36,535 bases of DNA, taken from the sequence record DRR723986_1300; one strand, given 5' to 3'. Shown here one piece after another: positions 1 through 36,535 of this stretch. Numbering within the stretch: position 1 is the first letter of the stretch; each line of letters starts with the position of its first letter. The notes under the pieces were generated by a model. That model did not search any database, was not told the origin of the DNA, and worked only from the letters and a program-made list of their open reading frames with translations. The position numbers were made by a program, and so were the translations under genes.

Positions 1-1
1 C

Positions 2-559
2 GGTGAGGGCACTGTATTGACTACCGACAGCTGTTTCCCCAATGCCAACCGCAACCCGGACTGGTCGCGAACAGCGATCGACGAGGAACTGGCCCGCACC
101 CTGGGTATCGAGAAAGTTATCTGGTTGCCGGGGGACCCGGAGGATCAGGAGACGGACGGCCATGTGGACGGCATCGCCTGCTTCGCGCGCCCGGGTACGG
201 TGATTATCGAATCCAGCGATGATCCGCAGGACCCTCGCCAGCCGTTTTTCAACTCGGTGCGCGATGTGCTGGCCCAGGCCACCGATGCCAGGGGGCGGCG
301 CCTGGAACTGCTGGAGCTGCCGGAAGCGCCGCCGGAGGTCATGCGCGGTGAGCGTTACTGCCCGTCCTACGTGAACTTCTACCTGGCCAACGGTGCGGTG
401 ATCGCACCGGCGTATCTGTGCGCGGAGGACGCGGTCGTGCGCGAGCGCCTGCAGTCGTTCTTTCCGGATCGGGAGATCGTGCTGGTCCCGATCGATGATA
501 TTGCCGAGGGTGGTGGGGGTATCCACTGCATCACCCAGCAGCAGCCGCTGGCGGTCTAG
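2..559 (+). CDS. aguA: Agmatine deiminase family protein (5'-truncated by window edge)
   Basis: Frame open from position 2 (GEGTVLTTDSCF..NRNP); motifs TDGHVD, SYVNFY and C-terminal GGGGIHCITQQQP with the catalytic Cys. Confidence 0.9.
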   Translation, partial: GEGTVLTTDSCFPNANRNPDWSRTAIDEELARTLGIEKVIWLPGDPEDQETDGHVDGIACFARPGTVIIESSDDPQDPRQPFFNSVRDVLAQATDARGRRLELLELPEAPPEVMRGERYCPSYVNFYLANGAVIAPAYLCAEDAVVRERLQSFFPDREIVLVPIDDIAEGGGGIHCITQQQPLAV

Positions 560-649
560 CGGACCTACCCCTCGCGGGGGGCGTGCCCTCTTGGCGTTCT
601 GTACTATAGTGGGGCCGATTCCAGTCAGGGCCCAGCGCGAGGGTAGTTT

Positions 650-2050
650 ATGTCCAGTTCATTTCCCGGTCCCAAAACCCGCCAAACCCTGGAGCGCGGC
701 ATTCCGCTGTTTCGCAATGGCCTGCGCTTCGAGCAGGAGATGGAGAAGGCCGGACGCCGCGGTTTTCGCAGTGCCAACCAGATCGTTGTCGATCGCGCCG
801 AGGGGGATTTCGTCTGGGATATGGACGGCCGGCGCTACATCGATTTCCAGAATGGCTGGGCGACCAACCCGCTGGGTAACGCCCACCCCGAGATTATCGA
901 TGCCGTCGATGCCGCTCACCGGCGCTACGGTTTTCACTACGATCACCCGCTGCGCTATGACCTGGCGGAAAAGCTCGCCGAGATCATGCCCGGCAAGGCA
1001 CTCCCGCGCTTTAACTATGAAGTCTCCGGTACCGAAGCGGCAGAAGCTGCGGTCCATCTGGCGCTGACCCACACCCGCCGACGCTACATCATCACCTTCG
1101 CCTCCGCCTATCACGGCAATGCGCTGGGATCCAAGGTGCTCAGCGGTCTGGACAGCGAGCGCTATCGCTATCTCGAGGCCTGGGGCGGGGGAGTGATCAA
1201 GGCGCCGTACCCGTACAGCGACATCCAGCCCGCAGGCATGAGCCAGGAGCAGTACGTCGAGTATTGCCTGTGGTACCTGGAAAACCATATTCCGAACGTC
1301 ATTGCCCCGCGGGACAACATCGCCGGCATCCTGGTGGAGCCTGGCCTTGCCGAGGGCGGTAACTGGATTCCCCCGGGTAACTTCCTGCGCGGCATCCGCG
1401 ATATCTGTGACCGCAACGACTGGCTGATGATCGGCGACGAGGTGCTTACCGGGCTGGGCCGCACTGGCAGGATGTGGGGTGTGGATCACTACGATGTGAT
1501 CCCCGATATCCTGGTGGTAGGCAAGAACCTGTCGGGGGGCATCGCGCCCTGCGCCGGGATCGCCGCCCGCGACGATATCCTCGGTGATGCGCCGGACTTC
1601 GAGTCCGGTTCGACCTTTGCCGGCACCCCGGCGGGCTGTGCCGCGGGTATCAAGACCCTGGAAATCTACGAGCGTGACGGGGTTGTTGCGCATGCCGAGC
1701 GACTGGGCAAGCTGGCGGCGGAGATCATGGCGGGCTGGGAGCGCGACTTCAGTATCGTGCGCCAGGTGCGTGGCAATGGCCTGCTGATGGGCGTGTCCTT
1801 CCAGAGCCCGGGGACGGAAGAGAAAAACTGGTGGTACAGCCGTGCCGTACGCAGCCACATGCTGGAGCGGGGGGTGTGGGCAATCAGCGACCGGGAACAC
1901 GCCATCCGCATGTACCCGGCACTCAACATGGATGAGGCGGTGCTGCTGGAGGGGCTGGAAATCATGCGCGAGGCCATCGCGCAGGTTGAGGAGCAGGGAC
2001 AGGAGTGCGGTGACAGCCCCGGCTGGCCCACCGGGGTCGCTGGTTTCTGA
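650..2050 (+). CDS. Class III PLP-dependent aminotransferase (GabT/ArgD-like)
   Basis: DMDGRRYIDF, SGTEAAEAA, YHG, LVEP, DEVLTGLGRTG and PDILVVGKNLSGG (PLP Lys) motifs; GAGGG SD at 639-643. Confidence 0.9.
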   Translation: MSSSFPGPKTRQTLERGIPLFRNGLRFEQEMEKAGRRGFRSANQIVVDRAEGDFVWDMDGRRYIDFQNGWATNPLGNAHPEIIDAVDAAHRRYGFHYDHPLRYDLAEKLAEIMPGKALPRFNYEVSGTEAAEAAVHLALTHTRRRYIITFASAYHGNALGSKVLSGLDSERYRYLEAWGGGVIKAPYPYSDIQPAGMSQEQYVEYCLWYLENHIPNVIAPRDNIAGILVEPGLAEGGNWIPPGNFLRGIRDICDRNDWLMIGDEVLTGLGRTGRMWGVDHYDVIPDILVVGKNLSGGIAPCAGIAARDDILGDAPDFESGSTFAGTPAGCAAGIKTLEIYERDGVVAHAERLGKLAAEIMAGWERDFSIVRQVRGNGLLMGVSFQSPGTEEKNWWYSRAVRSHMLERGVWAISDREHAIRMYPALNMDEAVLLEGLEIMREAIAQVEEQGQECGDSPGWPTGVAGF

Positions 2051-2113
2051 GGAGCTGCCCGTTTATTTACGCTGGCCACGCCCGGGCGATTGGGGTATGG
2101 TTTAGGCTAGAAG

Positions 2114-2133
2114 AAATGAATGAGCATTCATTT
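2114..2133. promoter_or_regulatory. Perfect palindromic operator AAATGAATG-AG-CATTCATTT upstream of the TBDR (putative TetR site)
   Basis: 9-bp perfect inverted repeat with a 2-bp spacer, AT-rich in GC-rich DNA, 40 bp before the ATG; an 18/20 copy lies at 10769-10788. Confidence 0.8.
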
Positions 2134-2172
2134 TTACGCCCTGCAGACGAATAAAAACGATCAGGAGTTGCT

Positions 2173-4569
2173 ATGAGTGAGCTCTACGCCCCGCCCGGAC
2201 TGTTCAAGCGCAGTAGCCTGGCCACGGCTATTTCGCTGGCCCTGTCTACGACCGCCTACGGCGAAGAGCGCCTGTTGCTGGAAGAGGTGATCGTCACCGC
2301 TACCAAGCGTGAGGTCAGCCTGCAGGAGGTACCCCAGGCGGTCACCGCCTTTACCACCGCCGATATCCAGCGCCAGGGCATGCTGGGCATGGATGACTAC
2401 GTGCTCAAGATCCCCAGCCTGTCCATGTCGCGGCGCGAGCCGGGTGGCACCTCCCTGTCGTTCCGCGGGGTCGCCGCCTCGGGCATTCAGTTCAACGCCA
2501 ACCCTTCTGCGGGTGTTTACCTCGACGAGCAGCCAATCACCTCGGCGGGTTTGAACCCTGACCCCCGCCTGATCGATATCGAGCGGGTCGAAGCGCTGAG
2601 CGGCCCCCAGGGCACCCTGTTCGGTGAAGCGTCCCAGTCAGGCACCCTGCGTATCATTACCAACAAGCCCGACACCGGCGAGTTTGAGGGCTGGGTGGAA
2701 GGCGGCGCGGCCTATGTCGAGGATAGCGACGACCCCGATTACGACGTCAGTGCGATGGTCAACATCCCGCTGGTCGAGAACAAGCTGGCCCTGCGCCTGG
2801 TGGGTTTCACCGGCGAGGAAGCGGGCTATGTGGATAACGTGCTGGGCACCAGCCAGGCGGACGCCTACGGCCGCCCCGGGGTGTTTACCAACGCCGCCCA
2901 GGTCGACGATGACGTCAACTCCTCGCAGAGCAGCGGCGGTCGAGCGGCCCTGCGCTGGGAGATCAATGACAACTGGCGAGTGGATGTCGGTGCGATTTTC
3001 CAGTCCTACGAACTCGACGGCTTCGGTGATACCAACCCCAACCGGGGTCTGGGTGAGCGCGAGCAGCTGCGCTTCAATGAAGAGAGCGCCAAGGATGACT
3101 GGTACCAGTTGAGCCTCACCCTTGAGGGCAGCATGGACTGGGCGGACACCATCCTGGTGGGTAGTTACTTCGAGCGCGATTTTGAGTACGTCGCCGATGT
3201 GACCGATTACCTGCACGACTTTGACCAGAAATATGACCCCGGTTATTACGCGATCTATGACTTTGGCGGGCATCCTAGCGGGCAGGCCTTTACCGAGCAA
3301 AACGACAAGCGCTGGACCCTGGAGGGTCGCCTGTCGACGCCGGCAGATTCCGACAGCCGCTGGCACGGCCTGGTGGGCTTCTACTACGGCAAGACCGAGC
3401 GCGAAACCAAGTTCACCTCGGTTGTGGAAGGCCTGGCAGACACCTATGCCTTCACCTACCTGAATTACTACGCGGCCTATTATTCACCGTCCCTGAACGG
3501 TTCGCCTCCGGGCACCTGGACGGGATCGACCAGCGATGGCTGGTACGGCTCGGTCTACGACCAGGAGATCGAACAGATCGCGGTGTTCGGTGAGGCCACC
3601 CTTGATATTACTGAGGACTTGTCGATTACCGCCGGCGGCCGCTGGTTTGAGATCGATCGCACCTTCGACTCACTGCAGACCGGGCTGGTGCAGGGGGAGT
3701 GGGCGAGTTTTGAGGATGACTACGTCACCATTTCCGACGTGGTGGACACCACCGAGGACGATTTCTCGCCCAAGGTCAATGTGACCTACCAGTTCACTGA
3801 TGACAACATGGTCTATGCCACGTATTCGGAGGGCTTCCGGGCTGGCGGTGGTAATGCGGTGCGGGCCTCCTCGGTGCTGCCGAGGCAGTACGATTCCGAT
3901 ACTGTGGAAAACTTCGAGATCGGCACCAAGAACACCTTGCTGGACGGCCGGCTCAACCTGAACGCCGTGGCCTATATGATGTCCTGGGACAATATCCAGA
4001 TTCAGGCCAATGACCCCAATATCTTCGCCCTGGGCTATGTGAATTTCCCCGAGGCGGAAATCACCGGCCTCGAGCTGGAGTTCTCGTGGGTGGTGACCCC
4101 GGGTCTGTTGGTGTCCGGGGGTTACGCTTACCTTGATGCTGCAATCTCGCAGGATTCGCGGATCATAGGTGATGACGGTTCGTTGGTGGCCGAGGTTAGC
4201 GACGGCACCCAGTTGCCGATCTCACCGGAGAACAAGGCCAACCTGGCCCTGGATTACAATTTCCAGAACAACCTGTGGGGCATGGAACCGCATATGCGCC
4301 TGGATTATGTGTTTGTCGGCGAGTCACTGAACTCGCTGGCCGGTACCGAGTCCATCGTATTCACCCGGGCACCCACCGAGCAGGATTCCTACAGCATCGT
4401 GAATTTCCGGGCTGGCCTGACCAGCGACAACTGGGATCTGACGGTGTACGCGGACAATCTTACCGACGAGGTGGCGGAGCAGTTCTACAACAACCGCTAC
4501 GGCTCGCTGCAGCGTTTGTCGATTAACAAACCGCGCACCATTGGCTTCAGCGCCCGGTACAAGTTCTGA
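2173..4569 (+). CDS. TonB-dependent outer membrane receptor
   Basis: Signal peptide, TonB-box region LEEVIVTATKR, plug motif DIERVEALSGPQGTLFG, YATYSEGFRAGG, terminal Phe (ARYKF); AGGAG SD at 2163-2167. Confidence 0.95.
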   Translation: MSELYAPPGLFKRSSLATAISLALSTTAYGEERLLLEEVIVTATKREVSLQEVPQAVTAFTTADIQRQGMLGMDDYVLKIPSLSMSRREPGGTSLSFRGVAASGIQFNANPSAGVYLDEQPITSAGLNPDPRLIDIERVEALSGPQGTLFGEASQSGTLRIITNKPDTGEFEGWVEGGAAYVEDSDDPDYDVSAMVNIPLVENKLALRLVGFTGEEAGYVDNVLGTSQADAYGRPGVFTNAAQVDDDVNSSQSSGGRAALRWEINDNWRVDVGAIFQSYELDGFGDTNPNRGLGEREQLRFNEESAKDDWYQLSLTLEGSMDWADTILVGSYFERDFEYVADVTDYLHDFDQKYDPGYYAIYDFGGHPSGQAFTEQNDKRWTLEGRLSTPADSDSRWHGLVGFYYGKTERETKFTSVVEGLADTYAFTYLNYYAAYYSPSLNGSPPGTWTGSTSDGWYGSVYDQEIEQIAVFGEATLDITEDLSITAGGRWFEIDRTFDSLQTGLVQGEWASFEDDYVTISDVVDTTEDDFSPKVNVTYQFTDDNMVYATYSEGFRAGGGNAVRASSVLPRQYDSDTVENFEIGTKNTLLDGRLNLNAVAYMMSWDNIQIQANDPNIFALGYVNFPEAEITGLELEFSWVVTPGLLVSGGYAYLDAAISQDSRIIGDDGSLVAEVSDGTQLPISPENKANLALDYNFQNNLWGMEPHMRLDYVFVGESLNSLAGTESIVFTRAPTEQDSYSIVNFRAGLTSDNWDLTVYADNLTDEVAEQFYNNRYGSLQRLSINKPRTIGFSARYKF

Positions 4570-4576
4570 CCAGTGG

Positions 4577-5170
4577 ATGGATATTGACGTCCCGCTGCGG
4601 GAGCTTGGCGCTTACGATATAGGGCCTCTGCAGGAAGCTATCCTGGGCCTCGGACCCGAGGCCTGGGCGGATCCATTCCGCCAACAGACCTACGATGTGC
4701 ACCACAATACCGAGTCGGTACTGATGGTGTTTACCGACGGCAGCGGCTGGCCCGATATCGAAATCCGCAAGGAGGCGGGCTGGGACCTGCTGGCGGACGC
4801 GGCCCTGCCGCTGATGCACCAGATCCTTGCCGACCACTACCCGCCGGGTGGAACCATTATCCGCGCAGTCGCGGCCAGGCTGGTGCCGGGTGGTGTGATC
4901 AAGCCGCATCGGGATACGCATCCCTCATTCCATTATGGGCATCGCATCCATATCCCGATTTCCACCAACTCCCGGGTGCGTTTCATCATCGACGGCCGGC
5001 CCTATCGCTTCGAGATCGGTAAGGTTTACGAGATCAACAACCAGTTGCAGCACAGTGTCAGCAACAAGGGCGGCGAAGCGCGGATCACCTTCATTTTCGA
5101 CTACATCCCGCCGCAGAAGCTGCAGGAAATGGCGGCGCTGCCGGGACGCGAGGCGAACCAGACCGCATGA
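4577..5170 (+). CDS. Aspartyl/asparaginyl beta-hydroxylase-domain protein (Fe/2OG cupin)
   Basis: IKPHRD (HxD), HRIHIP, EINNQLQHSVSN, RITFIFD. Start moved to ATG 4577, 7 nt after the TBDR stop. Confidence 0.8.
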   Translation: MDIDVPLRELGAYDIGPLQEAILGLGPEAWADPFRQQTYDVHHNTESVLMVFTDGSGWPDIEIRKEAGWDLLADAALPLMHQILADHYPPGGTIIRAVAARLVPGGVIKPHRDTHPSFHYGHRIHIPISTNSRVRFIIDGRPYRFEIGKVYEINNQLQHSVSNKGGEARITFIFDYIPPQKLQEMAALPGREANQTA

Positions 5171-6084
5171 CCAAGGTGGTCGCAACCTCGGTGGTGCGGG
5201 GCAGCCACCAGGGTGAATCCCATGGGGGTGTGCACCTGGTCGACTTTGAGGCGCAGACCTCGCTGCGGGTAATCGACTGGAATACCATGGATATTGACTG
5301 GCAGGGCCGTGGCTGGGACCGCGGCCTGCGCGGTATCGCCTTCGACGGTGAGCGGGTGTTCATCGCCGCCAGTGACGAGTTGTATGAGTACACACCGGAT
5401 TTTCGCCTGGTCGATTCCTGGCGCAACCCGTTCCTCAAGCATTGCCACGAGATTGCCGTCTACCAGCGGCGCCTGTACCTCACCTCGACCGGCTTCGACA
5501 GCATTCTAGGCTTTGATCTCGATCGCAACCGGTTTAGCTGGGGCATGCAGGTGGCCAGGGTGGGCGCACGCTTCCAGGGTGCGCCCTTCGACCCCGGTTC
5601 GGGCAAGGGTCCACCGCCCGGTAACGACCTGCACATCAACAACGTCTGCTGTACCGAGGACGGCCTTTACCTGAGCGGCTTGCGCACCGGCTGCCTGCTG
5701 CGCTTCAACGGGCGTGAGCTGGACAGTTGGGTGACCCTGCCACTGGGCATCCACAATGCGATGCCTTTCCGGAACGGGGTGATCTTCAACGATACCCAGG
5801 CCGATCTTGTGCGCTTCGAATCGCGCGTTGCCCATGCCGCGTTCAAGGTGCCGCAGTATGACCCGGGGCAACTCACCCACCTCGCGTTGGACGATTCGCG
5901 AATAGCCCGCCAGGGCTTCGGCCGCGGCCTGTGTGTCGTGGGGGAGGGCGTACTGGCCGCCGGCTCGTCGCCCTCAACCATCACCTTGCACGATATTGAT
6001 CGCGAGCGCTCACTGGCCAGCGTCGCGCTGACCATGGATGTCCGCAATGCGATCCACGGTCTGGAGCGCTGGCCTTTCGGCTGA
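5167..6084 (+). CDS. Uncharacterized beta-propeller protein (DUF4915/TIGR03032-like or arylsulfotransferase-like)
   Basis: ATGA overlap with the upstream gene; repeated blade-like motifs GLRGIAF, HCHEIAV, LHINNV, IHNA, FGRGL. Confidence 0.65.
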   Translation: MTKVVATSVVRGSHQGESHGGVHLVDFEAQTSLRVIDWNTMDIDWQGRGWDRGLRGIAFDGERVFIAASDELYEYTPDFRLVDSWRNPFLKHCHEIAVYQRRLYLTSTGFDSILGFDLDRNRFSWGMQVARVGARFQGAPFDPGSGKGPPPGNDLHINNVCCTEDGLYLSGLRTGCLLRFNGRELDSWVTLPLGIHNAMPFRNGVIFNDTQADLVRFESRVAHAAFKVPQYDPGQLTHLALDDSRIARQGFGRGLCVVGEGVLAAGSSPSTITLHDIDRERSLASVALTMDVRNAIHGLERWPFG

Positions 6085-6132
6085 TCCCCCCACTTACTAT
6101 ACTGCGGCCATTGTTTTGCCGGAGTAAGTGAC

Positions 6133-8043
6133 ATGGATGTATCCCGACCTGTTATTGGCCTGTTGGCCGTTCTCGCCCTCGCGCTGCCGCTGGCCGCAGT
6201 CGCCGCGCCGGAAGCGGGCAGCGCTGACAAGCCGCTTATCGAGAAGCGCGACGACCTGCCGCGCCATGAGTACCAATTGGACCTGCCGGTGGTGGCGCTG
6301 TACGAGCCGGCCAATCGGGCAGCCCTGCGGGCCCTGGCCAGCGCGGTGCAGCAGGATATCGAAGCTGACCTGGCCCGCTTCGATATCCGCGACGACAACA
6401 CGGTGCAGGAGTTCTACAGCCTGCTCGGCAGCGTCGCCCTGTTGGAGGAACGCTGGCAGGATTACCTCGACTACCTCGATAAACGTCGCGCCCTGGAAAC
6501 CAAGGAAGCCAACCGGCTGACCATGGGGCTGGTGGGAGAGGCCATCGCCCGGGTCAAGCTGGCGGGGGTGGAAGACGAGGCGACCGCGCTGGCGGCGGAG
6601 CTGACCCGGCTGGTACAAGCGCTGCCCTATACCACCGTGCAGAACAACCTGAAGAGCGCCAAGGGTAGCTCCGAGATTCTCACCCGGGCCCTGGTACTGG
6701 GCAACATCGAATCTTCCTTCCAGCCGGTGGTGGACAAAACCGATGGTCGGATCAGTTATGACATCGCCTCCTCGCTGGTCGGCGTCGCCTTCACCCTCGA
6801 TCTCTACATCCCCAATGCGGCCATCGTGAACCAGGTGTACGGTGACCATATTGCGGCGAATGATGTGGAGAAAGAAGACATCTGGGAGGCGCGCAAGTTT
6901 GCCCTCACCGATGACATCGATGCCCGGCCGGTGGTGATTTCGGTCTGGGACAGCGGCGTGGATACGCCGATTTTCGCGCCCACCGGGCAGCTGTGGACCA
7001 ACCCGGGAGAGATTCCGGACAACGGCATCGATGATGATGGCAACGGTTTTGTCGATGACGTGCACGGTTTTGCCTATAACCTCGATTCGGAGAAAGTGCC
7101 GGCCCTGCTGCGACCGATCGAAGAGCAGTTCGGGGTAGACCGCGCGGCCCTGCAGGTTCATGCCAAGGGCATCGGCGACATCTCTACCAATATCGATAGC
7201 CCCGAGGCGGCGGAACTACGCAAGTACATTGCCGGGTTGCCGCAGGCGTCGATCCAGGAATTTCTCGAATCACTGAACCTGTATTCCGGCTACGCCCACG
7301 GCACCCATGTGTCCGGCATTGCGCTGGAGAGCAATCCGTTTGCCCGCCTGCTGGTGGCGCGCATGACCTACAACCACACCCAGATTCCGCTGGAGCCGAC
7401 CATCGAGCAGGCAGAGCGGGATGCCGCCATGTTCCGCAGCGCCGGTGCCTACTTTCGGGCGCATGGCGTGCGTGCGGTCAATATGAGCTGGGGCGGCAGC
7501 CTGCGAGGCATCGAGGAAGCGCTGGAAGCCCACGATGCGGGGGGAACTCCCGAGGAGCGCAAGGCGCTGGCGCGGCGGATTTTCCTGATCGGTGACGAGG
7601 CCCTGCGCGAGGCGATTGCCGGCTCCCCCGATATCCTGTTCATCACCAGCGCCGGCAACTCGGACAATGACGTGAAGTTCGACGAGTTCTATCCCAGCAG
7701 CTACGAGTACCCCAACCTGCTGACGGTCGGTGCGGTCGACAGCGCGGGCGATGAGACCAGTTTCACCAGCCTGGGCAAGGTGGACATCTACGGTGATGGT
7801 TATGAAGTAGAGAGTTTCGTCCCCGGTGGTGACCGCATACGCTTCAGCGGCACCTCGATGTCTTCACCGCAGGTACTGAACCTGGCTTCCAAGTTGCTGG
7901 CCCTGGCGCCGGGACTCTCCGTAGCGGAGCTGCGTCAGCTGATTATCGACGGTGCGGATGACAAGGTGCTGGAATCACGCACCATCAAGCTGATGAACCC
8001 GAAGGCCTCGCTGGAGCTGCTGCGCGAGCGCAGCGGCGACTGA
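6133..8043 (+). CDS. Secreted S8 (subtilisin-family) serine peptidase
   Basis: Signal peptide; catalytic triad WDSGVD, HGTHVSG, SGTSMSSP; oxyanion SAGNS; NGIDDDGNGFVDD insertion. Confidence 0.93.
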   Translation: MDVSRPVIGLLAVLALALPLAAVAAPEAGSADKPLIEKRDDLPRHEYQLDLPVVALYEPANRAALRALASAVQQDIEADLARFDIRDDNTVQEFYSLLGSVALLEERWQDYLDYLDKRRALETKEANRLTMGLVGEAIARVKLAGVEDEATALAAELTRLVQALPYTTVQNNLKSAKGSSEILTRALVLGNIESSFQPVVDKTDGRISYDIASSLVGVAFTLDLYIPNAAIVNQVYGDHIAANDVEKEDIWEARKFALTDDIDARPVVISVWDSGVDTPIFAPTGQLWTNPGEIPDNGIDDDGNGFVDDVHGFAYNLDSEKVPALLRPIEEQFGVDRAALQVHAKGIGDISTNIDSPEAAELRKYIAGLPQASIQEFLESLNLYSGYAHGTHVSGIALESNPFARLLVARMTYNHTQIPLEPTIEQAERDAAMFRSAGAYFRAHGVRAVNMSWGGSLRGIEEALEAHDAGGTPEERKALARRIFLIGDEALREAIAGSPDILFITSAGNSDNDVKFDEFYPSSYEYPNLLTVGAVDSAGDETSFTSLGKVDIYGDGYEVESFVPGGDRIRFSGTSMSSPQVLNLASKLLALAPGLSVAELRQLIIDGADDKVLESRTIKLMNPKASLELLRERSGD

Positions 8044-8046
8044 TCC

Positions 8047-10053
8047 TCAGCGGTTAATCGCCTCGTACTGGGCATAGCGTGGCAGGATGGGCTGCAGGAT
8101 CTCCTGCAGTTCCTCCAACTCGCTCGCATAGCGCCGCCAGCTGTTGATCGCCCCGGTGTAGATTGGCTGGCGCACCTGCTCTGAACTGGCGGTGCGCACC
8201 GGGCGATCAGTTTCGTGAAAGTTGAGGCAGGCGTCCTCCCAGGGGAGTTCGCAGAAGTCCAGGATGCGCCGCACCTGGCTTTCCAGATCGAGCACCGTGT
8301 CTTCGTACTGCACGCGCAGCACCTTGCCCGGCAGTACCTCATCCCAGTGATCCATCAGGCGGTGATACTCCAGGCAGTATTCACCGATGTCGGCGATGTC
8401 GTAGGTAAAGTGCTGGCCCTTGGCGTAGAGCTGCTTGAGGTTGCCCAGGCAGGCATCCATGGGGTTGCGGCGGGCGTCGATAATCTTCGCGTTGGGCAGG
8501 ACCAGGTGGATGAGGCCCACGCTGGGAAAGTTATTGGGCATCTTGTCGATGAAGCAGGGCTTGCCCTCAACCCGGTGCATCCGCGCCCAGCCGAGGTAGT
8601 CGCTGCCCATGCGGTCGAAGTGCTCATCTGGCAGCTCACGCACGGCCTCCGGGTAATTCACCCCACCGACCCGGTTGCGATTGAGGCCGGCGGACAGGCG
8701 CCCGATATAGGGCAGTTCGCTGGTACCCTCCACCCGTGAATGGCTGGCGAGAATCTGCTCGGTCAGGGTCGAACCGGAGCGGGGCATGCCGAGAATGAAG
8801 ATCGGCGCGCTGTCCGGGTTACCGACGCCGGACCGGGTCGCCAGGAACTCGCGGCTGAACACCTCGATGATAGCGTCGTTCAACACCTCGGTGCGCACCG
8901 GGTCGTAGTTCACCAACTGGCGCTGCTTCTCATTGCCGAGCTGGTAGTGCTGCCAGGCCTGCTGGCTGTCCTTGCGGTCCTCGAAGGCCTTGCCCAGGGC
9001 GAAATAGAAGTTCACCTCGGACTGGGGCTCGAGGTCGCCGCCGGCCAGGCGCTCCTGCATCTGCGCCAGCTCGCTGTCGCTGAAGCTGTAGGTCTTGAGG
9101 TTGGCCATGCTCCAGTAAATCTCGCCGTTTTCCGGGCGCTGCTCGATACAGCGCCGGTAGGCCTCGATCGCTTCCTGCTGCCGGCCCACGGTTTTCAGGG
9201 CATGGCCCAGGCCGAGCAGGGCGCCGGCGTGATTCGGCTTCAGCGCCAGGCAGCGTTGCTGCGCTTCGACCGCGCGTTCGTTCAGGGCGGCCTGCGACAG
9301 GACGCCCGCGAGCAGGAAATGGGCCTGGGCGTTGTCAGGTGTGTTCTCGATAACCTTCTCGAAACAGCCGATGGCCTCGGTCCAGCGGTCCTGGTCCTTG
9401 TACAGGTTGCCGAGGTCGAGCAGGGCGAGGTTGTAGTCCGGCGCCAGGCCGGTAACCCGCTCGAGCAGCATTTCTGCGTCTTCGATCTTGCCCGCCCCGG
9501 CGGCGATCAATGCCAGCAGGCGCATGGCATCGACGTTATTGCGCTCACGCTGCAGGATCCGGCGGCAGATCCCCTCGGCTTCCTCCAGCCGGCCCTCCCG
9601 GTGCGCCTGGGCGGCCCGCGCCAGTTCGTGGCGCTCGGGGGCGAGGGCAAAGGCTTTCTCGTAGGCGTCATCGGCCTCCTTGCCGCGACCGCACATCGCC
9701 AGCGCCTTGCCGAGGTGGAACCAGGCGGATTCCAGCTCCTGGTCCAGGCGCACGGCCTTTTCCAGCAGTGGGATCGCTTCCTCCGCGCGTTGCAGGCCGA
9801 CCAGCAGCATGCCCAGGTCCTCGTGGGGCTTGGCGAAGGTGGGGGCCAGGTCGATGGTCTTGCGCAGCAGTTTCTCCGCCTCGCGGGGCTGGCGCAGCTG
9901 AATATGGATAGCGCCGCTCAGGCCGAGGATATTGACGTCGCCGGGACTGCGCTGCAGGGCCCGGTTGCAGGTTTCCAGTGCCTGTTGCGGTTGGCCTTCG
10001 CCCAGCAGGCGGATGGCTTGTTCAAAGGTTGCGCGGGAGGCTTCCAGCGGCAT
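8047..10053 (-). CDS. TPR-repeat sulfotransferase-domain protein
   Basis: About 380 aa of TPR helices followed by ILGMPRSGSTLTEQIL (5'-PSB), FIDKMPNN and TASSEQVRQPIY. Confidence 0.9.
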   Translation of the reverse strand: MPLEASRATFEQAIRLLGEGQPQQALETCNRALQRSPGDVNILGLSGAIHIQLRQPREAEKLLRKTIDLAPTFAKPHEDLGMLLVGLQRAEEAIPLLEKAVRLDQELESAWFHLGKALAMCGRGKEADDAYEKAFALAPERHELARAAQAHREGRLEEAEGICRRILQRERNNVDAMRLLALIAAGAGKIEDAEMLLERVTGLAPDYNLALLDLGNLYKDQDRWTEAIGCFEKVIENTPDNAQAHFLLAGVLSQAALNERAVEAQQRCLALKPNHAGALLGLGHALKTVGRQQEAIEAYRRCIEQRPENGEIYWSMANLKTYSFSDSELAQMQERLAGGDLEPQSEVNFYFALGKAFEDRKDSQQAWQHYQLGNEKQRQLVNYDPVRTEVLNDAIIEVFSREFLATRSGVGNPDSAPIFILGMPRSGSTLTEQILASHSRVEGTSELPYIGRLSAGLNRNRVGGVNYPEAVRELPDEHFDRMGSDYLGWARMHRVEGKPCFIDKMPNNFPSVGLIHLVLPNAKIIDARRNPMDACLGNLKQLYAKGQHFTYDIADIGEYCLEYHRLMDHWDEVLPGKVLRVQYEDTVLDLESQVRRILDFCELPWEDACLNFHETDRPVRTASSEQVRQPIYTGAINSWRRYASELEELQEILQPILPRYAQYEAINR

Positions 10054-10061
10054 CTGTCATC

Positions 10062-10709
10062 TCAGTCCGGTGCGAAGTGGCGGGGAAATACGGCGGCAAA
10101 GTAATCATGGCTGAGCCGCTTGCCCAGCTGCCGGTCGACGGCACGGGGTGACACCAGAATATCAAGCCACAGCCCGGTGGCAAGCGCGGTATAGGAGCGC
10201 ACAATGACCTTGCTGTTAACCCGGGTGTAGCCGCCCTCGGCGATCAGTGCATCACAAATGGCCTCGAGGGTTTCATCCACGGCGGTTTCGTGGGCCGAAC
10301 AGATTTTCTGGTAGGTGGGTCGGGCCTTGCTCTCGCCCATGAACGCGAACCACACCGCCAGCTTGTTGCGATCACAGATCCGGCTGCTGAAATCGAAGTC
10401 GATACAGGCCTGCAGGCGGCTGGCGTTATCGAGGTCCTCGCGCTGGCCGATTTTTCGCCAGCCGTCCACGTACTCTTCGCTGATCGAGCGCAGGGTCTCT
10501 TCCAGCAGCTTTTCCTTGCTCTGGAAGTGCAGGTTGACGATCCCCAGGCTGAGCCCGGCCTCGCTGGTGATATCGGCCATGGTGGTGCCGGACAGACCGG
10601 CGCGGGCGATGCAGGCGATGGTGGCCTGGATCAGCTGTTGGCGGCGGGCTTTCTTGGCTTCCTCGCGGTTTGCCGGCTTGGCGCGAGGCCTGGTCTGGGT
10701 CGTTGCCAT
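10062..10709 (-). CDS. TetR family transcriptional regulator (BetI-like)
   Basis: RRQQLIQAT...TTMADITSEAGLSLGIVNLHFQSKEKL helix-turn-helix; BetI-type C-terminus (W..F, GLWL); divergent from the catabolic operon. Confidence 0.9.
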   Translation of the reverse strand: MATTQTRPRAKPANREEAKKARRQQLIQATIACIARAGLSGTTMADITSEAGLSLGIVNLHFQSKEKLLEETLRSISEEYVDGWRKIGQREDLDNASRLQACIDFDFSSRICDRNKLAVWFAFMGESKARPTYQKICSAHETAVDETLEAICDALIAEGGYTRVNSKVIVRSYTALATGLWLDILVSPRAVDRQLGKRLSHDYFAAVFPRHFAPD

Positions 10710-10768
10710 CGGGCGATCCCGGTGATCCCTGTAGAGGTGTTAATCATACACCGGAGTGCCCGATTATT

Positions 10769-10788
10769 AAATGAATGAGTATTCATTC
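10769..10788. promoter_or_regulatory. Palindromic operator AAATGAATGAGTATTCATTC in the divergent tetR/operon region
   Basis: 18/20 identical to 2114-2133; lies between the tetR start (10709) and the operon start (10850). Confidence 0.8.
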
Positions 10789-10849
10789 AGATATAGACAA
10801 AGCCGGGGCGGGCGTGGCATCCTGCCCGAGTTCTCTCGCTGGACGAATA

Positions 10850-12469
10850 ATGATGAAGAAGTACGATGCGATTGTGATCGGGGCCGGACACAATGGCCTG
10901 GCCAACGCCGCTTACCTCGCCAAGGCCGGCCTGGATGTGCTGGTGCTGGAGCGGAACGGCTATATCGGCGGGGCTACGGTCAGCCGTGAACTCCACCCGG
11001 ACTGGAAATACTCCAACTGTTCCTATGTCTGCAGCCTGTTGAGGCCGGAGATCACCCGCGACCTGGAACTGCCACGCCACGGGTTGCAGGTCGTACCCTA
11101 CGGGGGCGGCGTGACCTTCATGCAGAATGGCGACCACTTCGGCAACTATCACGATCACGAGCGCCAGCGGCGGGAAATTGCCCGCCACTCGCTGCGCGAC
11201 GCCAATGCCTACGAGCGCTACGAGGCGGATGTCTCCAAGCAGACCCGCCTGATCCGGCCCTTCCTGATGCGTACCCCGCCGGACCCGACATCGCTGAAAC
11301 CACGCGACCTCAAGGAACTACTGACCCTGGCCCGCGCCTTTACCGAGTTGGGCGAGCAGGGGCTGTCCGACACTCTGCGCTTCTGGACCGCGAGCATCGG
11401 TGATTTTCTCGATGAGTACTTCGAGACCGACGTGATCAAGGCGCACCTGGGCGGTAGCGGCATTATCGGCACGGCACTGGGGGTCTACTCCCCGGGTACG
11501 GCCTACGTCCTGCTGCACCATTACATGGGTGACGTCGATGGCACGGTCGGCGCCTGGGGTTTTGCCCGCGGCGGTATGGGCGCGGTAGCGGCAGCGCTGG
11601 CCGCCTCGTTCCAGTCCTTCGGTGGCGAGATTCTGTGCGATGCCGATGTTGACCAGATCACGGTTCGCGACGGTCGCACCACCGGCGTGGCATTGAAAGA
11701 CGGGCGTGAACTGAAGGCCGACATCGTGGTATCCAACCTCGACCCGAAGCGCACCTTCCTCGACATCATGGATGCGGGCGACCTGCCGGCGGACGTGGTG
11801 CACAAGGCCAGGAACTTCAAGATTCGCGGCTCCTCCGGCAAGGTCAATATCGCCCTCGATGGGCTGCCGACCTTCAACGGCCTGGACCAGAACAGCCCGC
11901 TGATGGTCGGCGATATGCACTTCAGCGACTCGCTGGAGCGGATGGAGCGCGCCTACGACGATTGGAAAAACGAGACCTGGTCGAAAGACCCCTACCTGGA
12001 CATGCTGATCCCGACCCAGGTGGACCCGACCATGGCGCCCCCGGGCAAGCACATGATGACGGTGTTTGTGCAGTACGCGCCGCCCAAGGTGAACGGTGGC
12101 GAGTGGACTGACGAGGACCGCGACGCCTTCGGCAAGACGGTGATCGACCAGATCGCCCGCTACAGCCCCGATTTCAAGGACCTGATCCTGCACGCCGAGG
12201 TGCGTACCCCGCGCGAGCTGGAAAACGAGGTAGGCCTGACCGAGGGCAACATCTTCCAGGGTGAGCTGACTTTCGATCAGCTGTTGTTCAACCGCCCGTT
12301 CCCCGGTTACGCCCAGTACCGCGGCCCGGTGAAGGGTATGTACATGTGCGGCTCCGGCACCCACCCGGGTGGCGGCGTGATGGCCGCACCGGGCGCCAAC
12401 GCGGCGCGGGAGATCCTGATGGACCTGAAGCTTGCCAATACCGTGCCCGGAGGATACGCCGATGACTAA
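10850..12469 (+). CDS. COG1233 FAD-dependent oxidoreductase (phytoene dehydrogenase superfamily, PYROXD2-like), subunit 1
   Basis: YDAIVIGAGHNGL, SLLRPEI..DLEL.RHGL, GTAYVLLHH.MG...GAWG...GGMG, YMCGSGTHPGGGV. Start is ATG 10850 or 10853; the ORF-track start at 10775 lies inside the operator. Confidence 0.88.
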   Translation: MMKKYDAIVIGAGHNGLANAAYLAKAGLDVLVLERNGYIGGATVSRELHPDWKYSNCSYVCSLLRPEITRDLELPRHGLQVVPYGGGVTFMQNGDHFGNYHDHERQRREIARHSLRDANAYERYEADVSKQTRLIRPFLMRTPPDPTSLKPRDLKELLTLARAFTELGEQGLSDTLRFWTASIGDFLDEYFETDVIKAHLGGSGIIGTALGVYSPGTAYVLLHHYMGDVDGTVGAWGFARGGMGAVAAALAASFQSFGGEILCDADVDQITVRDGRTTGVALKDGRELKADIVVSNLDPKRTFLDIMDAGDLPADVVHKARNFKIRGSSGKVNIALDGLPTFNGLDQNSPLMVGDMHFSDSLERMERAYDDWKNETWSKDPYLDMLIPTQVDPTMAPPGKHMMTVFVQYAPPKVNGGEWTDEDRDAFGKTVIDQIARYSPDFKDLILHAEVRTPRELENEVGLTEGNIFQGELTFDQLLFNRPFPGYAQYRGPVKGMYMCGSGTHPGGGVMAAPGANAAREILMDLKLANTVPGGYADD

Positions 12470-14024
12470 GTATGACGTGGTCGTGGTCGGTGGTGGCCAC
12501 AACGGTCTGGTATGCGCGGCCTACCTGGCGAAAGCCGGGCGCAAGGTGCTGGTGCTGGAAGCGAATGCGATCGCCGGTGGCGGCGCCAGCACCCGCGAGT
12601 TCGCGCCCGGGTTTTCGGTATCGGGCTGCGCCCACTGGCTCTACCAGCTCAACCCCGAGGTGGCGGCTGACCTCGCGCTGGACAGGCATGGCCTGTCCTA
12701 CGCAGCCCGCGACCTGGACACTATCGGCCTGGCGGCGGATGGCAACTGCGTTACCGTGGGTGCCACGGGCATCAGCGGCGCGTCCCTGTCGAACAAGGAC
12801 CACGCGGCGTTCGGCCCGTTCCAGGCCCGGATGACCCGGTTCGCCAAATTCCTGGCCAATGCCTACAAGCGGCGGGCGCCGAAGCTGGTAGATGCCGACC
12901 TGCACGACCGGTTCACCCTGCTGAAGATGGGGTTGGACATGAAACTGCTGGGCAGGGAAGACATGCAGCAGCTGATGCGCCTGGCCCTGATTAATACCTA
13001 TGACGTGCTCAACGAGACCTTCGATGACGAGCACCTCAAGGGCGTGCTGAGCCTTGATGGTGTGCTCGGTGCCCATATGGGCCCGCGCTCACCCAACACG
13101 GTGTTTGGCTACATGTATCGCCGCCTGGGCGAGGTTTATGGCTTTAACGGCCCGGCCCAGGTCAGCGGCGGTATGGGCCAGCTCGCCGAGGCCATGGCCA
13201 GCGCTGCGAAAGCGAGCGGTGTGGAAGTGCGCACCGGTGCGCGGGTTGCCAGCATCGATCTGGATGCGGACAGCGCGACCGGGGTGACCCTGGAGAGTGG
13301 CGAGCGGATTGAGGCCGGGACCGTGGTCTCGGCTGCCGACCCCAAGACGACCTTCCGCGACCTGGTGGGCTATCGCAACGTAGAGGCCGGCACCAGCCGC
13401 CGGGTACACAACATCCGCATGCAGGGTAATGCCGCCAAGTTGCACCTGGCGCTGGACGGGCTGCCGGAATTTGCCGGGCTCAGCGCCGATCAGCTGGGCC
13501 AGCGACTGGTGATTGCCCCGAACATGAAGTACGTCGATAACGCCTTCAACCATGCCAAGTACGGCGAGTACTCGACCGCGCCGATCATGGATATCAGTAT
13601 CCCGACGGTGAACGACCCGGGTCTGGCCCCGGCTGGCAAGCATGTGCTGTCCGCCATCGTGCAGTTCGCACCCTATGCGCTGCGCGAGGGTTGGGACACC
13701 GGCAAAGCCGCGTTTGAGCGGATCTGCCTGGATACCCTGGGGCAGTACGCTCCCGGACTGGAGGCGCTGGTCACGGCCTCCGAACTGCTGACCCCGGTGG
13801 ACCTGGAAGCTGAGTTCAACATGGCCGGCGGACACTGGCACCACGGCGAGATCGCCCTGGACCAGATCATGATGATGCGTCCGTTCTACGGCGCTACCCA
13901 GTACGCCACCCCGGTGGACAACCTGTACCTGTGCAGTGCTGGCTCGAACCCCGGCGGGGGGCTCATGGGACTGGCCGGCCGCAATGCCGCCAGGGAGATT
14001 ATCAAGAGGGGGAAAGCCGCATGA
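12462..14024 (+). CDS. COG1233 FAD-dependent oxidoreductase, subunit 2
   Basis: YDVVVVGGGHNGL, GGMGQL, GGHWHHGE, LYLCSAGSNPGGG; GGAGGA SD before ATG 12462; 8-nt overlap with the upstream gene. Confidence 0.88.
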   Translation: MTKYDVVVVGGGHNGLVCAAYLAKAGRKVLVLEANAIAGGGASTREFAPGFSVSGCAHWLYQLNPEVAADLALDRHGLSYAARDLDTIGLAADGNCVTVGATGISGASLSNKDHAAFGPFQARMTRFAKFLANAYKRRAPKLVDADLHDRFTLLKMGLDMKLLGREDMQQLMRLALINTYDVLNETFDDEHLKGVLSLDGVLGAHMGPRSPNTVFGYMYRRLGEVYGFNGPAQVSGGMGQLAEAMASAAKASGVEVRTGARVASIDLDADSATGVTLESGERIEAGTVVSAADPKTTFRDLVGYRNVEAGTSRRVHNIRMQGNAAKLHLALDGLPEFAGLSADQLGQRLVIAPNMKYVDNAFNHAKYGEYSTAPIMDISIPTVNDPGLAPAGKHVLSAIVQFAPYALREGWDTGKAAFERICLDTLGQYAPGLEALVTASELLTPVDLEAEFNMAGGHWHHGEIALDQIMMMRPFYGATQYATPVDNLYLCSAGSNPGGGLMGLAGRNAAREIIKRGKAA

Positions 14025-15208
14025 ACGCTCGCAACCGCTCCATGGAAATGATGCTGCGAACCCCGTTTCACAGCCGCGTTGCACAGGCCTGTGAAACCAA
14101 CGACTGGTATGGCTGGAAGGGTTACACCACTCCCAACAGCTACACCGATGTGGAACTGGAATACTTCGCCATCCGCAATGCCTGCGGTGTGTTCGACCTG
14201 TGCCCGATGATCAAGTACCGGATCACCGGTCCCGATGCCGAGGCTTACCTCAACCGCCTGGTGACCCGCGATGTGAGCAAGCTGCGGGTCGGCCGTGTGG
14301 GTTATACGGTGTGGTGCGATGACGCCGGTCAGGTGCTCGACGATGGCACCTTGTTCCACCTGGGCGAAAACGATTACCGGCTGTGTTCCTATACCCATGT
14401 TCTGGACTGGCTGTGCTGTTCAGCGCTGGGCTTTGATGTCTCGGTGGTTGATGAGACCGCCGAGGTGGCGGCGCTGTCGTTGCAGGGGCCAACCAGCTGC
14501 TCTGCGCTGCGGGCGCTGGGCCTGGAAGGTATCGGCGAACTCAAGCCTTTCGGCCTGATGGACTTCAGCTTCGAGGGCAAGCCCCTGATGGTGAGCCGCA
14601 CCGGCTTTACCGGCGACCTGGGCTACGAACTGTGGATTGAGGCCGGCAGTGCGGAAGCGCTGTGGGACGCCCTGTTTGCCGCCGGCGCACCTTATCTTAT
14701 CAAGTGTGTTGGCGCCGAGGCCTATGACCTGGCGCGCATCGAGGCGGGTTTCCTGCAGGCGGGGGTGGACTTCGTGCCCTCCGAGGAGACCGTCCGCATC
14801 GGCCGTGGCAGTTCACCCTTCGAGCTGGGCCTCGACTGGCTGGTGGATCTCGACAAGCCGGTGTTCAACGGACGCAAGGCCCTGCTCGCCGAGAAACAAC
14901 GCGGACCGGCCAAGCGTATCGTGATGCTGGACGTCGAAGGCAACAAGCCGGCAATGCACTCCTTTGTTTACTCGGGCAAGAAGCAGGTGGGAACGGTGAC
15001 CTCCGCCGCCTGGTGCCCGACTATCAAGTCTAACTTTGCCATCGCCTCGGTCGACGCGGCCTACAGCGCGCCGGGTACCGAGCTGGTGGCGGAAATCTAT
15101 TATCAACGGGAACTGCACTGGACCCGGTTGATGGCCAGCTGCAAGGTGTTGGACGCTCCTCTGTTCAATCCGCCGCGCCGCCGCCAGACGCCGGCTCCGG
15201 CCTTCTAG
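14021..15208 (+). CDS. GcvT-like aminomethyltransferase (folate-binding) family protein
   Basis: LRTPFH, EYFAIRNACGVFDL, DDGT, LQGP, SRTGFTGDLGYELW, ARIEAG, GTVTS; ATGA overlap fixes the start at 14021. Confidence 0.9.
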   Translation: MNARNRSMEMMLRTPFHSRVAQACETNDWYGWKGYTTPNSYTDVELEYFAIRNACGVFDLCPMIKYRITGPDAEAYLNRLVTRDVSKLRVGRVGYTVWCDDAGQVLDDGTLFHLGENDYRLCSYTHVLDWLCCSALGFDVSVVDETAEVAALSLQGPTSCSALRALGLEGIGELKPFGLMDFSFEGKPLMVSRTGFTGDLGYELWIEAGSAEALWDALFAAGAPYLIKCVGAEAYDLARIEAGFLQAGVDFVPSEETVRIGRGSSPFELGLDWLVDLDKPVFNGRKALLAEKQRGPAKRIVMLDVEGNKPAMHSFVYSGKKQVGTVTSAAWCPTIKSNFAIASVDAAYSAPGTELVAEIYYQRELHWTRLMASCKVLDAPLFNPPRRRQTPAPAF

Positions 15209-15250
15209 GCCGCGGGATACAGTGCCGGTTCACAGGAGTGGGTAAACCCG

Positions 15251-16633
15251 ATGAAACCGGATTCAAGCCAGGAGCTGGCGGACTTTCTGCTCCGCCACCC
15301 CGAAACGACCATGCTGGAAGTGCTGATGGTCGATATGAACGGGATTCCTCGCTGCAAGCGTATCCCGCGCGGAGAGTTTGAAGCGCTGTTCCGCGGCGAG
15401 CTGAGCACCTGTGCGGCCACCCCACTGTGCAACACCCTGGGTACCATCATCGAGGACATCGGCCGCGGAACCGCGGACGGTGATCCCGATGGGCCATTGG
15501 TCGTGGTGCCGGGCACGCTGGCGCCGATACCCTGGCTGGCCTCGAACACCGCTCAGGTGCTGGCAAGCTTTCGCGAGGAAGACGGCAGTCCCAGCGCCAT
15601 CGACCCGCGCTGTATCCTGCAGAACGTGCTGGACCGTTTTGCCACTCTTGGCCTCAAGCCGGTGGTCGCCACGGAGCTTGAATTTTACCTGCTGGAGCCC
15701 GGCGAGGCAGACCGGCCCTCCCTGCGCCTGGGCCTGGTGCCGGGTACCGGCCTGCGTCAGGAAGGCGCCCAGTACGCCATGCCGGAAGACCTCTGGGACA
15801 ATGACGCGTTTCTCGAGGACATGCGCACCACTTCGGCACTGCAGGGCATCCCGATGACCACAGTGCTGTCGGAGTTTTCCCCCGGCCAGTTTGAAATCAA
15901 CCTGCACCACGTGGATGACCCGGTCCAGGCCTGCGACCACGCGGTGCTGCTCAAACGTGCGGTCAAGGGCACTGCCCGCCAGCACGGTCTCGGCTCTACC
16001 TTCATGGCCAAGCCGTTTCAGGATATCGCCGGCAGTGGCCTGCATATCCATATCAGCCTGTACGACCAGGACGGCAACAATATCTTCGCCGATCCCGCTG
16101 CCACCAGTGCCCCCGGCCTGACGGACCGGATGCGGCACGCGGTCGGTGGCCTGGCGGCAACCATGGGCGACGCCATGGCGATCTTCGCTCCCAATGCGAA
16201 CTCCTATCGCCGGCTGATCCCGGATAATTTTGCTCCCCTGACCCCTAACTGGGGCTACAACCACCGCTGCGTGTCGCTGCGCGTCCCGGTGTCCAGTCCG
16301 GAAAACCGCCGTATTGAACACCGCACGGCGGGTGCCGATGCCAATCCCTATCTGGTGATGGCGGCGGTACTGGCCGGTATCCAGTACGGCCTCGAACACC
16401 AGTGCGACCCGGGCCGCATGGTGCAAGAGGGCGAGGAAATCAAAGAAGGCCCGGCGACGCTGCCGCGCTACTGGCCGGACTCGCTGAACACCTTTGAAGC
16501 CAGCGACTTTTCCCGTGACCTGCTCGGTGCCGATTTTCATCGGCTGTTCACCACCATCCGGCGCCAGGAGTGCGAGGAGTTCGCGGCGACCATAGCCGAC
16601 CTCGATTACCGCTGGTACCTGCGGTCTGTTTAA
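15251..16633 (+). CDS. Glutamine synthetase-like gamma-glutamyl-amine ligase (PuuA/PauA-like)
   Basis: DMNG, TELEFYL, EFSPGQFEINL, TFMAKP, GSGLHIHISL, NSYRRL, RIEHRTAGADANPYL; amine-catabolic gene context. Confidence 0.85.
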   Translation: MKPDSSQELADFLLRHPETTMLEVLMVDMNGIPRCKRIPRGEFEALFRGELSTCAATPLCNTLGTIIEDIGRGTADGDPDGPLVVVPGTLAPIPWLASNTAQVLASFREEDGSPSAIDPRCILQNVLDRFATLGLKPVVATELEFYLLEPGEADRPSLRLGLVPGTGLRQEGAQYAMPEDLWDNDAFLEDMRTTSALQGIPMTTVLSEFSPGQFEINLHHVDDPVQACDHAVLLKRAVKGTARQHGLGSTFMAKPFQDIAGSGLHIHISLYDQDGNNIFADPAATSAPGLTDRMRHAVGGLAATMGDAMAIFAPNANSYRRLIPDNFAPLTPNWGYNHRCVSLRVPVSSPENRRIEHRTAGADANPYLVMAAVLAGIQYGLEHQCDPGRMVQEGEEIKEGPATLPRYWPDSLNTFEASDFSRDLLGADFHRLFTTIRRQECEEFAATIADLDYRWYLRSV

Positions 16634-16645
16634 AGAGAAACTGTC

Positions 16646-17908
16646 ATGACCACCACCATTGCCACTGACGTCGACGATTCCCCTGAGCGGATGAAGGCCA
16701 AGGCCAGCGCCCAGAAGCAGCGGCCCGGTTTTGCCATCGACCCCTATTTTTACCGCTCGCACGTCACCTTCGAAAAGGAACTGGACACCATCCTGTTCCG
16801 CAGCTGGCTGTATGCTGGCCACGTGAGCCAGATACCCGAGCCCGGTGATTTCCTGCAGTACGAGCTCGGCGAGGACGCGATCATCATCAGTCGCGACCTT
16901 GAGGGCGACGTGCAGGCCCAGTTCAACATCTGCCGTCATCGCGGCGCCCGGGTCTGTGAGCAGGCCCAGGGCAATACGCGGACCTTCGTCTGCCCGTATC
17001 ACGGCTGGGTCTATAACCTGGACGGCAGTCTGCGAGCGGCGCGGGAGATGGAAGTCCTGGAGGGTTTCGACCCGTCGGCCTACGGCTTGAAGAAGCCGCA
17101 GCTGGTGGTGTTCCATGGGCTGATTTTTGTTAACTGCGATCCGCAGGCGGCACCCTTCGAGCCGGACCTCGCCCTGATCGAACCGGCGCTGGCGGGTTAT
17201 GACCTGGCGCATGCGAAAGTGATCGACAGCCGCACCTACCGGGTAGGCGCCAACTGGAAGCTGGCCCTGGAAAACTACCTTGAGTGCTACCACTGCGCCA
17301 CCGCGCACCGAGCCTACGCCAAGATGCATACCCTCAAGGAACCCTATTGCCAGGTCGAGGGGATCAACGAGGCGATGCTGGCCCGGGCGGAGCAGCAGAC
17401 CGGGGTGTCGGGGCTTACCACCGATCTCTACCAGGTGTATGGCTATGCACCGCACCACGGAGGCGGCACCTACACCAGTCGCTATGCCCTGTACGACGGG
17501 TTCGTGACCGGCAGCGAGGATGGCCAGCCGGTGGCGCCGCTGATGGGTGACTACACGGGCTACGACGGCGGCGCCGGTGATTTCCAGTTCGGTCCGCTGA
17601 CCTTCATGCTCAATTACCCGGACCACTGCGTGCTGTACCGATTTACCCCGCGCGCGCTCAATCACACGGATATGGAGATCGTCTGGTACGTGCGCGGCGA
17701 TGCGGTGGAAGGGGTTGATTACGATGTGGACAAGATCACCTGGCTCTGGCATCGCACCACGCTCGAAGACGAGTTCATCATCACCCGCAACAGCGCGGGG
17801 GTGAATTCGCGCTTCTTTGAACCAGGCCCTTACCACCCGGAGCACGAGAAGAACAGCATCGACTTCGTGGACTGGTATCTCGACTGCCTGATCGATGAGG
17901 ATCTATGA
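16646..17908 (+). CDS. Rieske non-heme iron oxygenase alpha subunit (GbcA/Stc2/choline monooxygenase-like)
   Basis: CRHRG...CPYHGW Rieske ligands; NWKLALENYLECYHCATAH mononuclear Fe site. Confidence 0.9.
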   Translation: MTTTIATDVDDSPERMKAKASAQKQRPGFAIDPYFYRSHVTFEKELDTILFRSWLYAGHVSQIPEPGDFLQYELGEDAIIISRDLEGDVQAQFNICRHRGARVCEQAQGNTRTFVCPYHGWVYNLDGSLRAAREMEVLEGFDPSAYGLKKPQLVVFHGLIFVNCDPQAAPFEPDLALIEPALAGYDLAHAKVIDSRTYRVGANWKLALENYLECYHCATAHRAYAKMHTLKEPYCQVEGINEAMLARAEQQTGVSGLTTDLYQVYGYAPHHGGGTYTSRYALYDGFVTGSEDGQPVAPLMGDYTGYDGGAGDFQFGPLTFMLNYPDHCVLYRFTPRALNHTDMEIVWYVRGDAVEGVDYDVDKITWLWHRTTLEDEFIITRNSAGVNSRFFEPGPYHPEHEKNSIDFVDWYLDCLIDEDL

Positions 17909-19194
17909 CGCATCCCGCTGATGTGCAGCCGCATACCGGTTCCTATTATGCGGCAACGCTAAACGACGACACCCGCTACCCACCGCTGGCGGGAGAGACG
18001 CGCGCGGACGTCTGCGTTATCGGCGGTGGATTTTCCGGGGTTGCAACCGCACTGACGCTGGCCGAGCGCGGGTACTCGGTGGTTCTGCTGGAGCAGCACC
18101 GGATTGGCTGGGGTGCCTCCGGGCGCAACGGCGGCCAGCTCATTGGCGGGGTGTCAGGCGCTGACAAACTGGTAGCCGAACACGGACCGGCCGTAGCCGA
18201 CATGGTCTGGGATATAGGCTATCGCGGCCATGCCATCATCGAGCAGCGTATTGAACAGTATGCGATCGACTGCGACTTCAAACACGGTTATATCGACGTC
18301 GCGATCAAACCCCGGCATATGCGCGATTTTGAGGCGCACTTCGAAGAACTGCAGCGACGCGGCTTCGGCGCCGACGCCCGACTGGTGCCGCGCGAGGAAA
18401 TCGGGAGTGTGCTGGGCACGCAGGCCTACATTGGTGGCCTGATCAATAATCGCAACGGCCACTTGCACCCGCTCAACCTCTGCGCCGGCGAAGCCCGCGC
18501 AGCAGCGAGTCTCGGCGCCCGCCTGCACGAGGGCAGCCCGGTCACCGGGATTGTTCACGGCAGCAAGCCGGTGGTACAAACCGCTACCGGGCAGGTAGTC
18601 GCCGAGTCCGTGGTACTGACCGGCAACGCTTACAATCGGCTCGAGCGCCAGCGCCTGCCGGGCCAGGTGTTTCCCGCCGGCAGTTTCATCATCGCCACCG
18701 AACCGCTGAGCGAGGCGGAAGCAGCGCAGATCAACCCGCTGGACCTCGCCGTCTGCGACCCGAACTTCGTGCTCGATTATTTCCGGCTCAGTGCCGACCG
18801 GCGCATGCTGTTCGGCGGCCGCTGCAACTATTCCGGCCGCGAGCCCCGCAGCATCAAGGCCGACATCCTGCCGCGCATGCTGAAACTCTACCCCGGCCTT
18901 CGCGGCAAGCAGATCGACTACGAGTGGGGTGGCAACATCGGCATCGTGGTTAACCGGGTGCCACTGTTCGGGCGCATCGCCCCCAACGTCTTTCACGCCA
19001 CCGGCTATTCCGGGCACGGCGTCAATGTGACCCATGCCGCCGGCGAGATCATGGCCGACGCGATCGCGGGCACCATGGAGCGGCTCGATATTTTTGAGCG
19101 CATCAGCCACAGCAAAATTCCCTTCGGCCAGACCTTCGGCAACCAGATCTTGGCCCTTGGCATGTTGTATTACCGGCTCAGGGATCTTCTCTGA
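17905..19194 (+). CDS. FAD-dependent amine oxidoreductase (PuuB/DadA-like)
   Basis: SYYAAT, DVCVIGGGFSG, GASGRNGGQ, HLHPLNL, DYFRLSADRRMLFGG, GYSGHGV; ATGA overlap. Confidence 0.88.
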   Translation: MTHPADVQPHTGSYYAATLNDDTRYPPLAGETRADVCVIGGGFSGVATALTLAERGYSVVLLEQHRIGWGASGRNGGQLIGGVSGADKLVAEHGPAVADMVWDIGYRGHAIIEQRIEQYAIDCDFKHGYIDVAIKPRHMRDFEAHFEELQRRGFGADARLVPREEIGSVLGTQAYIGGLINNRNGHLHPLNLCAGEARAAASLGARLHEGSPVTGIVHGSKPVVQTATGQVVAESVVLTGNAYNRLERQRLPGQVFPAGSFIIATEPLSEAEAAQINPLDLAVCDPNFVLDYFRLSADRRMLFGGRCNYSGREPRSIKADILPRMLKLYPGLRGKQIDYEWGGNIGIVVNRVPLFGRIAPNVFHATGYSGHGVNVTHAAGEIMADAIAGTMERLDIFERISHSKIPFGQTFGNQILALGMLYYRLRDLL

Positions 19195-19259
19195 GTTCGG
19201 CTCTAATCCCATCGTGTCGGGGGCGGCAATTCCTTGCCCCAGGCCGCAGGAGACAGGTG

Positions 19260-20456
19260 ATGACACAGGCAACGCAGAACCAGGACAGTCGCGATTACCA
19301 CGTGCTCGATCGGGCGGAGCCCGCGCTGCCCAGCGCCTGGTATTACGATCCTGAGCATTACCGGCGCGAGCTGGCAGCGGTCTGGAACCGGCACTGGGTG
19401 TACGGCTGTCACAGCAGCGCGCTGACCGAGGTCGGCAGTTACCAGACCCTGTCGATTGGCGACCAGAATGTCTGGGTTGTGCGCACCGAGGGCGGCGGGG
19501 TCGCTGGCTATCACAACACCTGCCGTCACCGCGGCTCGATCCTGTTGACCGAGCCGCAGGGCAAGCTGGCGACGGGCTCGGTGTCCTGCCCCTACCACCG
19601 CTGGCGCTATGACATCGGTGATGGCAGCCTCATCGCCATCTCCTCCTATGACGAACCGGCGGGTTTCGAGCGCTGCGAGCACAGCCTGTTCCCGGTTGCC
19701 GTACACCAGTGGCGCGGCCTGATTTTCGTCAACATCGATCCGGCAGCGCAGTGGGATGCGGACGCGGTGTTTGACCCGCTCTGGCAGGACATCAATGCCC
19801 TGCCGATCGAAGACTGGGTCCTGGGTCGCCAGTGGAGCAAGACCCTGGCCTGTAACTGGAAAACCTTCTGGGATAACTACGGGGAGTGCCTGCATTGCCC
19901 CGGCGTGCACCGTGACCTGTCGCGGCTGGTGCCCATTTTCAAGCGCGGTCTGCTCGGTCCGCAGGACCTGCCGGACTGGCAGCAGCATGTCGACAACCCC
20001 GATCCATCGTTTCGCGGCGGACTGCGTGAGGGGGCGGAAACCTTCTCCATGGATGGCAGCGCCCAGGGCTATGCCAATACCGAGGGTCTGTCGGAGGCTG
20101 CTCGGCGACGCGGCGTGACCTATGCGACGGCGTTTCCCTCGGTGTACATCGGCGCGCACGCGGATCATGCGCGGATCGTGCACATCCGCCCGCTGGGACC
20201 CGAGCTGACCGAGATGTCGGTGGACTGGTTGTTCCAGCCGGCGGCGCTGGCGGACCCGGATTACGACATCGACAACGTCACCGACTTTATCAAGCAGGTG
20301 CTGGAAGAGGACGGCCAGGTCTGCGAGCTCAACCAGCGCGGCCTGCATGCGGCGCCGATGGAGCGCGGCGTGCTGATGCCTGAAGAATATGAACTGAAAG
20401 GCTTCAGGGACTGGCTATTGGCCACCCTGCAACAAGCCGACAACACAACGGATTAA
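19260..20456 (+). CDS. Second Rieske oxygenase alpha subunit (quaternary/methylated-amine oxygenase group)
   Basis: CRHRG...CPYHRW; NWKTFWDNYGECLHCPGVH; ED..VCELNQRGL; AGGAG SD at 19248-19252 (start ATG 19260 or GTG 19257). Confidence 0.9.
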   Translation: MTQATQNQDSRDYHVLDRAEPALPSAWYYDPEHYRRELAAVWNRHWVYGCHSSALTEVGSYQTLSIGDQNVWVVRTEGGGVAGYHNTCRHRGSILLTEPQGKLATGSVSCPYHRWRYDIGDGSLIAISSYDEPAGFERCEHSLFPVAVHQWRGLIFVNIDPAAQWDADAVFDPLWQDINALPIEDWVLGRQWSKTLACNWKTFWDNYGECLHCPGVHRDLSRLVPIFKRGLLGPQDLPDWQQHVDNPDPSFRGGLREGAETFSMDGSAQGYANTEGLSEAARRRGVTYATAFPSVYIGAHADHARIVHIRPLGPELTEMSVDWLFQPAALADPDYDIDNVTDFIKQVLEEDGQVCELNQRGLHAAPMERGVLMPEEYELKGFRDWLLATLQQADNTTD

Positions 20457-20461
20457 TAGCT

Positions 20462-21838
20462 ATGACGATTCTCAAACTGGATACGGAAGCCATCAAGCGC
20501 AAGGACCAGGCGCACTTTCTCCACCCCTGGCAGGAATTCGACAGCTTCGAGGAAGACGGCGCGCTGGTCATTGCCCGCGCCCAGGGTGCTCATGTTTATG
20601 ACAGTGACGGCAAGCGCTACCTCGACGGTATCGGCGGCATGTGGTGTGTCAATGTCGGCTACGGCCGCAAGGAAATCGCAGCGGTCATGGCGGAGCAGGC
20701 GGAACGGCTGCCTTACTACTCGACCTTCACCGACACGACCAATGTGCCGGCGGTGCAACTCGCCACCAAGCTGGCGTCCCTGGCACCGGGCTCGATCAAC
20801 CACGTGATGTATTCCTGCAGCGGGTCGGCGGCGGTCGATTCCGCAATCCGCCTGGTGCACTACTATTTCGGCCGTCGCGGACAGCCGGAGAAGAAGCACA
20901 TCATTGCGCGCAACTCCGGCTACCATGGCAGCACCTACCTCGGGATTTCCCTGACCTCCCGGCCCAGTGGTTACACGGACTACTTCCACTACATCAACGA
21001 CTTCATTCACCATATCCGCGCCCCGAACCCCTACCGGCGCCCGGATGGGATGTCGCTGGAGGCGTTTACCGATTCGCTGCTGGCGGAGTTCGAGGACAAG
21101 GTCGCCGCCATCGGCGCGGACAAGGTTGCCGCATTTATCGCTGAACCGATCCAGGGCTCCGGCGGGGTGATCGTGCCGCCGCCGGGTTACCTGCAGCGCA
21201 TTCGCAAGCGCTGCAGTGAGCTGGACATCCTGTTCATTGCCGACGAAGTGGTTACCGCCTTTGGCCGGGTGGGGCATATGTTCGCCTCCGTGGATGAGTT
21301 TGGCATCCAGCCCGACATCATCACCGTGGCCAAGGGCCTGACCTCGGGGTATATCCCGCTGGGGGCGACCCTGTTCTCGGAAGAGATATTCGATGTCATT
21401 AGCGCTACCGGTGAGGAGGCCTGCTTCGAGCACGGCTTTACCTACTCAGGACACCCGGTTGCCTGCGCGGTGGCGCTGAAGAATATCGAGATCATCGAGC
21501 GCGAGCAGATCTGCGAACATGTGCGTGAGACCGGCGAGTATTTCGAGCAGCAGCTCAAGACCCTGCTGGACCTGCCCCACGTGGGCGATGTGCGCGGTCG
21601 GCGCTTCATGATGTGCGTGGAATACGTGGCCGACAAGGAGACCCGGGAACTGCTGCCGGATGAGTTCAACGTGTCCAAGCGTATTGCCGATGCCTGCGAG
21701 GCCCACGGGGTGTTGGTGCGGCCGATAGGCCATCTCAATATCCTCTCGCCCCCGCTGACCCTGACCCGCGAGGAAATCGATACCCTGGTGCGAGTTTTAC
21801 GGGAAAGCGTACTTGAGGTGGAGTCGCTGCTAAACTGA
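20462..21838 (+). CDS. Class III omega-amine aminotransferase (SpuC/BioA-like)
   Basis: HFLHP, YLDGIGGMWCVNVGYGR, YHGST, EPIQGSGGV, DEVVTAFGR, AKGLTSGYIPLG, HGFTYSGHP. Confidence 0.92.
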   Translation: MTILKLDTEAIKRKDQAHFLHPWQEFDSFEEDGALVIARAQGAHVYDSDGKRYLDGIGGMWCVNVGYGRKEIAAVMAEQAERLPYYSTFTDTTNVPAVQLATKLASLAPGSINHVMYSCSGSAAVDSAIRLVHYYFGRRGQPEKKHIIARNSGYHGSTYLGISLTSRPSGYTDYFHYINDFIHHIRAPNPYRRPDGMSLEAFTDSLLAEFEDKVAAIGADKVAAFIAEPIQGSGGVIVPPPGYLQRIRKRCSELDILFIADEVVTAFGRVGHMFASVDEFGIQPDIITVAKGLTSGYIPLGATLFSEEIFDVISATGEEACFEHGFTYSGHPVACAVALKNIEIIEREQICEHVRETGEYFEQQLKTLLDLPHVGDVRGRRFMMCVEYVADKETRELLPDEFNVSKRIADACEAHGVLVRPIGHLNILSPPLTLTREEIDTLVRVLRESVLEVESLLN

Positions 21839-21940
21839 CGCTTACTCCCGCTGCCGGGGCGGGCCGGTTAGCACCGGCCGGCTGTCGGTGAGCGATCCTA
21901 TTTCACTGCAAACAGGGGAACCGCGGTGACCGAAGGAACC

Positions 21941-23212
21941 ATGTCGCTCCACCATGAAAAGACCGTCTTCGACGGTTGGCGCTCCCTGTCCCTGTCTCTG
22001 TATATGACCCTGATCGGCTACGGCCTGCTGGTTGGCATCCCGGTTATCAGCACGGCCTGGGTGACGCTGCTGGGTTTCTCCGAAGTGGAAGTGGGTCGGG
22101 TGGCTGGCGCTGACCTTGGGGGCCTGTCATTGGGAGCCGTGGTGACCGCACTGCTGATTGCGCGGGTAAACCGGCGCCTGCTGGTGTTGGCATCGGTTGT
22201 CATCGCCGTCGGGGCCAATGCCCTGTGTATGGTGATGGTGGATTACGAGCAGGTGCTCTGGCTGCGCCTGCTGGCGGGTTTTGGCAGCGGTATCTATACC
22301 GCGGTGGCGGTGGCGACGCTTGGCGCCAGCAGTAAGCCCGCCCGCGCCTACAATATGATGTTGTTTGCCTTCGCTTTCTCCCAGGCCCTGGAGCTGCACT
22401 TCCTCCCGCAGTTGACGATGAATGGCATCTACCTGGTGTTTATCTGCTGCTACCTCGTCAGCCTGCCGTTTCTGGCCTGGCTGCCGCCGCGTCCGGTAGA
22501 AAAAGCGCTGGACGTCGAACTGGATGTGGAGGAGCAGGGCGGCGCACATCATATTGAGCACGTGCATATTCCCGCCCATGTGCCCTGGCTCTGCCTGGGC
22601 GCAATTACGTTCACCTATATCAACATCGGCGCTTACTGGACCTATATCGAGCTGGCGAGCGCGGGTTCTCCAGCCGATCCTGACTGGGTGGGCTCGGTAC
22701 TGGTCTGGGCGTCCTTTATGAGCCTCGTCGGTTGCCTCGTGGCCACGATCATCAGCAACCGCTGGGGCCTGGCCCGACCGCTGCTGGTGACCCTGGTCGC
22801 GCATGCAAGTGTGGTGGGCATGCTGGCGCTGGGCATTACCAATACCAGCATTTTTATCAGCGTATTTATGTTCAATTTCCTGTGGATCTTTATCGACGTG
22901 TACCAGATGTCGACCATTGCCACCGTGGATCATTCCGGCCGCTTTGCTTCGCTGATGCCGGCGGCTCAGGGCTTGGGCCAGATTATCGGCCCGAACGTCG
23001 CTGCGGGTATCCTCGCAGCCGGGCTGGGCTATAACGCCGTGTTTATCATGTGCGCGCTGGCATCGCTCACCGGGATGCTGATCTACTTCTGGATGTACAT
23101 CCGCCTCAGCCGGGCGATACCCGACCTGGCCCATGCCTCTGCCGCCGCGCACGGGGCGGCGGCAATTTCAGGCGGTACCCCGGTGCTGGACCGCCCGGTC
23201 GAAGTATCCTGA
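21941..23212 (+). CDS. Major facilitator superfamily transporter
   Basis: About 12 hydrophobic segments, LRLLAGFGSG motif; start ATG 21941 (AAGGA SD) or GTG 21926. Confidence 0.85.
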   Translation: MSLHHEKTVFDGWRSLSLSLYMTLIGYGLLVGIPVISTAWVTLLGFSEVEVGRVAGADLGGLSLGAVVTALLIARVNRRLLVLASVVIAVGANALCMVMVDYEQVLWLRLLAGFGSGIYTAVAVATLGASSKPARAYNMMLFAFAFSQALELHFLPQLTMNGIYLVFICCYLVSLPFLAWLPPRPVEKALDVELDVEEQGGAHHIEHVHIPAHVPWLCLGAITFTYINIGAYWTYIELASAGSPADPDWVGSVLVWASFMSLVGCLVATIISNRWGLARPLLVTLVAHASVVGMLALGITNTSIFISVFMFNFLWIFIDVYQMSTIATVDHSGRFASLMPAAQGLGQIIGPNVAAGILAAGLGYNAVFIMCALASLTGMLIYFWMYIRLSRAIPDLAHASAAAHGAAAISGGTPVLDRPVEVS

Positions 23213-23563
23213 TTGCATGGCGGCGTCTGGCTGGCGCCGTCTGCGACGGGAAACACTGGCCCATAGCCCTATCCGGGGACCGCTTTCAGGGCCCTCGGCA
23301 TAGGCCGGCAATGCTGCTGCTGGCAGCGTTGCGACAAGCAAGGTGACGCGCAGGGTAATGATCTTCTCCCGTCAGGCGATGGGTACTTGCTATTGCAGAC
23401 CAGCGCGGCTAGATACAGTGCGACCATCATGGGCTGTTGGCTGGAGTATCCTGTTCATTGTTCGTCGTGATTCCCTTGCGCCAGCGTGAAACCGCGGCCT
23501 CTCCCAGCGCGTAAGCTGCCTGCAACCTGCGTTCGCAGGCGTTGACGATAATGGGAGAACAAC

Positions 23564-23998
23564 GTGAACCTTACCAACCTGACCTTGACCCTGTTTGCCT
23601 GCTTTGCGATCGGGTTTCCCCTGTGGGCGATGCAGACCAATGATTACGATGGGCGCGACAACCACGGCTGCTCCGGCGAATGCTATGAGAACTGGAAGGC
23701 GGAAACCGGTGGTGTGGTGGCCCTGGCCTCGGCGGCCGCTGCGGCGCGGGCTGAAGCCTCACCCGAGGAACTGGGCAAGCAAGCGTATGCCGGCTGCGTT
23801 GCCTGTCATGGCGCTGGCGGTGAAGGGGGCGTTGGGCCGCAGCTGGCCGGTCAGGCAGTGGCGACTATCGCCGACAAGCTGGGCCGCTACAAGGCAGGTG
23901 AGACGCTCGGTACCCAGAGCCCGTTGATGTGGAGCCAGGCAGCGCAGTTGAGCGATGCCGACATCGATAATCTGGCGGCTTATATCGGAACCTTGTAA
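23564..23998 (+). CDS. Monoheme c-type cytochrome (c553/c4-like) with N-terminal extension
   Basis: N-terminal hydrophobic segment, CVACH heme motif, GPQLAGQ, distal Met (LMWSQA), LSDADIDNLAAYI; GGGAGA SD. Confidence 0.9.
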   Translation: MNLTNLTLTLFACFAIGFPLWAMQTNDYDGRDNHGCSGECYENWKAETGGVVALASAAAAARAEASPEELGKQAYAGCVACHGAGGEGGVGPQLAGQAVATIADKLGRYKAGETLGTQSPLMWSQAAQLSDADIDNLAAYIGTL

Positions 23999-24005
23999 TG
24001 CGGTG

Positions 24006-24030
24006 CGGGGGCGGCAAGCGCCCCCGGTTT
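24006..24030 (+). terminator. GC hairpin between convergent genes (likely intrinsic terminator)
   Basis: CGGGGGCG-gcaag-CGCCCCCG, perfect 8-bp stem followed by a short GTTT tract. Confidence 0.55.
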
Positions 24031-24032
24031 CG

Positions 24033-26549
24033 CTAGCGACGCAGTGCCCGACGCGCGAGCAGGGAGATCAAGCCGATCAGGGCAAGGCTTAACCACAGAT
24101 AGGAGATGGGAATCGCCATCGGTTCACTGTCCGGGAAGCCCGGCGTGAAGATCAGAACCAGGGCGCGTGCGCTGTCATACAGCAGGGGCCCGGTTGTCGT
24201 GGCCGGAGAAGCCTCCGCCGTCACCGTGTCCAGGTGGAGGGTGGGGGACGGTCCGGTGACGCTCTCAGTGAACTGGCAGATGTAGCTGGAGCGCGGCGTA
24301 ATGAGCGCGCCAGTGGCGCAGTCGCCGCGCCCGTTAAGGTCGCCATAGATGCTATCAGTGAGCGCAGTCAGTCTCAGGGTTTCCAGTCCCGTGTTGTTCA
24401 CGGTAACCATGAATTGCACCGGACCGCCCGGCGCCCTGAGCAAGCGCGGAGAGGCGGTCTTGGTCACTACCATCCTGGAAGTCACCGGCAGGATGGTCAC
24501 GGTGGCATCATCGCTGGCCGATACCGTACCGCCTCCGCTGTAAGAGCCGGTGGCGGTTACCGTGTCGAGCAGCTGATCTCCGCCCGCCCCGGTCACGTCC
24601 ACGGTAAAGCTACAACTGTATACATCATTGGGATCGGGCGTCAGTACAGCACCTGTGGTGCAGGTGCTTCCTGCCAGGGCAGTGATGTCTCCGTAGGGGT
24701 TGTCCTGCAGGTCGGTAATCGTGATGTCCCCGGTCGGAGAGGCATTGATGACGTCTACAGTGAAGGTCACGCTGCCACCTGGCTCGGGGAGCGAGCTGGG
24801 GTTCGGGGTCTTGATCACGGCAAGGGCGGGAGGCAAGGGGGCGCCAGGGGTGGTGAGTTCCACCTGCGCGCGGGCGAAGGCCCTGACCTCGTTGCCATCG
24901 TCGTCCTCGCCGATGACCAGGATGGAGTCCACCTGGAATTCGCCGGCCACGCCGGTGAACTCGCCGACAAACAGGCAGCTGTAAATCTCCGAGGGTGCCA
25001 GGGTCTGGGGCACGGTACAGTTGCTGAACGAGATAGCCGGGTTAGCCGGGTCGGTCATGTCGCCATATACGTCATCGTTCAATGAGTTGATGTCGATACT
25101 GTCCGCGGTCGAGGTATTCTGTACATCCAGACGGAAGGCAAACAGCCCGCCGGGCGCGTCGCGTGAATCTGGGAACGCGCGTTTTTGCGCGTCGAGGAAT
25201 GCAGGCGCATCAAGAATGGTGACGGTGGCGTCGTCGCTCCCGATCGCCGTTGCCGTGCCACTGTCGCCGGTTGCGGTGATGACGTCGGTAATGGTGTCAC
25301 CGGGCTGACCTGACACGGGCTCGCGGAAAGCACAGACAAACCGCTCTGTTGGCGCAAGGACGCTATTGAGGAAATTCGGGCAGACAACGCCCAGGCCAAA
25401 AACATCACCATAGATGTTGTCGTCGAGATCGGTAATGGTCAGGGTTTCGATATCCGAGGTGTTGGTCACCTCAACCACATAAAGTACGGTTCCGCCCGGC
25501 TCTTGAATCGCGCTGGGGAAGGCGAACTTCGCCACGCTGACTGTGGGAGGGGTGGGATCGGTTGCGCCGATGATCTCAACCACGGCGCTGTCAGAGCCAC
25601 TGACGACTGTGCCTTCGTTATCCTCGGCTACCGCCGTGACCGTGTCGGTCTCGGTATAGCCATCTACTCCGTTAACGTTGGCAATGAAGCGGCAGCTATA
25701 CGTGGTGCCCGGGGCAATGATCTGAGGCACGGAACAGGTGCCCCGCCCGTTCAGGTTGCCATGAACGTCATCGACCAACGAGGTGAGGCGCAGTGGGTCG
25801 GTGTCGGAGGAAGTATTGCCCACCGAGACAAGAAACACGACTGGCCCACCCGGTTCCTGCAGGGTTTGTGGTGCGGCGCCCTTTTCCACTTCCAGGGTTG
25901 GCGGCGGCTCGACCGTTATTGGCAGGTTGAAGTCCGGTGCGAGCTGGCACTTGGAGCTCTGGACGGGGAAGAATTGCGTTGGATCGTCGGGATCATTACA
26001 GACGTCCTGGTTGGCGTTCTGGCTCCACACCACCAGGCCATTGATATCGACATCGCCATCCCCGTCCCGGTCCTGGCACAGCACCGAGCCCAATGAGATC
26101 AGGCGGTAATTTTCGCCATCGCTGGCGGCAATATCACCACAGGCGTCACCCTCAAGGTCGCGGAAGGGACCCATGCCGGCGGGGTCGGTACCTCTGAACA
26201 GCGCATCCACATCGGTTTGTGGCGTCAGGCTGCTAAAGCTGCAACTGCTGCCGCCGATGACTTCCGCCCCGTTGTCGCCGACAAAAAATCCAACGTCGTA
26301 ACGCTGGTTTGCGGTGGCGGTGAGACCCACCAGCAGGTCAATGGCAATCGTCTCGCCTATCGTGCATTCGTCCGGCCCCTTGACGACAACACCGGTAACT
26401 GTGAAGTCTCCTGCGGTGCACAGTTGGCCGTTGCCGAAACTCGGCGGACAGCTACCGGCTTGCGCCTGAGCCCCGCTGGCGGCCAGAGTCAGCCAGGCCA
26501 GCGCTGATACAAGGCTGAAGAAGGATGTGAAGGCGCTGGTGATTGTCAT
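24033..26549 (-). CDS. Secreted surface protein with five DUF11-like Ig repeats and a C-terminal sorting/anchor tail
   Basis: Signal peptide ending AQA; Cys-rich N-terminal domain; five repeats; tail AIPISYLW + transmembrane segment + RRALRR. Start placed at ATG 26549. Confidence 0.8.
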   Translation of the reverse strand: MTITSAFTSFFSLVSALAWLTLAASGAQAQAGSCPPSFGNGQLCTAGDFTVTGVVVKGPDECTIGETIAIDLLVGLTATANQRYDVGFFVGDNGAEVIGGSSCSFSSLTPQTDVDALFRGTDPAGMGPFRDLEGDACGDIAASDGENYRLISLGSVLCQDRDGDGDVDINGLVVWSQNANQDVCNDPDDPTQFFPVQSSKCQLAPDFNLPITVEPPPTLEVEKGAAPQTLQEPGGPVVFLVSVGNTSSDTDPLRLTSLVDDVHGNLNGRGTCSVPQIIAPGTTYSCRFIANVNGVDGYTETDTVTAVAEDNEGTVVSGSDSAVVEIIGATDPTPPTVSVAKFAFPSAIQEPGGTVLYVVEVTNTSDIETLTITDLDDNIYGDVFGLGVVCPNFLNSVLAPTERFVCAFREPVSGQPGDTITDVITATGDSGTATAIGSDDATVTILDAPAFLDAQKRAFPDSRDAPGGLFAFRLDVQNTSTADSIDINSLNDDVYGDMTDPANPAISFSNCTVPQTLAPSEIYSCLFVGEFTGVAGEFQVDSILVIGEDDDGNEVRAFARAQVELTTPGAPLPPALAVIKTPNPSSLPEPGGSVTFTVDVINASPTGDITITDLQDNPYGDITALAGSTCTTGAVLTPDPNDVYSCSFTVDVTGAGGDQLLDTVTATGSYSGGGTVSASDDATVTILPVTSRMVVTKTASPRLLRAPGGPVQFMVTVNNTGLETLRLTALTDSIYGDLNGRGDCATGALITPRSSYICQFTESVTGPSPTLHLDTVTAEASPATTTGPLLYDSARALVLIFTPGFPDSEPMAIPISYLWLSLALIGLISLLARRALRR
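24150..25907 (-). repeat. Five tandem intragenic protein repeats of about 115 aa
   Basis: Consensus K...P....PGG.V.F.V.V.N.S......L.D..YG....C......P...Y.C.F....G.....D.VTA......D.A.V seen five times; boundaries approximate. Confidence 0.8.
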
Positions 26550-26687
26550 AGTCAACACCAAATCTCGAAGCCCAGAAGTGTTTAAGTCTAGCACTTAGTC
26601 CCGATTTGGGTGAGGCATGGCGGAAAGGTCAGATTTGGCCCTGGATGGATCCCCGCCGGGTTATTGCAGAGGAGCAGGACGGGGGTT

Positions 26688-28274
26688 TTACCCCTCGAAC
26701 TCCCGCGCATAGACCTCGAATCCGCAGTTGTAGCCCGGCAGGAAGGTAACACCCGGGCCCGGGTGGCAGGCCGAACCGCAGAGGTAGAGCCCGGGGATTG
26801 GCGTCTGGTGGGCTGAACCCGCGACCAGCGCCCGCTCACCGAGCATATTTTCCGGATGGATCAGCCCGTGGGTGAAGTCGCCTTCGGTGGCGCCGTGCAT
26901 GCTGGCGAAATGGTCGGAGGAGAACACGGCTTGCTCGACGATGCGCTCACGAAAATCCGGCAGGTAGGATGAGATGGTGGCGATCACTTGCTCCGCCATC
27001 CGGTCGCGAAGTTTACCGCGCTCTTCCCGCGGCGCCTTGCAGGGGAAGCAAAAGCCGTAAGCACTGGCGATATGCTGGCCCGTCGGCGCCAGGGTCGGAT
27101 CTTCAATGCTGGGAATCTGGAAGGCGACCGGCATGCTCGCCGGCAGCTCACCGCTGTCGCATTCGGTAAAGCTCTGCTGTAACACCTCCGGACTATCGAC
27201 CATCGCGCCACCGAAACGGTGGTGAATATCCCGATTGAGCCAGGCCCATTCACCGCCGTAACTGGGCAGGCCATCGAGGCGGAACAGCATGTGCACCCAG
27301 GCACCCCGGTGTTCCGAGGCATCGATCCGTTCCTGCAGTGGCGGTTCCAGGTAGGGTTCACCCACCAGCCGATTAAAGGTGGCCGGCTTGTCCAGATTGG
27401 ATAGCACTACCGGAGCGCGCAGGGTTTCCCCGCCTTTCATGAGCACGCCGGTGGCGCGGCCATCTTCGATCAACACATGGTCGACAATCGCCTTCATCCG
27501 CAACTCGCCCCCGGCGGCGACGAAGCTACGGGCGAGACTTTCACTCAGGCTGCCGATGCCGCCTTTCACCCGGCGCATCAGCCCGCCGTCGCCGCTCTGG
27601 GCAAAGGTGTAGACCAGGCACAGGGCGGAGCCTGGCGTGTACGGGCCCTTGTAGGTTGACTGAATCGCAGCAAAGGCCAGCAGGCTTCTGATCGTGCGAT
27701 GCTTTGGCGTATCGGGAAAGAAGCGGTCGATGAGATCCATCGCCGAGCCGGTGTAGGTCAGTTGCAATTGCTCGCGGGCCGTGTCGTTCGGTGCTTCCGC
27801 CAGTAGCTGGGCCAGTGATTTTGGCGGGCGGCCCGGGGTAAAGCGGTCCATCACGCTGACGGGGTAGCTGATGAAGCGGGCCAGGCGAATAAAACCGAGC
27901 AGCACGCCTGGCCCGTGGTCACGCAGCAAGTGCCAGAACTGGCGAGCACGCTTGCTGTAAAACATCAGTGGTTTGGTGCCGGTACCGGCGAGATTGATTG
28001 CCATGACCGGCAGTTCGATAAACTCGGCCCCGTTCTGCTCGAACTGGAAATAGTCGAGGATCTCGTCGGCGATGGGAAACAGGCAGCTCGCGCCGACTTC
28101 GTTGCGACAGCCCTTGAAAATTTCGCGGGTGCCGGCCATACCGCCGACATAGTTGTTCTTCTCCAGCACCAGCACGCTGACGCCCTTGTCCGCGAGTACC
28201 TTGGCAGCGGCCAGGCCATTGTGGCCGGCGCCGATCACGATCACGTCGTAAGCTTGCTGCGGGTTTTCTGGCAT
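26688..28274 (-). CDS. Third COG1233 FAD-dependent oxidoreductase
   Basis: YDVIVIGAGHNGL, VKGGIGSL, GDFTHG, LYLCGSACHPGPGV; start at MPENPQ (28274). Confidence 0.85.
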   Translation of the reverse strand: MPENPQQAYDVIVIGAGHNGLAAAKVLADKGVSVLVLEKNNYVGGMAGTREIFKGCRNEVGASCLFPIADEILDYFQFEQNGAEFIELPVMAINLAGTGTKPLMFYSKRARQFWHLLRDHGPGVLLGFIRLARFISYPVSVMDRFTPGRPPKSLAQLLAEAPNDTAREQLQLTYTGSAMDLIDRFFPDTPKHRTIRSLLAFAAIQSTYKGPYTPGSALCLVYTFAQSGDGGLMRRVKGGIGSLSESLARSFVAAGGELRMKAIVDHVLIEDGRATGVLMKGGETLRAPVVLSNLDKPATFNRLVGEPYLEPPLQERIDASEHRGAWVHMLFRLDGLPSYGGEWAWLNRDIHHRFGGAMVDSPEVLQQSFTECDSGELPASMPVAFQIPSIEDPTLAPTGQHIASAYGFCFPCKAPREERGKLRDRMAEQVIATISSYLPDFRERIVEQAVFSSDHFASMHGATEGDFTHGLIHPENMLGERALVAGSAHQTPIPGLYLCGSACHPGPGVTFLPGYNCGFEVYAREFEG

Positions 28275-28414
28275 GGAGCGGCTCCGGGGTAGGTCAGCTG
28301 GTAAACCGGCAGGCCTATATTGCAGCTTGCACGGTCGGCGGGCAAGCAAGCGCTGGCGCTGTAAGTGACTCCCCGGCTGGCCTATAGTGCGCCTTTTAAC
28401 GGCGGATTGTTGTT

Positions 28415-29152
28415 ATGGCCAGCTTCAAGGCGACTGTACGCAAGGTGCACAGAACCCTCGCTTACCTCGTGTTTGCCCAGATCACCCTGTGGGTCCTCGG
28501 CGGTGTGGTTTTTTCCATTGTGCCCTTCGACTCGGTGGTCAAGGGTGGTGCGGTGATCGGCCCGCAGCCGGCCCCGGCCTTTCCATCCAGCTGGGCGCAG
28601 GACTTGCAGGCGCACAGCCGCGAGTTGCCCGATATGCAGGCGGTAACAGCTCACCACAGCGGTCAGGGGCCGCTCTACGAGCTGCGCGCTGGCGAGTCCA
28701 GCCGCTATATCCGGATGGTCGACGGGCAGGTCGCCGAGCAGCCCTCGCCAGAGCAGATGGCAAGCTTCGCCGCAGCGCTTTACCAGGGTGAGGCGGCGAT
28801 CACCGCTACGCGTTATCTGTCTGCCCCGGAGTACCGCTACCTGGGCCTGGTCGATGAGTTATACGGGCGCACCGGCGTCTGGCAGGTCAGTTTCGACGAT
28901 GGCTACCGCACCCGCCTGTACTTTGACGGGGAAACCGGTCGCTACCTGACGGTGCGCAACGATTTCTGGGTGTTGTATGACGCGCTGTGGCGCCTGCACA
29001 TCATGGATTACAGCGACGGTGAAGACTTCAACAATATCCTGTTGCGCGTGGTGACGCCGCTGACCCTGATCTTCGTGGTATCCGGTCTGATCCTCACCGG
29101 CCAGGCCGGCCTGCGCGTCTTGCGCAGGCGCGGATCCGGGGTCAGGGCCTGA
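28415..29152 (+). CDS. PepSY-associated TM helix protein
   Basis: N-terminal RKVHRTL...WVLGG transmembrane segment, WQVSFDD..TRLYFDGETG, LWRLHIMDY and a C-terminal transmembrane segment ending in SG. Confidence 0.8.
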   Translation: MASFKATVRKVHRTLAYLVFAQITLWVLGGVVFSIVPFDSVVKGGAVIGPQPAPAFPSSWAQDLQAHSRELPDMQAVTAHHSGQGPLYELRAGESSRYIRMVDGQVAEQPSPEQMASFAAALYQGEAAITATRYLSAPEYRYLGLVDELYGRTGVWQVSFDDGYRTRLYFDGETGRYLTVRNDFWVLYDALWRLHIMDYSDGEDFNNILLRVVTPLTLIFVVSGLILTGQAGLRVLRRRGSGVRA

Positions 29153-29159
29153 GGGTCGG

Positions 29160-30395
29160 TCAGATGGATTCCCGCGGGATATCGAAGTGGTTCTCGTAGT
29201 TCGCGAACATCGCGCGCAGTTCCTCCAGGTCCAGGCCGGTGTCGGCCAATTGGTACAGATGCTTGCCGAACTTGTCCGCCGGGTTGTCGTCGAGGAAGGC
29301 CTGCATCGCGTTCGCGGCCTGATCTGACAGGGTCAAGTCGAAGTGCGCATAGGCGCGTCGCACTGTGCCCACCTGGTCCGCCATAAAATCCCGGAAGTAG
29401 AGATCGACCACTTGCTCAGGCGGTAATTTACCCGACTGGCGGTAGGCCACCGTGTTGTCATAGCCCTGGGCGAGTGCCTCAGCATAGTAAGCCGCTACCG
29501 TAGGCAGGTTCGCATAGTCGCTGCCCAGGCCCTGCAGGGTCGCGGCCAGGTTGCTCATGGAAATCACGGTCTTCACCGGGTCCCGGTGGGTTTGCACGAA
29601 CAGGGCGTCAGGGTATTCCCGGTGCACGTGCTCCAGGTGCCACATGTGCTGGGGCGACTTCAGTGCCCAGCGCTTGCCCGGACATTTCCACTGCAGGATC
29701 TGCAGGAAGCGCCGATGCCACTTGAAGGCGGATTCCATAGCGTTGGCGCAGACCCAGCGATCGTAGGTGGGCACGTTGAACTGTACGTAGTAGACCATCG
29801 AGGTCAGGTCGTGTGCGGTCATCGCCACACACTCCTGCGCCCGTTGCGCGCCCATGGGGTGCATGGTCTTGAACTCCGGCAGCAGCTGGTCGACCCGGTC
29901 GAGGTCGGCGGTGACCCGGGCAATGCGCGGGTCCGAAGTGTAGGTCGCGGTTTCCGGCGGCGGCAGGGGATAAGACGCCTCCCAGGCCAGGGGCACGCGG
30001 TTGTCCGGGTCCATCGCCAGCAGGTCGTGGAAGATGGTGGTGCCCGAGCGGGGCGGCCCGACCACGAACAGGGGGCGTTCCACGGGCTGCTCGGCAATCT
30101 CGGGATGACGCGTCAGCAAGTCGACCATACCGAGGCGGTTCTCCAGGGTTCGCAGCAGGTCGGTTCGAGCGATCATCCGTCCCAGGATGGACAGTCGCGC
30201 CTCGCCCTCAAGGCTGGTCAGTAACAATTTCAGCGGCGCCTCGAAGTCGTCCTCCCCGAAATCACTGAGGCCGGTGTTGGCGCGGGCCTTGTTCAGCAGG
30301 CCGTCGAAGCTGAGGTCGACCGGGTGGAGGCCCACGGCTTGTGCGCCGCGCCCTCCGAGATTCATAAGACGTATCGCCAGTGGCAGGCGGCTCAT
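29160..30395 (-). CDS. Sulfotransferase family protein (Sulfotransfer_3, mycobacterial Stf-like)
   Basis: VVGPPRSGTTIFHDLL, WALKSPQH, THRDPVKTVIS. Confidence 0.9.
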   Translation of the reverse strand: MSRLPLAIRLMNLGGRGAQAVGLHPVDLSFDGLLNKARANTGLSDFGEDDFEAPLKLLLTSLEGEARLSILGRMIARTDLLRTLENRLGMVDLLTRHPEIAEQPVERPLFVVGPPRSGTTIFHDLLAMDPDNRVPLAWEASYPLPPPETATYTSDPRIARVTADLDRVDQLLPEFKTMHPMGAQRAQECVAMTAHDLTSMVYYVQFNVPTYDRWVCANAMESAFKWHRRFLQILQWKCPGKRWALKSPQHMWHLEHVHREYPDALFVQTHRDPVKTVISMSNLAATLQGLGSDYANLPTVAAYYAEALAQGYDNTVAYRQSGKLPPEQVVDLYFRDFMADQVGTVRRAYAHFDLTLSDQAANAMQAFLDDNPADKFGKHLYQLADTGLDLEELRAMFANYENHFDIPRESI

Positions 30396-30396
30396 C

Positions 30397-31512
30397 TCAA
30401 TTCCCCAGGTCGCTGAATTTCACCACCGAGGCCTGCGGTGTCTCCACCTCGCCCTCAACCATGAAGTAACGCCAGAACACCAGCCCGAACAGCCGGCCCT
30501 CGGTATCGATCCAGTTAGGGACCCCCGGGTCCTCGTGGGCCAGCACCACCGTGAAACTGCCGTCGGGCTCGAGTTCCGTCTGGCTGCGGTTGAGGGCGAC
30601 CTGGCGGTTGCGGTAATCCAGGGTCTGCTGGAAGCGGTTCCACAGGGCCACGCTGGCGAAGCTGCAGCTGGGCCAGCGGCCGCTGATGACCAGCGCTTCA
30701 TCGGCGTTGATAAAGAAGGGGGCCATGGAGTAGTGCGCGTCGGCGGCGGCCAGGCCGAAGTCTGCCGGCGGCTGGGGCTGCGGGAACTGGTTGGGCACCA
30801 GGGAGACGAAGCCGGGCGGCTGGGTATTGGCCATCGGCGGCATGCCGAGGGTGCGGCTATGCAGGGCGTTGGACACCCGGCGGATACCGGCGGCAATGCT
30901 GGCGTCATTCGGCGGCGGTGGCGCCTGGCTGGCGCTCAGGCACTCAATGCGCATGCGTGGCTCCAGCGCCGGGTCCAGCGCTGCGGGTGACGTCTGCTCG
31001 TAGTAATGCCTGGTGGTGAGACGGGAGGCCCCGGGGGACAGGGCGAGCCAGTTCTTCGCCCGCGGTTCACCGCCGAGGTACAGGGTGAAACTGCCGTTAC
31101 TGTCGACATCCATATCGGTGTTGTTGATAACGCCTGCAGTATTGCTCGCCATATGACCTTCCTCCATGCCTTCCTCGATGGTCAGGGAGAAGTAGACCGC
31201 GCCCTGCATCGAGCCGTGCAGCACATAGGCGTGTTCCGGCGACAGGGGGGCGTCGAAGTAGATTGCGTCCTGGTTGTCGCCGGTAAGCTTGCGACTGGGG
31301 GTGACGATGCGGCGCAGGTCCGGGCTGGCGGCATCCTGCTCGAAGTAGCCCACCAGGCTGGCCTCCAGGGTATGCATCAGCGCGCGGTGGGAGTCGGCCA
31401 CGTCTTCCGGCGAGTGGAGATTCCACTCCGGGCCGGACCAGCGCTGGTCGATTTCCTGCAATAGGGCGATGAATTCCTGCAGCGCGCTGCGGCTCTCGGT
31501 TGTTATGCTCAT
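30397..31512 (-). CDS. DUF1214-domain protein
   Basis: GDNQDAIY, LWNRFQQTLDY, DGSFTVVLAHEDPGVPNWIDTEG; AAGGAG SD before ATG 31512; stop 1 nt before the sulfotransferase start. Confidence 0.75.
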   Translation of the reverse strand: MSITTESRSALQEFIALLQEIDQRWSGPEWNLHSPEDVADSHRALMHTLEASLVGYFEQDAASPDLRRIVTPSRKLTGDNQDAIYFDAPLSPEHAYVLHGSMQGAVYFSLTIEEGMEEGHMASNTAGVINNTDMDVDSNGSFTLYLGGEPRAKNWLALSPGASRLTTRHYYEQTSPAALDPALEPRMRIECLSASQAPPPPNDASIAAGIRRVSNALHSRTLGMPPMANTQPPGFVSLVPNQFPQPQPPADFGLAAADAHYSMAPFFINADEALVISGRWPSCSFASVALWNRFQQTLDYRNRQVALNRSQTELEPDGSFTVVLAHEDPGVPNWIDTEGRLFGLVFWRYFMVEGEVETPQASVVKFSDLGN

Positions 31513-31648
31513 AGGGGCTCCTTGACGCCTGGGGCCGCATCGGCGGCCGCCGTGAATTATTGTTGTACCCGGATACTGAAGTGCCCGCGCCAAAATCGCA
31601 ATCGCTGCGCGCTGGCCCGAACGCCGGGGGTGGGCGGTTTTGGGTCGC

Positions 31649-31679
31649 TTGACCTTCCAGTGGTGGGAAGGTGTAGTAT
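31649..31679 (+). promoter_or_regulatory. CueR-type (MerR family) copper-responsive sigma70 promoter
   Basis: -35 TTGACC (31649-31654), 19-bp spacer, -10 TAGTAT (31674-31679); dyad ACCTTCC-N7-GGAAGGT (31652-31672) matches the canonical CueR box. Confidence 0.92.
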
Positions 31680-31712
31680 TCAACGCTTGGATTTCAACGG
31701 CGGGTCACTGCC

Positions 31713-32105
31713 TTGCACAACGGGACACGAAAAGCGGTTCACTGGGTACTGGCGCTGGTCATCTGGGGTCAGGCCCTGGCTGCTGTCGCCTTGCCCTGTG
31801 GCAGCGTTCCCGAGCTGCCCGCCGAGCATGCCAGTGTTGCCGCCGATATCGATCCCCACGCCGGACACCATGCGGCCGCCAGCACCGATGCATCCGCTCA
31901 CGCCGACCACGGCATGGATGAGGCAGGTATGTCCTGCTGTGACGGCGGCTACTGCTCCGCCAATGGTTGCCTCTCCCTGCCGGCCGTTACCTCACCGTTG
32001 GCGATACGTCACGCGCTGGCGACCGGCACCATGCCGGCATCGATCACACCCCTGTTCCAATCCCTGGCCCTGACCGCCCTGTTCCGTCCCCCTGCTGTCG
32101 CCTGA
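31713..32105 (+). CDS. CopL/CutF/DUF2946-like small metal-binding leader protein
   Basis: TTG start, signal-like segment, His-rich tract, CCDGGYCSANGC, C-terminal LFRPP; first ORF after the CueR promoter. Confidence 0.75.
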   Translation: MHNGTRKAVHWVLALVIWGQALAAVALPCGSVPELPAEHASVAADIDPHAGHHAAASTDASAHADHGMDEAGMSCCDGGYCSANGCLSLPAVTSPLAIRHALATGTMPASITPLFQSLALTALFRPPAVA

Positions 32106-32229
32106 CACAGGACAGCTGCGCCCGCCGTTCGCGTGAGGGCAGCCAACCCAGCCGATATTACTCGCTGAGCTGACTTCAGCGGCCCCGTCTTTGCGGTGGC
32201 CGGGAGTCTGTGACAGGACGGAACAGAAC

Positions 32230-33582
32230 ATGAACAACACAATTGAATACCGCTTGCGTGCCGGCCGCAAACTCGCAGGCGCGCTACTGGCCCTGGTCCT
32301 CTGGGCCCCGCTGCCGGCGTCGGCCATCGACCTGGCCGAGGCCATCGCCGCCGCCCAGGCCAACGATCCCTGGCTGTCCGGCAGCCGGGCGAGGGAGGAG
32401 GCACTGCTGGCGCGCGGCGTCGCGGCCGGCAGCCTGCCGGATCCCATGGTCAGCCTCGGCCTCGCCAACCTGCCGACAGATACCTTCGATTTTGACCAGG
32501 AGCCGATGACCCAGTTCAAGGTCGGCGTGTCGCAGGTGTTCCCCCGCGGCGACAGCCGCAGCCTGGTGGAACGCCAGTACCAGCTGTGGGGCGAGGAACA
32601 TCCGCACCAGCGCGCCGACCGGCGGGCCCGGGTGGCGCTGAGTGTGACAAGCCTTTGGCTGGAGGCCTACCGCGCGCAGGCGAGCATCGCCCTGATCGAG
32701 CGTGACCGCAGCCTGTTCGAGCAACTGGTGGCAGTGGCGGAAGCCAACTACACCTCGGCCCTGGGGCGCACCCGGCAGCAGGATCTGATCCGCGCGCAAC
32801 TGGAGCTGACCCGTCTGGACGAGCGCCTCAGCAAACTACGGGAAGACCTGGAGACCAGCAGCGCCCGGCTGGGCGAGTGGCTGCTGTCCACGGACCCGGC
32901 GGGTGCCACGTTCGGCCCGCTGACGGCCGGTGGGTTTGCGCTGGCAAGCGAGCCTGCGATCGCGCCTCGACTCCCGGCGCTGCTTGAGCCTCAGGGCGAT
33001 GTTTCCCTGAACCGGCTGGGCGAACTGCTGCGCCGGCACCCGTCGGTGCTGGCTCAGGAAAGCCGGATAGCAGCAACCGCGGCGGGGATCGACATTGCCG
33101 AGCAGGACTATCGTCCCCAGTGGCGACTGGACGCCAGTTATGGCTACCGCGATGACGACCCGCTGGCCGGGCGTCGTGCCGACTTCTTCTCGCTGGGGGT
33201 GGCCTTCGACCTGCCCCTGTGGACGGAGAAACGCCAGGACCAGGGTGTGCGTTCTGCCACCGCCGCGACCGAGGCCATGCGCACCGAGCGGTCCTTGCTG
33301 CTGCGCCGTCTGCTGGCCAGCTTTGAGACCGAGCGTGCGCGCCTGGTCCGGCTGGACGAGCGCCAGGGCCTGTACCGCGACCGCCTGCTGAAAGAGATGA
33401 GCGACCAGGCCGAGGCAGCCCTGACCGCCTACACCAATGACGATGGCGATTTCTCGGAAGTAGTTAGGGCCCGCATCGCCGAGTTGAACGCCAATATCGA
33501 TGTGCTGGGAATCGACGTGCAGCGCATGGCCACAATCAGCCAGCTTAACTACCTGTTGGCCGGGGAGGATACCTCGCTATGA
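32230..33582 (+). CDS. cusC: TolC-family outer membrane factor of heavy-metal RND efflux
   Basis: Signal peptide, LPDPMVSLGLANLP..FDFDQEPMTQ, FSLGVAFDLPLW; position in the operon. Start ATG 32230. Confidence 0.85.
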   Translation: MNNTIEYRLRAGRKLAGALLALVLWAPLPASAIDLAEAIAAAQANDPWLSGSRAREEALLARGVAAGSLPDPMVSLGLANLPTDTFDFDQEPMTQFKVGVSQVFPRGDSRSLVERQYQLWGEEHPHQRADRRARVALSVTSLWLEAYRAQASIALIERDRSLFEQLVAVAEANYTSALGRTRQQDLIRAQLELTRLDERLSKLREDLETSSARLGEWLLSTDPAGATFGPLTAGGFALASEPAIAPRLPALLEPQGDVSLNRLGELLRRHPSVLAQESRIAATAAGIDIAEQDYRPQWRLDASYGYRDDDPLAGRRADFFSLGVAFDLPLWTEKRQDQGVRSATAATEAMRTERSLLLRRLLASFETERARLVRLDERQGLYRDRLLKEMSDQAEAALTAYTNDDGDFSEVVRARIAELNANIDVLGIDVQRMATISQLNYLLAGEDTSL

Positions 33583-34829
33583 ACAAGACACTGAGCAAAA
33601 TGTTGTTGGTGAGTATTGGCCTGCTGCTGGGCATCGCCGGCACCGCGAGCTGGTTGTCCGGGACCCATCACAGTCGTGATGGAACCGCTGACGCGCCGGC
33701 CGAACGCGAGCCGCTGTACTGGGTAGCGCCCATGGACCCGGACTACCGTCGCGACGGCCCGGGCAAATCGCCCATGGGCATGGACCTGGTACCGGTGTAC
33801 GCGGATGAGGCCAGGGAAGACGCCAGAAAAGACGCCGCCGGTACCGTGTCGATCGCGCCGGAGGTGGTCAACAGCCTGGGCGTGCGCAGTGCGCCGGTGC
33901 GCCGGGAGAGCCTGGACAGTGAGATTCGCACGGTGGGTCACCTGCGCTACGACGAGGAGGGGCTGGTGCATATCCACCCGCGGGTCGAAGGCTGGATAGA
34001 AGCGCTATACGTGCAGGCCGCGGGTGATCCGGTGGTCAAGGACCAGCCGCTGTACGAGCTTTACTCGCCGCAGCTGGTGGCGGCCCAGGAGGAACTGGTG
34101 CTGGCCTTGCGGCGTGACAGTTCGACCCTGGTGCGGGCGGCGGAAGACCGCCTGCGCGCGCTGCAGTTGGCGCCGGACGTGATCGAGGCCATTAAGCGTG
34201 ATCGGCAGGTGCGCCAGACGGTGCTGTTTCGCGCGCCGCAGGACGGGGTGCTGGATAACCTGAACATCCGCAAGGGTTTCTTCGTTGGGCCCGAGACCAC
34301 CCTGATGTCGATCGGCTCGCTGGATGAAATCTGGGTGGAAGCGGAAGTGTTTGAACGCCAGGCCGCGCGGGTTGCGGTTGGGCAGCCGGTGGTCATGACC
34401 CTGGATTTCCTGCCCGGACGGCGCTGGACCGGCGAGGTTAACTACATCTATCCCTCACTTGATGAGACTACCCGCACCCTGCGTCTTCGCCTGCGCTTCC
34501 CCAATCCGGAGCGCGAGCTTCGACCCAATATGTTTGCCCAGGTGGTAATCCGCACGGGCGATGGTGAACCCGCGCTGGTGGTACCGCGGGAGGCGGTAAT
34601 CCGGGTAGCCCACCAGGACCGGGTGGTACTGGACCTCGGCGATGGGCGCTACCGCTCCACGCCGGTGCGGCTCGGCCGGCTGGGAGAAAGCCGCTACGAG
34701 ATCGTGGCCGGGCTGGAGGCGGGCGACCGGGTAGTGACCTCGGCCCAGTTCCTGCTCGACTCGGAATCGAATCGCCAGGCGGAACTGCAGCGCATGGGCG
34801 ATGCGCCTGAGCAGGAGTCATCACCGTGA
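33579..34829 (+). CDS. cusB: CusB-family periplasmic adaptor with heavy-metal-binding motif
   Basis: [71 protein letters not shown] overlap. Confidence 0.93.
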
Positions 34830-36535
34830 TTGAAGCCATCATTCGCTGGTCGGTGGGCAACCGCATCCTGGTCCTGCTGGCCACGTTGGTACTGGTGGGG
34901 GTGGGCCTGTTCGCGGTGCGCCACACGCCGGTAGACGCGATACCCGATCTCTCCGATGTGCAGGTGATCATCAAGACCGATTACCCCGGGCAGGCGCCAC
35001 AGGTGGTTGAAGACCAGGTTACCTATCCCCTGACCACCGCCATGCTGTCGGTTCCGGGCGCGGTGACCGTGCGCGGCTTCTCCTTCTTTGGTGACTCCTA
35101 TGTGTACGTCATCTTCGACGAGGACACCGACCTGTACTGGGCCCGCAGCCGGGTGCTGGAATACCTGAGCCAGGTAGCGCCCTCCCTGCCGGCCACTGCG
35201 CGGCCGCAGCTGGGGCCGGATGCCACAGGGGTCGGCTGGGTCTATATCTACGCCCTGGTGGACCGCACCGGCGGCCACGACCTGGGCGAGCTGCGCAGCC
35301 TGCAGGACTGGTTCCTCAAGTACGAACTGCAGTCGGTGCCCGGGGTCTCCGAGGTCGCTTCCGTGGGCGGCATGGTGCGCCAGTACCAGGTGCGGGTGCA
35401 CCCGGACCGACTGCGCGCCTACGGCATTCCGCTGGAGCACATCGCCAACGCGATCCGCCGCGCCAACCAGGAGGTGGGGGCATCTGTGGTGGAGATGGCG
35501 GAGGCGGAGTACATGGTGCGTGCTTCCGGCTACCTGACCGGGGAGAGCGATCTCGCCCATGTGCCCCTGGGGATCAATGCCAACGGCACGCCGCTGCTGC
35601 TGGGCGATGTGGCGGACATTGGCCGCGGGCCGCAGATGCGCCGTGGCGTGGCCGAACTCAATGGCGAGGGTGAGGCCGTGGGCGGGATCGTGGTGATGCG
35701 CTACGGTGAGAACGCCCTGCAAACCATCGACGGGGTGAAGGCCCGGCTTGCTGAACTGCGCGCCAGCCTGCCCGACGGGGTGGAGATCCTTACCGTTTAC
35801 GATCGCTCGGGCCTGATCGAAGAAGCGATCAGCAACCTGTGGCGCAAGCTGGGCGGGGAACTGTTACTCGTGGCCCTGATCTGTACGATGTTCCTCTTCC
35901 ACCTGCGATCCTCACTGGTGGCGGTGGTCACCCTGCCTATCGGCGTACTCGCCGCGTTTGCGGTGATGTACTTCCAGGGGCTCAACGCCAACATCATGTC
36001 GCTGGGTGGTATTGCCATTGCCATCGGGGCAATGATCGACGGCGCCATCGTGCTGATTGAGAACATGCACAAGCACCTCGAGCGTGCGCCGCCGGGTAAG
36101 GTTGATCGCTGGGCGATTGTCACCGAAGCGGTGGTGGAAGTCGGGCCGGCCCTGTTCTTCAGCCTGCTGATCATTACCGTGAGCTTTGTGCCGGTGTTTG
36201 CACTCGAGGCGCAGGAAGGGCGCATGTTTTCGCCGCTGGCCTTCACCAAGACCTACGCCATGGCCGCAGCCGCGGCGCTGTCGATCACTCTGGTGCCAGT
36301 GTTGATGGGGTACTTCATCACCGGCCGTATCCGTAGTGAGAACAGCAACCCGGTGAACCGGGTGCTGACCGCCGCTTACCGCCCCGCGCTGCGGGCGGTA
36401 TTGGCCCACCCCGGGCTCACCCTGGCGGCAGCGCTGCTGGTGCTGCTGAGCAGCCTGTGGCCCCTGTCGCGGATCGGCAGCGAGTTCATCCCGCCGCTGG
36501 ACGAGGGCGACCTGATGTACATGCCCACCACCTAC
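34826..36535 (+). CDS. cusA: CusA-family Cu(I)/Ag(I) RND efflux pump (3'-truncated; absent from the ORF track)
   Basis: GTGA overlap; translates [13 protein letters not shown]...[38 protein letters not shown]...[20 protein letters not shown]...[20 protein letters not shown] and stays open to the window end. Confidence 0.96.

Follow-up and report, generated by a model that had tools for sequence, protein, structure and literature searches.

The window analyzed here is a 36,535-nucleotide stretch of DNA (sequence record DRR723986_1300). An initial annotation had described its first 23 kb as one utilization locus, anchored by a TonB-dependent receptor, for an N-methylated polyamine or amine. We searched positions 1 to 23212 with Pfam and NCBIfam models, and every gene class named in that annotation was found. 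Four genes of the block had not been named: those for an AspH-like dioxygenase (g04), an orphan protein (g05), a TPR-sulfotransferase (g07), and a TetR regulator (g08). The core is a nine-gene operon (g09 to g17; 10775 to 23212) with operon-like intergenic gaps of -94 to 87 nt. It encodes two CrtI/PYROXD2-like flavoproteins, a GcvT-like protein, a GS-like ligase, two Rieske proteins, a DAO-family oxidase, an omega-aminotransferase, and an MFS transporter, and a BetI-like TetR gene diverges from it. A separate receptor operon, also with operon-like gaps (-4 to 48 nt across 2173 to 8043), encodes the TonB-dependent receptor, the AspH-like dioxygenase, the orphan beta-propeller, and, in this window only, an S8 protease. 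The TPR-sulfotransferase gene adjoins it.

The receptor (g03; 2173 to 4569, plus strand) has Plug and beta-barrel domains and, judged by eye, a signal peptide and a TonB-box-like N terminus. The next gene (g04; 4541 to 5170, plus strand) encodes an AspH-like 2OG/Fe(II) dioxygenase of the cupin type (PF05118, 46.7 bits) that retains HRD...H; translation of g04 probably begins at M13 (4577). In L098, L099, L102, L103, L106, and L107, its orthologs are part of the cassette. The hallmark of the cassette is g05 (5167 to 6084, plus strand), a 305-aa orphan that matched no Pfam family, even at an E value of ≤1. Its AF2 model (pLDDT 90.4) is a six-bladed beta-propeller. Structure matches were generic propellers only, with the longest alignment to the arylsulfate sulfotransferase 3elq. 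There are at least 5,928 homologous clusters, and the few named ones are all labeled hypothetical. In each of five genomes checked, g05 is single copy and adjoins the receptor gene. The TPR-repeat and Sulfotransfer_3 protein g07 (8047 to 10053, minus strand; domain calls) has an ortholog in the cassette (43 to 62% identity). It occurs in two to eight copies per genome, and other copies also adjoin receptor paralogs, as expected of a protein that accompanies receptors of this class in general.

The secreted S8 serine peptidase (g06; 6133 to 8043, plus strand; PF00082, with a signal peptide) had been counted as part of the locus. With g06 as the query, we found no match in the five genomes, and it was present in none of 80 related loci. 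Beside its 28 metagenomic homologues, no other gene of the locus was present, save one weak aminotransferase match. From these comparisons, we regard g06 as an insertion in the receptor operon that is specific to this window and not as a conserved part of the locus.

Like the Puu pathway of E. coli and the Pau and Spu pathways of Pseudomonas, the window has a GS-like ligase, a DAO-family oxidase, and omega-aminotransferases, all encoded on the plus strand. The PuuA-like gamma-glutamyl ligase (g12; 15251 to 16633; Gln-synt_C, 305 bits) differs from that of Puu in scoring only 213 bits against the gamma-glutamylputrescine synthetase model (cutoff, 650), and PuuC and PuuD are missing from the window. 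The oxidase (g14; 17905 to 19194; PF01266, 245 bits) is a PuuB/pipecolate oxidase-like FAD enzyme for which no PDB relative was found at an E value of ≤1e-15. The two class III aminotransferases are g02 (650 to 2050; PF00202, 270 bits), of the GABA-AT/acetylornithine-AT type, and g16 (20462 to 21838), of the PRK07036 type, whose score of 718.7 bits exceeds the NCBIfam NF005447 cutoff of 618. The MFS inner-membrane transporter is g17 (21926 to 23212, plus strand; PF07690). The gene truncated by the window edge, g01 (2 to 559, plus strand), encodes the C-terminal 185 aa of an agmatine deiminase-like protein (PAD_porph; PF04371, 215.6 bits), and this fragment scored 175.5 bits against NCBIfam agmatine_aguA. 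The demethylating enzymes described below have no counterpart in Puu or Pau.

Two FAD flavoproteins of the CrtI/PYROXD2-like type open the nine-gene operon: g09 (10775 to 12469, plus strand; Pfam, NCBIfam, and PDB matches) and g10 (12432 to 14024, plus strand; Pfam and NCBIfam). The true start of g09 is probably M26 or M27, near 10850. Both proteins keep GxGxxG, and g10 comes after g09 in every case. Orthologs of g09 are 76 to 86% identical across families, and its nearest Atlas clusters are auto-named "phytoene desaturase family" or "PYROXD2." The third gene, g11 (13931 to 15208, plus strand), encodes a stand-alone GcvT-fold tetrahydrofolate-binding protein with GCV_T and GCV_T_C domains. Translation of g11 probably starts at M31 (14021), where an ATGA overlaps the stop codon of g10. 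The best NCBIfam match of g11 is to positions 376 to 760 of trimethylamine N-oxide (TMAO) demethylase, and the best PDB match is to residues 407 to 757 of 9q5a (186 bits). In that enzyme, this domain is described as receiving channeled formaldehyde (PMC13619132). The g11 protein aligns with the tetrahydrofolate-binding domains of Tdm (9q5a), dimethylglycine oxidase (1pj5), DMGDH, and sarcosine oxidase alpha, but it differs from them in being a free-standing folate protein, presumably with the CrtI-like flavoproteins as catalytic partners rather than the Zn domain of Tdm or a DAO-family flavin domain.

Both Rieske monooxygenases, g13 (16646 to 17908) and g15 (19257 to 20456), are encoded on the plus strand and fall in the Stc2/GbcA group by Pfam, NCBIfam, and PDB matches. 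They keep the CxH...CxxH cluster motif, and their nearest solved relatives are 3n0q, Stc2 (3vca), and 4qup; g13 aligns with 3vca end to end. GbcA is the best NCBIfam match of both, at 262 bits for g13 and 157 bits for g15 against a cutoff of 670. Homologues of g15 at ≥30% identity were present in only 2 of the 80 loci, and g15 is an accessory gene of this lineage. The Rieske group, the likeness of g11 to the folate domain of TMAO demethylase, and a PurU gene in seven related loci support the earlier proposal of a methylated substrate.

We scored gene presence in each of the 80 related loci that made up the synteny set. At least one gene of the trio (two flavoproteins and GcvT) was present in 58, and the trio adjoined a g13-type Rieske gene in 51. 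The TetR gene was found in 29 loci, each time divergent from the flavoprotein genes. Orthologs of g02 (59 to 64% identity) were near the core in 16 loci, as well as in G090; in 24, the g12-type ligase gene came immediately before the Rieske gene; and g16 was present in 23. Orthologs of g17 (47 to 73% identity) were in 11 loci, each of which has the trio. Orthologs of g14 (60 to 63% identity) adjoin PurU in SAR92-type loci. On all four alphaproteobacterial plasmids inspected, the trio and Rieske genes occurred with TetR, aminotransferase, and polyamine-type ABC importer genes. Related loci also carry PotF/G/H/I-type importers, PuuC- and PuuD-like genes, and an agmatinase above its model cutoff, which agrees with a polyamine-like substrate and extends the likeness to Puu, Pau, and Spu. 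No homologue of g01 was found in the 80 loci, where agmatinase replaces it. The agmatine step is thus kept by nonhomologous enzymes, and a guanidino deiminase, which had been listed in the initial annotation, is not a conserved part of the locus.

The receptor cassette is colocated with this core. In all five genomes checked, the receptor, dioxygenase, beta-propeller, and TPR-sulfotransferase genes adjoin the operon, with the best match of g03 (35 to 49% identity) next to the demethylase cluster. G090 has a receptor homologue of 58% identity. Of the 18 genomes with g05 in a sample of 201, 11 had it no more than 15 kb from a g09-type gene, against about 0.0075 expected if the two genes were paired at random. 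Genome co-occurrence of g05 and g09 was 15/3/5/178 (Fisher P = 7e-16, uncorrected for phylogeny).

The same 18-nt palindrome occurs twice, once ahead of the receptor operon and once ahead of the divergent promoter between TetR and the flavoprotein genes. These operator-like sites are AATGAATGAGCATTCATT (2115 to 2132), 41 nt before the start codon of the receptor gene, and AATGAATGAGTATTCATT (10770 to 10787), in the divergent region. There are exactly two sites in the window, compared with 0.00 expected from 100 shuffles. A core of ATGAAT-N4-ATTCAT, with at most one mismatch, recurs in the gap beside TetR in 27 related loci, and such matches are rare (34 in 1.56 Mb). The two-site arrangement is repeated in G090, with one mismatch in the site 5' of the receptor, and in weaker form in G172, with two. 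A second operator near the receptor was not found in L091 to L095, which counts against a common regulon. The TetR-family repressor itself (g08; 10062 to 10709, minus strand; PF00440 and PF13977) has a BetI-type C-terminal domain but scored 101 and 100.5 bits against BetI models with cutoffs of 201.3 and 118. Either the substrate or an early pathway intermediate presumably serves as its effector. Recurrent colocation in other genomes and the shared palindrome place this grouping far beyond chance and agree with the view that the block acts as one unit. The receptor link and the shared putative operator are the new part of this finding. The receptor belongs to the locus, but "anchored" is too strong because several genomes also have the cassette by itself, with no operon nearby in G107, G060, G017 (two copies), G113, G029, and one copy in G093.

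The reading that we favor, with moderate confidence, is that a TetR-controlled regulon here allows a marine Halieaceae-like gammaproteobacterium to take up and catabolize an N-methylated polyamine-like amine. Its most likely function is uptake followed by folate-linked N-demethylation. Diatom long-chain polyamines and methyl-lysines, put forward in the initial annotation, are speculative candidates for the substrate. The compound would cross the outer membrane through the TonB-dependent receptor and the inner membrane through the MFS carrier, or through a PotFGHI-type ABC system in relatives. The Stc2/GbcA-type oxygenases might hydroxylate an N-methyl or N-alpha carbon, stripping methyls beyond the reach of the flavoproteins, such as those on a quaternary nitrogen. 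The two flavoproteins would then oxidize the remaining N-methyl amine, and the GcvT-like protein would trap the formaldehyde equivalent as methylene-tetrahydrofolate. The freed primary amine might be gamma-glutamylated by the GS-like ligase and oxidized by the DAO-family enzyme or, alternatively, transaminated by the two class III aminotransferases. Agmatine could join this putrescine-type pathway by way of agmatine deiminase. The window encodes no reductase to serve the Rieske proteins, which counts against this reading, as does the likeness of g09 and g10 to carotenoid desaturases (CrtI 4dgk, at just 71 bits) and not to known amine oxidases. Overall, the initial annotation held up as to a single unit and a methylated, polyamine-like substrate, but not as to the protease, the deiminase, or the anchoring role of the receptor.

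It is possible, but unlikely, that two independent modules, a receptor modification system and an amine operon, merely lie side by side. The target that the cassette hydroxylates and sulfates would then be a peptide, a metabolite, or its own receptor, with no tie to amine catabolism, and the substrate of the nine-gene operon would enter through porins and the MFS carrier. This fits with the alphaproteobacterial operons, which use ABC importers and have no receptor, and with seven of nine informative extra regions, in which no trio lies within ~10 kb of the cassette. The pairing of TPR-sulfotransferase copies with other receptor paralogs points the same way, and TonB receptor/dioxygenase/sulfotransferase neighborhoods are read in one account as secondary-metabolite or peptide modification systems (PMC2938197). 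However, independence does not explain the identical operator 5' of both units, with its matching sites in G090 and G172, or adjacency at the frequencies given above. Furthermore, the receptor gene of L048 follows the operon on the same strand. Orthologs of g04 (63 to 70% identity) directly adjoin TetR in 12 of the 80 loci.

We also doubt that the block is a composite of known routes with no new substrate. Here, a divergent GbcA/Stc2-type oxygenase and the flavoprotein-GcvT proteins would demethylate glycine betaine, proline betaine, or a related osmolyte, next to an agmatine/putrescine pathway made up of the GS-like ligase, DAO-family oxidase, aminotransferases, and agmatine deiminase. The GbcAB-DgcAB-SoxBDAG system of Pseudomonas and Chromohalobacter and Stc2 of Sinorhizobium do begin with N-demethylation by a Rieske monooxygenase of the same group, and they share with this locus a BetI-type TetR and, as predicted here, a flavoprotein step coupled to tetrahydrofolate. 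PurU is linked in related loci, as it is in sox/gbc clusters. The agmatinase or deiminase and the PotFGHI-, PuuC-, and PuuD-like genes would explain agmatine and putrescine use. The g13 ortholog is the top GbcA-like gene in all five genomes, none attaining the GbcA cutoff, so a plain betaine could still be the substrate. Against the composite stands the GbcA score of g13, far below the cutoff. Trio-linked importers are of the polyamine (PotF/PotG) type rather than OpuA/BCCT betaine systems, and the transporters as a whole are polyamine-type, MFS, or TonB-dependent. In place of DgcAB/Sox, the later steps are assigned to a pair of CrtI/PYROXD2-like flavoproteins with a free-standing GcvT protein. 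The operon nearly always includes an omega-aminotransferase, which glycine or proline end products would not need, and one operon has GS-like and CoA-ligase genes between the GcvT and Rieske genes. Two to four paralogous trios per genome point to a family of substrates. Canonical soxB is elsewhere in two of the five genomes, an observation that we counted against both the composite and the regulon that we favor.

It is very unlikely that the flavoproteins are not N-demethylases but polyamine oxidase-like enzymes for internal C-N cleavage of unmethylated spermidine or norspermidine, or acyl/CoA desaturases, with a non-C1 role for the GcvT-like protein: weak Amino_oxidase matches (E values of 4e-15 and 1e-20), genes for ADP-forming CoA ligase, acyl-CoA dehydrogenase, and enoyl-CoA hydratase in related operons, and a second TetR with fused GNAT domains at SAR92-type loci, reminiscent of acetyl-polyamine oxidase routes, are set against a GcvT-fold protein that in every locus shows translational coupling with the flavoproteins, is nearest to a domain reported to make methylene-tetrahydrofolate from formaldehyde (PMC13619132), and is accompanied by N-demethylating Rieske enzymes and PurU.

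The initial annotation had stated that the combination fits no pathway that it could name, and our literature searches turned up no characterized equivalent. The regulon that we propose resembles TonB-dependent utilization loci (carbohydrate PULs/CUT loci) in that a receptor is encoded, and apparently coregulated, with processing enzymes. Unlike those loci, it has no SusD-like partner or glycoside hydrolase, and amines are the predicted substrates of its catabolic genes. The pairing of a receptor with a dioxygenase and a sulfotransferase recalls the neighborhoods of Iyer et al. 2010 (PMC2938197), but the cassette differs by its orphan beta-propeller without a Pfam family.

Human PYROXD2 is an orphan mitochondrial flavoprotein, and its likeness to g09 rests on the auto-names of Atlas clusters. 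We know of no GcvT partner for it. A tie between g09, PYROXD2, and N-methylated lysines is a lead only. In plasma, N6-methyl-, dimethyl-, and trimethyl-lysine and N-methylpipecolate are described as having their strongest genetic determinant at the human PYROXD2 locus (PMC8109053), which has also been linked to urinary trimethylamine and plasma dimethylamine (PMC8109053; PMC8777681).

The ORFs of the window were called in six frames, and all 31 were scanned with Pfam and NCBIfam. Every gene class named in the initial annotation was recovered within 1–23212. The g01 gene is agmatine deiminase-like and truncated, and g02 and g16 both encode class-III aminotransferases. The others are a TonB-dependent receptor (g03), an S8 peptidase with a signal peptide (g06), two CrtI/COG1233-type flavoproteins (g09 and g10, here flavoproteins A and B), a GcvT-fold protein (g11), a glutamine synthetase (GS)-like ligase (g12), two Rieske oxygenases (g13 and g15; nearest solved relatives 3n0q, Stc2 3vca, and 4qup), a DAO-family oxidase (g14), and an MFS carrier (g17). 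Four genes of the block were missing from that list. Two of them, g04 and g05, encode an AspH-like 2OG dioxygenase and an orphan protein of 305 aa; the other two, g07 and g08, encode a TPR-sulfotransferase and a BetI-type TetR regulator. By gene spacing, the receptor, dioxygenase, g05, and S8 genes form one compact unit (2173–8043), and a second (10775–23212) contains nine genes, several with overlapping stop and start codons. Between these units, g07 and g08 are on the opposite strand. Promoter and terminator scans of the window gave counts that did not exceed the shuffle mean. The MFS gene is followed after 351 nt by a small c-type cytochrome gene (23564–23998) that is not part of the operon.

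By motif, domains, and similarity, g13 and g15 are assigned to the Stc2/GbcA/CntA group of putative Rieske N-dealkylating monooxygenases. Both have PF00355 and PF00848, the CxH...CxxH motif starts at residue 96 in g13 and 89 in g15, and residues 24–413 of g13 align with residues 14–398 of the stachydrine demethylase Stc2 (3vca; 220 bits). Neither reached the 670-bit cut-off of the GbcA model NF058607 (262.4 bits for g13 and 157.5 for g15), and orthologs of the cluster's Rieske protein in five genomes were also below it (272–294 bits). Known members of the group have dedicated reductase or ferredoxin partners (GbcB, CntB, and Stc3/4), whereas none is encoded alongside g13 and g15. A ferredoxin-reductase domain was found neither among the 31 window ORFs nor in the recurrent neighbor clusters, and the Rieske reductase may be encoded elsewhere in the genome.

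The g12 protein, a GS-like ligase by sequence, scored 213.1 bits against NF045547 (the gamma-glutamylputrescine synthetase PuuA), below the cut-off of 650. The Puu pathway consists of PuuA, PuuB, PuuC, and PuuD; the window has PuuA-like and PuuB-like genes, whereas PuuC-like and PuuD-like genes occur in related loci only. The g11 protein has the Pfam domains GCV_T and GCV_T_C, but its 159.6 bits on the GcvT model TIGR00528 fall below the cut-off of 235.85. Therefore, it has the GcvT fold but is not a T-protein. It is closest to the THF-binding domain of TMAO demethylase, Tdm (272.5 bits at positions 376–760 of 763 in NF053776), and in the PDB it matches residues 407–757 of 9q5a (186 bits). Tdm, with a model cut-off of 1100 bits, has an N-terminal catalytic domain and a C-terminal THF domain, whereas g11 matches the THF part only. 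In Tdm, this domain is described as taking channelled formaldehyde and yielding methylene-THF (PMC13619132).

Flavoproteins A and B both keep the dinucleotide-binding motif, and their solved relatives are carotenoid desaturases alone, with weak matches. The nearest Atlas clusters of g09 are auto-named "PYROXD2," and on the basis of these automatic labels the flavoproteins appear to be related to human PYROXD2. Of the variance in plasma N6-methyl-lysine, about half is reported to be explained by the human PYROXD2 locus, which is also associated with dimethyl- and trimethyl-lysine, N-methylpipecolate, and N-acetyl-isoputreanine and was linked earlier to urinary trimethylamine and plasma dimethylamine (PMC8109053). 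The function of PYROXD2 is described as unknown (PMC8777681).

We queried species-representative genomes with the g13 Rieske protein, which gave 80 loci with 10-kb flanks, and then searched these by tblastn with all window proteins. They came mainly from marine Cellvibrionales-type Gammaproteobacteria (Halieaceae, Porticoccaceae/SAR92, and Luminiphilus). Carriers available in culture include Luminiphilus sp. nBUS_07 (L066), Parahalioglobus pacificus KCTC 23430 (L052), Halieaceae bacterium WSDMB12 (L029), and Dasania phycosphaerae GY-19 (L009), as well as Shinella zoogloeoides ATCC 19623 (L081) and Fuscovulum ytuae YMD61 (L096). The complete g09-g10-g11 trio was beside the Rieske homolog in 51 of the 80 loci, and at least one trio gene was in 58. 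A TetR gene, always divergent, was present in 29, the GS-like ligase in 24, a g16-type aminotransferase in 23, a g02-type aminotransferase and DAO in 16 each, an AspH-like gene in 12, MFS in 11, and S8 and agmatine deiminase in none, with many of the loci that lack a counted feature ending at contig ends. Flavoprotein A is unusually conserved, at 76–86% identity between families. Recurrent neighbors in the related loci included PotF-type binding proteins accompanied by ABC subunits, PurU, a TetR-GNAT fusion, aldehyde dehydrogenases, and a class-I amidotransferase/PuuD-like hydrolase. An agmatinase that scored above its NCBIfam cut-off was also recurrent, as were an ADP-forming CoA ligase, an acyl-CoA dehydrogenase, and an enoyl-CoA hydratase.

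TetR divergent from flavoprotein A, flavoprotein B, and GcvT was also found on alphaproteobacterial plasmids (42 records, 7 at 60–80% identity), where the genes all bear generic annotations. All four plasmids inspected (from Shinella, Parasedimentitalea, Fuscovulum, and Rhizobium) add a Rieske gene, a class-III aminotransferase, and a polyamine-type ABC importer, and on the Fuscovulum plasmid the trio and all of these are in one operon. That operon (L096), which has a Rieske pair beside the trio and the polyamine ABC importer, ends with a cupin gene annotated "dimethylsulfoniopropionate lyase family protein" and an amidohydrolase gene (22647–25098). Some genomes have two to four paralogous trios (G017, G090, G093, and G106; also loci L008, L021, L055, and L094), in identity classes of about 77–88%, 61–69%, and 48–51%. 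Paralogs within single genomes suggest a family of enzymes for different amine substrates. The trio core is a widely conserved module without a name.

In the gap separating g09 from the TetR gene is the 18-nt palindrome AATGAATGAGTATTCATT. A copy that differs from it in one central base precedes the start codon of the receptor gene by 41 nt. There is no other site in the 36.5 kb even at three mismatches; 0.00 were expected. In 27 related loci, the TetR gap holds the core ATGAAT-N4-ATTCAT with at most one mismatch, and the 1.56 Mb of retrieved DNA has only 34 such matches. Therefore, this palindrome is very likely the TetR operator. Rhizobiaceae plasmids have a related CTGAAT-N4-ATTCAG in the TetR/flavoprotein gap (L081 at 11926 and L097 at 11924), and so the operator seems to be conserved between Alpha- and Gammaproteobacteria. 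A second site is in the divergent gap between the AspH-like and receptor genes in G090 (one mismatch) and G172 (two mismatches), and none was found near the receptor in five more distant genomes (L091–L095), even at two mismatches. Because the palindrome precedes both units, one repressor is predicted to control the receptor operon and the nine-gene operon in this lineage. The g08 regulator has TetR_N and BetI-type TetR_C_6 domains, and its scores on TIGR03384 (101 bits) and NF001978 (100.5 bits) did not reach the BetI cut-offs of 201.3 and 118. Its effector is expected to be the substrate or an intermediate from early in the pathway, and the conserved TetR and palindrome offer a practical handle on the system.

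The g03 receptor has a PF07715 plug, a PF00593 barrel, and, judged by eye, an N-terminal signal-like sequence. Bacteroidota PULs combine a SusC-like receptor with a SusD-like lipoprotein, whereas a SusD-family match was absent among the 31 window ORFs. Longer stretches were examined in five genomes with related loci. In all five, the receptor (best match 35–49% identical), a single-copy g05 ortholog (54–62%, one match each), and a TPR-sulfotransferase (43–56%) directly adjoin the TetR/trio cluster. We also used an evenly drawn sample of 201 genomes from the same order. In these, g05 was present in 18, a g09-type gene in 20, and both in 15 (Fisher p = 7e-16, not corrected for phylogeny). The two were within 15 kb on the same contig in 11 of the 18 g05 carriers, against about 0.0075 expected for a random pair. 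The arrangement closest to the window is in G090, with a receptor 58% identical to g03. Its order is the trio (opposite strand), TetR, a PotF/G/H/I-like importer, a g02-type aminotransferase, agmatinase, an unknown gene, a PuuC-like aldehyde dehydrogenase, and the cassette of receptor and associated genes. In L048, the receptor is downstream of the operon on the same strand.

The receptor, g05, and the TPR-sulfotransferase were together in 9/9 informative extra regions, with the AspH-like gene in six. This cassette forms a unit of its own and can occur alone, being free-standing in G107, G060, G017 (two copies), G113, G029, and G093 (one copy). The TPR-sulfotransferase is multicopy (two to eight per genome), and its other copies adjoin receptor paralogs. 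Therefore, it is a generic partner of this receptor class and not a pathway enzyme. Free-standing cassettes and the generic pairing of sulfotransferases with receptors would both be expected if the receptor cassette and the nine-gene operon were two unrelated modules, merely neighbors. However, the operator is common to both units and their adjacency recurs, both of which speak against this. The initial annotation had treated the block as one utilization locus, and the common palindrome and repeated adjacency support that view. It had also made the receptor the anchor of the locus, which agrees with the adjacency in the five genomes and 11 of 18 carriers but not with the cassettes that stand alone.

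The g05 family has at least 5928 clusters; among those listed, none has a Pfam domain and the few with names are called "hypothetical." Its AF2 model is a six-bladed beta-propeller (pLDDT 90.4), the family keeps invariant His, Cys, and Glu residues, and no signal peptide was seen by eye. Fold searches with the model returned generic propellers only, the longest alignments being to arylsulfate sulfotransferases (ASST). The model matched 3elq with Z 20.8 over 270 residues and Cpz4 (9kf6) with Z 19.2 over 262, and because non-enzymatic YWTD propellers reach Z 21–23, the ASST likeness is not separable by Z-score. ASST (3elq) and Cpz4 are six-bladed propellers with central catalytic histidines, to which g05 was compared by fold alone. 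Iyer et al. (2010) describe neighborhoods of TonB receptors, dioxygenases, and sulfotransferases, which they read as metabolite or peptide modification systems (PMC2938197). In genomes G001–G005, TPR-sulfotransferase paralogs are immediately beside paralogous TonB-dependent receptors at several unrelated sites (e.g., G004:C1:4132237-4136730).

The S8 protease query found nothing in the five genomes or the 80 related loci. Relatives were found in metagenomes (28 loci, 41–70% identity), and these had none of the window's other genes alongside, save one weak aminotransferase match. The gene is an insertion into this organism's receptor operon, with which it may still be co-expressed. Thus, the protease drops out of the locus to which it had been assigned. 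The g01 fragment, earlier called a guanidino deiminase, has its C-terminal 185 residues within the window and scores 175.5 bits over positions 157–356 of TIGR03380 (full-length cut-off, 381.8 bits). The gene is window-specific, but in SAR92-type loci and G090 the non-homologous agmatinase serves the same step. Retention of the step by a non-homologous enzyme is a good sign that agmatine/putrescine metabolism belongs to the neighborhood; that part of the assignment stands for the step but not for the gene. The synteny comparison proposed initially therefore gave co-conservation of the core and the receptor cassette but not of the S8 protease or agmatine deiminase.

These comparisons partly support the block as one predicted regulon, methyl-removing and polyamine-flavored, with an outer-membrane receptor. 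In the proposed pathway, the Rieske enzymes would take off methyl groups, or cut at the carbon beside nitrogen, where this is beyond flavin chemistry. The g09/g10 pair would oxidize the N-methyl amine left over, g11 would trap the one-carbon unit, and the primary amine product would go to gamma-glutamylation (g12 and g14) or transamination (g02 and g16). The substrate had been proposed to be methylated and polyamine-like. The Stc2/GbcA-type Rieske enzymes and the TMAO demethylase-like g11 favor the former, and the agmatinase, PotF-type importers, and PuuC-/PuuD-like genes of related loci favor the latter.

The block could instead combine betaine and agmatine/putrescine routes that are already known. 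The BetI-like TetR fits this, and the cluster's Rieske gene was the best GbcA-like gene in all five genomes, although always below the cut-off and in a search whose control matched 0/14 named genomes. However, the importers linked to the trio are of the polyamine type, the operon has an omega-aminotransferase of its own, genomes carry two to four paralogous trios, and soxB was elsewhere in two of the five genomes (search control again 0/14). A third possibility, that the flavoproteins act on polyamines as C-N oxidases, or as desaturases, and do not demethylate, fits poorly with a GcvT protein that is always coupled to them.

Our search of the published literature found no characterized equivalent for either the trio or an amine locus linked to a receptor, in keeping with the earlier view that the gene combination fits no known pathway. 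The homarine operon was considered as a counterpart and set aside as unrelated, because the accessible text of PMC13236597 names no Rieske, GcvT, or GS-like enzyme. We regard the locus as a variant of known amine-catabolic systems. What is new is the physical and predicted regulatory link between receptor cassette and demethylase operon, the conserved operator, and the placement of the protease outside the system.

Methylated amines and polyamines make up a large share of marine dissolved organic nitrogen, and the usual cargo of TonB-dependent receptors is siderophores, vitamins, and glycans. If the regulon reading is true, abundant coastal Gammaproteobacteria (Halieaceae/OM60 and SAR92 relatives) would possess a regulated route devoted to a nitrogen compound not handled by known pathways, and amine uptake would be added to the TonB-dependent receptor repertoire. 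The trio would be a new enzyme architecture, with flavoproteins apparently related to PYROXD2, a gene strong in metabolite associations. A bolder version, which we think improbable, is that in Halieaceae-type marine bacteria a dedicated receptor cassette captures N-methylated polyamines that are large or scarce, for example the long-chain N-methyl-propyleneimine polyamines found in diatom silica. These would be dismantled by Stc2-type Rieske enzymes and an undescribed three-protein folate-linked demethylase (two PYROXD2-like flavoproteins and a free GcvT). Were it true, this would be the first receptor-dependent amine utilization locus, and it would give PYROXD2, an orphan enzyme in humans, a reaction that can be tested.

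Downstream of the block is a second odd gene group (24033–31683). It includes, on the minus strand, an 853-aa DUF7507/DUF11 protein, a third CrtI/PYROXD2-like flavoprotein (26688–28349), and a second Sulfotransfer_3 protein, without TPR (29160–30395), as well as a PepSY_TM-like 245-aa protein and a DUF1214 protein. It is followed at 32191–36535 by a CusC/CusB/CusA-type heavy-metal RND efflux operon, made up of an OEP gene, an HlyD_D23 gene with a heavy-metal-binding domain, and an AcrB-family pump gene cut by the window end.

Follow-up and report, generated by a model that had tools for sequence, protein, structure and literature searches.

Gene organization of the trio

This locus raises the question of what reaction could be shared by two flavoproteins and a folate-binding protein that a marine bacterium encodes in three overlapping plus-strand genes. 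The genes, called A, B and C here, lie in a window of 36,535 nucleotides, by which we mean the whole stretch of DNA that was analyzed. Gene A (10850..12469; 539 residues, with a further ATG at 10853) encodes a PYROXD2-like FAD flavoprotein, gene B (12462..14024; 520 residues) encodes a second PYROXD2-like flavoprotein, and gene C (14021..15208; 395 residues) encodes a stand-alone GcvT-fold folate-binding protein. Pfam assigned A and B to Amino_oxidase and C to GCV_T (199 bits) plus GCV_T_C. A and B overlap by 8 nt (ATGACTAA), and B and C overlap by 4 nt (ATGA), in agreement with an earlier sequence-only reading of this DNA, which had described three overlapping genes for two paralogous flavoproteins and a GcvT-like protein. 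As evident from their alignment, A and B are indeed paralogs (34% identity, E 6e-90). The same reading had seen no carotenoid, gcvP or gcvH genes in the window; likewise, a Pfam scan of the window, covering every plausible-gene ORF of at least 180 aa plus a few shorter ones, gave no carotenoid, GcvP or GcvH domains. A 130-aa GcvH might still lie among the ORFs below 180 aa, only some of which the scan covered. Literature searches returned no characterization of the trio.

Comparison of A and B with PYROXD2 and carotenoid enzymes

The first protein had been likened to PYROXD2, and the comparison bore this out. An oyster protein, named PYROXD2 by both NCBI and UniRef, aligned with A over its full length (A residues 5-527, 40% identity, E 2e-127) and was 34% identical to B (E 7e-89); it ranked 23rd against A among 150 cluster representatives. 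Of the 66 columns conserved across the family, A kept 58 and B kept 59. Over 80 related loci, the identity to A was 79-88% and that to B was 49-77%, and A is the most conserved subunit of the trio. The full-length Pfam match of both proteins is PF01593 (Amino_oxidase); PF01266 (DAO) covered only the N-terminal Rossmann stretch of A (residues 6-43), and in B its best stretch spanned residues 5-47, with a second short stretch.

The AF2 model of A (pLDDT 84) was most similar among solved folds to CrtD (4rep; TMq 0.76, TMt 0.83), and comparison with this structure revealed the three-domain CrtI-type overall fold in A. Amine oxidases were the second-ranked fold matches (TMq 0.52-0.60), and no DAO-family structures were present among the matches listed for the model. 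With CrtD and CrtI as the best solved folds, A and B could be CrtI/CrtO-type desaturases or ketolases of carotenoids or other isoprenoids, with a GcvT neighbor by coincidence. The best NCBIfam match of both proteins was also the CrtO ketolase model (299 bits for A and 241 bits for B), but these scores are far under its cut-off of 1000 (NF045689), and the crtI_fam model (TIGR02734, cut-off 238.1) gave only 123 and 133 bits. The sequence-only reading had proposed a phylogeny against PYROXD2 and CrtI, and in a FastTree analysis of 143 rows, with the root placed on CrtI/CrtD, these two were separated from all 139 PYROXD2-like rows with full local support (100). The scanned ORFs of the window included no crt genes. 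True CrtI proteins (616 and 596 bits) and CrtD are encoded elsewhere in two genomes that carry the trio (G002 and G003), and the A/B homologs of G001, G002 and G003 scored 78-139 bits against crtI_fam. Membership of A and B in the CrtI/CrtO family is close to refuted, and we regard a carotenoid or isoprenoid function as highly improbable.

In the same tree, A formed its own clade (support 100) outside a 119-row group containing PYROXD2 and B, and other bacterial rows surrounded the eukaryotic PYROXD2 clade (support 99); support for the deep branches is weak. Orthology of A to animal PYROXD2 is not supported by this tree, in which PYROXD2 groups with a different bacterial sub-clade and has neither A nor B as its sister. 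The metabolomic links of PYROXD2 to methylated amines and methyl-lysines, which the sequence-only reading had brought up, are published: the available parts of PMC5780481 and PMC13352909 report N-methylpipecolate, urinary trimethylamine and dimethylamine, and N2-acetyl,N6,N6-dimethyllysine as mGWAS traits of human PYROXD2.

The folate-binding protein C

The best family match of C was the folate domain of trimethylamine N-oxide (TMAO) demethylase (Tdm), with 271 bits over model positions 381-760 of 763, and its best solved relative was Tdm 9q5a (186 bits). C is not a full Tdm; its 395 residues cover the folate-domain positions only and lack the N-terminal DUF1989 catalytic domain, and Pfam found no match to PF09347 (DUF1989) in C. 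Nor did C qualify as a GcvT equivalog, with 211 bits against a cut-off of 300 (PRK00389) and 160 bits against 235.85 (TIGR00528). Relatives contain a separate, better GcvT-type gene elsewhere, in a frame of about 400 aa with 285 bits to PF01571. Scores were also obtained with the SoxA model (138 bits, cut-off 1164) and with the folate domains of DMGDH/DMGO (4p9s/5l46 and 1pj5; 83-95 bits).

Upon alignment of 43 relatives, D59, R83 and F177 were invariant in all 43, and position 273 was W in 37 and F in 5. D59 is the T-protein Asp position. By hand counting on the alignment, R83, F177 and W273 correspond to Tdm R480, F582 and F672, and all three alignable folate-contact residues named in the available part of PMC13619132 are thereby kept in C. 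The same part of that report describes demonstrated capture of formaldehyde as methylene-THF by the Tdm folate domain. Judged from its sequence, C looks like a working folate module.

A GcvT-fold protein of this kind could also act alone. One GcvT-family enzyme that stands alone is DmdA, and C may likewise be an independent, methyltransferase-type demethylase of the DmdA kind that passes an onium methyl group directly to THF, with A and B oxidizing the carbon skeleton of the same substrate in a shared pathway without a complex. Beside the trio, an ADP-forming acyl-CoA synthetase occurs in 26 of 90 loci and an acyl-CoA dehydrogenase in 30 of 90, about one third in each case, which suggests a carboxylic-acid skeleton requiring further oxidation. 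However, the match of C to the DmdA model (148 bits) is well below the equivalog cut-off of 410, and C is nearer to Tdm and GcvT. The gene linkage described below also speaks against this alternative.

Linkage and duplication of the three genes

B follows A in 78 of the 80 related loci, and C is present in 70; nine of the ten loci without C end before there is room for it, and in the tenth (L042) the start of C is cut by a run of N. The 8-nt overlap was found in 72 of 86 A/B pairs from relatives and the 4-nt overlap in 56 of 75 B/C pairs, counts for which the choice of start codon favored starts near the expected position and which include five A/B pairs that are artifacts, the best B match being the A gene itself. 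In one genome (G001), a stretch of 26 kb contains three A-B-C trios, every one with a C gene of its own, and the pairwise identities of these trios and that of the window gave the same grouping, (window, 1) and (2, 3), for A, B and C alike. G002 and G003 each contain a second trio, in the order B-A-C. The trio is a unit that stays together and is duplicated whole. This strict order, together with the overlaps and the co-duplication, exceeds the usual pattern of genes that merely share a pathway, and we consider a DmdA-like role of C rather improbable.

We also found the association to be specific. An A-type gene (58-81% identity) was present in 11 of 401 sampled Pseudomonadota genomes, with B and C adjacent in all 11. 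In contrast, none of 20 solo PYROXD2-like genes (bacterial, 37-42% identical to A and not picked as PYROXD2's nearest kin) had a B partner, and only one had a GcvT-like gene within 8 kb; since the other 19 lack such a neighbor, folate coupling is not a family-wide trait. Judged by gene order, overlaps, duplication as a unit and absence at solo genes, the flavoprotein pair is strongly and specifically linked to the GcvT-fold protein. Two apparent flavoprotein-GcvT fusions (P0321 and P0323) lose their homology to B after about residue 405-452 and look like frameshift read-throughs.

Operon context

Upstream of A lies a divergent gene for a BetI-like TetR repressor (10062..10709, minus strand), which matched Pfam TetR_N and the BetI-type TetR_C_6 and scored 101 bits against the NCBIfam BetI model (cut-off 201). 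In 59 of the 80 loci, a divergent homolog precedes A by at most 600 nt. The TetR/A intergenic region contains the palindrome TGAATGA-N4-TCATTCA (10772..10789), whose arms are perfectly complementary; an exact copy of the pattern was present in 27 of the 119 loci fetched, in most cases 80-180 nt ahead of A, and we consider it a candidate operator.

Six further plus-strand genes were assigned downstream of C. The first (15251..16633) encodes a glutamine-synthetase-like ligase of the γ-glutamyl-amine synthetase type (Pfam Gln-synt_C), which scored 213 bits, under the cut-off, against γ-glutamylputrescine synthetase and is found downstream in 36 of 80 loci. It is followed by a GbcA/Stc2-like Rieske oxygenase (Rieske 1, 16646..17908; Pfam Rieske and Ring_hydroxyl_A) with 262 bits against a GbcA cut-off of 670; its best solved relatives are 3n0q, 3vca, 4qup ("demethylase") and the carnitine monooxygenase CntA. 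A DAO-family FAD oxidoreductase (17905..19194; Pfam DAO, 245 bits), similar to PuuB and to pipecolate oxidase (197 bits, under cut-off), is shared by 20 of 80 loci. Family searches then revealed a second, more distant GbcA/Stc2-like Rieske oxygenase (19257..20456), followed by a class-III (ω-)aminotransferase (20462..21838; Pfam Aminotran_3, and NCBIfam PRK07036 at 719 bits, above cut-off) and an MFS transporter (21926..23212; Pfam MFS_1). The cluster context also includes a Pot-type ABC importer and a PuuD-like amidase, and a TMADH/DgcA-type NADH:flavin oxidoreductase is also present in named cultured strains. Cultured carriers of the trio include Shinella zoogloeoides ATCC 19623. Trio-carrying genomes hold several fused DMGDH-type proteins as well as SoxA/SoxB, and none of five carrier genomes searched had a GbcA above cut-off. 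Taken together, the surroundings of the trio point to amine or methylamine catabolism.

Because formaldehyde is also a product of the operon's Rieske oxygenases, C could work for these enzymes and not for A and B. C would then be a trap that passes formaldehyde from the Rieske N-demethylases to folate, and A and B would catalyze a different redox step that itself liberates no one-carbon unit, such as oxidative deamination or a cleavage at a secondary amine in the manner of polyamine oxidases. A GbcA/Stc2/CntA-type Rieske gene is downstream in 52 of 80 loci and beside two of the three G001 trios, and Tdm, whose folate domain is closest to C, traps formaldehyde from another site according to the available part of PMC13619132. 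The polyamine-rich context (the Pot-type importer, PuuA/B/D-like genes and an agmatine deiminase) would also suit such a step, as would a deacetylase-family gene and a GNAT gene in Parasedimentitalea. However, C tracks A and B and not the Rieske gene; C occurs wherever a locus leaves space for it, while the fetched 10-kb flanks of several full-length loci (e.g. L058, L050, L056 and L063) have no Rieske gene. The C gene further shares the 4-nt overlap with B in most pairs, and C paralogs diverge in step with A and B. On balance, we find this explanation unlikely.

Proposed function

In our favored reading, to which we assign a probability of roughly 55%, the trio is an oxidative N-demethylase that is linked to tetrahydrofolate and split into separate parts; its most likely role is the demethylation of an imported amine. 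An N-methyl group on a secondary or tertiary amine would be oxidized by at least one of the two PYROXD2-type flavoproteins, giving an iminium or formaldehyde equivalent, and C would load the one-carbon unit onto tetrahydrofolate to yield 5,10-methylene-THF. Dimethylglycine and sarcosine dehydrogenases carry out the same chemistry, which would here fall to flavoproteins of the CrtI/amine-oxidase family and be divided among separate polypeptides. At the head of an operon presumably controlled by the BetI-like repressor, the trio would take off the methyl groups left after the Stc2/GbcA-like Rieske oxygenases had probably removed the first one from a quaternary amine, and the resulting primary amine might pass to the aminotransferase or the γ-glutamylation enzymes. 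The substrate may be an N-methylated compound of the polyamine-like or ω-amino type that the cell imports. The proposal has to assume that the trio acts on a distinct substrate, since carriers already have SoxA/SoxB and several fused DMGDH-type proteins.

The observations in favor of the N-demethylase are the linkage of the three genes, their duplication as a unit and its specificity, the folate residues of C, the conserved columns of A and B, the genomic context and the mGWAS traits of PYROXD2. Against it, we know of no member of the PYROXD2-like group with a demonstrated reaction, and the nearest solved folds (CrtD 4rep and CrtI 4dgk) act on carotenoid C-C bonds, with amine oxidases second. 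The apparent flavoprotein-GcvT fusions do not look like true fusions, and the neighborhood of the trio showed no electron acceptor such as ETF. The THF-dependent N-demethylase of the sequence-only reading is supported in part: the PYROXD2 likeness, the separation from CrtI/CrtO, the specific GcvT link and the amine context stand, and complex formation, amine oxidation and transfer to folate by A, B and C are what these observations lead us to infer.

Comparison with known systems

We compared the trio with folate-linked demethylases. DMGDH (4p9s/5l46), DMGO (1pj5) and sarcosine dehydrogenase resemble the proposed system in flavin oxidation of an N-methyl group and transfer of the one-carbon unit to THF in a GcvT-fold module. 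In these enzymes, a DAO-family flavin domain is fused to the folate domain in a chain of about 830 aa, whereas the trio combines a free-standing folate protein with two flavoproteins of the CrtI/amine-oxidase family. SoxBDAG and N-methylglutamate dehydrogenase are multi-subunit, folate-linked N-demethylases with a catalytic flavoprotein and a second Rossmann-type subunit with a GcvT-fold module; SoxB, however, is a DAO-family protein, the GcvT module is a fused part of the SoxA chain, and small δ and γ subunits are present, all of which the trio lacks. Tdm (9q5a) shares with C its C-terminal folate domain, which in Tdm is fused to a Zn-containing DUF1989 catalytic domain, whereas C pairs with flavoproteins.

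Animal PYROXD2, an orphan flavoprotein of mitochondria, belongs to the same sub-family as A and B, aligns with them end to end and is likewise split from CrtI/CrtD, and its human mGWAS traits, as given in the available parts of the reports cited above, are N-methylated amines. In contrast to the trio, it is the product of a single gene and has an N-terminal extension. The GbcAB-DgcAB-SoxBDAG pathway is similar in overall layout, with a BetI-type repressor, a Rieske oxygenase for the quaternary amine and then flavoprotein demethylases for tertiary and secondary amines. Rieske 1, however, is no GbcA equivalog by its score, and the additional aminotransferase, glutamine-synthetase-like ligase and Pot-type importer, compared with the glycine betaine pathway, point to a different substrate.

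Gene organization of the trio

The window carries three overlapping + strand genes, here called A, B and C and together the trio. A (10850-12469, +) and B (12462-14024, +) encode proteins of 539 and 520 aa, each covered over its whole length by the Pfam Amino_oxidase domain, and C (14021-15208, +) encodes a 395-aa protein with GCV_T (199 bits) and GCV_T_C domains. The 8-nt overlap between A and B, ATGACTAA, is common to the A stop and the B start, and the 4-nt overlap ATGA is common to the B stop and the C start. The A and B proteins are paralogues with 34% identity (E 6e-90). The coordinates, this identity and the Pfam matches agree with the sequence-only reading, which had described three genes with overlaps of these lengths, encoding two paralogous flavoproteins and a GcvT-like protein. 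It had also noted that carotenoid and gcvP/gcvH genes were missing from the window, and we found no carotenoid, GcvP or GcvH domains among the window ORFs scanned with Pfam (plausible-gene ORFs of at least 180 aa and only part of those under 180 aa). A search for RNA runs that contain the region 10850-15208 returned no entry.

A and B are members of the PYROXD2-like group

The best NCBIfam model for A and B was the CrtO ketolase, to which A scored 299 bits and B 241 bits (cut-off 1000), and the crtI_fam scores were 123 and 133 bits against a cut-off of 238. The A/B homologues in the genomes of three relatives (G001-G003) reached only 78-139 bits to crtI_fam; true CrtI (616 and 596 bits) and CrtD were found at other sites in G002 and G003. 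A search of A against 1.84 billion cluster representatives revealed 20,936 matches at E <= 0.001, of which the best 150 were examined. Rank 23 among these was the representative of a cluster named oyster PYROXD2 by both NCBI and UniRef, PYROXD2 being an animal mitochondrial orphan flavoprotein. A named member of this cluster, P0276 (584 aa), showed 40% identity to A (residues 5-527, E 2e-127) and 34% identity to B. The closest clusters in the ESM Atlas likewise bear the PYROXD2 name, which we treat as a lead only.

A FastTree phylogeny was calculated from 143 rows. Among these were 116 full-length members (500-620 aa) of the 150 representatives, the three family members of the window and eight from G001 (two solo genes and the members of three A/B pairs), together with four sequences from eukaryotes and four of CrtI/CrtD. 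A and B fell with the PYROXD2-like rows, from all of which CrtI/CrtD were set apart with a support of 100. The A clade and the B clade each had a support of 100, and the eukaryotic PYROXD2 clade (support 99) was nested within other bacterial rows of the tree, in which local supports are weak at deep branches. From these clades, A is placed as a member of the PYROXD2-like group, yet not as the closest bacterial relative of PYROXD2. The resemblance of A to PYROXD2 that the sequence-only reading had drawn from its motifs is borne out by the identity to the oyster protein, but not as a nearest-neighbor relationship in the tree. By sequence, a carotenoid function of A and B is nearly excluded. The third family member of the window (26688-28349, -), an Amino_oxidase protein of 553 aa with 29% identity to A (E 2e-55), stands alone, with no adjoining GcvT gene; in the tree it forms a long, basal branch of the PYROXD2-like group.

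The AF2 model of A (pLDDT 84, pTM 0.87) was most similar in fold to CrtD (4rep, TMq 0.76), followed by CrtI and a block of amine oxidases, namely MAO, NicA2 and putrescine oxidase (TMq 0.52-0.60). Of 66 family-wide columns whose conservation is 85% or higher among 119 other members, A keeps 58 and B keeps 59, and therefore both look like intact flavoproteins. This equal retention is a new observation, and we rejected B as a degenerate non-catalytic subunit because of it. The sole internal stretches of the A model with pLDDT below 50 were residues 230-234 and 461-467, whose columns are mostly invariant across 44 A sequences (D230, G231, G234 and G462-N467, with V461 nearly so); judging from the model, they may be loops that become ordered only with cofactor, substrate or partner.

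C resembles the folate domain of TMAO demethylase

The best family match of C was the C-terminal half of the TMAO demethylase (Tdm), with 271 bits over model positions 381-760 of 763, followed by GcvT (211 bits), DmdA (148 bits) and SoxA (138 bits), each under its own cut-off. The closest solved relative was Paracoccus Tdm 9q5a (186 bits), with T proteins next. Passages of a report on Tdm show that its folate domain binds THF and converts channelled formaldehyde to methylene-THF, and name R480, F582, F672 and K782 as folate contacts (PMC13619132). Counted on the alignment, R83, F177 and W273 of C stand at the positions of R480, F582 and F672, and K782 lies beyond the aligned span. R83, F177 and D59 do not vary among the 43 aligned relatives of C, 37 of which have W and five F at position 273. 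We take D59 to match the Asp position with a role in the T protein. The last 12 codons of C encode a conserved basic tail (consensus PPRRRQTPAPxF in the 43 relatives), which, from its sequence, may serve as a contact for the polyglutamate tail of folate or for a partner subunit.

Conservation and co-duplication of the unit

In a scan of one genome per species, at least 587 stretches encoded a relative of A, and the best 80 loci (79-88% identity to A) were studied. Apart from a few bins with other labels, these were labelled as marine Gammaproteobacteria of the Cellvibrionales type, with SAR92/Porticoccaceae, Halieaceae/OM60, HTCC2080, OM182 and Pseudohongiella as the groups. The three genes are linked: A was followed by B in 78 of the 80 loci, the other two stopping at a contig edge, and B by C in 70, nine of the other ten ending before there was room for C; in locus L042, the first 85 residues of C were lost to a run of N. 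Across these loci, A had a median identity of 82%, B of 60% and C of 67%. The 8-nt overlap recurred in 72 of 86 A/B pairs and the 4-nt overlap in 56 of 75 B/C pairs, counts in which the choice of start favoured the expected position and five of the 86 A/B pairs are artefacts (best B match = A gene).

G001, the genome of Candidatus Seongchinamella marina IMCC8485 (locus L051), contains the trio three times over a span of 26 kb, with a separate C in every copy, and the pairwise identities gave the same grouping, (window,1) and (2,3), for A, B and C. This three-fold co-duplication with matching relationships is new. A second trio, in the order B-A-C, was present in both G002 and G003.

Solo family members differed from the trio. 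Of 401 evenly sampled Pseudomonadota genomes, 45 (including the unpublished G386) had a match at E <= 1e-50. An A-type gene (58-81% identity) was present in 11 of the 401 genomes, with B and C adjacent in all 11. Solo family genes were examined in 20 of the other 34 genomes, where a B paralogue stood alongside in none, a GcvT-like gene lay within 8 kb in one and a Rieske gene was nearby in five. By gene content, therefore, the putative folate link is a trait of the A/B clade and not of the whole PYROXD2-like group. A search for longer C-containing proteins also revealed P0321 (910 aa) and P0323 (851 aa), in which a flavoprotein domain is combined with a GcvT domain. Each is a singleton that stops matching B near residue 405-452, beyond which the sequence is unrelated, and we rejected them as true fusions in favour of frameshift read-throughs. 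P0322, a GcvT domain with part of a CoA ligase, is probably the same kind of artefact. Both the contrast with solo members and the rejection of the apparent fusions are new.

Neighbourhood and carriers of the trio

A BetI-like TetR gene is divergent to A in the window, and the perfect palindrome TGAATGA-N4-TCATTCA lies between the two. The exact palindrome was found in 27 of 119 loci examined, mostly 80-180 nt upstream of A, and is a candidate operator. Downstream of C are genes for a GS-like ligase, a GbcA/Stc2-like Rieske oxygenase (Rieske 1), a DAO flavoprotein, a second Rieske oxygenase, a class-III aminotransferase and an MFS transporter, the last followed closely by a small cytochrome c gene (23564-23998, +; 144 aa). 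The best solved relatives of Rieske 1 were 3n0q, 3vca (which we take to be the stachydrine demethylase Stc2), 4qup ('demethylase') and carnitine monooxygenase. Upon clustering of neighbours over 90 loci, the most frequent were TetR (72 loci) and Rieske 1 (51), followed by parts of a Pot-type ABC importer (32-40), the Asp/Arg-hydroxylase-like protein (36), the GS-like ligase (33), acyl-CoA dehydrogenase (30), ADP-forming acyl-CoA synthetase (26), the DAO flavoprotein (22), the aminotransferase (21) and a PuuD-like amidase (14). The main rival to the proposed joint function of A, B and C is that C serves the Rieske oxygenases.

Other genes of the window were also noted. In the upstream region, we found an agmatine-deiminase-type gene represented by its 3' part (PAD_porph; 2-559, +), a class-III aminotransferase gene (650-2050, +), a TonB-dependent receptor gene (2173-4569, +), which recurs near the trio in 13 of 90 loci, and the Asp/Arg-hydroxylase-like gene (4541-5170, +). 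Two Sulfotransfer_3 genes are present (8047-10053, -, and 29160-30395, -); the first is fused to a long TPR region, and its homologue lies directly upstream of TetR/trio in many Halieaceae loci and G001. An 853-aa protein (24033-26594, -) matched only the DUF7507 domain. A Cus/RND-type efflux set (32191-36535, +) consists of an outer-membrane factor, a CusB-like adaptor that bears a heavy-metal-binding domain, and an AcrB-family pump whose gene runs off the end of the window. In SAR92-type loci (L017 14371-16473, +, and 25 others), C and the GS-like gene are separated by a gene for an ADP-forming acyl-CoA synthetase of 700 aa, with an acyl-CoA dehydrogenase upstream, which suggests that the substrate skeleton ends as a carboxylic acid there.

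The same TetR/A-B-C unit was found on plasmids or chromids of cultured Alphaproteobacteria, namely Shinella zoogloeoides ATCC 19623, Ensifer adhaerens, Rhizobium sp. SL42, Parasedimentitalea marina W43 and Fuscovulum ytuae, alongside a Pot-type importer, an aminotransferase, a Rieske oxygenase and a 678-aa NADH:flavin oxidoreductase. This list of cultured carriers is new, as is the candidate operator. Carrier genomes also contained several fused DMGDH-type genes and SoxA/SoxB; the GCV_T domain was present in five G001 frames of 814-857 aa and two of ~1000 aa, and SoxB exceeded its cut-off in three of five carrier genomes. Since these genes are already there, the trio is probably not simply the carriers' dimethylglycine or sarcosine enzyme, and its reading as the demethylase for these compounds in a glycine betaine pathway is weakened.

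Proposed function and significance

We favour, with a probability of roughly 55%, the reading that A, B and C together form a split N-demethylase, linked to folate, which acts on an imported methylated amine; the homology and the linkage of the genes are established here, and we infer catalysis, complex formation and the substrate. A fuller version, a heterotrimeric folate-channelling enzyme in which both A and B are catalytic, is unlikely to hold in all its parts. In this version, A and B would remove successive methyls, from the tertiary and then the secondary amine, of a dimethylamino compound that the adjacent Rieske quaternary-amine monooxygenase would leave behind, so that in sum all three methyls of a trimethylammonium or methylated polyamine-like marine nutrient would be removed. 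By extension, and under the same doubt, the animal protein PYROXD2 would oxidise or demethylate N-methyl amines, for example N6-methylated lysines or N-methylpipecolate.

The ties of PYROXD2 to methylated amines and methyl-lysines, which the sequence-only reading had pointed to, are published: sections of two association studies report N-methylpipecolate, urinary trimethylamine and dimethylamine, and N2-acetyl,N6,N6-dimethyllysine (PMC5780481, PMC13352909). These associations fit a split N-demethylase, but are indirect. In the sections concerned, the 2026 paper ranks the PYROXD2 locus among the strongest metabolite QTLs (N2-acetyl,N6,N6-dimethyllysine, p = 3e-85) and gives its role only as mitochondrial (PMC13352909). 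If true, our reading would supply a concrete reaction for human PYROXD2. In a literature search confined to main texts outside subscription journals, we found nothing on the A-B-C trio; none of the matches listed concerned bacterial homologues of PYROXD2, and a search tying PYROXD2 to a demethylase returned, as judged by listing, unrelated papers only.

The trio genes are abundant in marine Cellvibrionales (SAR92, OM60/NOR5, Porticoccaceae), including Tara-derived entries, and therefore bear on the ocean turnover of methylated amines. Among 120 matches listed, the names of A's close relatives were generic in all, and thousands of genes labelled 'phytoene dehydrogenase-like' would be re-annotated if the proposed function is correct. 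To our knowledge, folate-linked oxidative N-demethylation is known only from DAO-family flavoproteins (DMGDH, SARDH, DMGO, SoxBDAG and MABO); the trio would then represent a second solution, divided among separate proteins and based on the CrtI/PYROXD2 family, and thus an added enzyme class.

Follow-up and report, generated by a model that had tools for sequence, protein, structure and literature searches.

A candidate copper-type leader gene ahead of a cusCBA-type efflux operon, with final codons complementary to the cusC ribosome-binding site

Cus-type copper efflux pumps are usually regarded as transcriptionally controlled, by CusRS or CueR. The locus analysed here raises the question of whether the CutF model, proposed for another copper-detoxification operon, extends to CopL-like leaders and efflux pumps. 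It lies near the end of a 36,535-nt stretch of DNA, referred to below as the window, and offers a well-defined, computationally tractable candidate for a second, translational layer of control before cusCBA. We consider it probable that the 130-aa ORF in front of the pump genes is a cis-acting copper-type leader of the CutF/CopL kind, whose pause at an Arg-Pro-Pro (RPP) motif would free cusC's Shine-Dalgarno (SD) sequence. An earlier note on this DNA had proposed much the same; its anatomy was right and its interpretation is partly supported.

The promoter and the genes are arranged as follows.

31649..31679, + strand: MerR/CueR-type promoter, -35 TTGACC (31649-31654), -10 TAGTAT (31674-31679), 19-nt spacer
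31653-31671, + strand: promoter dyad CCTTCC-N7-GGAAGG (6+7+6), within the 19-nt spacer
31713..32105, + strand: leader gene, CopL-like/CutF-like, TTG start, TGA stop, 130 aa plus stop
32230..33582, + strand: gene for a cusC-like outer-membrane efflux protein (Pfam OEP, E 2.6e-30)
33579..34829, + strand: gene for a cusB-like adaptor (HlyD_D23, E 1.8e-78; HMBD; NCBIfam CusB, E 1.5e-62)
34826..36535, + strand: RND pump gene in the cusA position, named by position and sequence reading, open at the window end

The context of CueR control assumed in the earlier note agrees with our reading, in which the leader heads a cusCBA-type operon behind a promoter with the dyad operator and the 19-20 nt spacer of the MerR/CueR type. 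The dyad, which we take to be of the CueR operator type, occurs once in the window (0.10 expected from shuffles), and 6 of 83 related loci have an identical dyad upstream of their leader gene. No cueR or merR gene was present among the 21 window ORFs scanned. The cusC ATG at 32230 was picked from the position of the SD and from alignment with relatives. The start of cusB overlaps the cusC stop by 4 nt, as does the start of the cusA-position gene the cusB stop. The intergenic region between leader and cusC (124 nt, structured) yielded neither an intrinsic terminator nor an internal promoter.

Within the leader gene the following features were recognized.

31713..31781, + strand: signal-peptide-like N-terminus MHNGTRKAVHWVLALVIWGQALAAVALPC, residues 1-23, read by eye from the ORF
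31935..31970, + strand: Cys motif CCDGGYCSANGC, residues 75-86, with C75, C76, C81 and C86 invariant in 42 of 42 sequences
31971..32087, + strand: Cys-to-Pro-Pro spacer, fixed in length and poorly conserved in sequence
32085..32093, + strand: Arg-Pro-Pro codons CGT CCC CCT, presumed arrest site, with R125 nearly invariant and P126/P127 invariant

The leader begins with TTG, preceded by GGCGGG, which resembles an SD only weakly, and its public annotation (P0001) begins at M73, giving 58 aa; gene callers miss or shorten CopL-like leaders, as this locus shows. A word-indexed protein search with the leader gave no matches, and an exhaustive search was therefore required; at E<=0.001 it found 44 relatives in a set of 1.84 billion representatives. 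Matches were present in 78 of 301 genomes of an order sample, about a quarter, and in 66 of 251 of a family sample. In a plasmid collection, tblastn with relative P0023 gave no match, and a DNA search returned short cusC matches alone, in 4 records.

Alignment of 42 family sequences showed Q20, C29, H49, the four Cys residues of the motif, P126 and P127 to be invariant, with the family consensus [FY]RPP around the nearly invariant R125. The N-terminus, by eye, has basic R6 and K7, a hydrophobic core and then A21-L22-A23, and this signal-like character is conserved across the aligned relatives. The signal-like start, the Cys motif CCDGGYCSANGC and the end LFRPPAVA named in the earlier note were all found in the ORF; its "His tract" was not, the His-rich stretch (H49, H52, H53, H63, H66) not being contiguous. 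Judging from this alignment, the leader is a real, conserved gene whose peptide is under selection.

The leader matches NCBIfam CopL_fam (NF033807) over residues 19-127 and model positions 15-127 of 129; the E value is 4.5e-7, and the score of 30.5 bits falls short of the curated cut-off (40 bits). All 42 aligned relatives match the same family at E<=0.1 (best 5.1e-11). Pfam DUF2946 (PF11162) gave no match to the leader at E<=1 and weak matches to 7 of the 42 relatives (best E 0.0023). CutF-like proteins have been defined by rules, among them an N-terminal Sec signal peptide (by SignalP; PMC9973294). By these rules the leader is short enough (130 aa, below 150 residues), has its prolines near the end (P126-P127 of 130) and is followed by a gene at short distance (124 nt to the cusC-like ATG). 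On sequence grounds the leader belongs to the CopL-like branch of the published CutF-like leader proteins, and this subfamily may already be covered by the supplement to PMC9973294 (lists in File S1, logos in Figs S5-S7).

The distance between Cys motif and prolines is fixed in the family. In 36 of the 42 aligned members the first Pro comes 40 residues after the last Cys, and in 41 of the 42 it comes after 39-41; the 62 loci give a median of 40 (IQR 40-40), and two or three residues follow the Pro-Pro pair in 61 of these 62. Arrest of the ribosome at RPP is presumed by analogy with CutF and CruR. The earlier note points to RAPP-like motifs as sites of stalling; the leader does not have the R-A-P-P of the RAPP-type arrest peptides (CruR, ApdA/ApdP), the motif with demonstrated arrest, but F-R-P-P.

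The same codons take part in an RNA helix with the ribosome-binding site of cusC.

32079..32089, + strand: anti-SD arm CTGTTCCGTCC, codons L123, F124 and R125 and the first two bases of P126
32216..32226, + strand: SD arm GGACGGAACAG, the purine-rich ribosome-binding site of the cusC-like gene, exact 11-nt reverse complement of 32079-32089
32052..32058, + strand: second CTGTTCC copy, codons L114-F115 and the Q116 codon's first base, able to pair with the SD instead

The exact complementarity of the L-F-R-P codons to the SD region 3 nt (AAC) before the cusC ATG, first pointed out in the earlier note, was confirmed by listing the inverted repeats of the window. The helix is present in the minimum-energy fold of 32060-32250 (-76.3 kcal/mol, z -3.7, none of 200 shuffles as good), with a pairing probability of 0.91 between SD and ORF tail. 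The extension by TGTCGC and GTGACA that had been suggested for it appeared only when the two strands were taken alone as a duplex, where it has a 6-nt bulge and one G-U pair, and was absent from the fold of the whole region.

These elements may be put together in a conditional scheme. Leader and cusCBA would be cotranscribed from the MerR/CueR-type promoter. In the resting state the last leader codons would be paired with the cusC ribosome-binding site, so that the pump would be poorly translated; cusB and cusA, overlapping their upstream genes, would follow cusC. Export of the leader would be co-translational, and at the moment when RPP is decoded the Cys cluster would be exactly 40-51 residues behind the peptidyl-transferase centre, just out of the tunnel. 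Copper binding at the Cys cluster, or prevented disulfide formation, would lengthen the pause at RPP, and the paused ribosome, sitting over the anti-SD arm, would allow initiation at cusC. A dependence of the pausing on copper or export, and an effect on cusC translation, are what this scheme predicts.

The in silico geometry agrees with the last step in part. A ribosome footprint at RPP covers the anti-SD arm, and the SD lies in a helix whose other arm would be under the arrested ribosome, as in arrest-leader attenuators of the SecM, MifM or ErmCL type. With the ribosome at the leader stop codon 9 nt of the arm are free and the probability of SD-tail pairing is 0.71. The freeing of the ribosome-binding site claimed in the earlier note was incomplete: when the RPP footprint was masked, the SD paired with the second CTGTTCC at 32052-32058 (probability about 0.99), and with 90 nt of leader included it stayed 0.85 paired in the window because of this re-pairing. 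Its pairing fell to 0.37 only when a queued second ribosome was also assumed. Across 59 loci, masking of the stalled footprint lowered the SD pairing from 0.72 to 0.66 only.

The same geometry would serve plain translational coupling, since any passing ribosome opens the helix. In such a case the leader would be exported and persist as a stable protein that binds copper, the role proposed for CusD of Cupriavidus metallidurans, and any ribosome at the end of the ORF would briefly expose the SD and let cusC be co-translated; neither arrest nor nascent-chain sensing would be involved. The conserved Cys and His motifs would suit such a protein, RPP is not a proven arrest motif, and CusD is described as a periplasmic copper-binding lipoprotein that may pass copper to CusF (PMC10304878). 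Still, a spacer of 40 residues that is fixed in length but not in sequence is hard to explain by a folded mature protein and easy if ribosome geometry matters. An RPP that is invariably followed by only two or three residues and the stop also speaks against it. In addition, the studied relatives CutF and CruR are short-lived or escape detection, and CutF works in cis only. We regard coupling of this plain kind as unlikely.

A control at the level of transcription, Rho-dependent attenuation as for CruR, appears less likely again, and would be compatible with a CutF/CopL-type leader. Here the C-rich, G-poor end of the leader would be a Rho loading site, hidden by the RPP-paused ribosome so that readthrough into cusCBA follows, and the tail:SD helix would be secondary. 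The GC skew of -0.42 to -0.45 over 32020-32109 is the strongest C-over-G excess in 31600-32500, and the cruR rut site has been mapped to a comparable region (PMC9426467). The structured intergenic region lacking an intrinsic terminator and an internal promoter fits as well, as do the transcript levels of C. metallidurans cusD, which behave differently from those of cusCBAF (PMC10304878 and PMC7563307). Rho sites are, however, not reliably predictable from sequence, CruR turns an uptake system off with copper, which is the opposite polarity, and neither the exact 11-nt match to the SD nor the compensatory changes described below are needed by a Rho mechanism.

The pairing itself has to be weighed against its expectation by chance. 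Among the 23 inverted repeats of at least 11 nt within 200 nt in the 36.5-kb window, 5 have separated arms, and exact 11-mers make up 3 of these 5. A separated 11-nt pair is thus not rare per se, and it is its placement on the SD that counts. When the last 13 codons were recoded synonymously, the duplex was at least as strong as the native one in 3 of 300 samples, and the probability of SD-tail pairing at least as high in 5 of 80. The duplex of the window was also the strongest of 1600 tail x SD combinations. Contigs from four marine metagenome runs (DNA) showed 10 variant places in 31640-32300, none in either arm of the helix, and were uninformative on it because of a divergence of about 1.4%.

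Covariation of the two arms in orthologs, suggested in the earlier note, was found in part. Of 40 efflux-type loci, 18 have an SD whose main partner is the tail, for the most part the [FY]RPP codons; the main partner is intergenic sequence in 8 of the 40 and downstream sequence in 3. The tail-SD duplexes within a locus were stronger than those between loci (means -13.5 and -12.2 kcal/mol; permutation P 0.001 without the window, 0.0055 after removal of 6 close duplicates) and stronger than those of random segments taken locally (Wilcoxon 9e-7; 6e-4 if the window is left out). The Arg codon CGT was accompanied by GGAC in the SD region at 11 of 17 loci, the codon CGC at 2 of 14 (Fisher 0.009); GGGC was not associated with CGC (4/14 against 2/17). 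Compensatory changes were present in the three closest loci. L040 and L041, which also have a GACAGGACG-type region before the ATG, carry U-A in place of C-G at the Phe wobble position, and L005, with Tyr in place of Phe, carries A-U in place of U-A at the second position. These pairs were read directly from the sequences, a four-sequence alignment having set the SD arm of L005 out of register. On the other hand, dinucleotide-shuffled tails paired with the SD with a probability of 0.35 compared to 0.40 for the native tails (40 efflux-type loci, not significant), and with shuffled upstream sequence the SD was 0.67 paired compared to 0.72. A C-rich tail in any order tends to pair with a G-rich SD, and the SD:tail pairing across relatives owes much to composition. 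The comparative support, as read from these sequences, is mixed.

That the 11-nt match extends so far by luck and regulates nothing, being a by-product of Pro-Pro and Arg codons (CCN, CGN) inherently complementary to a purine-rich SD, is improbable: it accords with the nearly equal pairing of shuffled tails, the closeness of the two duplex means and the three separated 11-nt repeats, but leaves unexplained that the pairing of the window is the best of the 1600 combinations and beats 297 of 300 recodings, that the permutation is significant without the window, and that the codon-SD association and the compensatory changes exist.

Behind the leader stop codon lies one more conserved element.

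32106..32148, + strand: box CACAGGACAG and hairpin after the leader stop codon, conserved, from per-sequence folds

The box and its two-tier hairpin begin 24 nt past the Arg codon, and the hairpin is conserved at this fixed distance after the RPP codons. RNAalifold gave no consensus pairs for the region after the stop codon because the 3' arms sit in different registers, and folds of each sequence were used in its place. Rfam gave no match to the window region at E<=1, and in 7 related loci its sole match was RsaD, at chance level. Covariation of the box (GGAYAG) with the Phe/Tyr codon was dropped after a by-eye check of 9 loci, and the box is absent from the canonical CopL locus, L075. Very tentatively, CopL-like leaders may carry a two-part arrest cassette of peptide and RNA, in which the 40-residue spacer would put the Cys cluster at the tunnel exit and the box and two-tier hairpin, ahead of the RPP ribosome, would work together with the nascent chain in holding or timing the ribosome, or would determine which of the competing helices (tail:box, tail:SD, second CTGTTCC:SD) arises after release. 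If so, pump translation would be set by a kinetic RNA switch of a kind not described for CutF or CruR.

Leaders of this general design are known from several systems. In ErmCL-ermC an arrested leader ribosome opens a helix over the SD of the next gene, and relatives with ISR tails resemble the four-segment erm type. A ribosome arrested near the leader end likewise opens the helix hiding the next SD in SecM, VemP and MifM, according to PMC9973294. Unlike the leader described here, SecM-secA, MifM-yidC2, VemP-secDF and ErmCL-ermC sense secretion activity or antibiotics, not metal, and they have no sequence relation to it.

By description, CusD and SilD of C. metallidurans (cusDCBAF, silDCBA) are alike in gene order, a small Cys/His-rich first gene directly preceding cusC or silC; Fig. 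6 of PMC9973294 labels both of them as CutF-like proteins. Without added metal only cusD of cusDCBAF is expressed, and in contrast to the role proposed here CusD is described as a lipoprotein that is exported by Tat and donates copper (PMC10304878). CruR (Bp2923) of Bordetella pertussis, too, is encoded by an upstream ORF and has a Cys motif and, at its C-terminus, an arrest motif (putative in our leader); the 3' part of the ORF is C-rich and G-poor, and a long, structured intergenic region separates it from the regulated gene. CruR differs in having RAPP, in being a DUF2946 member and in controlling an uptake receptor; its stalling is relieved by copper and read out as Rho-dependent termination, and its action is independent of the signal peptide (PMC9426467).

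CopL of Xanthomonas (copLAB; NF033807) is the best family match of the window leader, although the latter scores below the curated cut-off (30.5 compared to 40 bits). The canonical CopL locus L075 (75.9 bits) also ends in FRPP plus two residues. In Xanthomonas CopL precedes a copper oxidase. CopL has been grouped with the CutF-like proteins, and copL is only active in cis (Ozturk 2023, PMC9973294).

CutF of Rhodobacter capsulatus (cutFOG) combines a signal peptide, a Cys motif, a C-terminal proline stall and a stem-loop hiding the next SD (Ozturk 2023, PMC9973294), and the dependence of the system on EF-P and PPP is described in a preprint (bioRxiv 10.1101/2025.02.05.636593). The mechanism proposed for our leader is this published model and is not new. 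Both are small first genes of a copper-detoxification operon with a Sec-type signal peptide (signal-like, by eye, in ours) and a Cys motif, both carry prolines near the C-terminus, a few codons ahead of the stop and about 40-45 residues behind the Cys motif, and both are followed by a gene whose SD is hidden in a helix that ribosome stalling would disrupt. The Cys-to-Pro distance of CutF is 45 residues, which its authors suggest is critical. The differences are that CutF belongs to DUF2946 and has CxxxC and PPP, whereas the window leader has CCx4Cx4C and FRPP and gave no Pfam DUF2946 match; that the stem-loop of CutF is described as intergenic, whereas the 5' arm here lies in the RPP-region codons; and that a multicopper oxidase follows CutF, whereas an efflux outer-membrane protein follows our leader. 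Outer-membrane efflux genes are, according to PMC9973294, the commonest downstream neighbours of CutF-like genes.

The leader was found as a 130-aa ORF with the anatomy that the earlier note had described: an N-terminus that is basic, then hydrophobic, with A-L-A at its end (as read from the translation), a His-rich stretch, CCDGGYCSANGC at residues 75-86 and the C-terminus LFRPPAVA. Its end is complementary to the ribosome-binding region of the cusC-like gene that follows, and the earlier note had proposed that a ribosome paused at RPP (Arg125-Pro126-Pro127) covers this anti-SD arm and frees the SD, with pump translation gated by secretion or copper binding of the nascent chain. The ORF, the exact 11-nt match and the cusC-like neighbour together confirm the observation itself. 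The features concerned are the following.

31649-31679, plus strand: leader promoter region, TTGACC, a 19-nt spacer with the dyad CCTTCC-N7-GGAAGG, and TAGTAT
31713 (TTG) to 32105 (TGA), plus strand: leader ORF
31971-32087: spacer between Cys motif and PP, residues 87-125, poorly conserved in sequence, fixed in length
32052-32058: second CTGTTCC, Leu-Phe codons 114-115 and the first base of the Gln116 codon
32079-32089, plus strand: anti-SD arm (tail), CTGTTCCGTCC, codons L123, F124, R125 and two bases of P126
32106-32148: window copy of the conserved box and hairpin
32216-32226, plus strand: SD arm, GGACGGAACAG, exact reverse complement of the tail, ending 3 nt upstream of the ATG at 32230
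ATG 32230: cusC-like gene, outer-membrane efflux protein (Pfam OEP, E 2.6e-30)
Next after the cusC-like gene: CusB-type adaptor (HlyD_D23, E 1.8e-78; NCBIfam CusB, E 1.5e-62)
Next after cusB: RND pump gene, open at the window end

Overlaps of 4 nt join the cusC stop to the cusB start (33579-33582) and the cusB stop to the pump start (34826-34829), which implies translational coupling along the cusCBA operon, so that control of cusC initiation would pass down it. The promoter is presumably of the MerR/CueR type. Its dyad occurs once in the window, exact copies lie upstream of the leader gene in 6 of 83 loci, and no MerR/CueR-family regulator gene was found among the 21 window ORFs scanned. Divergent from this promoter are two non-copper genes on the minus strand (29163-31683), whose products are a DUF1214 protein and a member of the sulfotransferase family. 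Another sulfotransferase, this one joined to TPR repeats, is encoded at 8050-10056. Neither a terminator nor an internal promoter was found between leader and cusC, and the GC skew is -0.42 to -0.45 over 32020-32109. Both are compatible with Rho-dependent attenuation, which may act together with SD masking.

The leader protein had no match in Pfam or in a word-indexed protein search, while the NCBIfam model CopL_fam aligned with it nearly end to end (E 4.5e-7; 30.5 bits, below the cut-off of 40). An exhaustive protein search gave 44 proteins at E<=0.001. One of these, P0001 (58 aa, 100% identity), is the sole public entry that matches a stretch of the leader exactly; it starts at M73 (31929-32105), so this public gene call is truncated: the TTG start is missed by gene callers and the leader thereby shortened. 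All 42 aligned members matched CopL_fam at E<=0.1, and seven matched Pfam DUF2946 weakly. The leader family is widespread in such genomes: matches were found in 78 of 301 genomes of the order of a Halieaceae reference (query alignment A1) and in 66 of 251 genomes of its family (query alignment A2); a class-wide sample searched with CopL_fam at E<=1e-6 gave 7 of 300. Loci with organism names are all from Halieaceae, and marine plankton metagenomes contain the DNA of the window. The downstream gene, its labels verified on one example per class, encodes an efflux outer-membrane protein in 40 of 59 classified loci, a DUF411 protein in 17 and a multicopper oxidase in 2.

Residues Q20, C29, H49, C75, C76, C81, C86, P126 and P127 are invariant in the 42-sequence alignment, H52 and R125 are nearly so, and all members carry a terminal [FY]RPP (with rare L/H/K variants) followed by 2-3 residues. 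In one locus with the tail RPPHFPLK (L020), the poly-C run of the Pro codons is one C longer, so that the reading frame changes after PP and the stop falls inside the box; it reflects either a sequencing error or a frameshift variant occurring in nature. The first Pro of PP follows the last motif Cys at a distance of 40 residues in 36 of 42 members, and of 39-41 residues in 41, the sole outlier having an additional Cys within the spacer; over 62 non-identical loci the median is 40 (IQR 40-40). Since the length is fixed while the sequence drifts, the comparison suggests that what counts is the place of the Cys cluster when the ribosome decodes PP. It is established that the ribosomal exit tunnel holds about 30-40 residues, a value also used in PMC9973294. 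The fixed spacer is the strongest new argument suggesting that the nascent chain, rather than the mature protein, is the working form. Plain translational coupling together with a working periplasmic protein, as CusD has been viewed, is possible, but it leaves unexplained both this spacer and the invariant RPP with its 2-3-residue ending.

The window contains 23 inverted repeats of at least 11 nt within 200 nt; only five have separated arms, and three of these are exact 11-mers. Such a repeat is thus unremarkable in itself; what stands out is its placement on the SD. The fold of 32060-32250 closes on the tail:SD helix (-76.3 kcal/mol, z -3.7; none of 200 shuffles was equally stable), with a predicted P(SD-tail) of 0.91. 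The 6-bp extension of the helix claimed earlier appeared only in the isolated duplex and was absent from the full fold. When the last 13 leader codons were synonymously resampled according to cus-gene codon usage, the native duplex energy (-27.2 kcal/mol) was equalled in 3 of 300 samples (mean -19.4) and the native P(SD-tail) was reached in 5 of 80. CGT, the Arg codon used in the leader tail, makes up just 19 of the 126 Arg codons of the cus genes and is thus in the minority there.

Tail, spacer and predicted next-gene start were extracted from 59 non-identical loci, each start being picked by its SD score close to where the alignment placed it. The SD was mainly paired with the tail (P>=0.5) in 18 of 40 efflux-type loci, or 24 at P>=0.4, usually with codons within [LFY]-R-P-P-x; the main partner was intergenic in 8 and downstream in 3. 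Mean duplex energy was -13.5 for own and -12.2 for cross-locus pairs (permutation P 0.0002 with the window, 0.001 once it is left out, 0.0055 after the further removal of 6 close duplicates), and own duplexes were stronger than random local segments (-10.1, -10.9; Wilcoxon 9e-7, and 6e-4 without the window). The window pair was the best among 1600 tail x SD combinations. Of 17 efflux-type loci with Arg CGT, 11 had GGAC in the SD region, versus 2 of 14 loci with CGC (Fisher 0.009, ignoring phylogeny). The helix is kept in the three closest loci despite changes on both arms: in L040 and L041 the Phe wobble pair is changed from C-G to U-A, and L005, with Tyr for Phe, has A-U for U-A at the second position and a wobble G-U. 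Over the 40 loci, however, dinucleotide-shuffled 48-nt tails paired nearly as well (P(SD-tail) 0.35 versus native 0.40, not significant), and in DUF411-group loci the native value was below the shuffled one. Shuffling the entire upstream part gave SD pairing of 0.67 versus 0.72 (59 loci, P 0.001, a small effect). A C-rich tail thus pairs with a purine-rich SD in any order, the window being an extreme (0.91 versus 0.54 with shuffled tail). The lineage-specific fit that these comparisons point to is modest; pure chance or composition accounts for much of the family-level signal, but the synonymous recoding, the permutation test and the compensatory changes weaken it as an explanation of the pairing.

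Immediately downstream of the stop codon, a CACAGGAYAG-type box followed by GUGCGCC and a two-tier hairpin was seen in 59 of 62 non-identical loci, independently of the downstream gene type (loci L001-L074). A search of Rfam gave no family match for it. Counted from the first Arg-codon base, the AGG of the box starts at +24 nt in all 49 loci where three residues follow PP, and at +24 or +25 in 8 of 9 with two. As the offset is kept despite the earlier stop codon, the box keeps its distance to RPP and not to the stop codon; the same pattern would arise if the stop codon had moved with no indel. In per-sequence folds the hairpin started at a median of +24 (IQR 22-25; mean z -1.7, z < -2 in 20 of 62). 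Its 3' arms differ in sequence and register and still pair with the box (GAUAGC/GCUAUC, GACAGG/CCUGUC, CAGGUGC/GCACCUG and GCGGG/CCCGC were read). Many relatives whose leader ends in PPISR (among the loci with this tail are L012, L015, L020, L022, L024, L027, L052, L057, L061, L066 and L072) carry AGCGGGAG, complementary to the last leader codons, 50-60 nt after the stop; in those of the DUF411 type it is followed by ACUCCC and then a GGGAG-type SD. Judged from its segments, this layout reads as an ermC-like four-segment switch, with 1:2 and 3:4 against 2:3.

The effect of a paused ribosome was modelled with a footprint assumed to span about -12 to +15 relative to the P-site. With 45 nt of leader, SD pairing was 0.42 with P126 in the P-site, and P(SD-tail) was 0.71 with the ribosome at the stop codon, where 9 nt of the arm are free; these predictions fit gating at RPP over gating at termination. 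With 90 nt of leader and a stalled ribosome the SD stayed paired at 0.85, the second CTGTTCC re-pairing with it, and one queued ribosome behind the stalled one lowered this to 0.37. The closest relative, P0003, has LFQS about ten residues before LFRPP, as with the second CTGTTCC in the window. Masking the stalled footprint in 59 loci reduced SD pairing from 0.72 to 0.66 (P 0.0001), whereas an upstream control footprint had no effect (0.71). Equilibrium folding thus lends the predicted on-state weak support. Kinetics and ribosome queues, which lie outside such folding, matter for SD opening.

Ozturk et al. (2023, PMC9973294) show that the Sec signal peptide, CxxxC motif and C-terminal prolines of CutF are all required, and that CutF acts only in cis and opens a stem-loop hiding the cutO SD. 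In the same source, efflux outer-membrane genes (CusC/CzcC/SilC) lead the downstream neighbours of 5,334 CutF-like proteins, and CopL, CusD, SilD and CruR share a network with them. A 2025 preprint adds EF-P and the PPP motif for CutF (bioRxiv 10.1101/2025.02.05.636593), and Roy et al. (2022, PMC9426467) describe arrest of CruR at RAPP, coupled to Rho-dependent termination. For cusDCBAF of C. metallidurans, PMC10304878 and PMC7563307 report cusD expression in the absence of cusCBAF expression, and no induction of cusD when cusCBAF is induced. Our literature search brought up nothing more on leaders of this kind upstream of efflux pumps. New and checkable features are the spacer of exactly 40 residues, the compensatory changes seen in nature, the additional anti-SD copy and the hairpin conserved among relatives. 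The leader system of the window is not a new kind, and it is fair to regard its interpretation, by analogy, as a published mechanism carried over to a clearly marked new member of the CutF/CopL class. In other arrest leaders the anti-SD arm lies within codons of the arrest region, and the putative arrest leader of the window is alike, with its arm in the codons of the RPP region.
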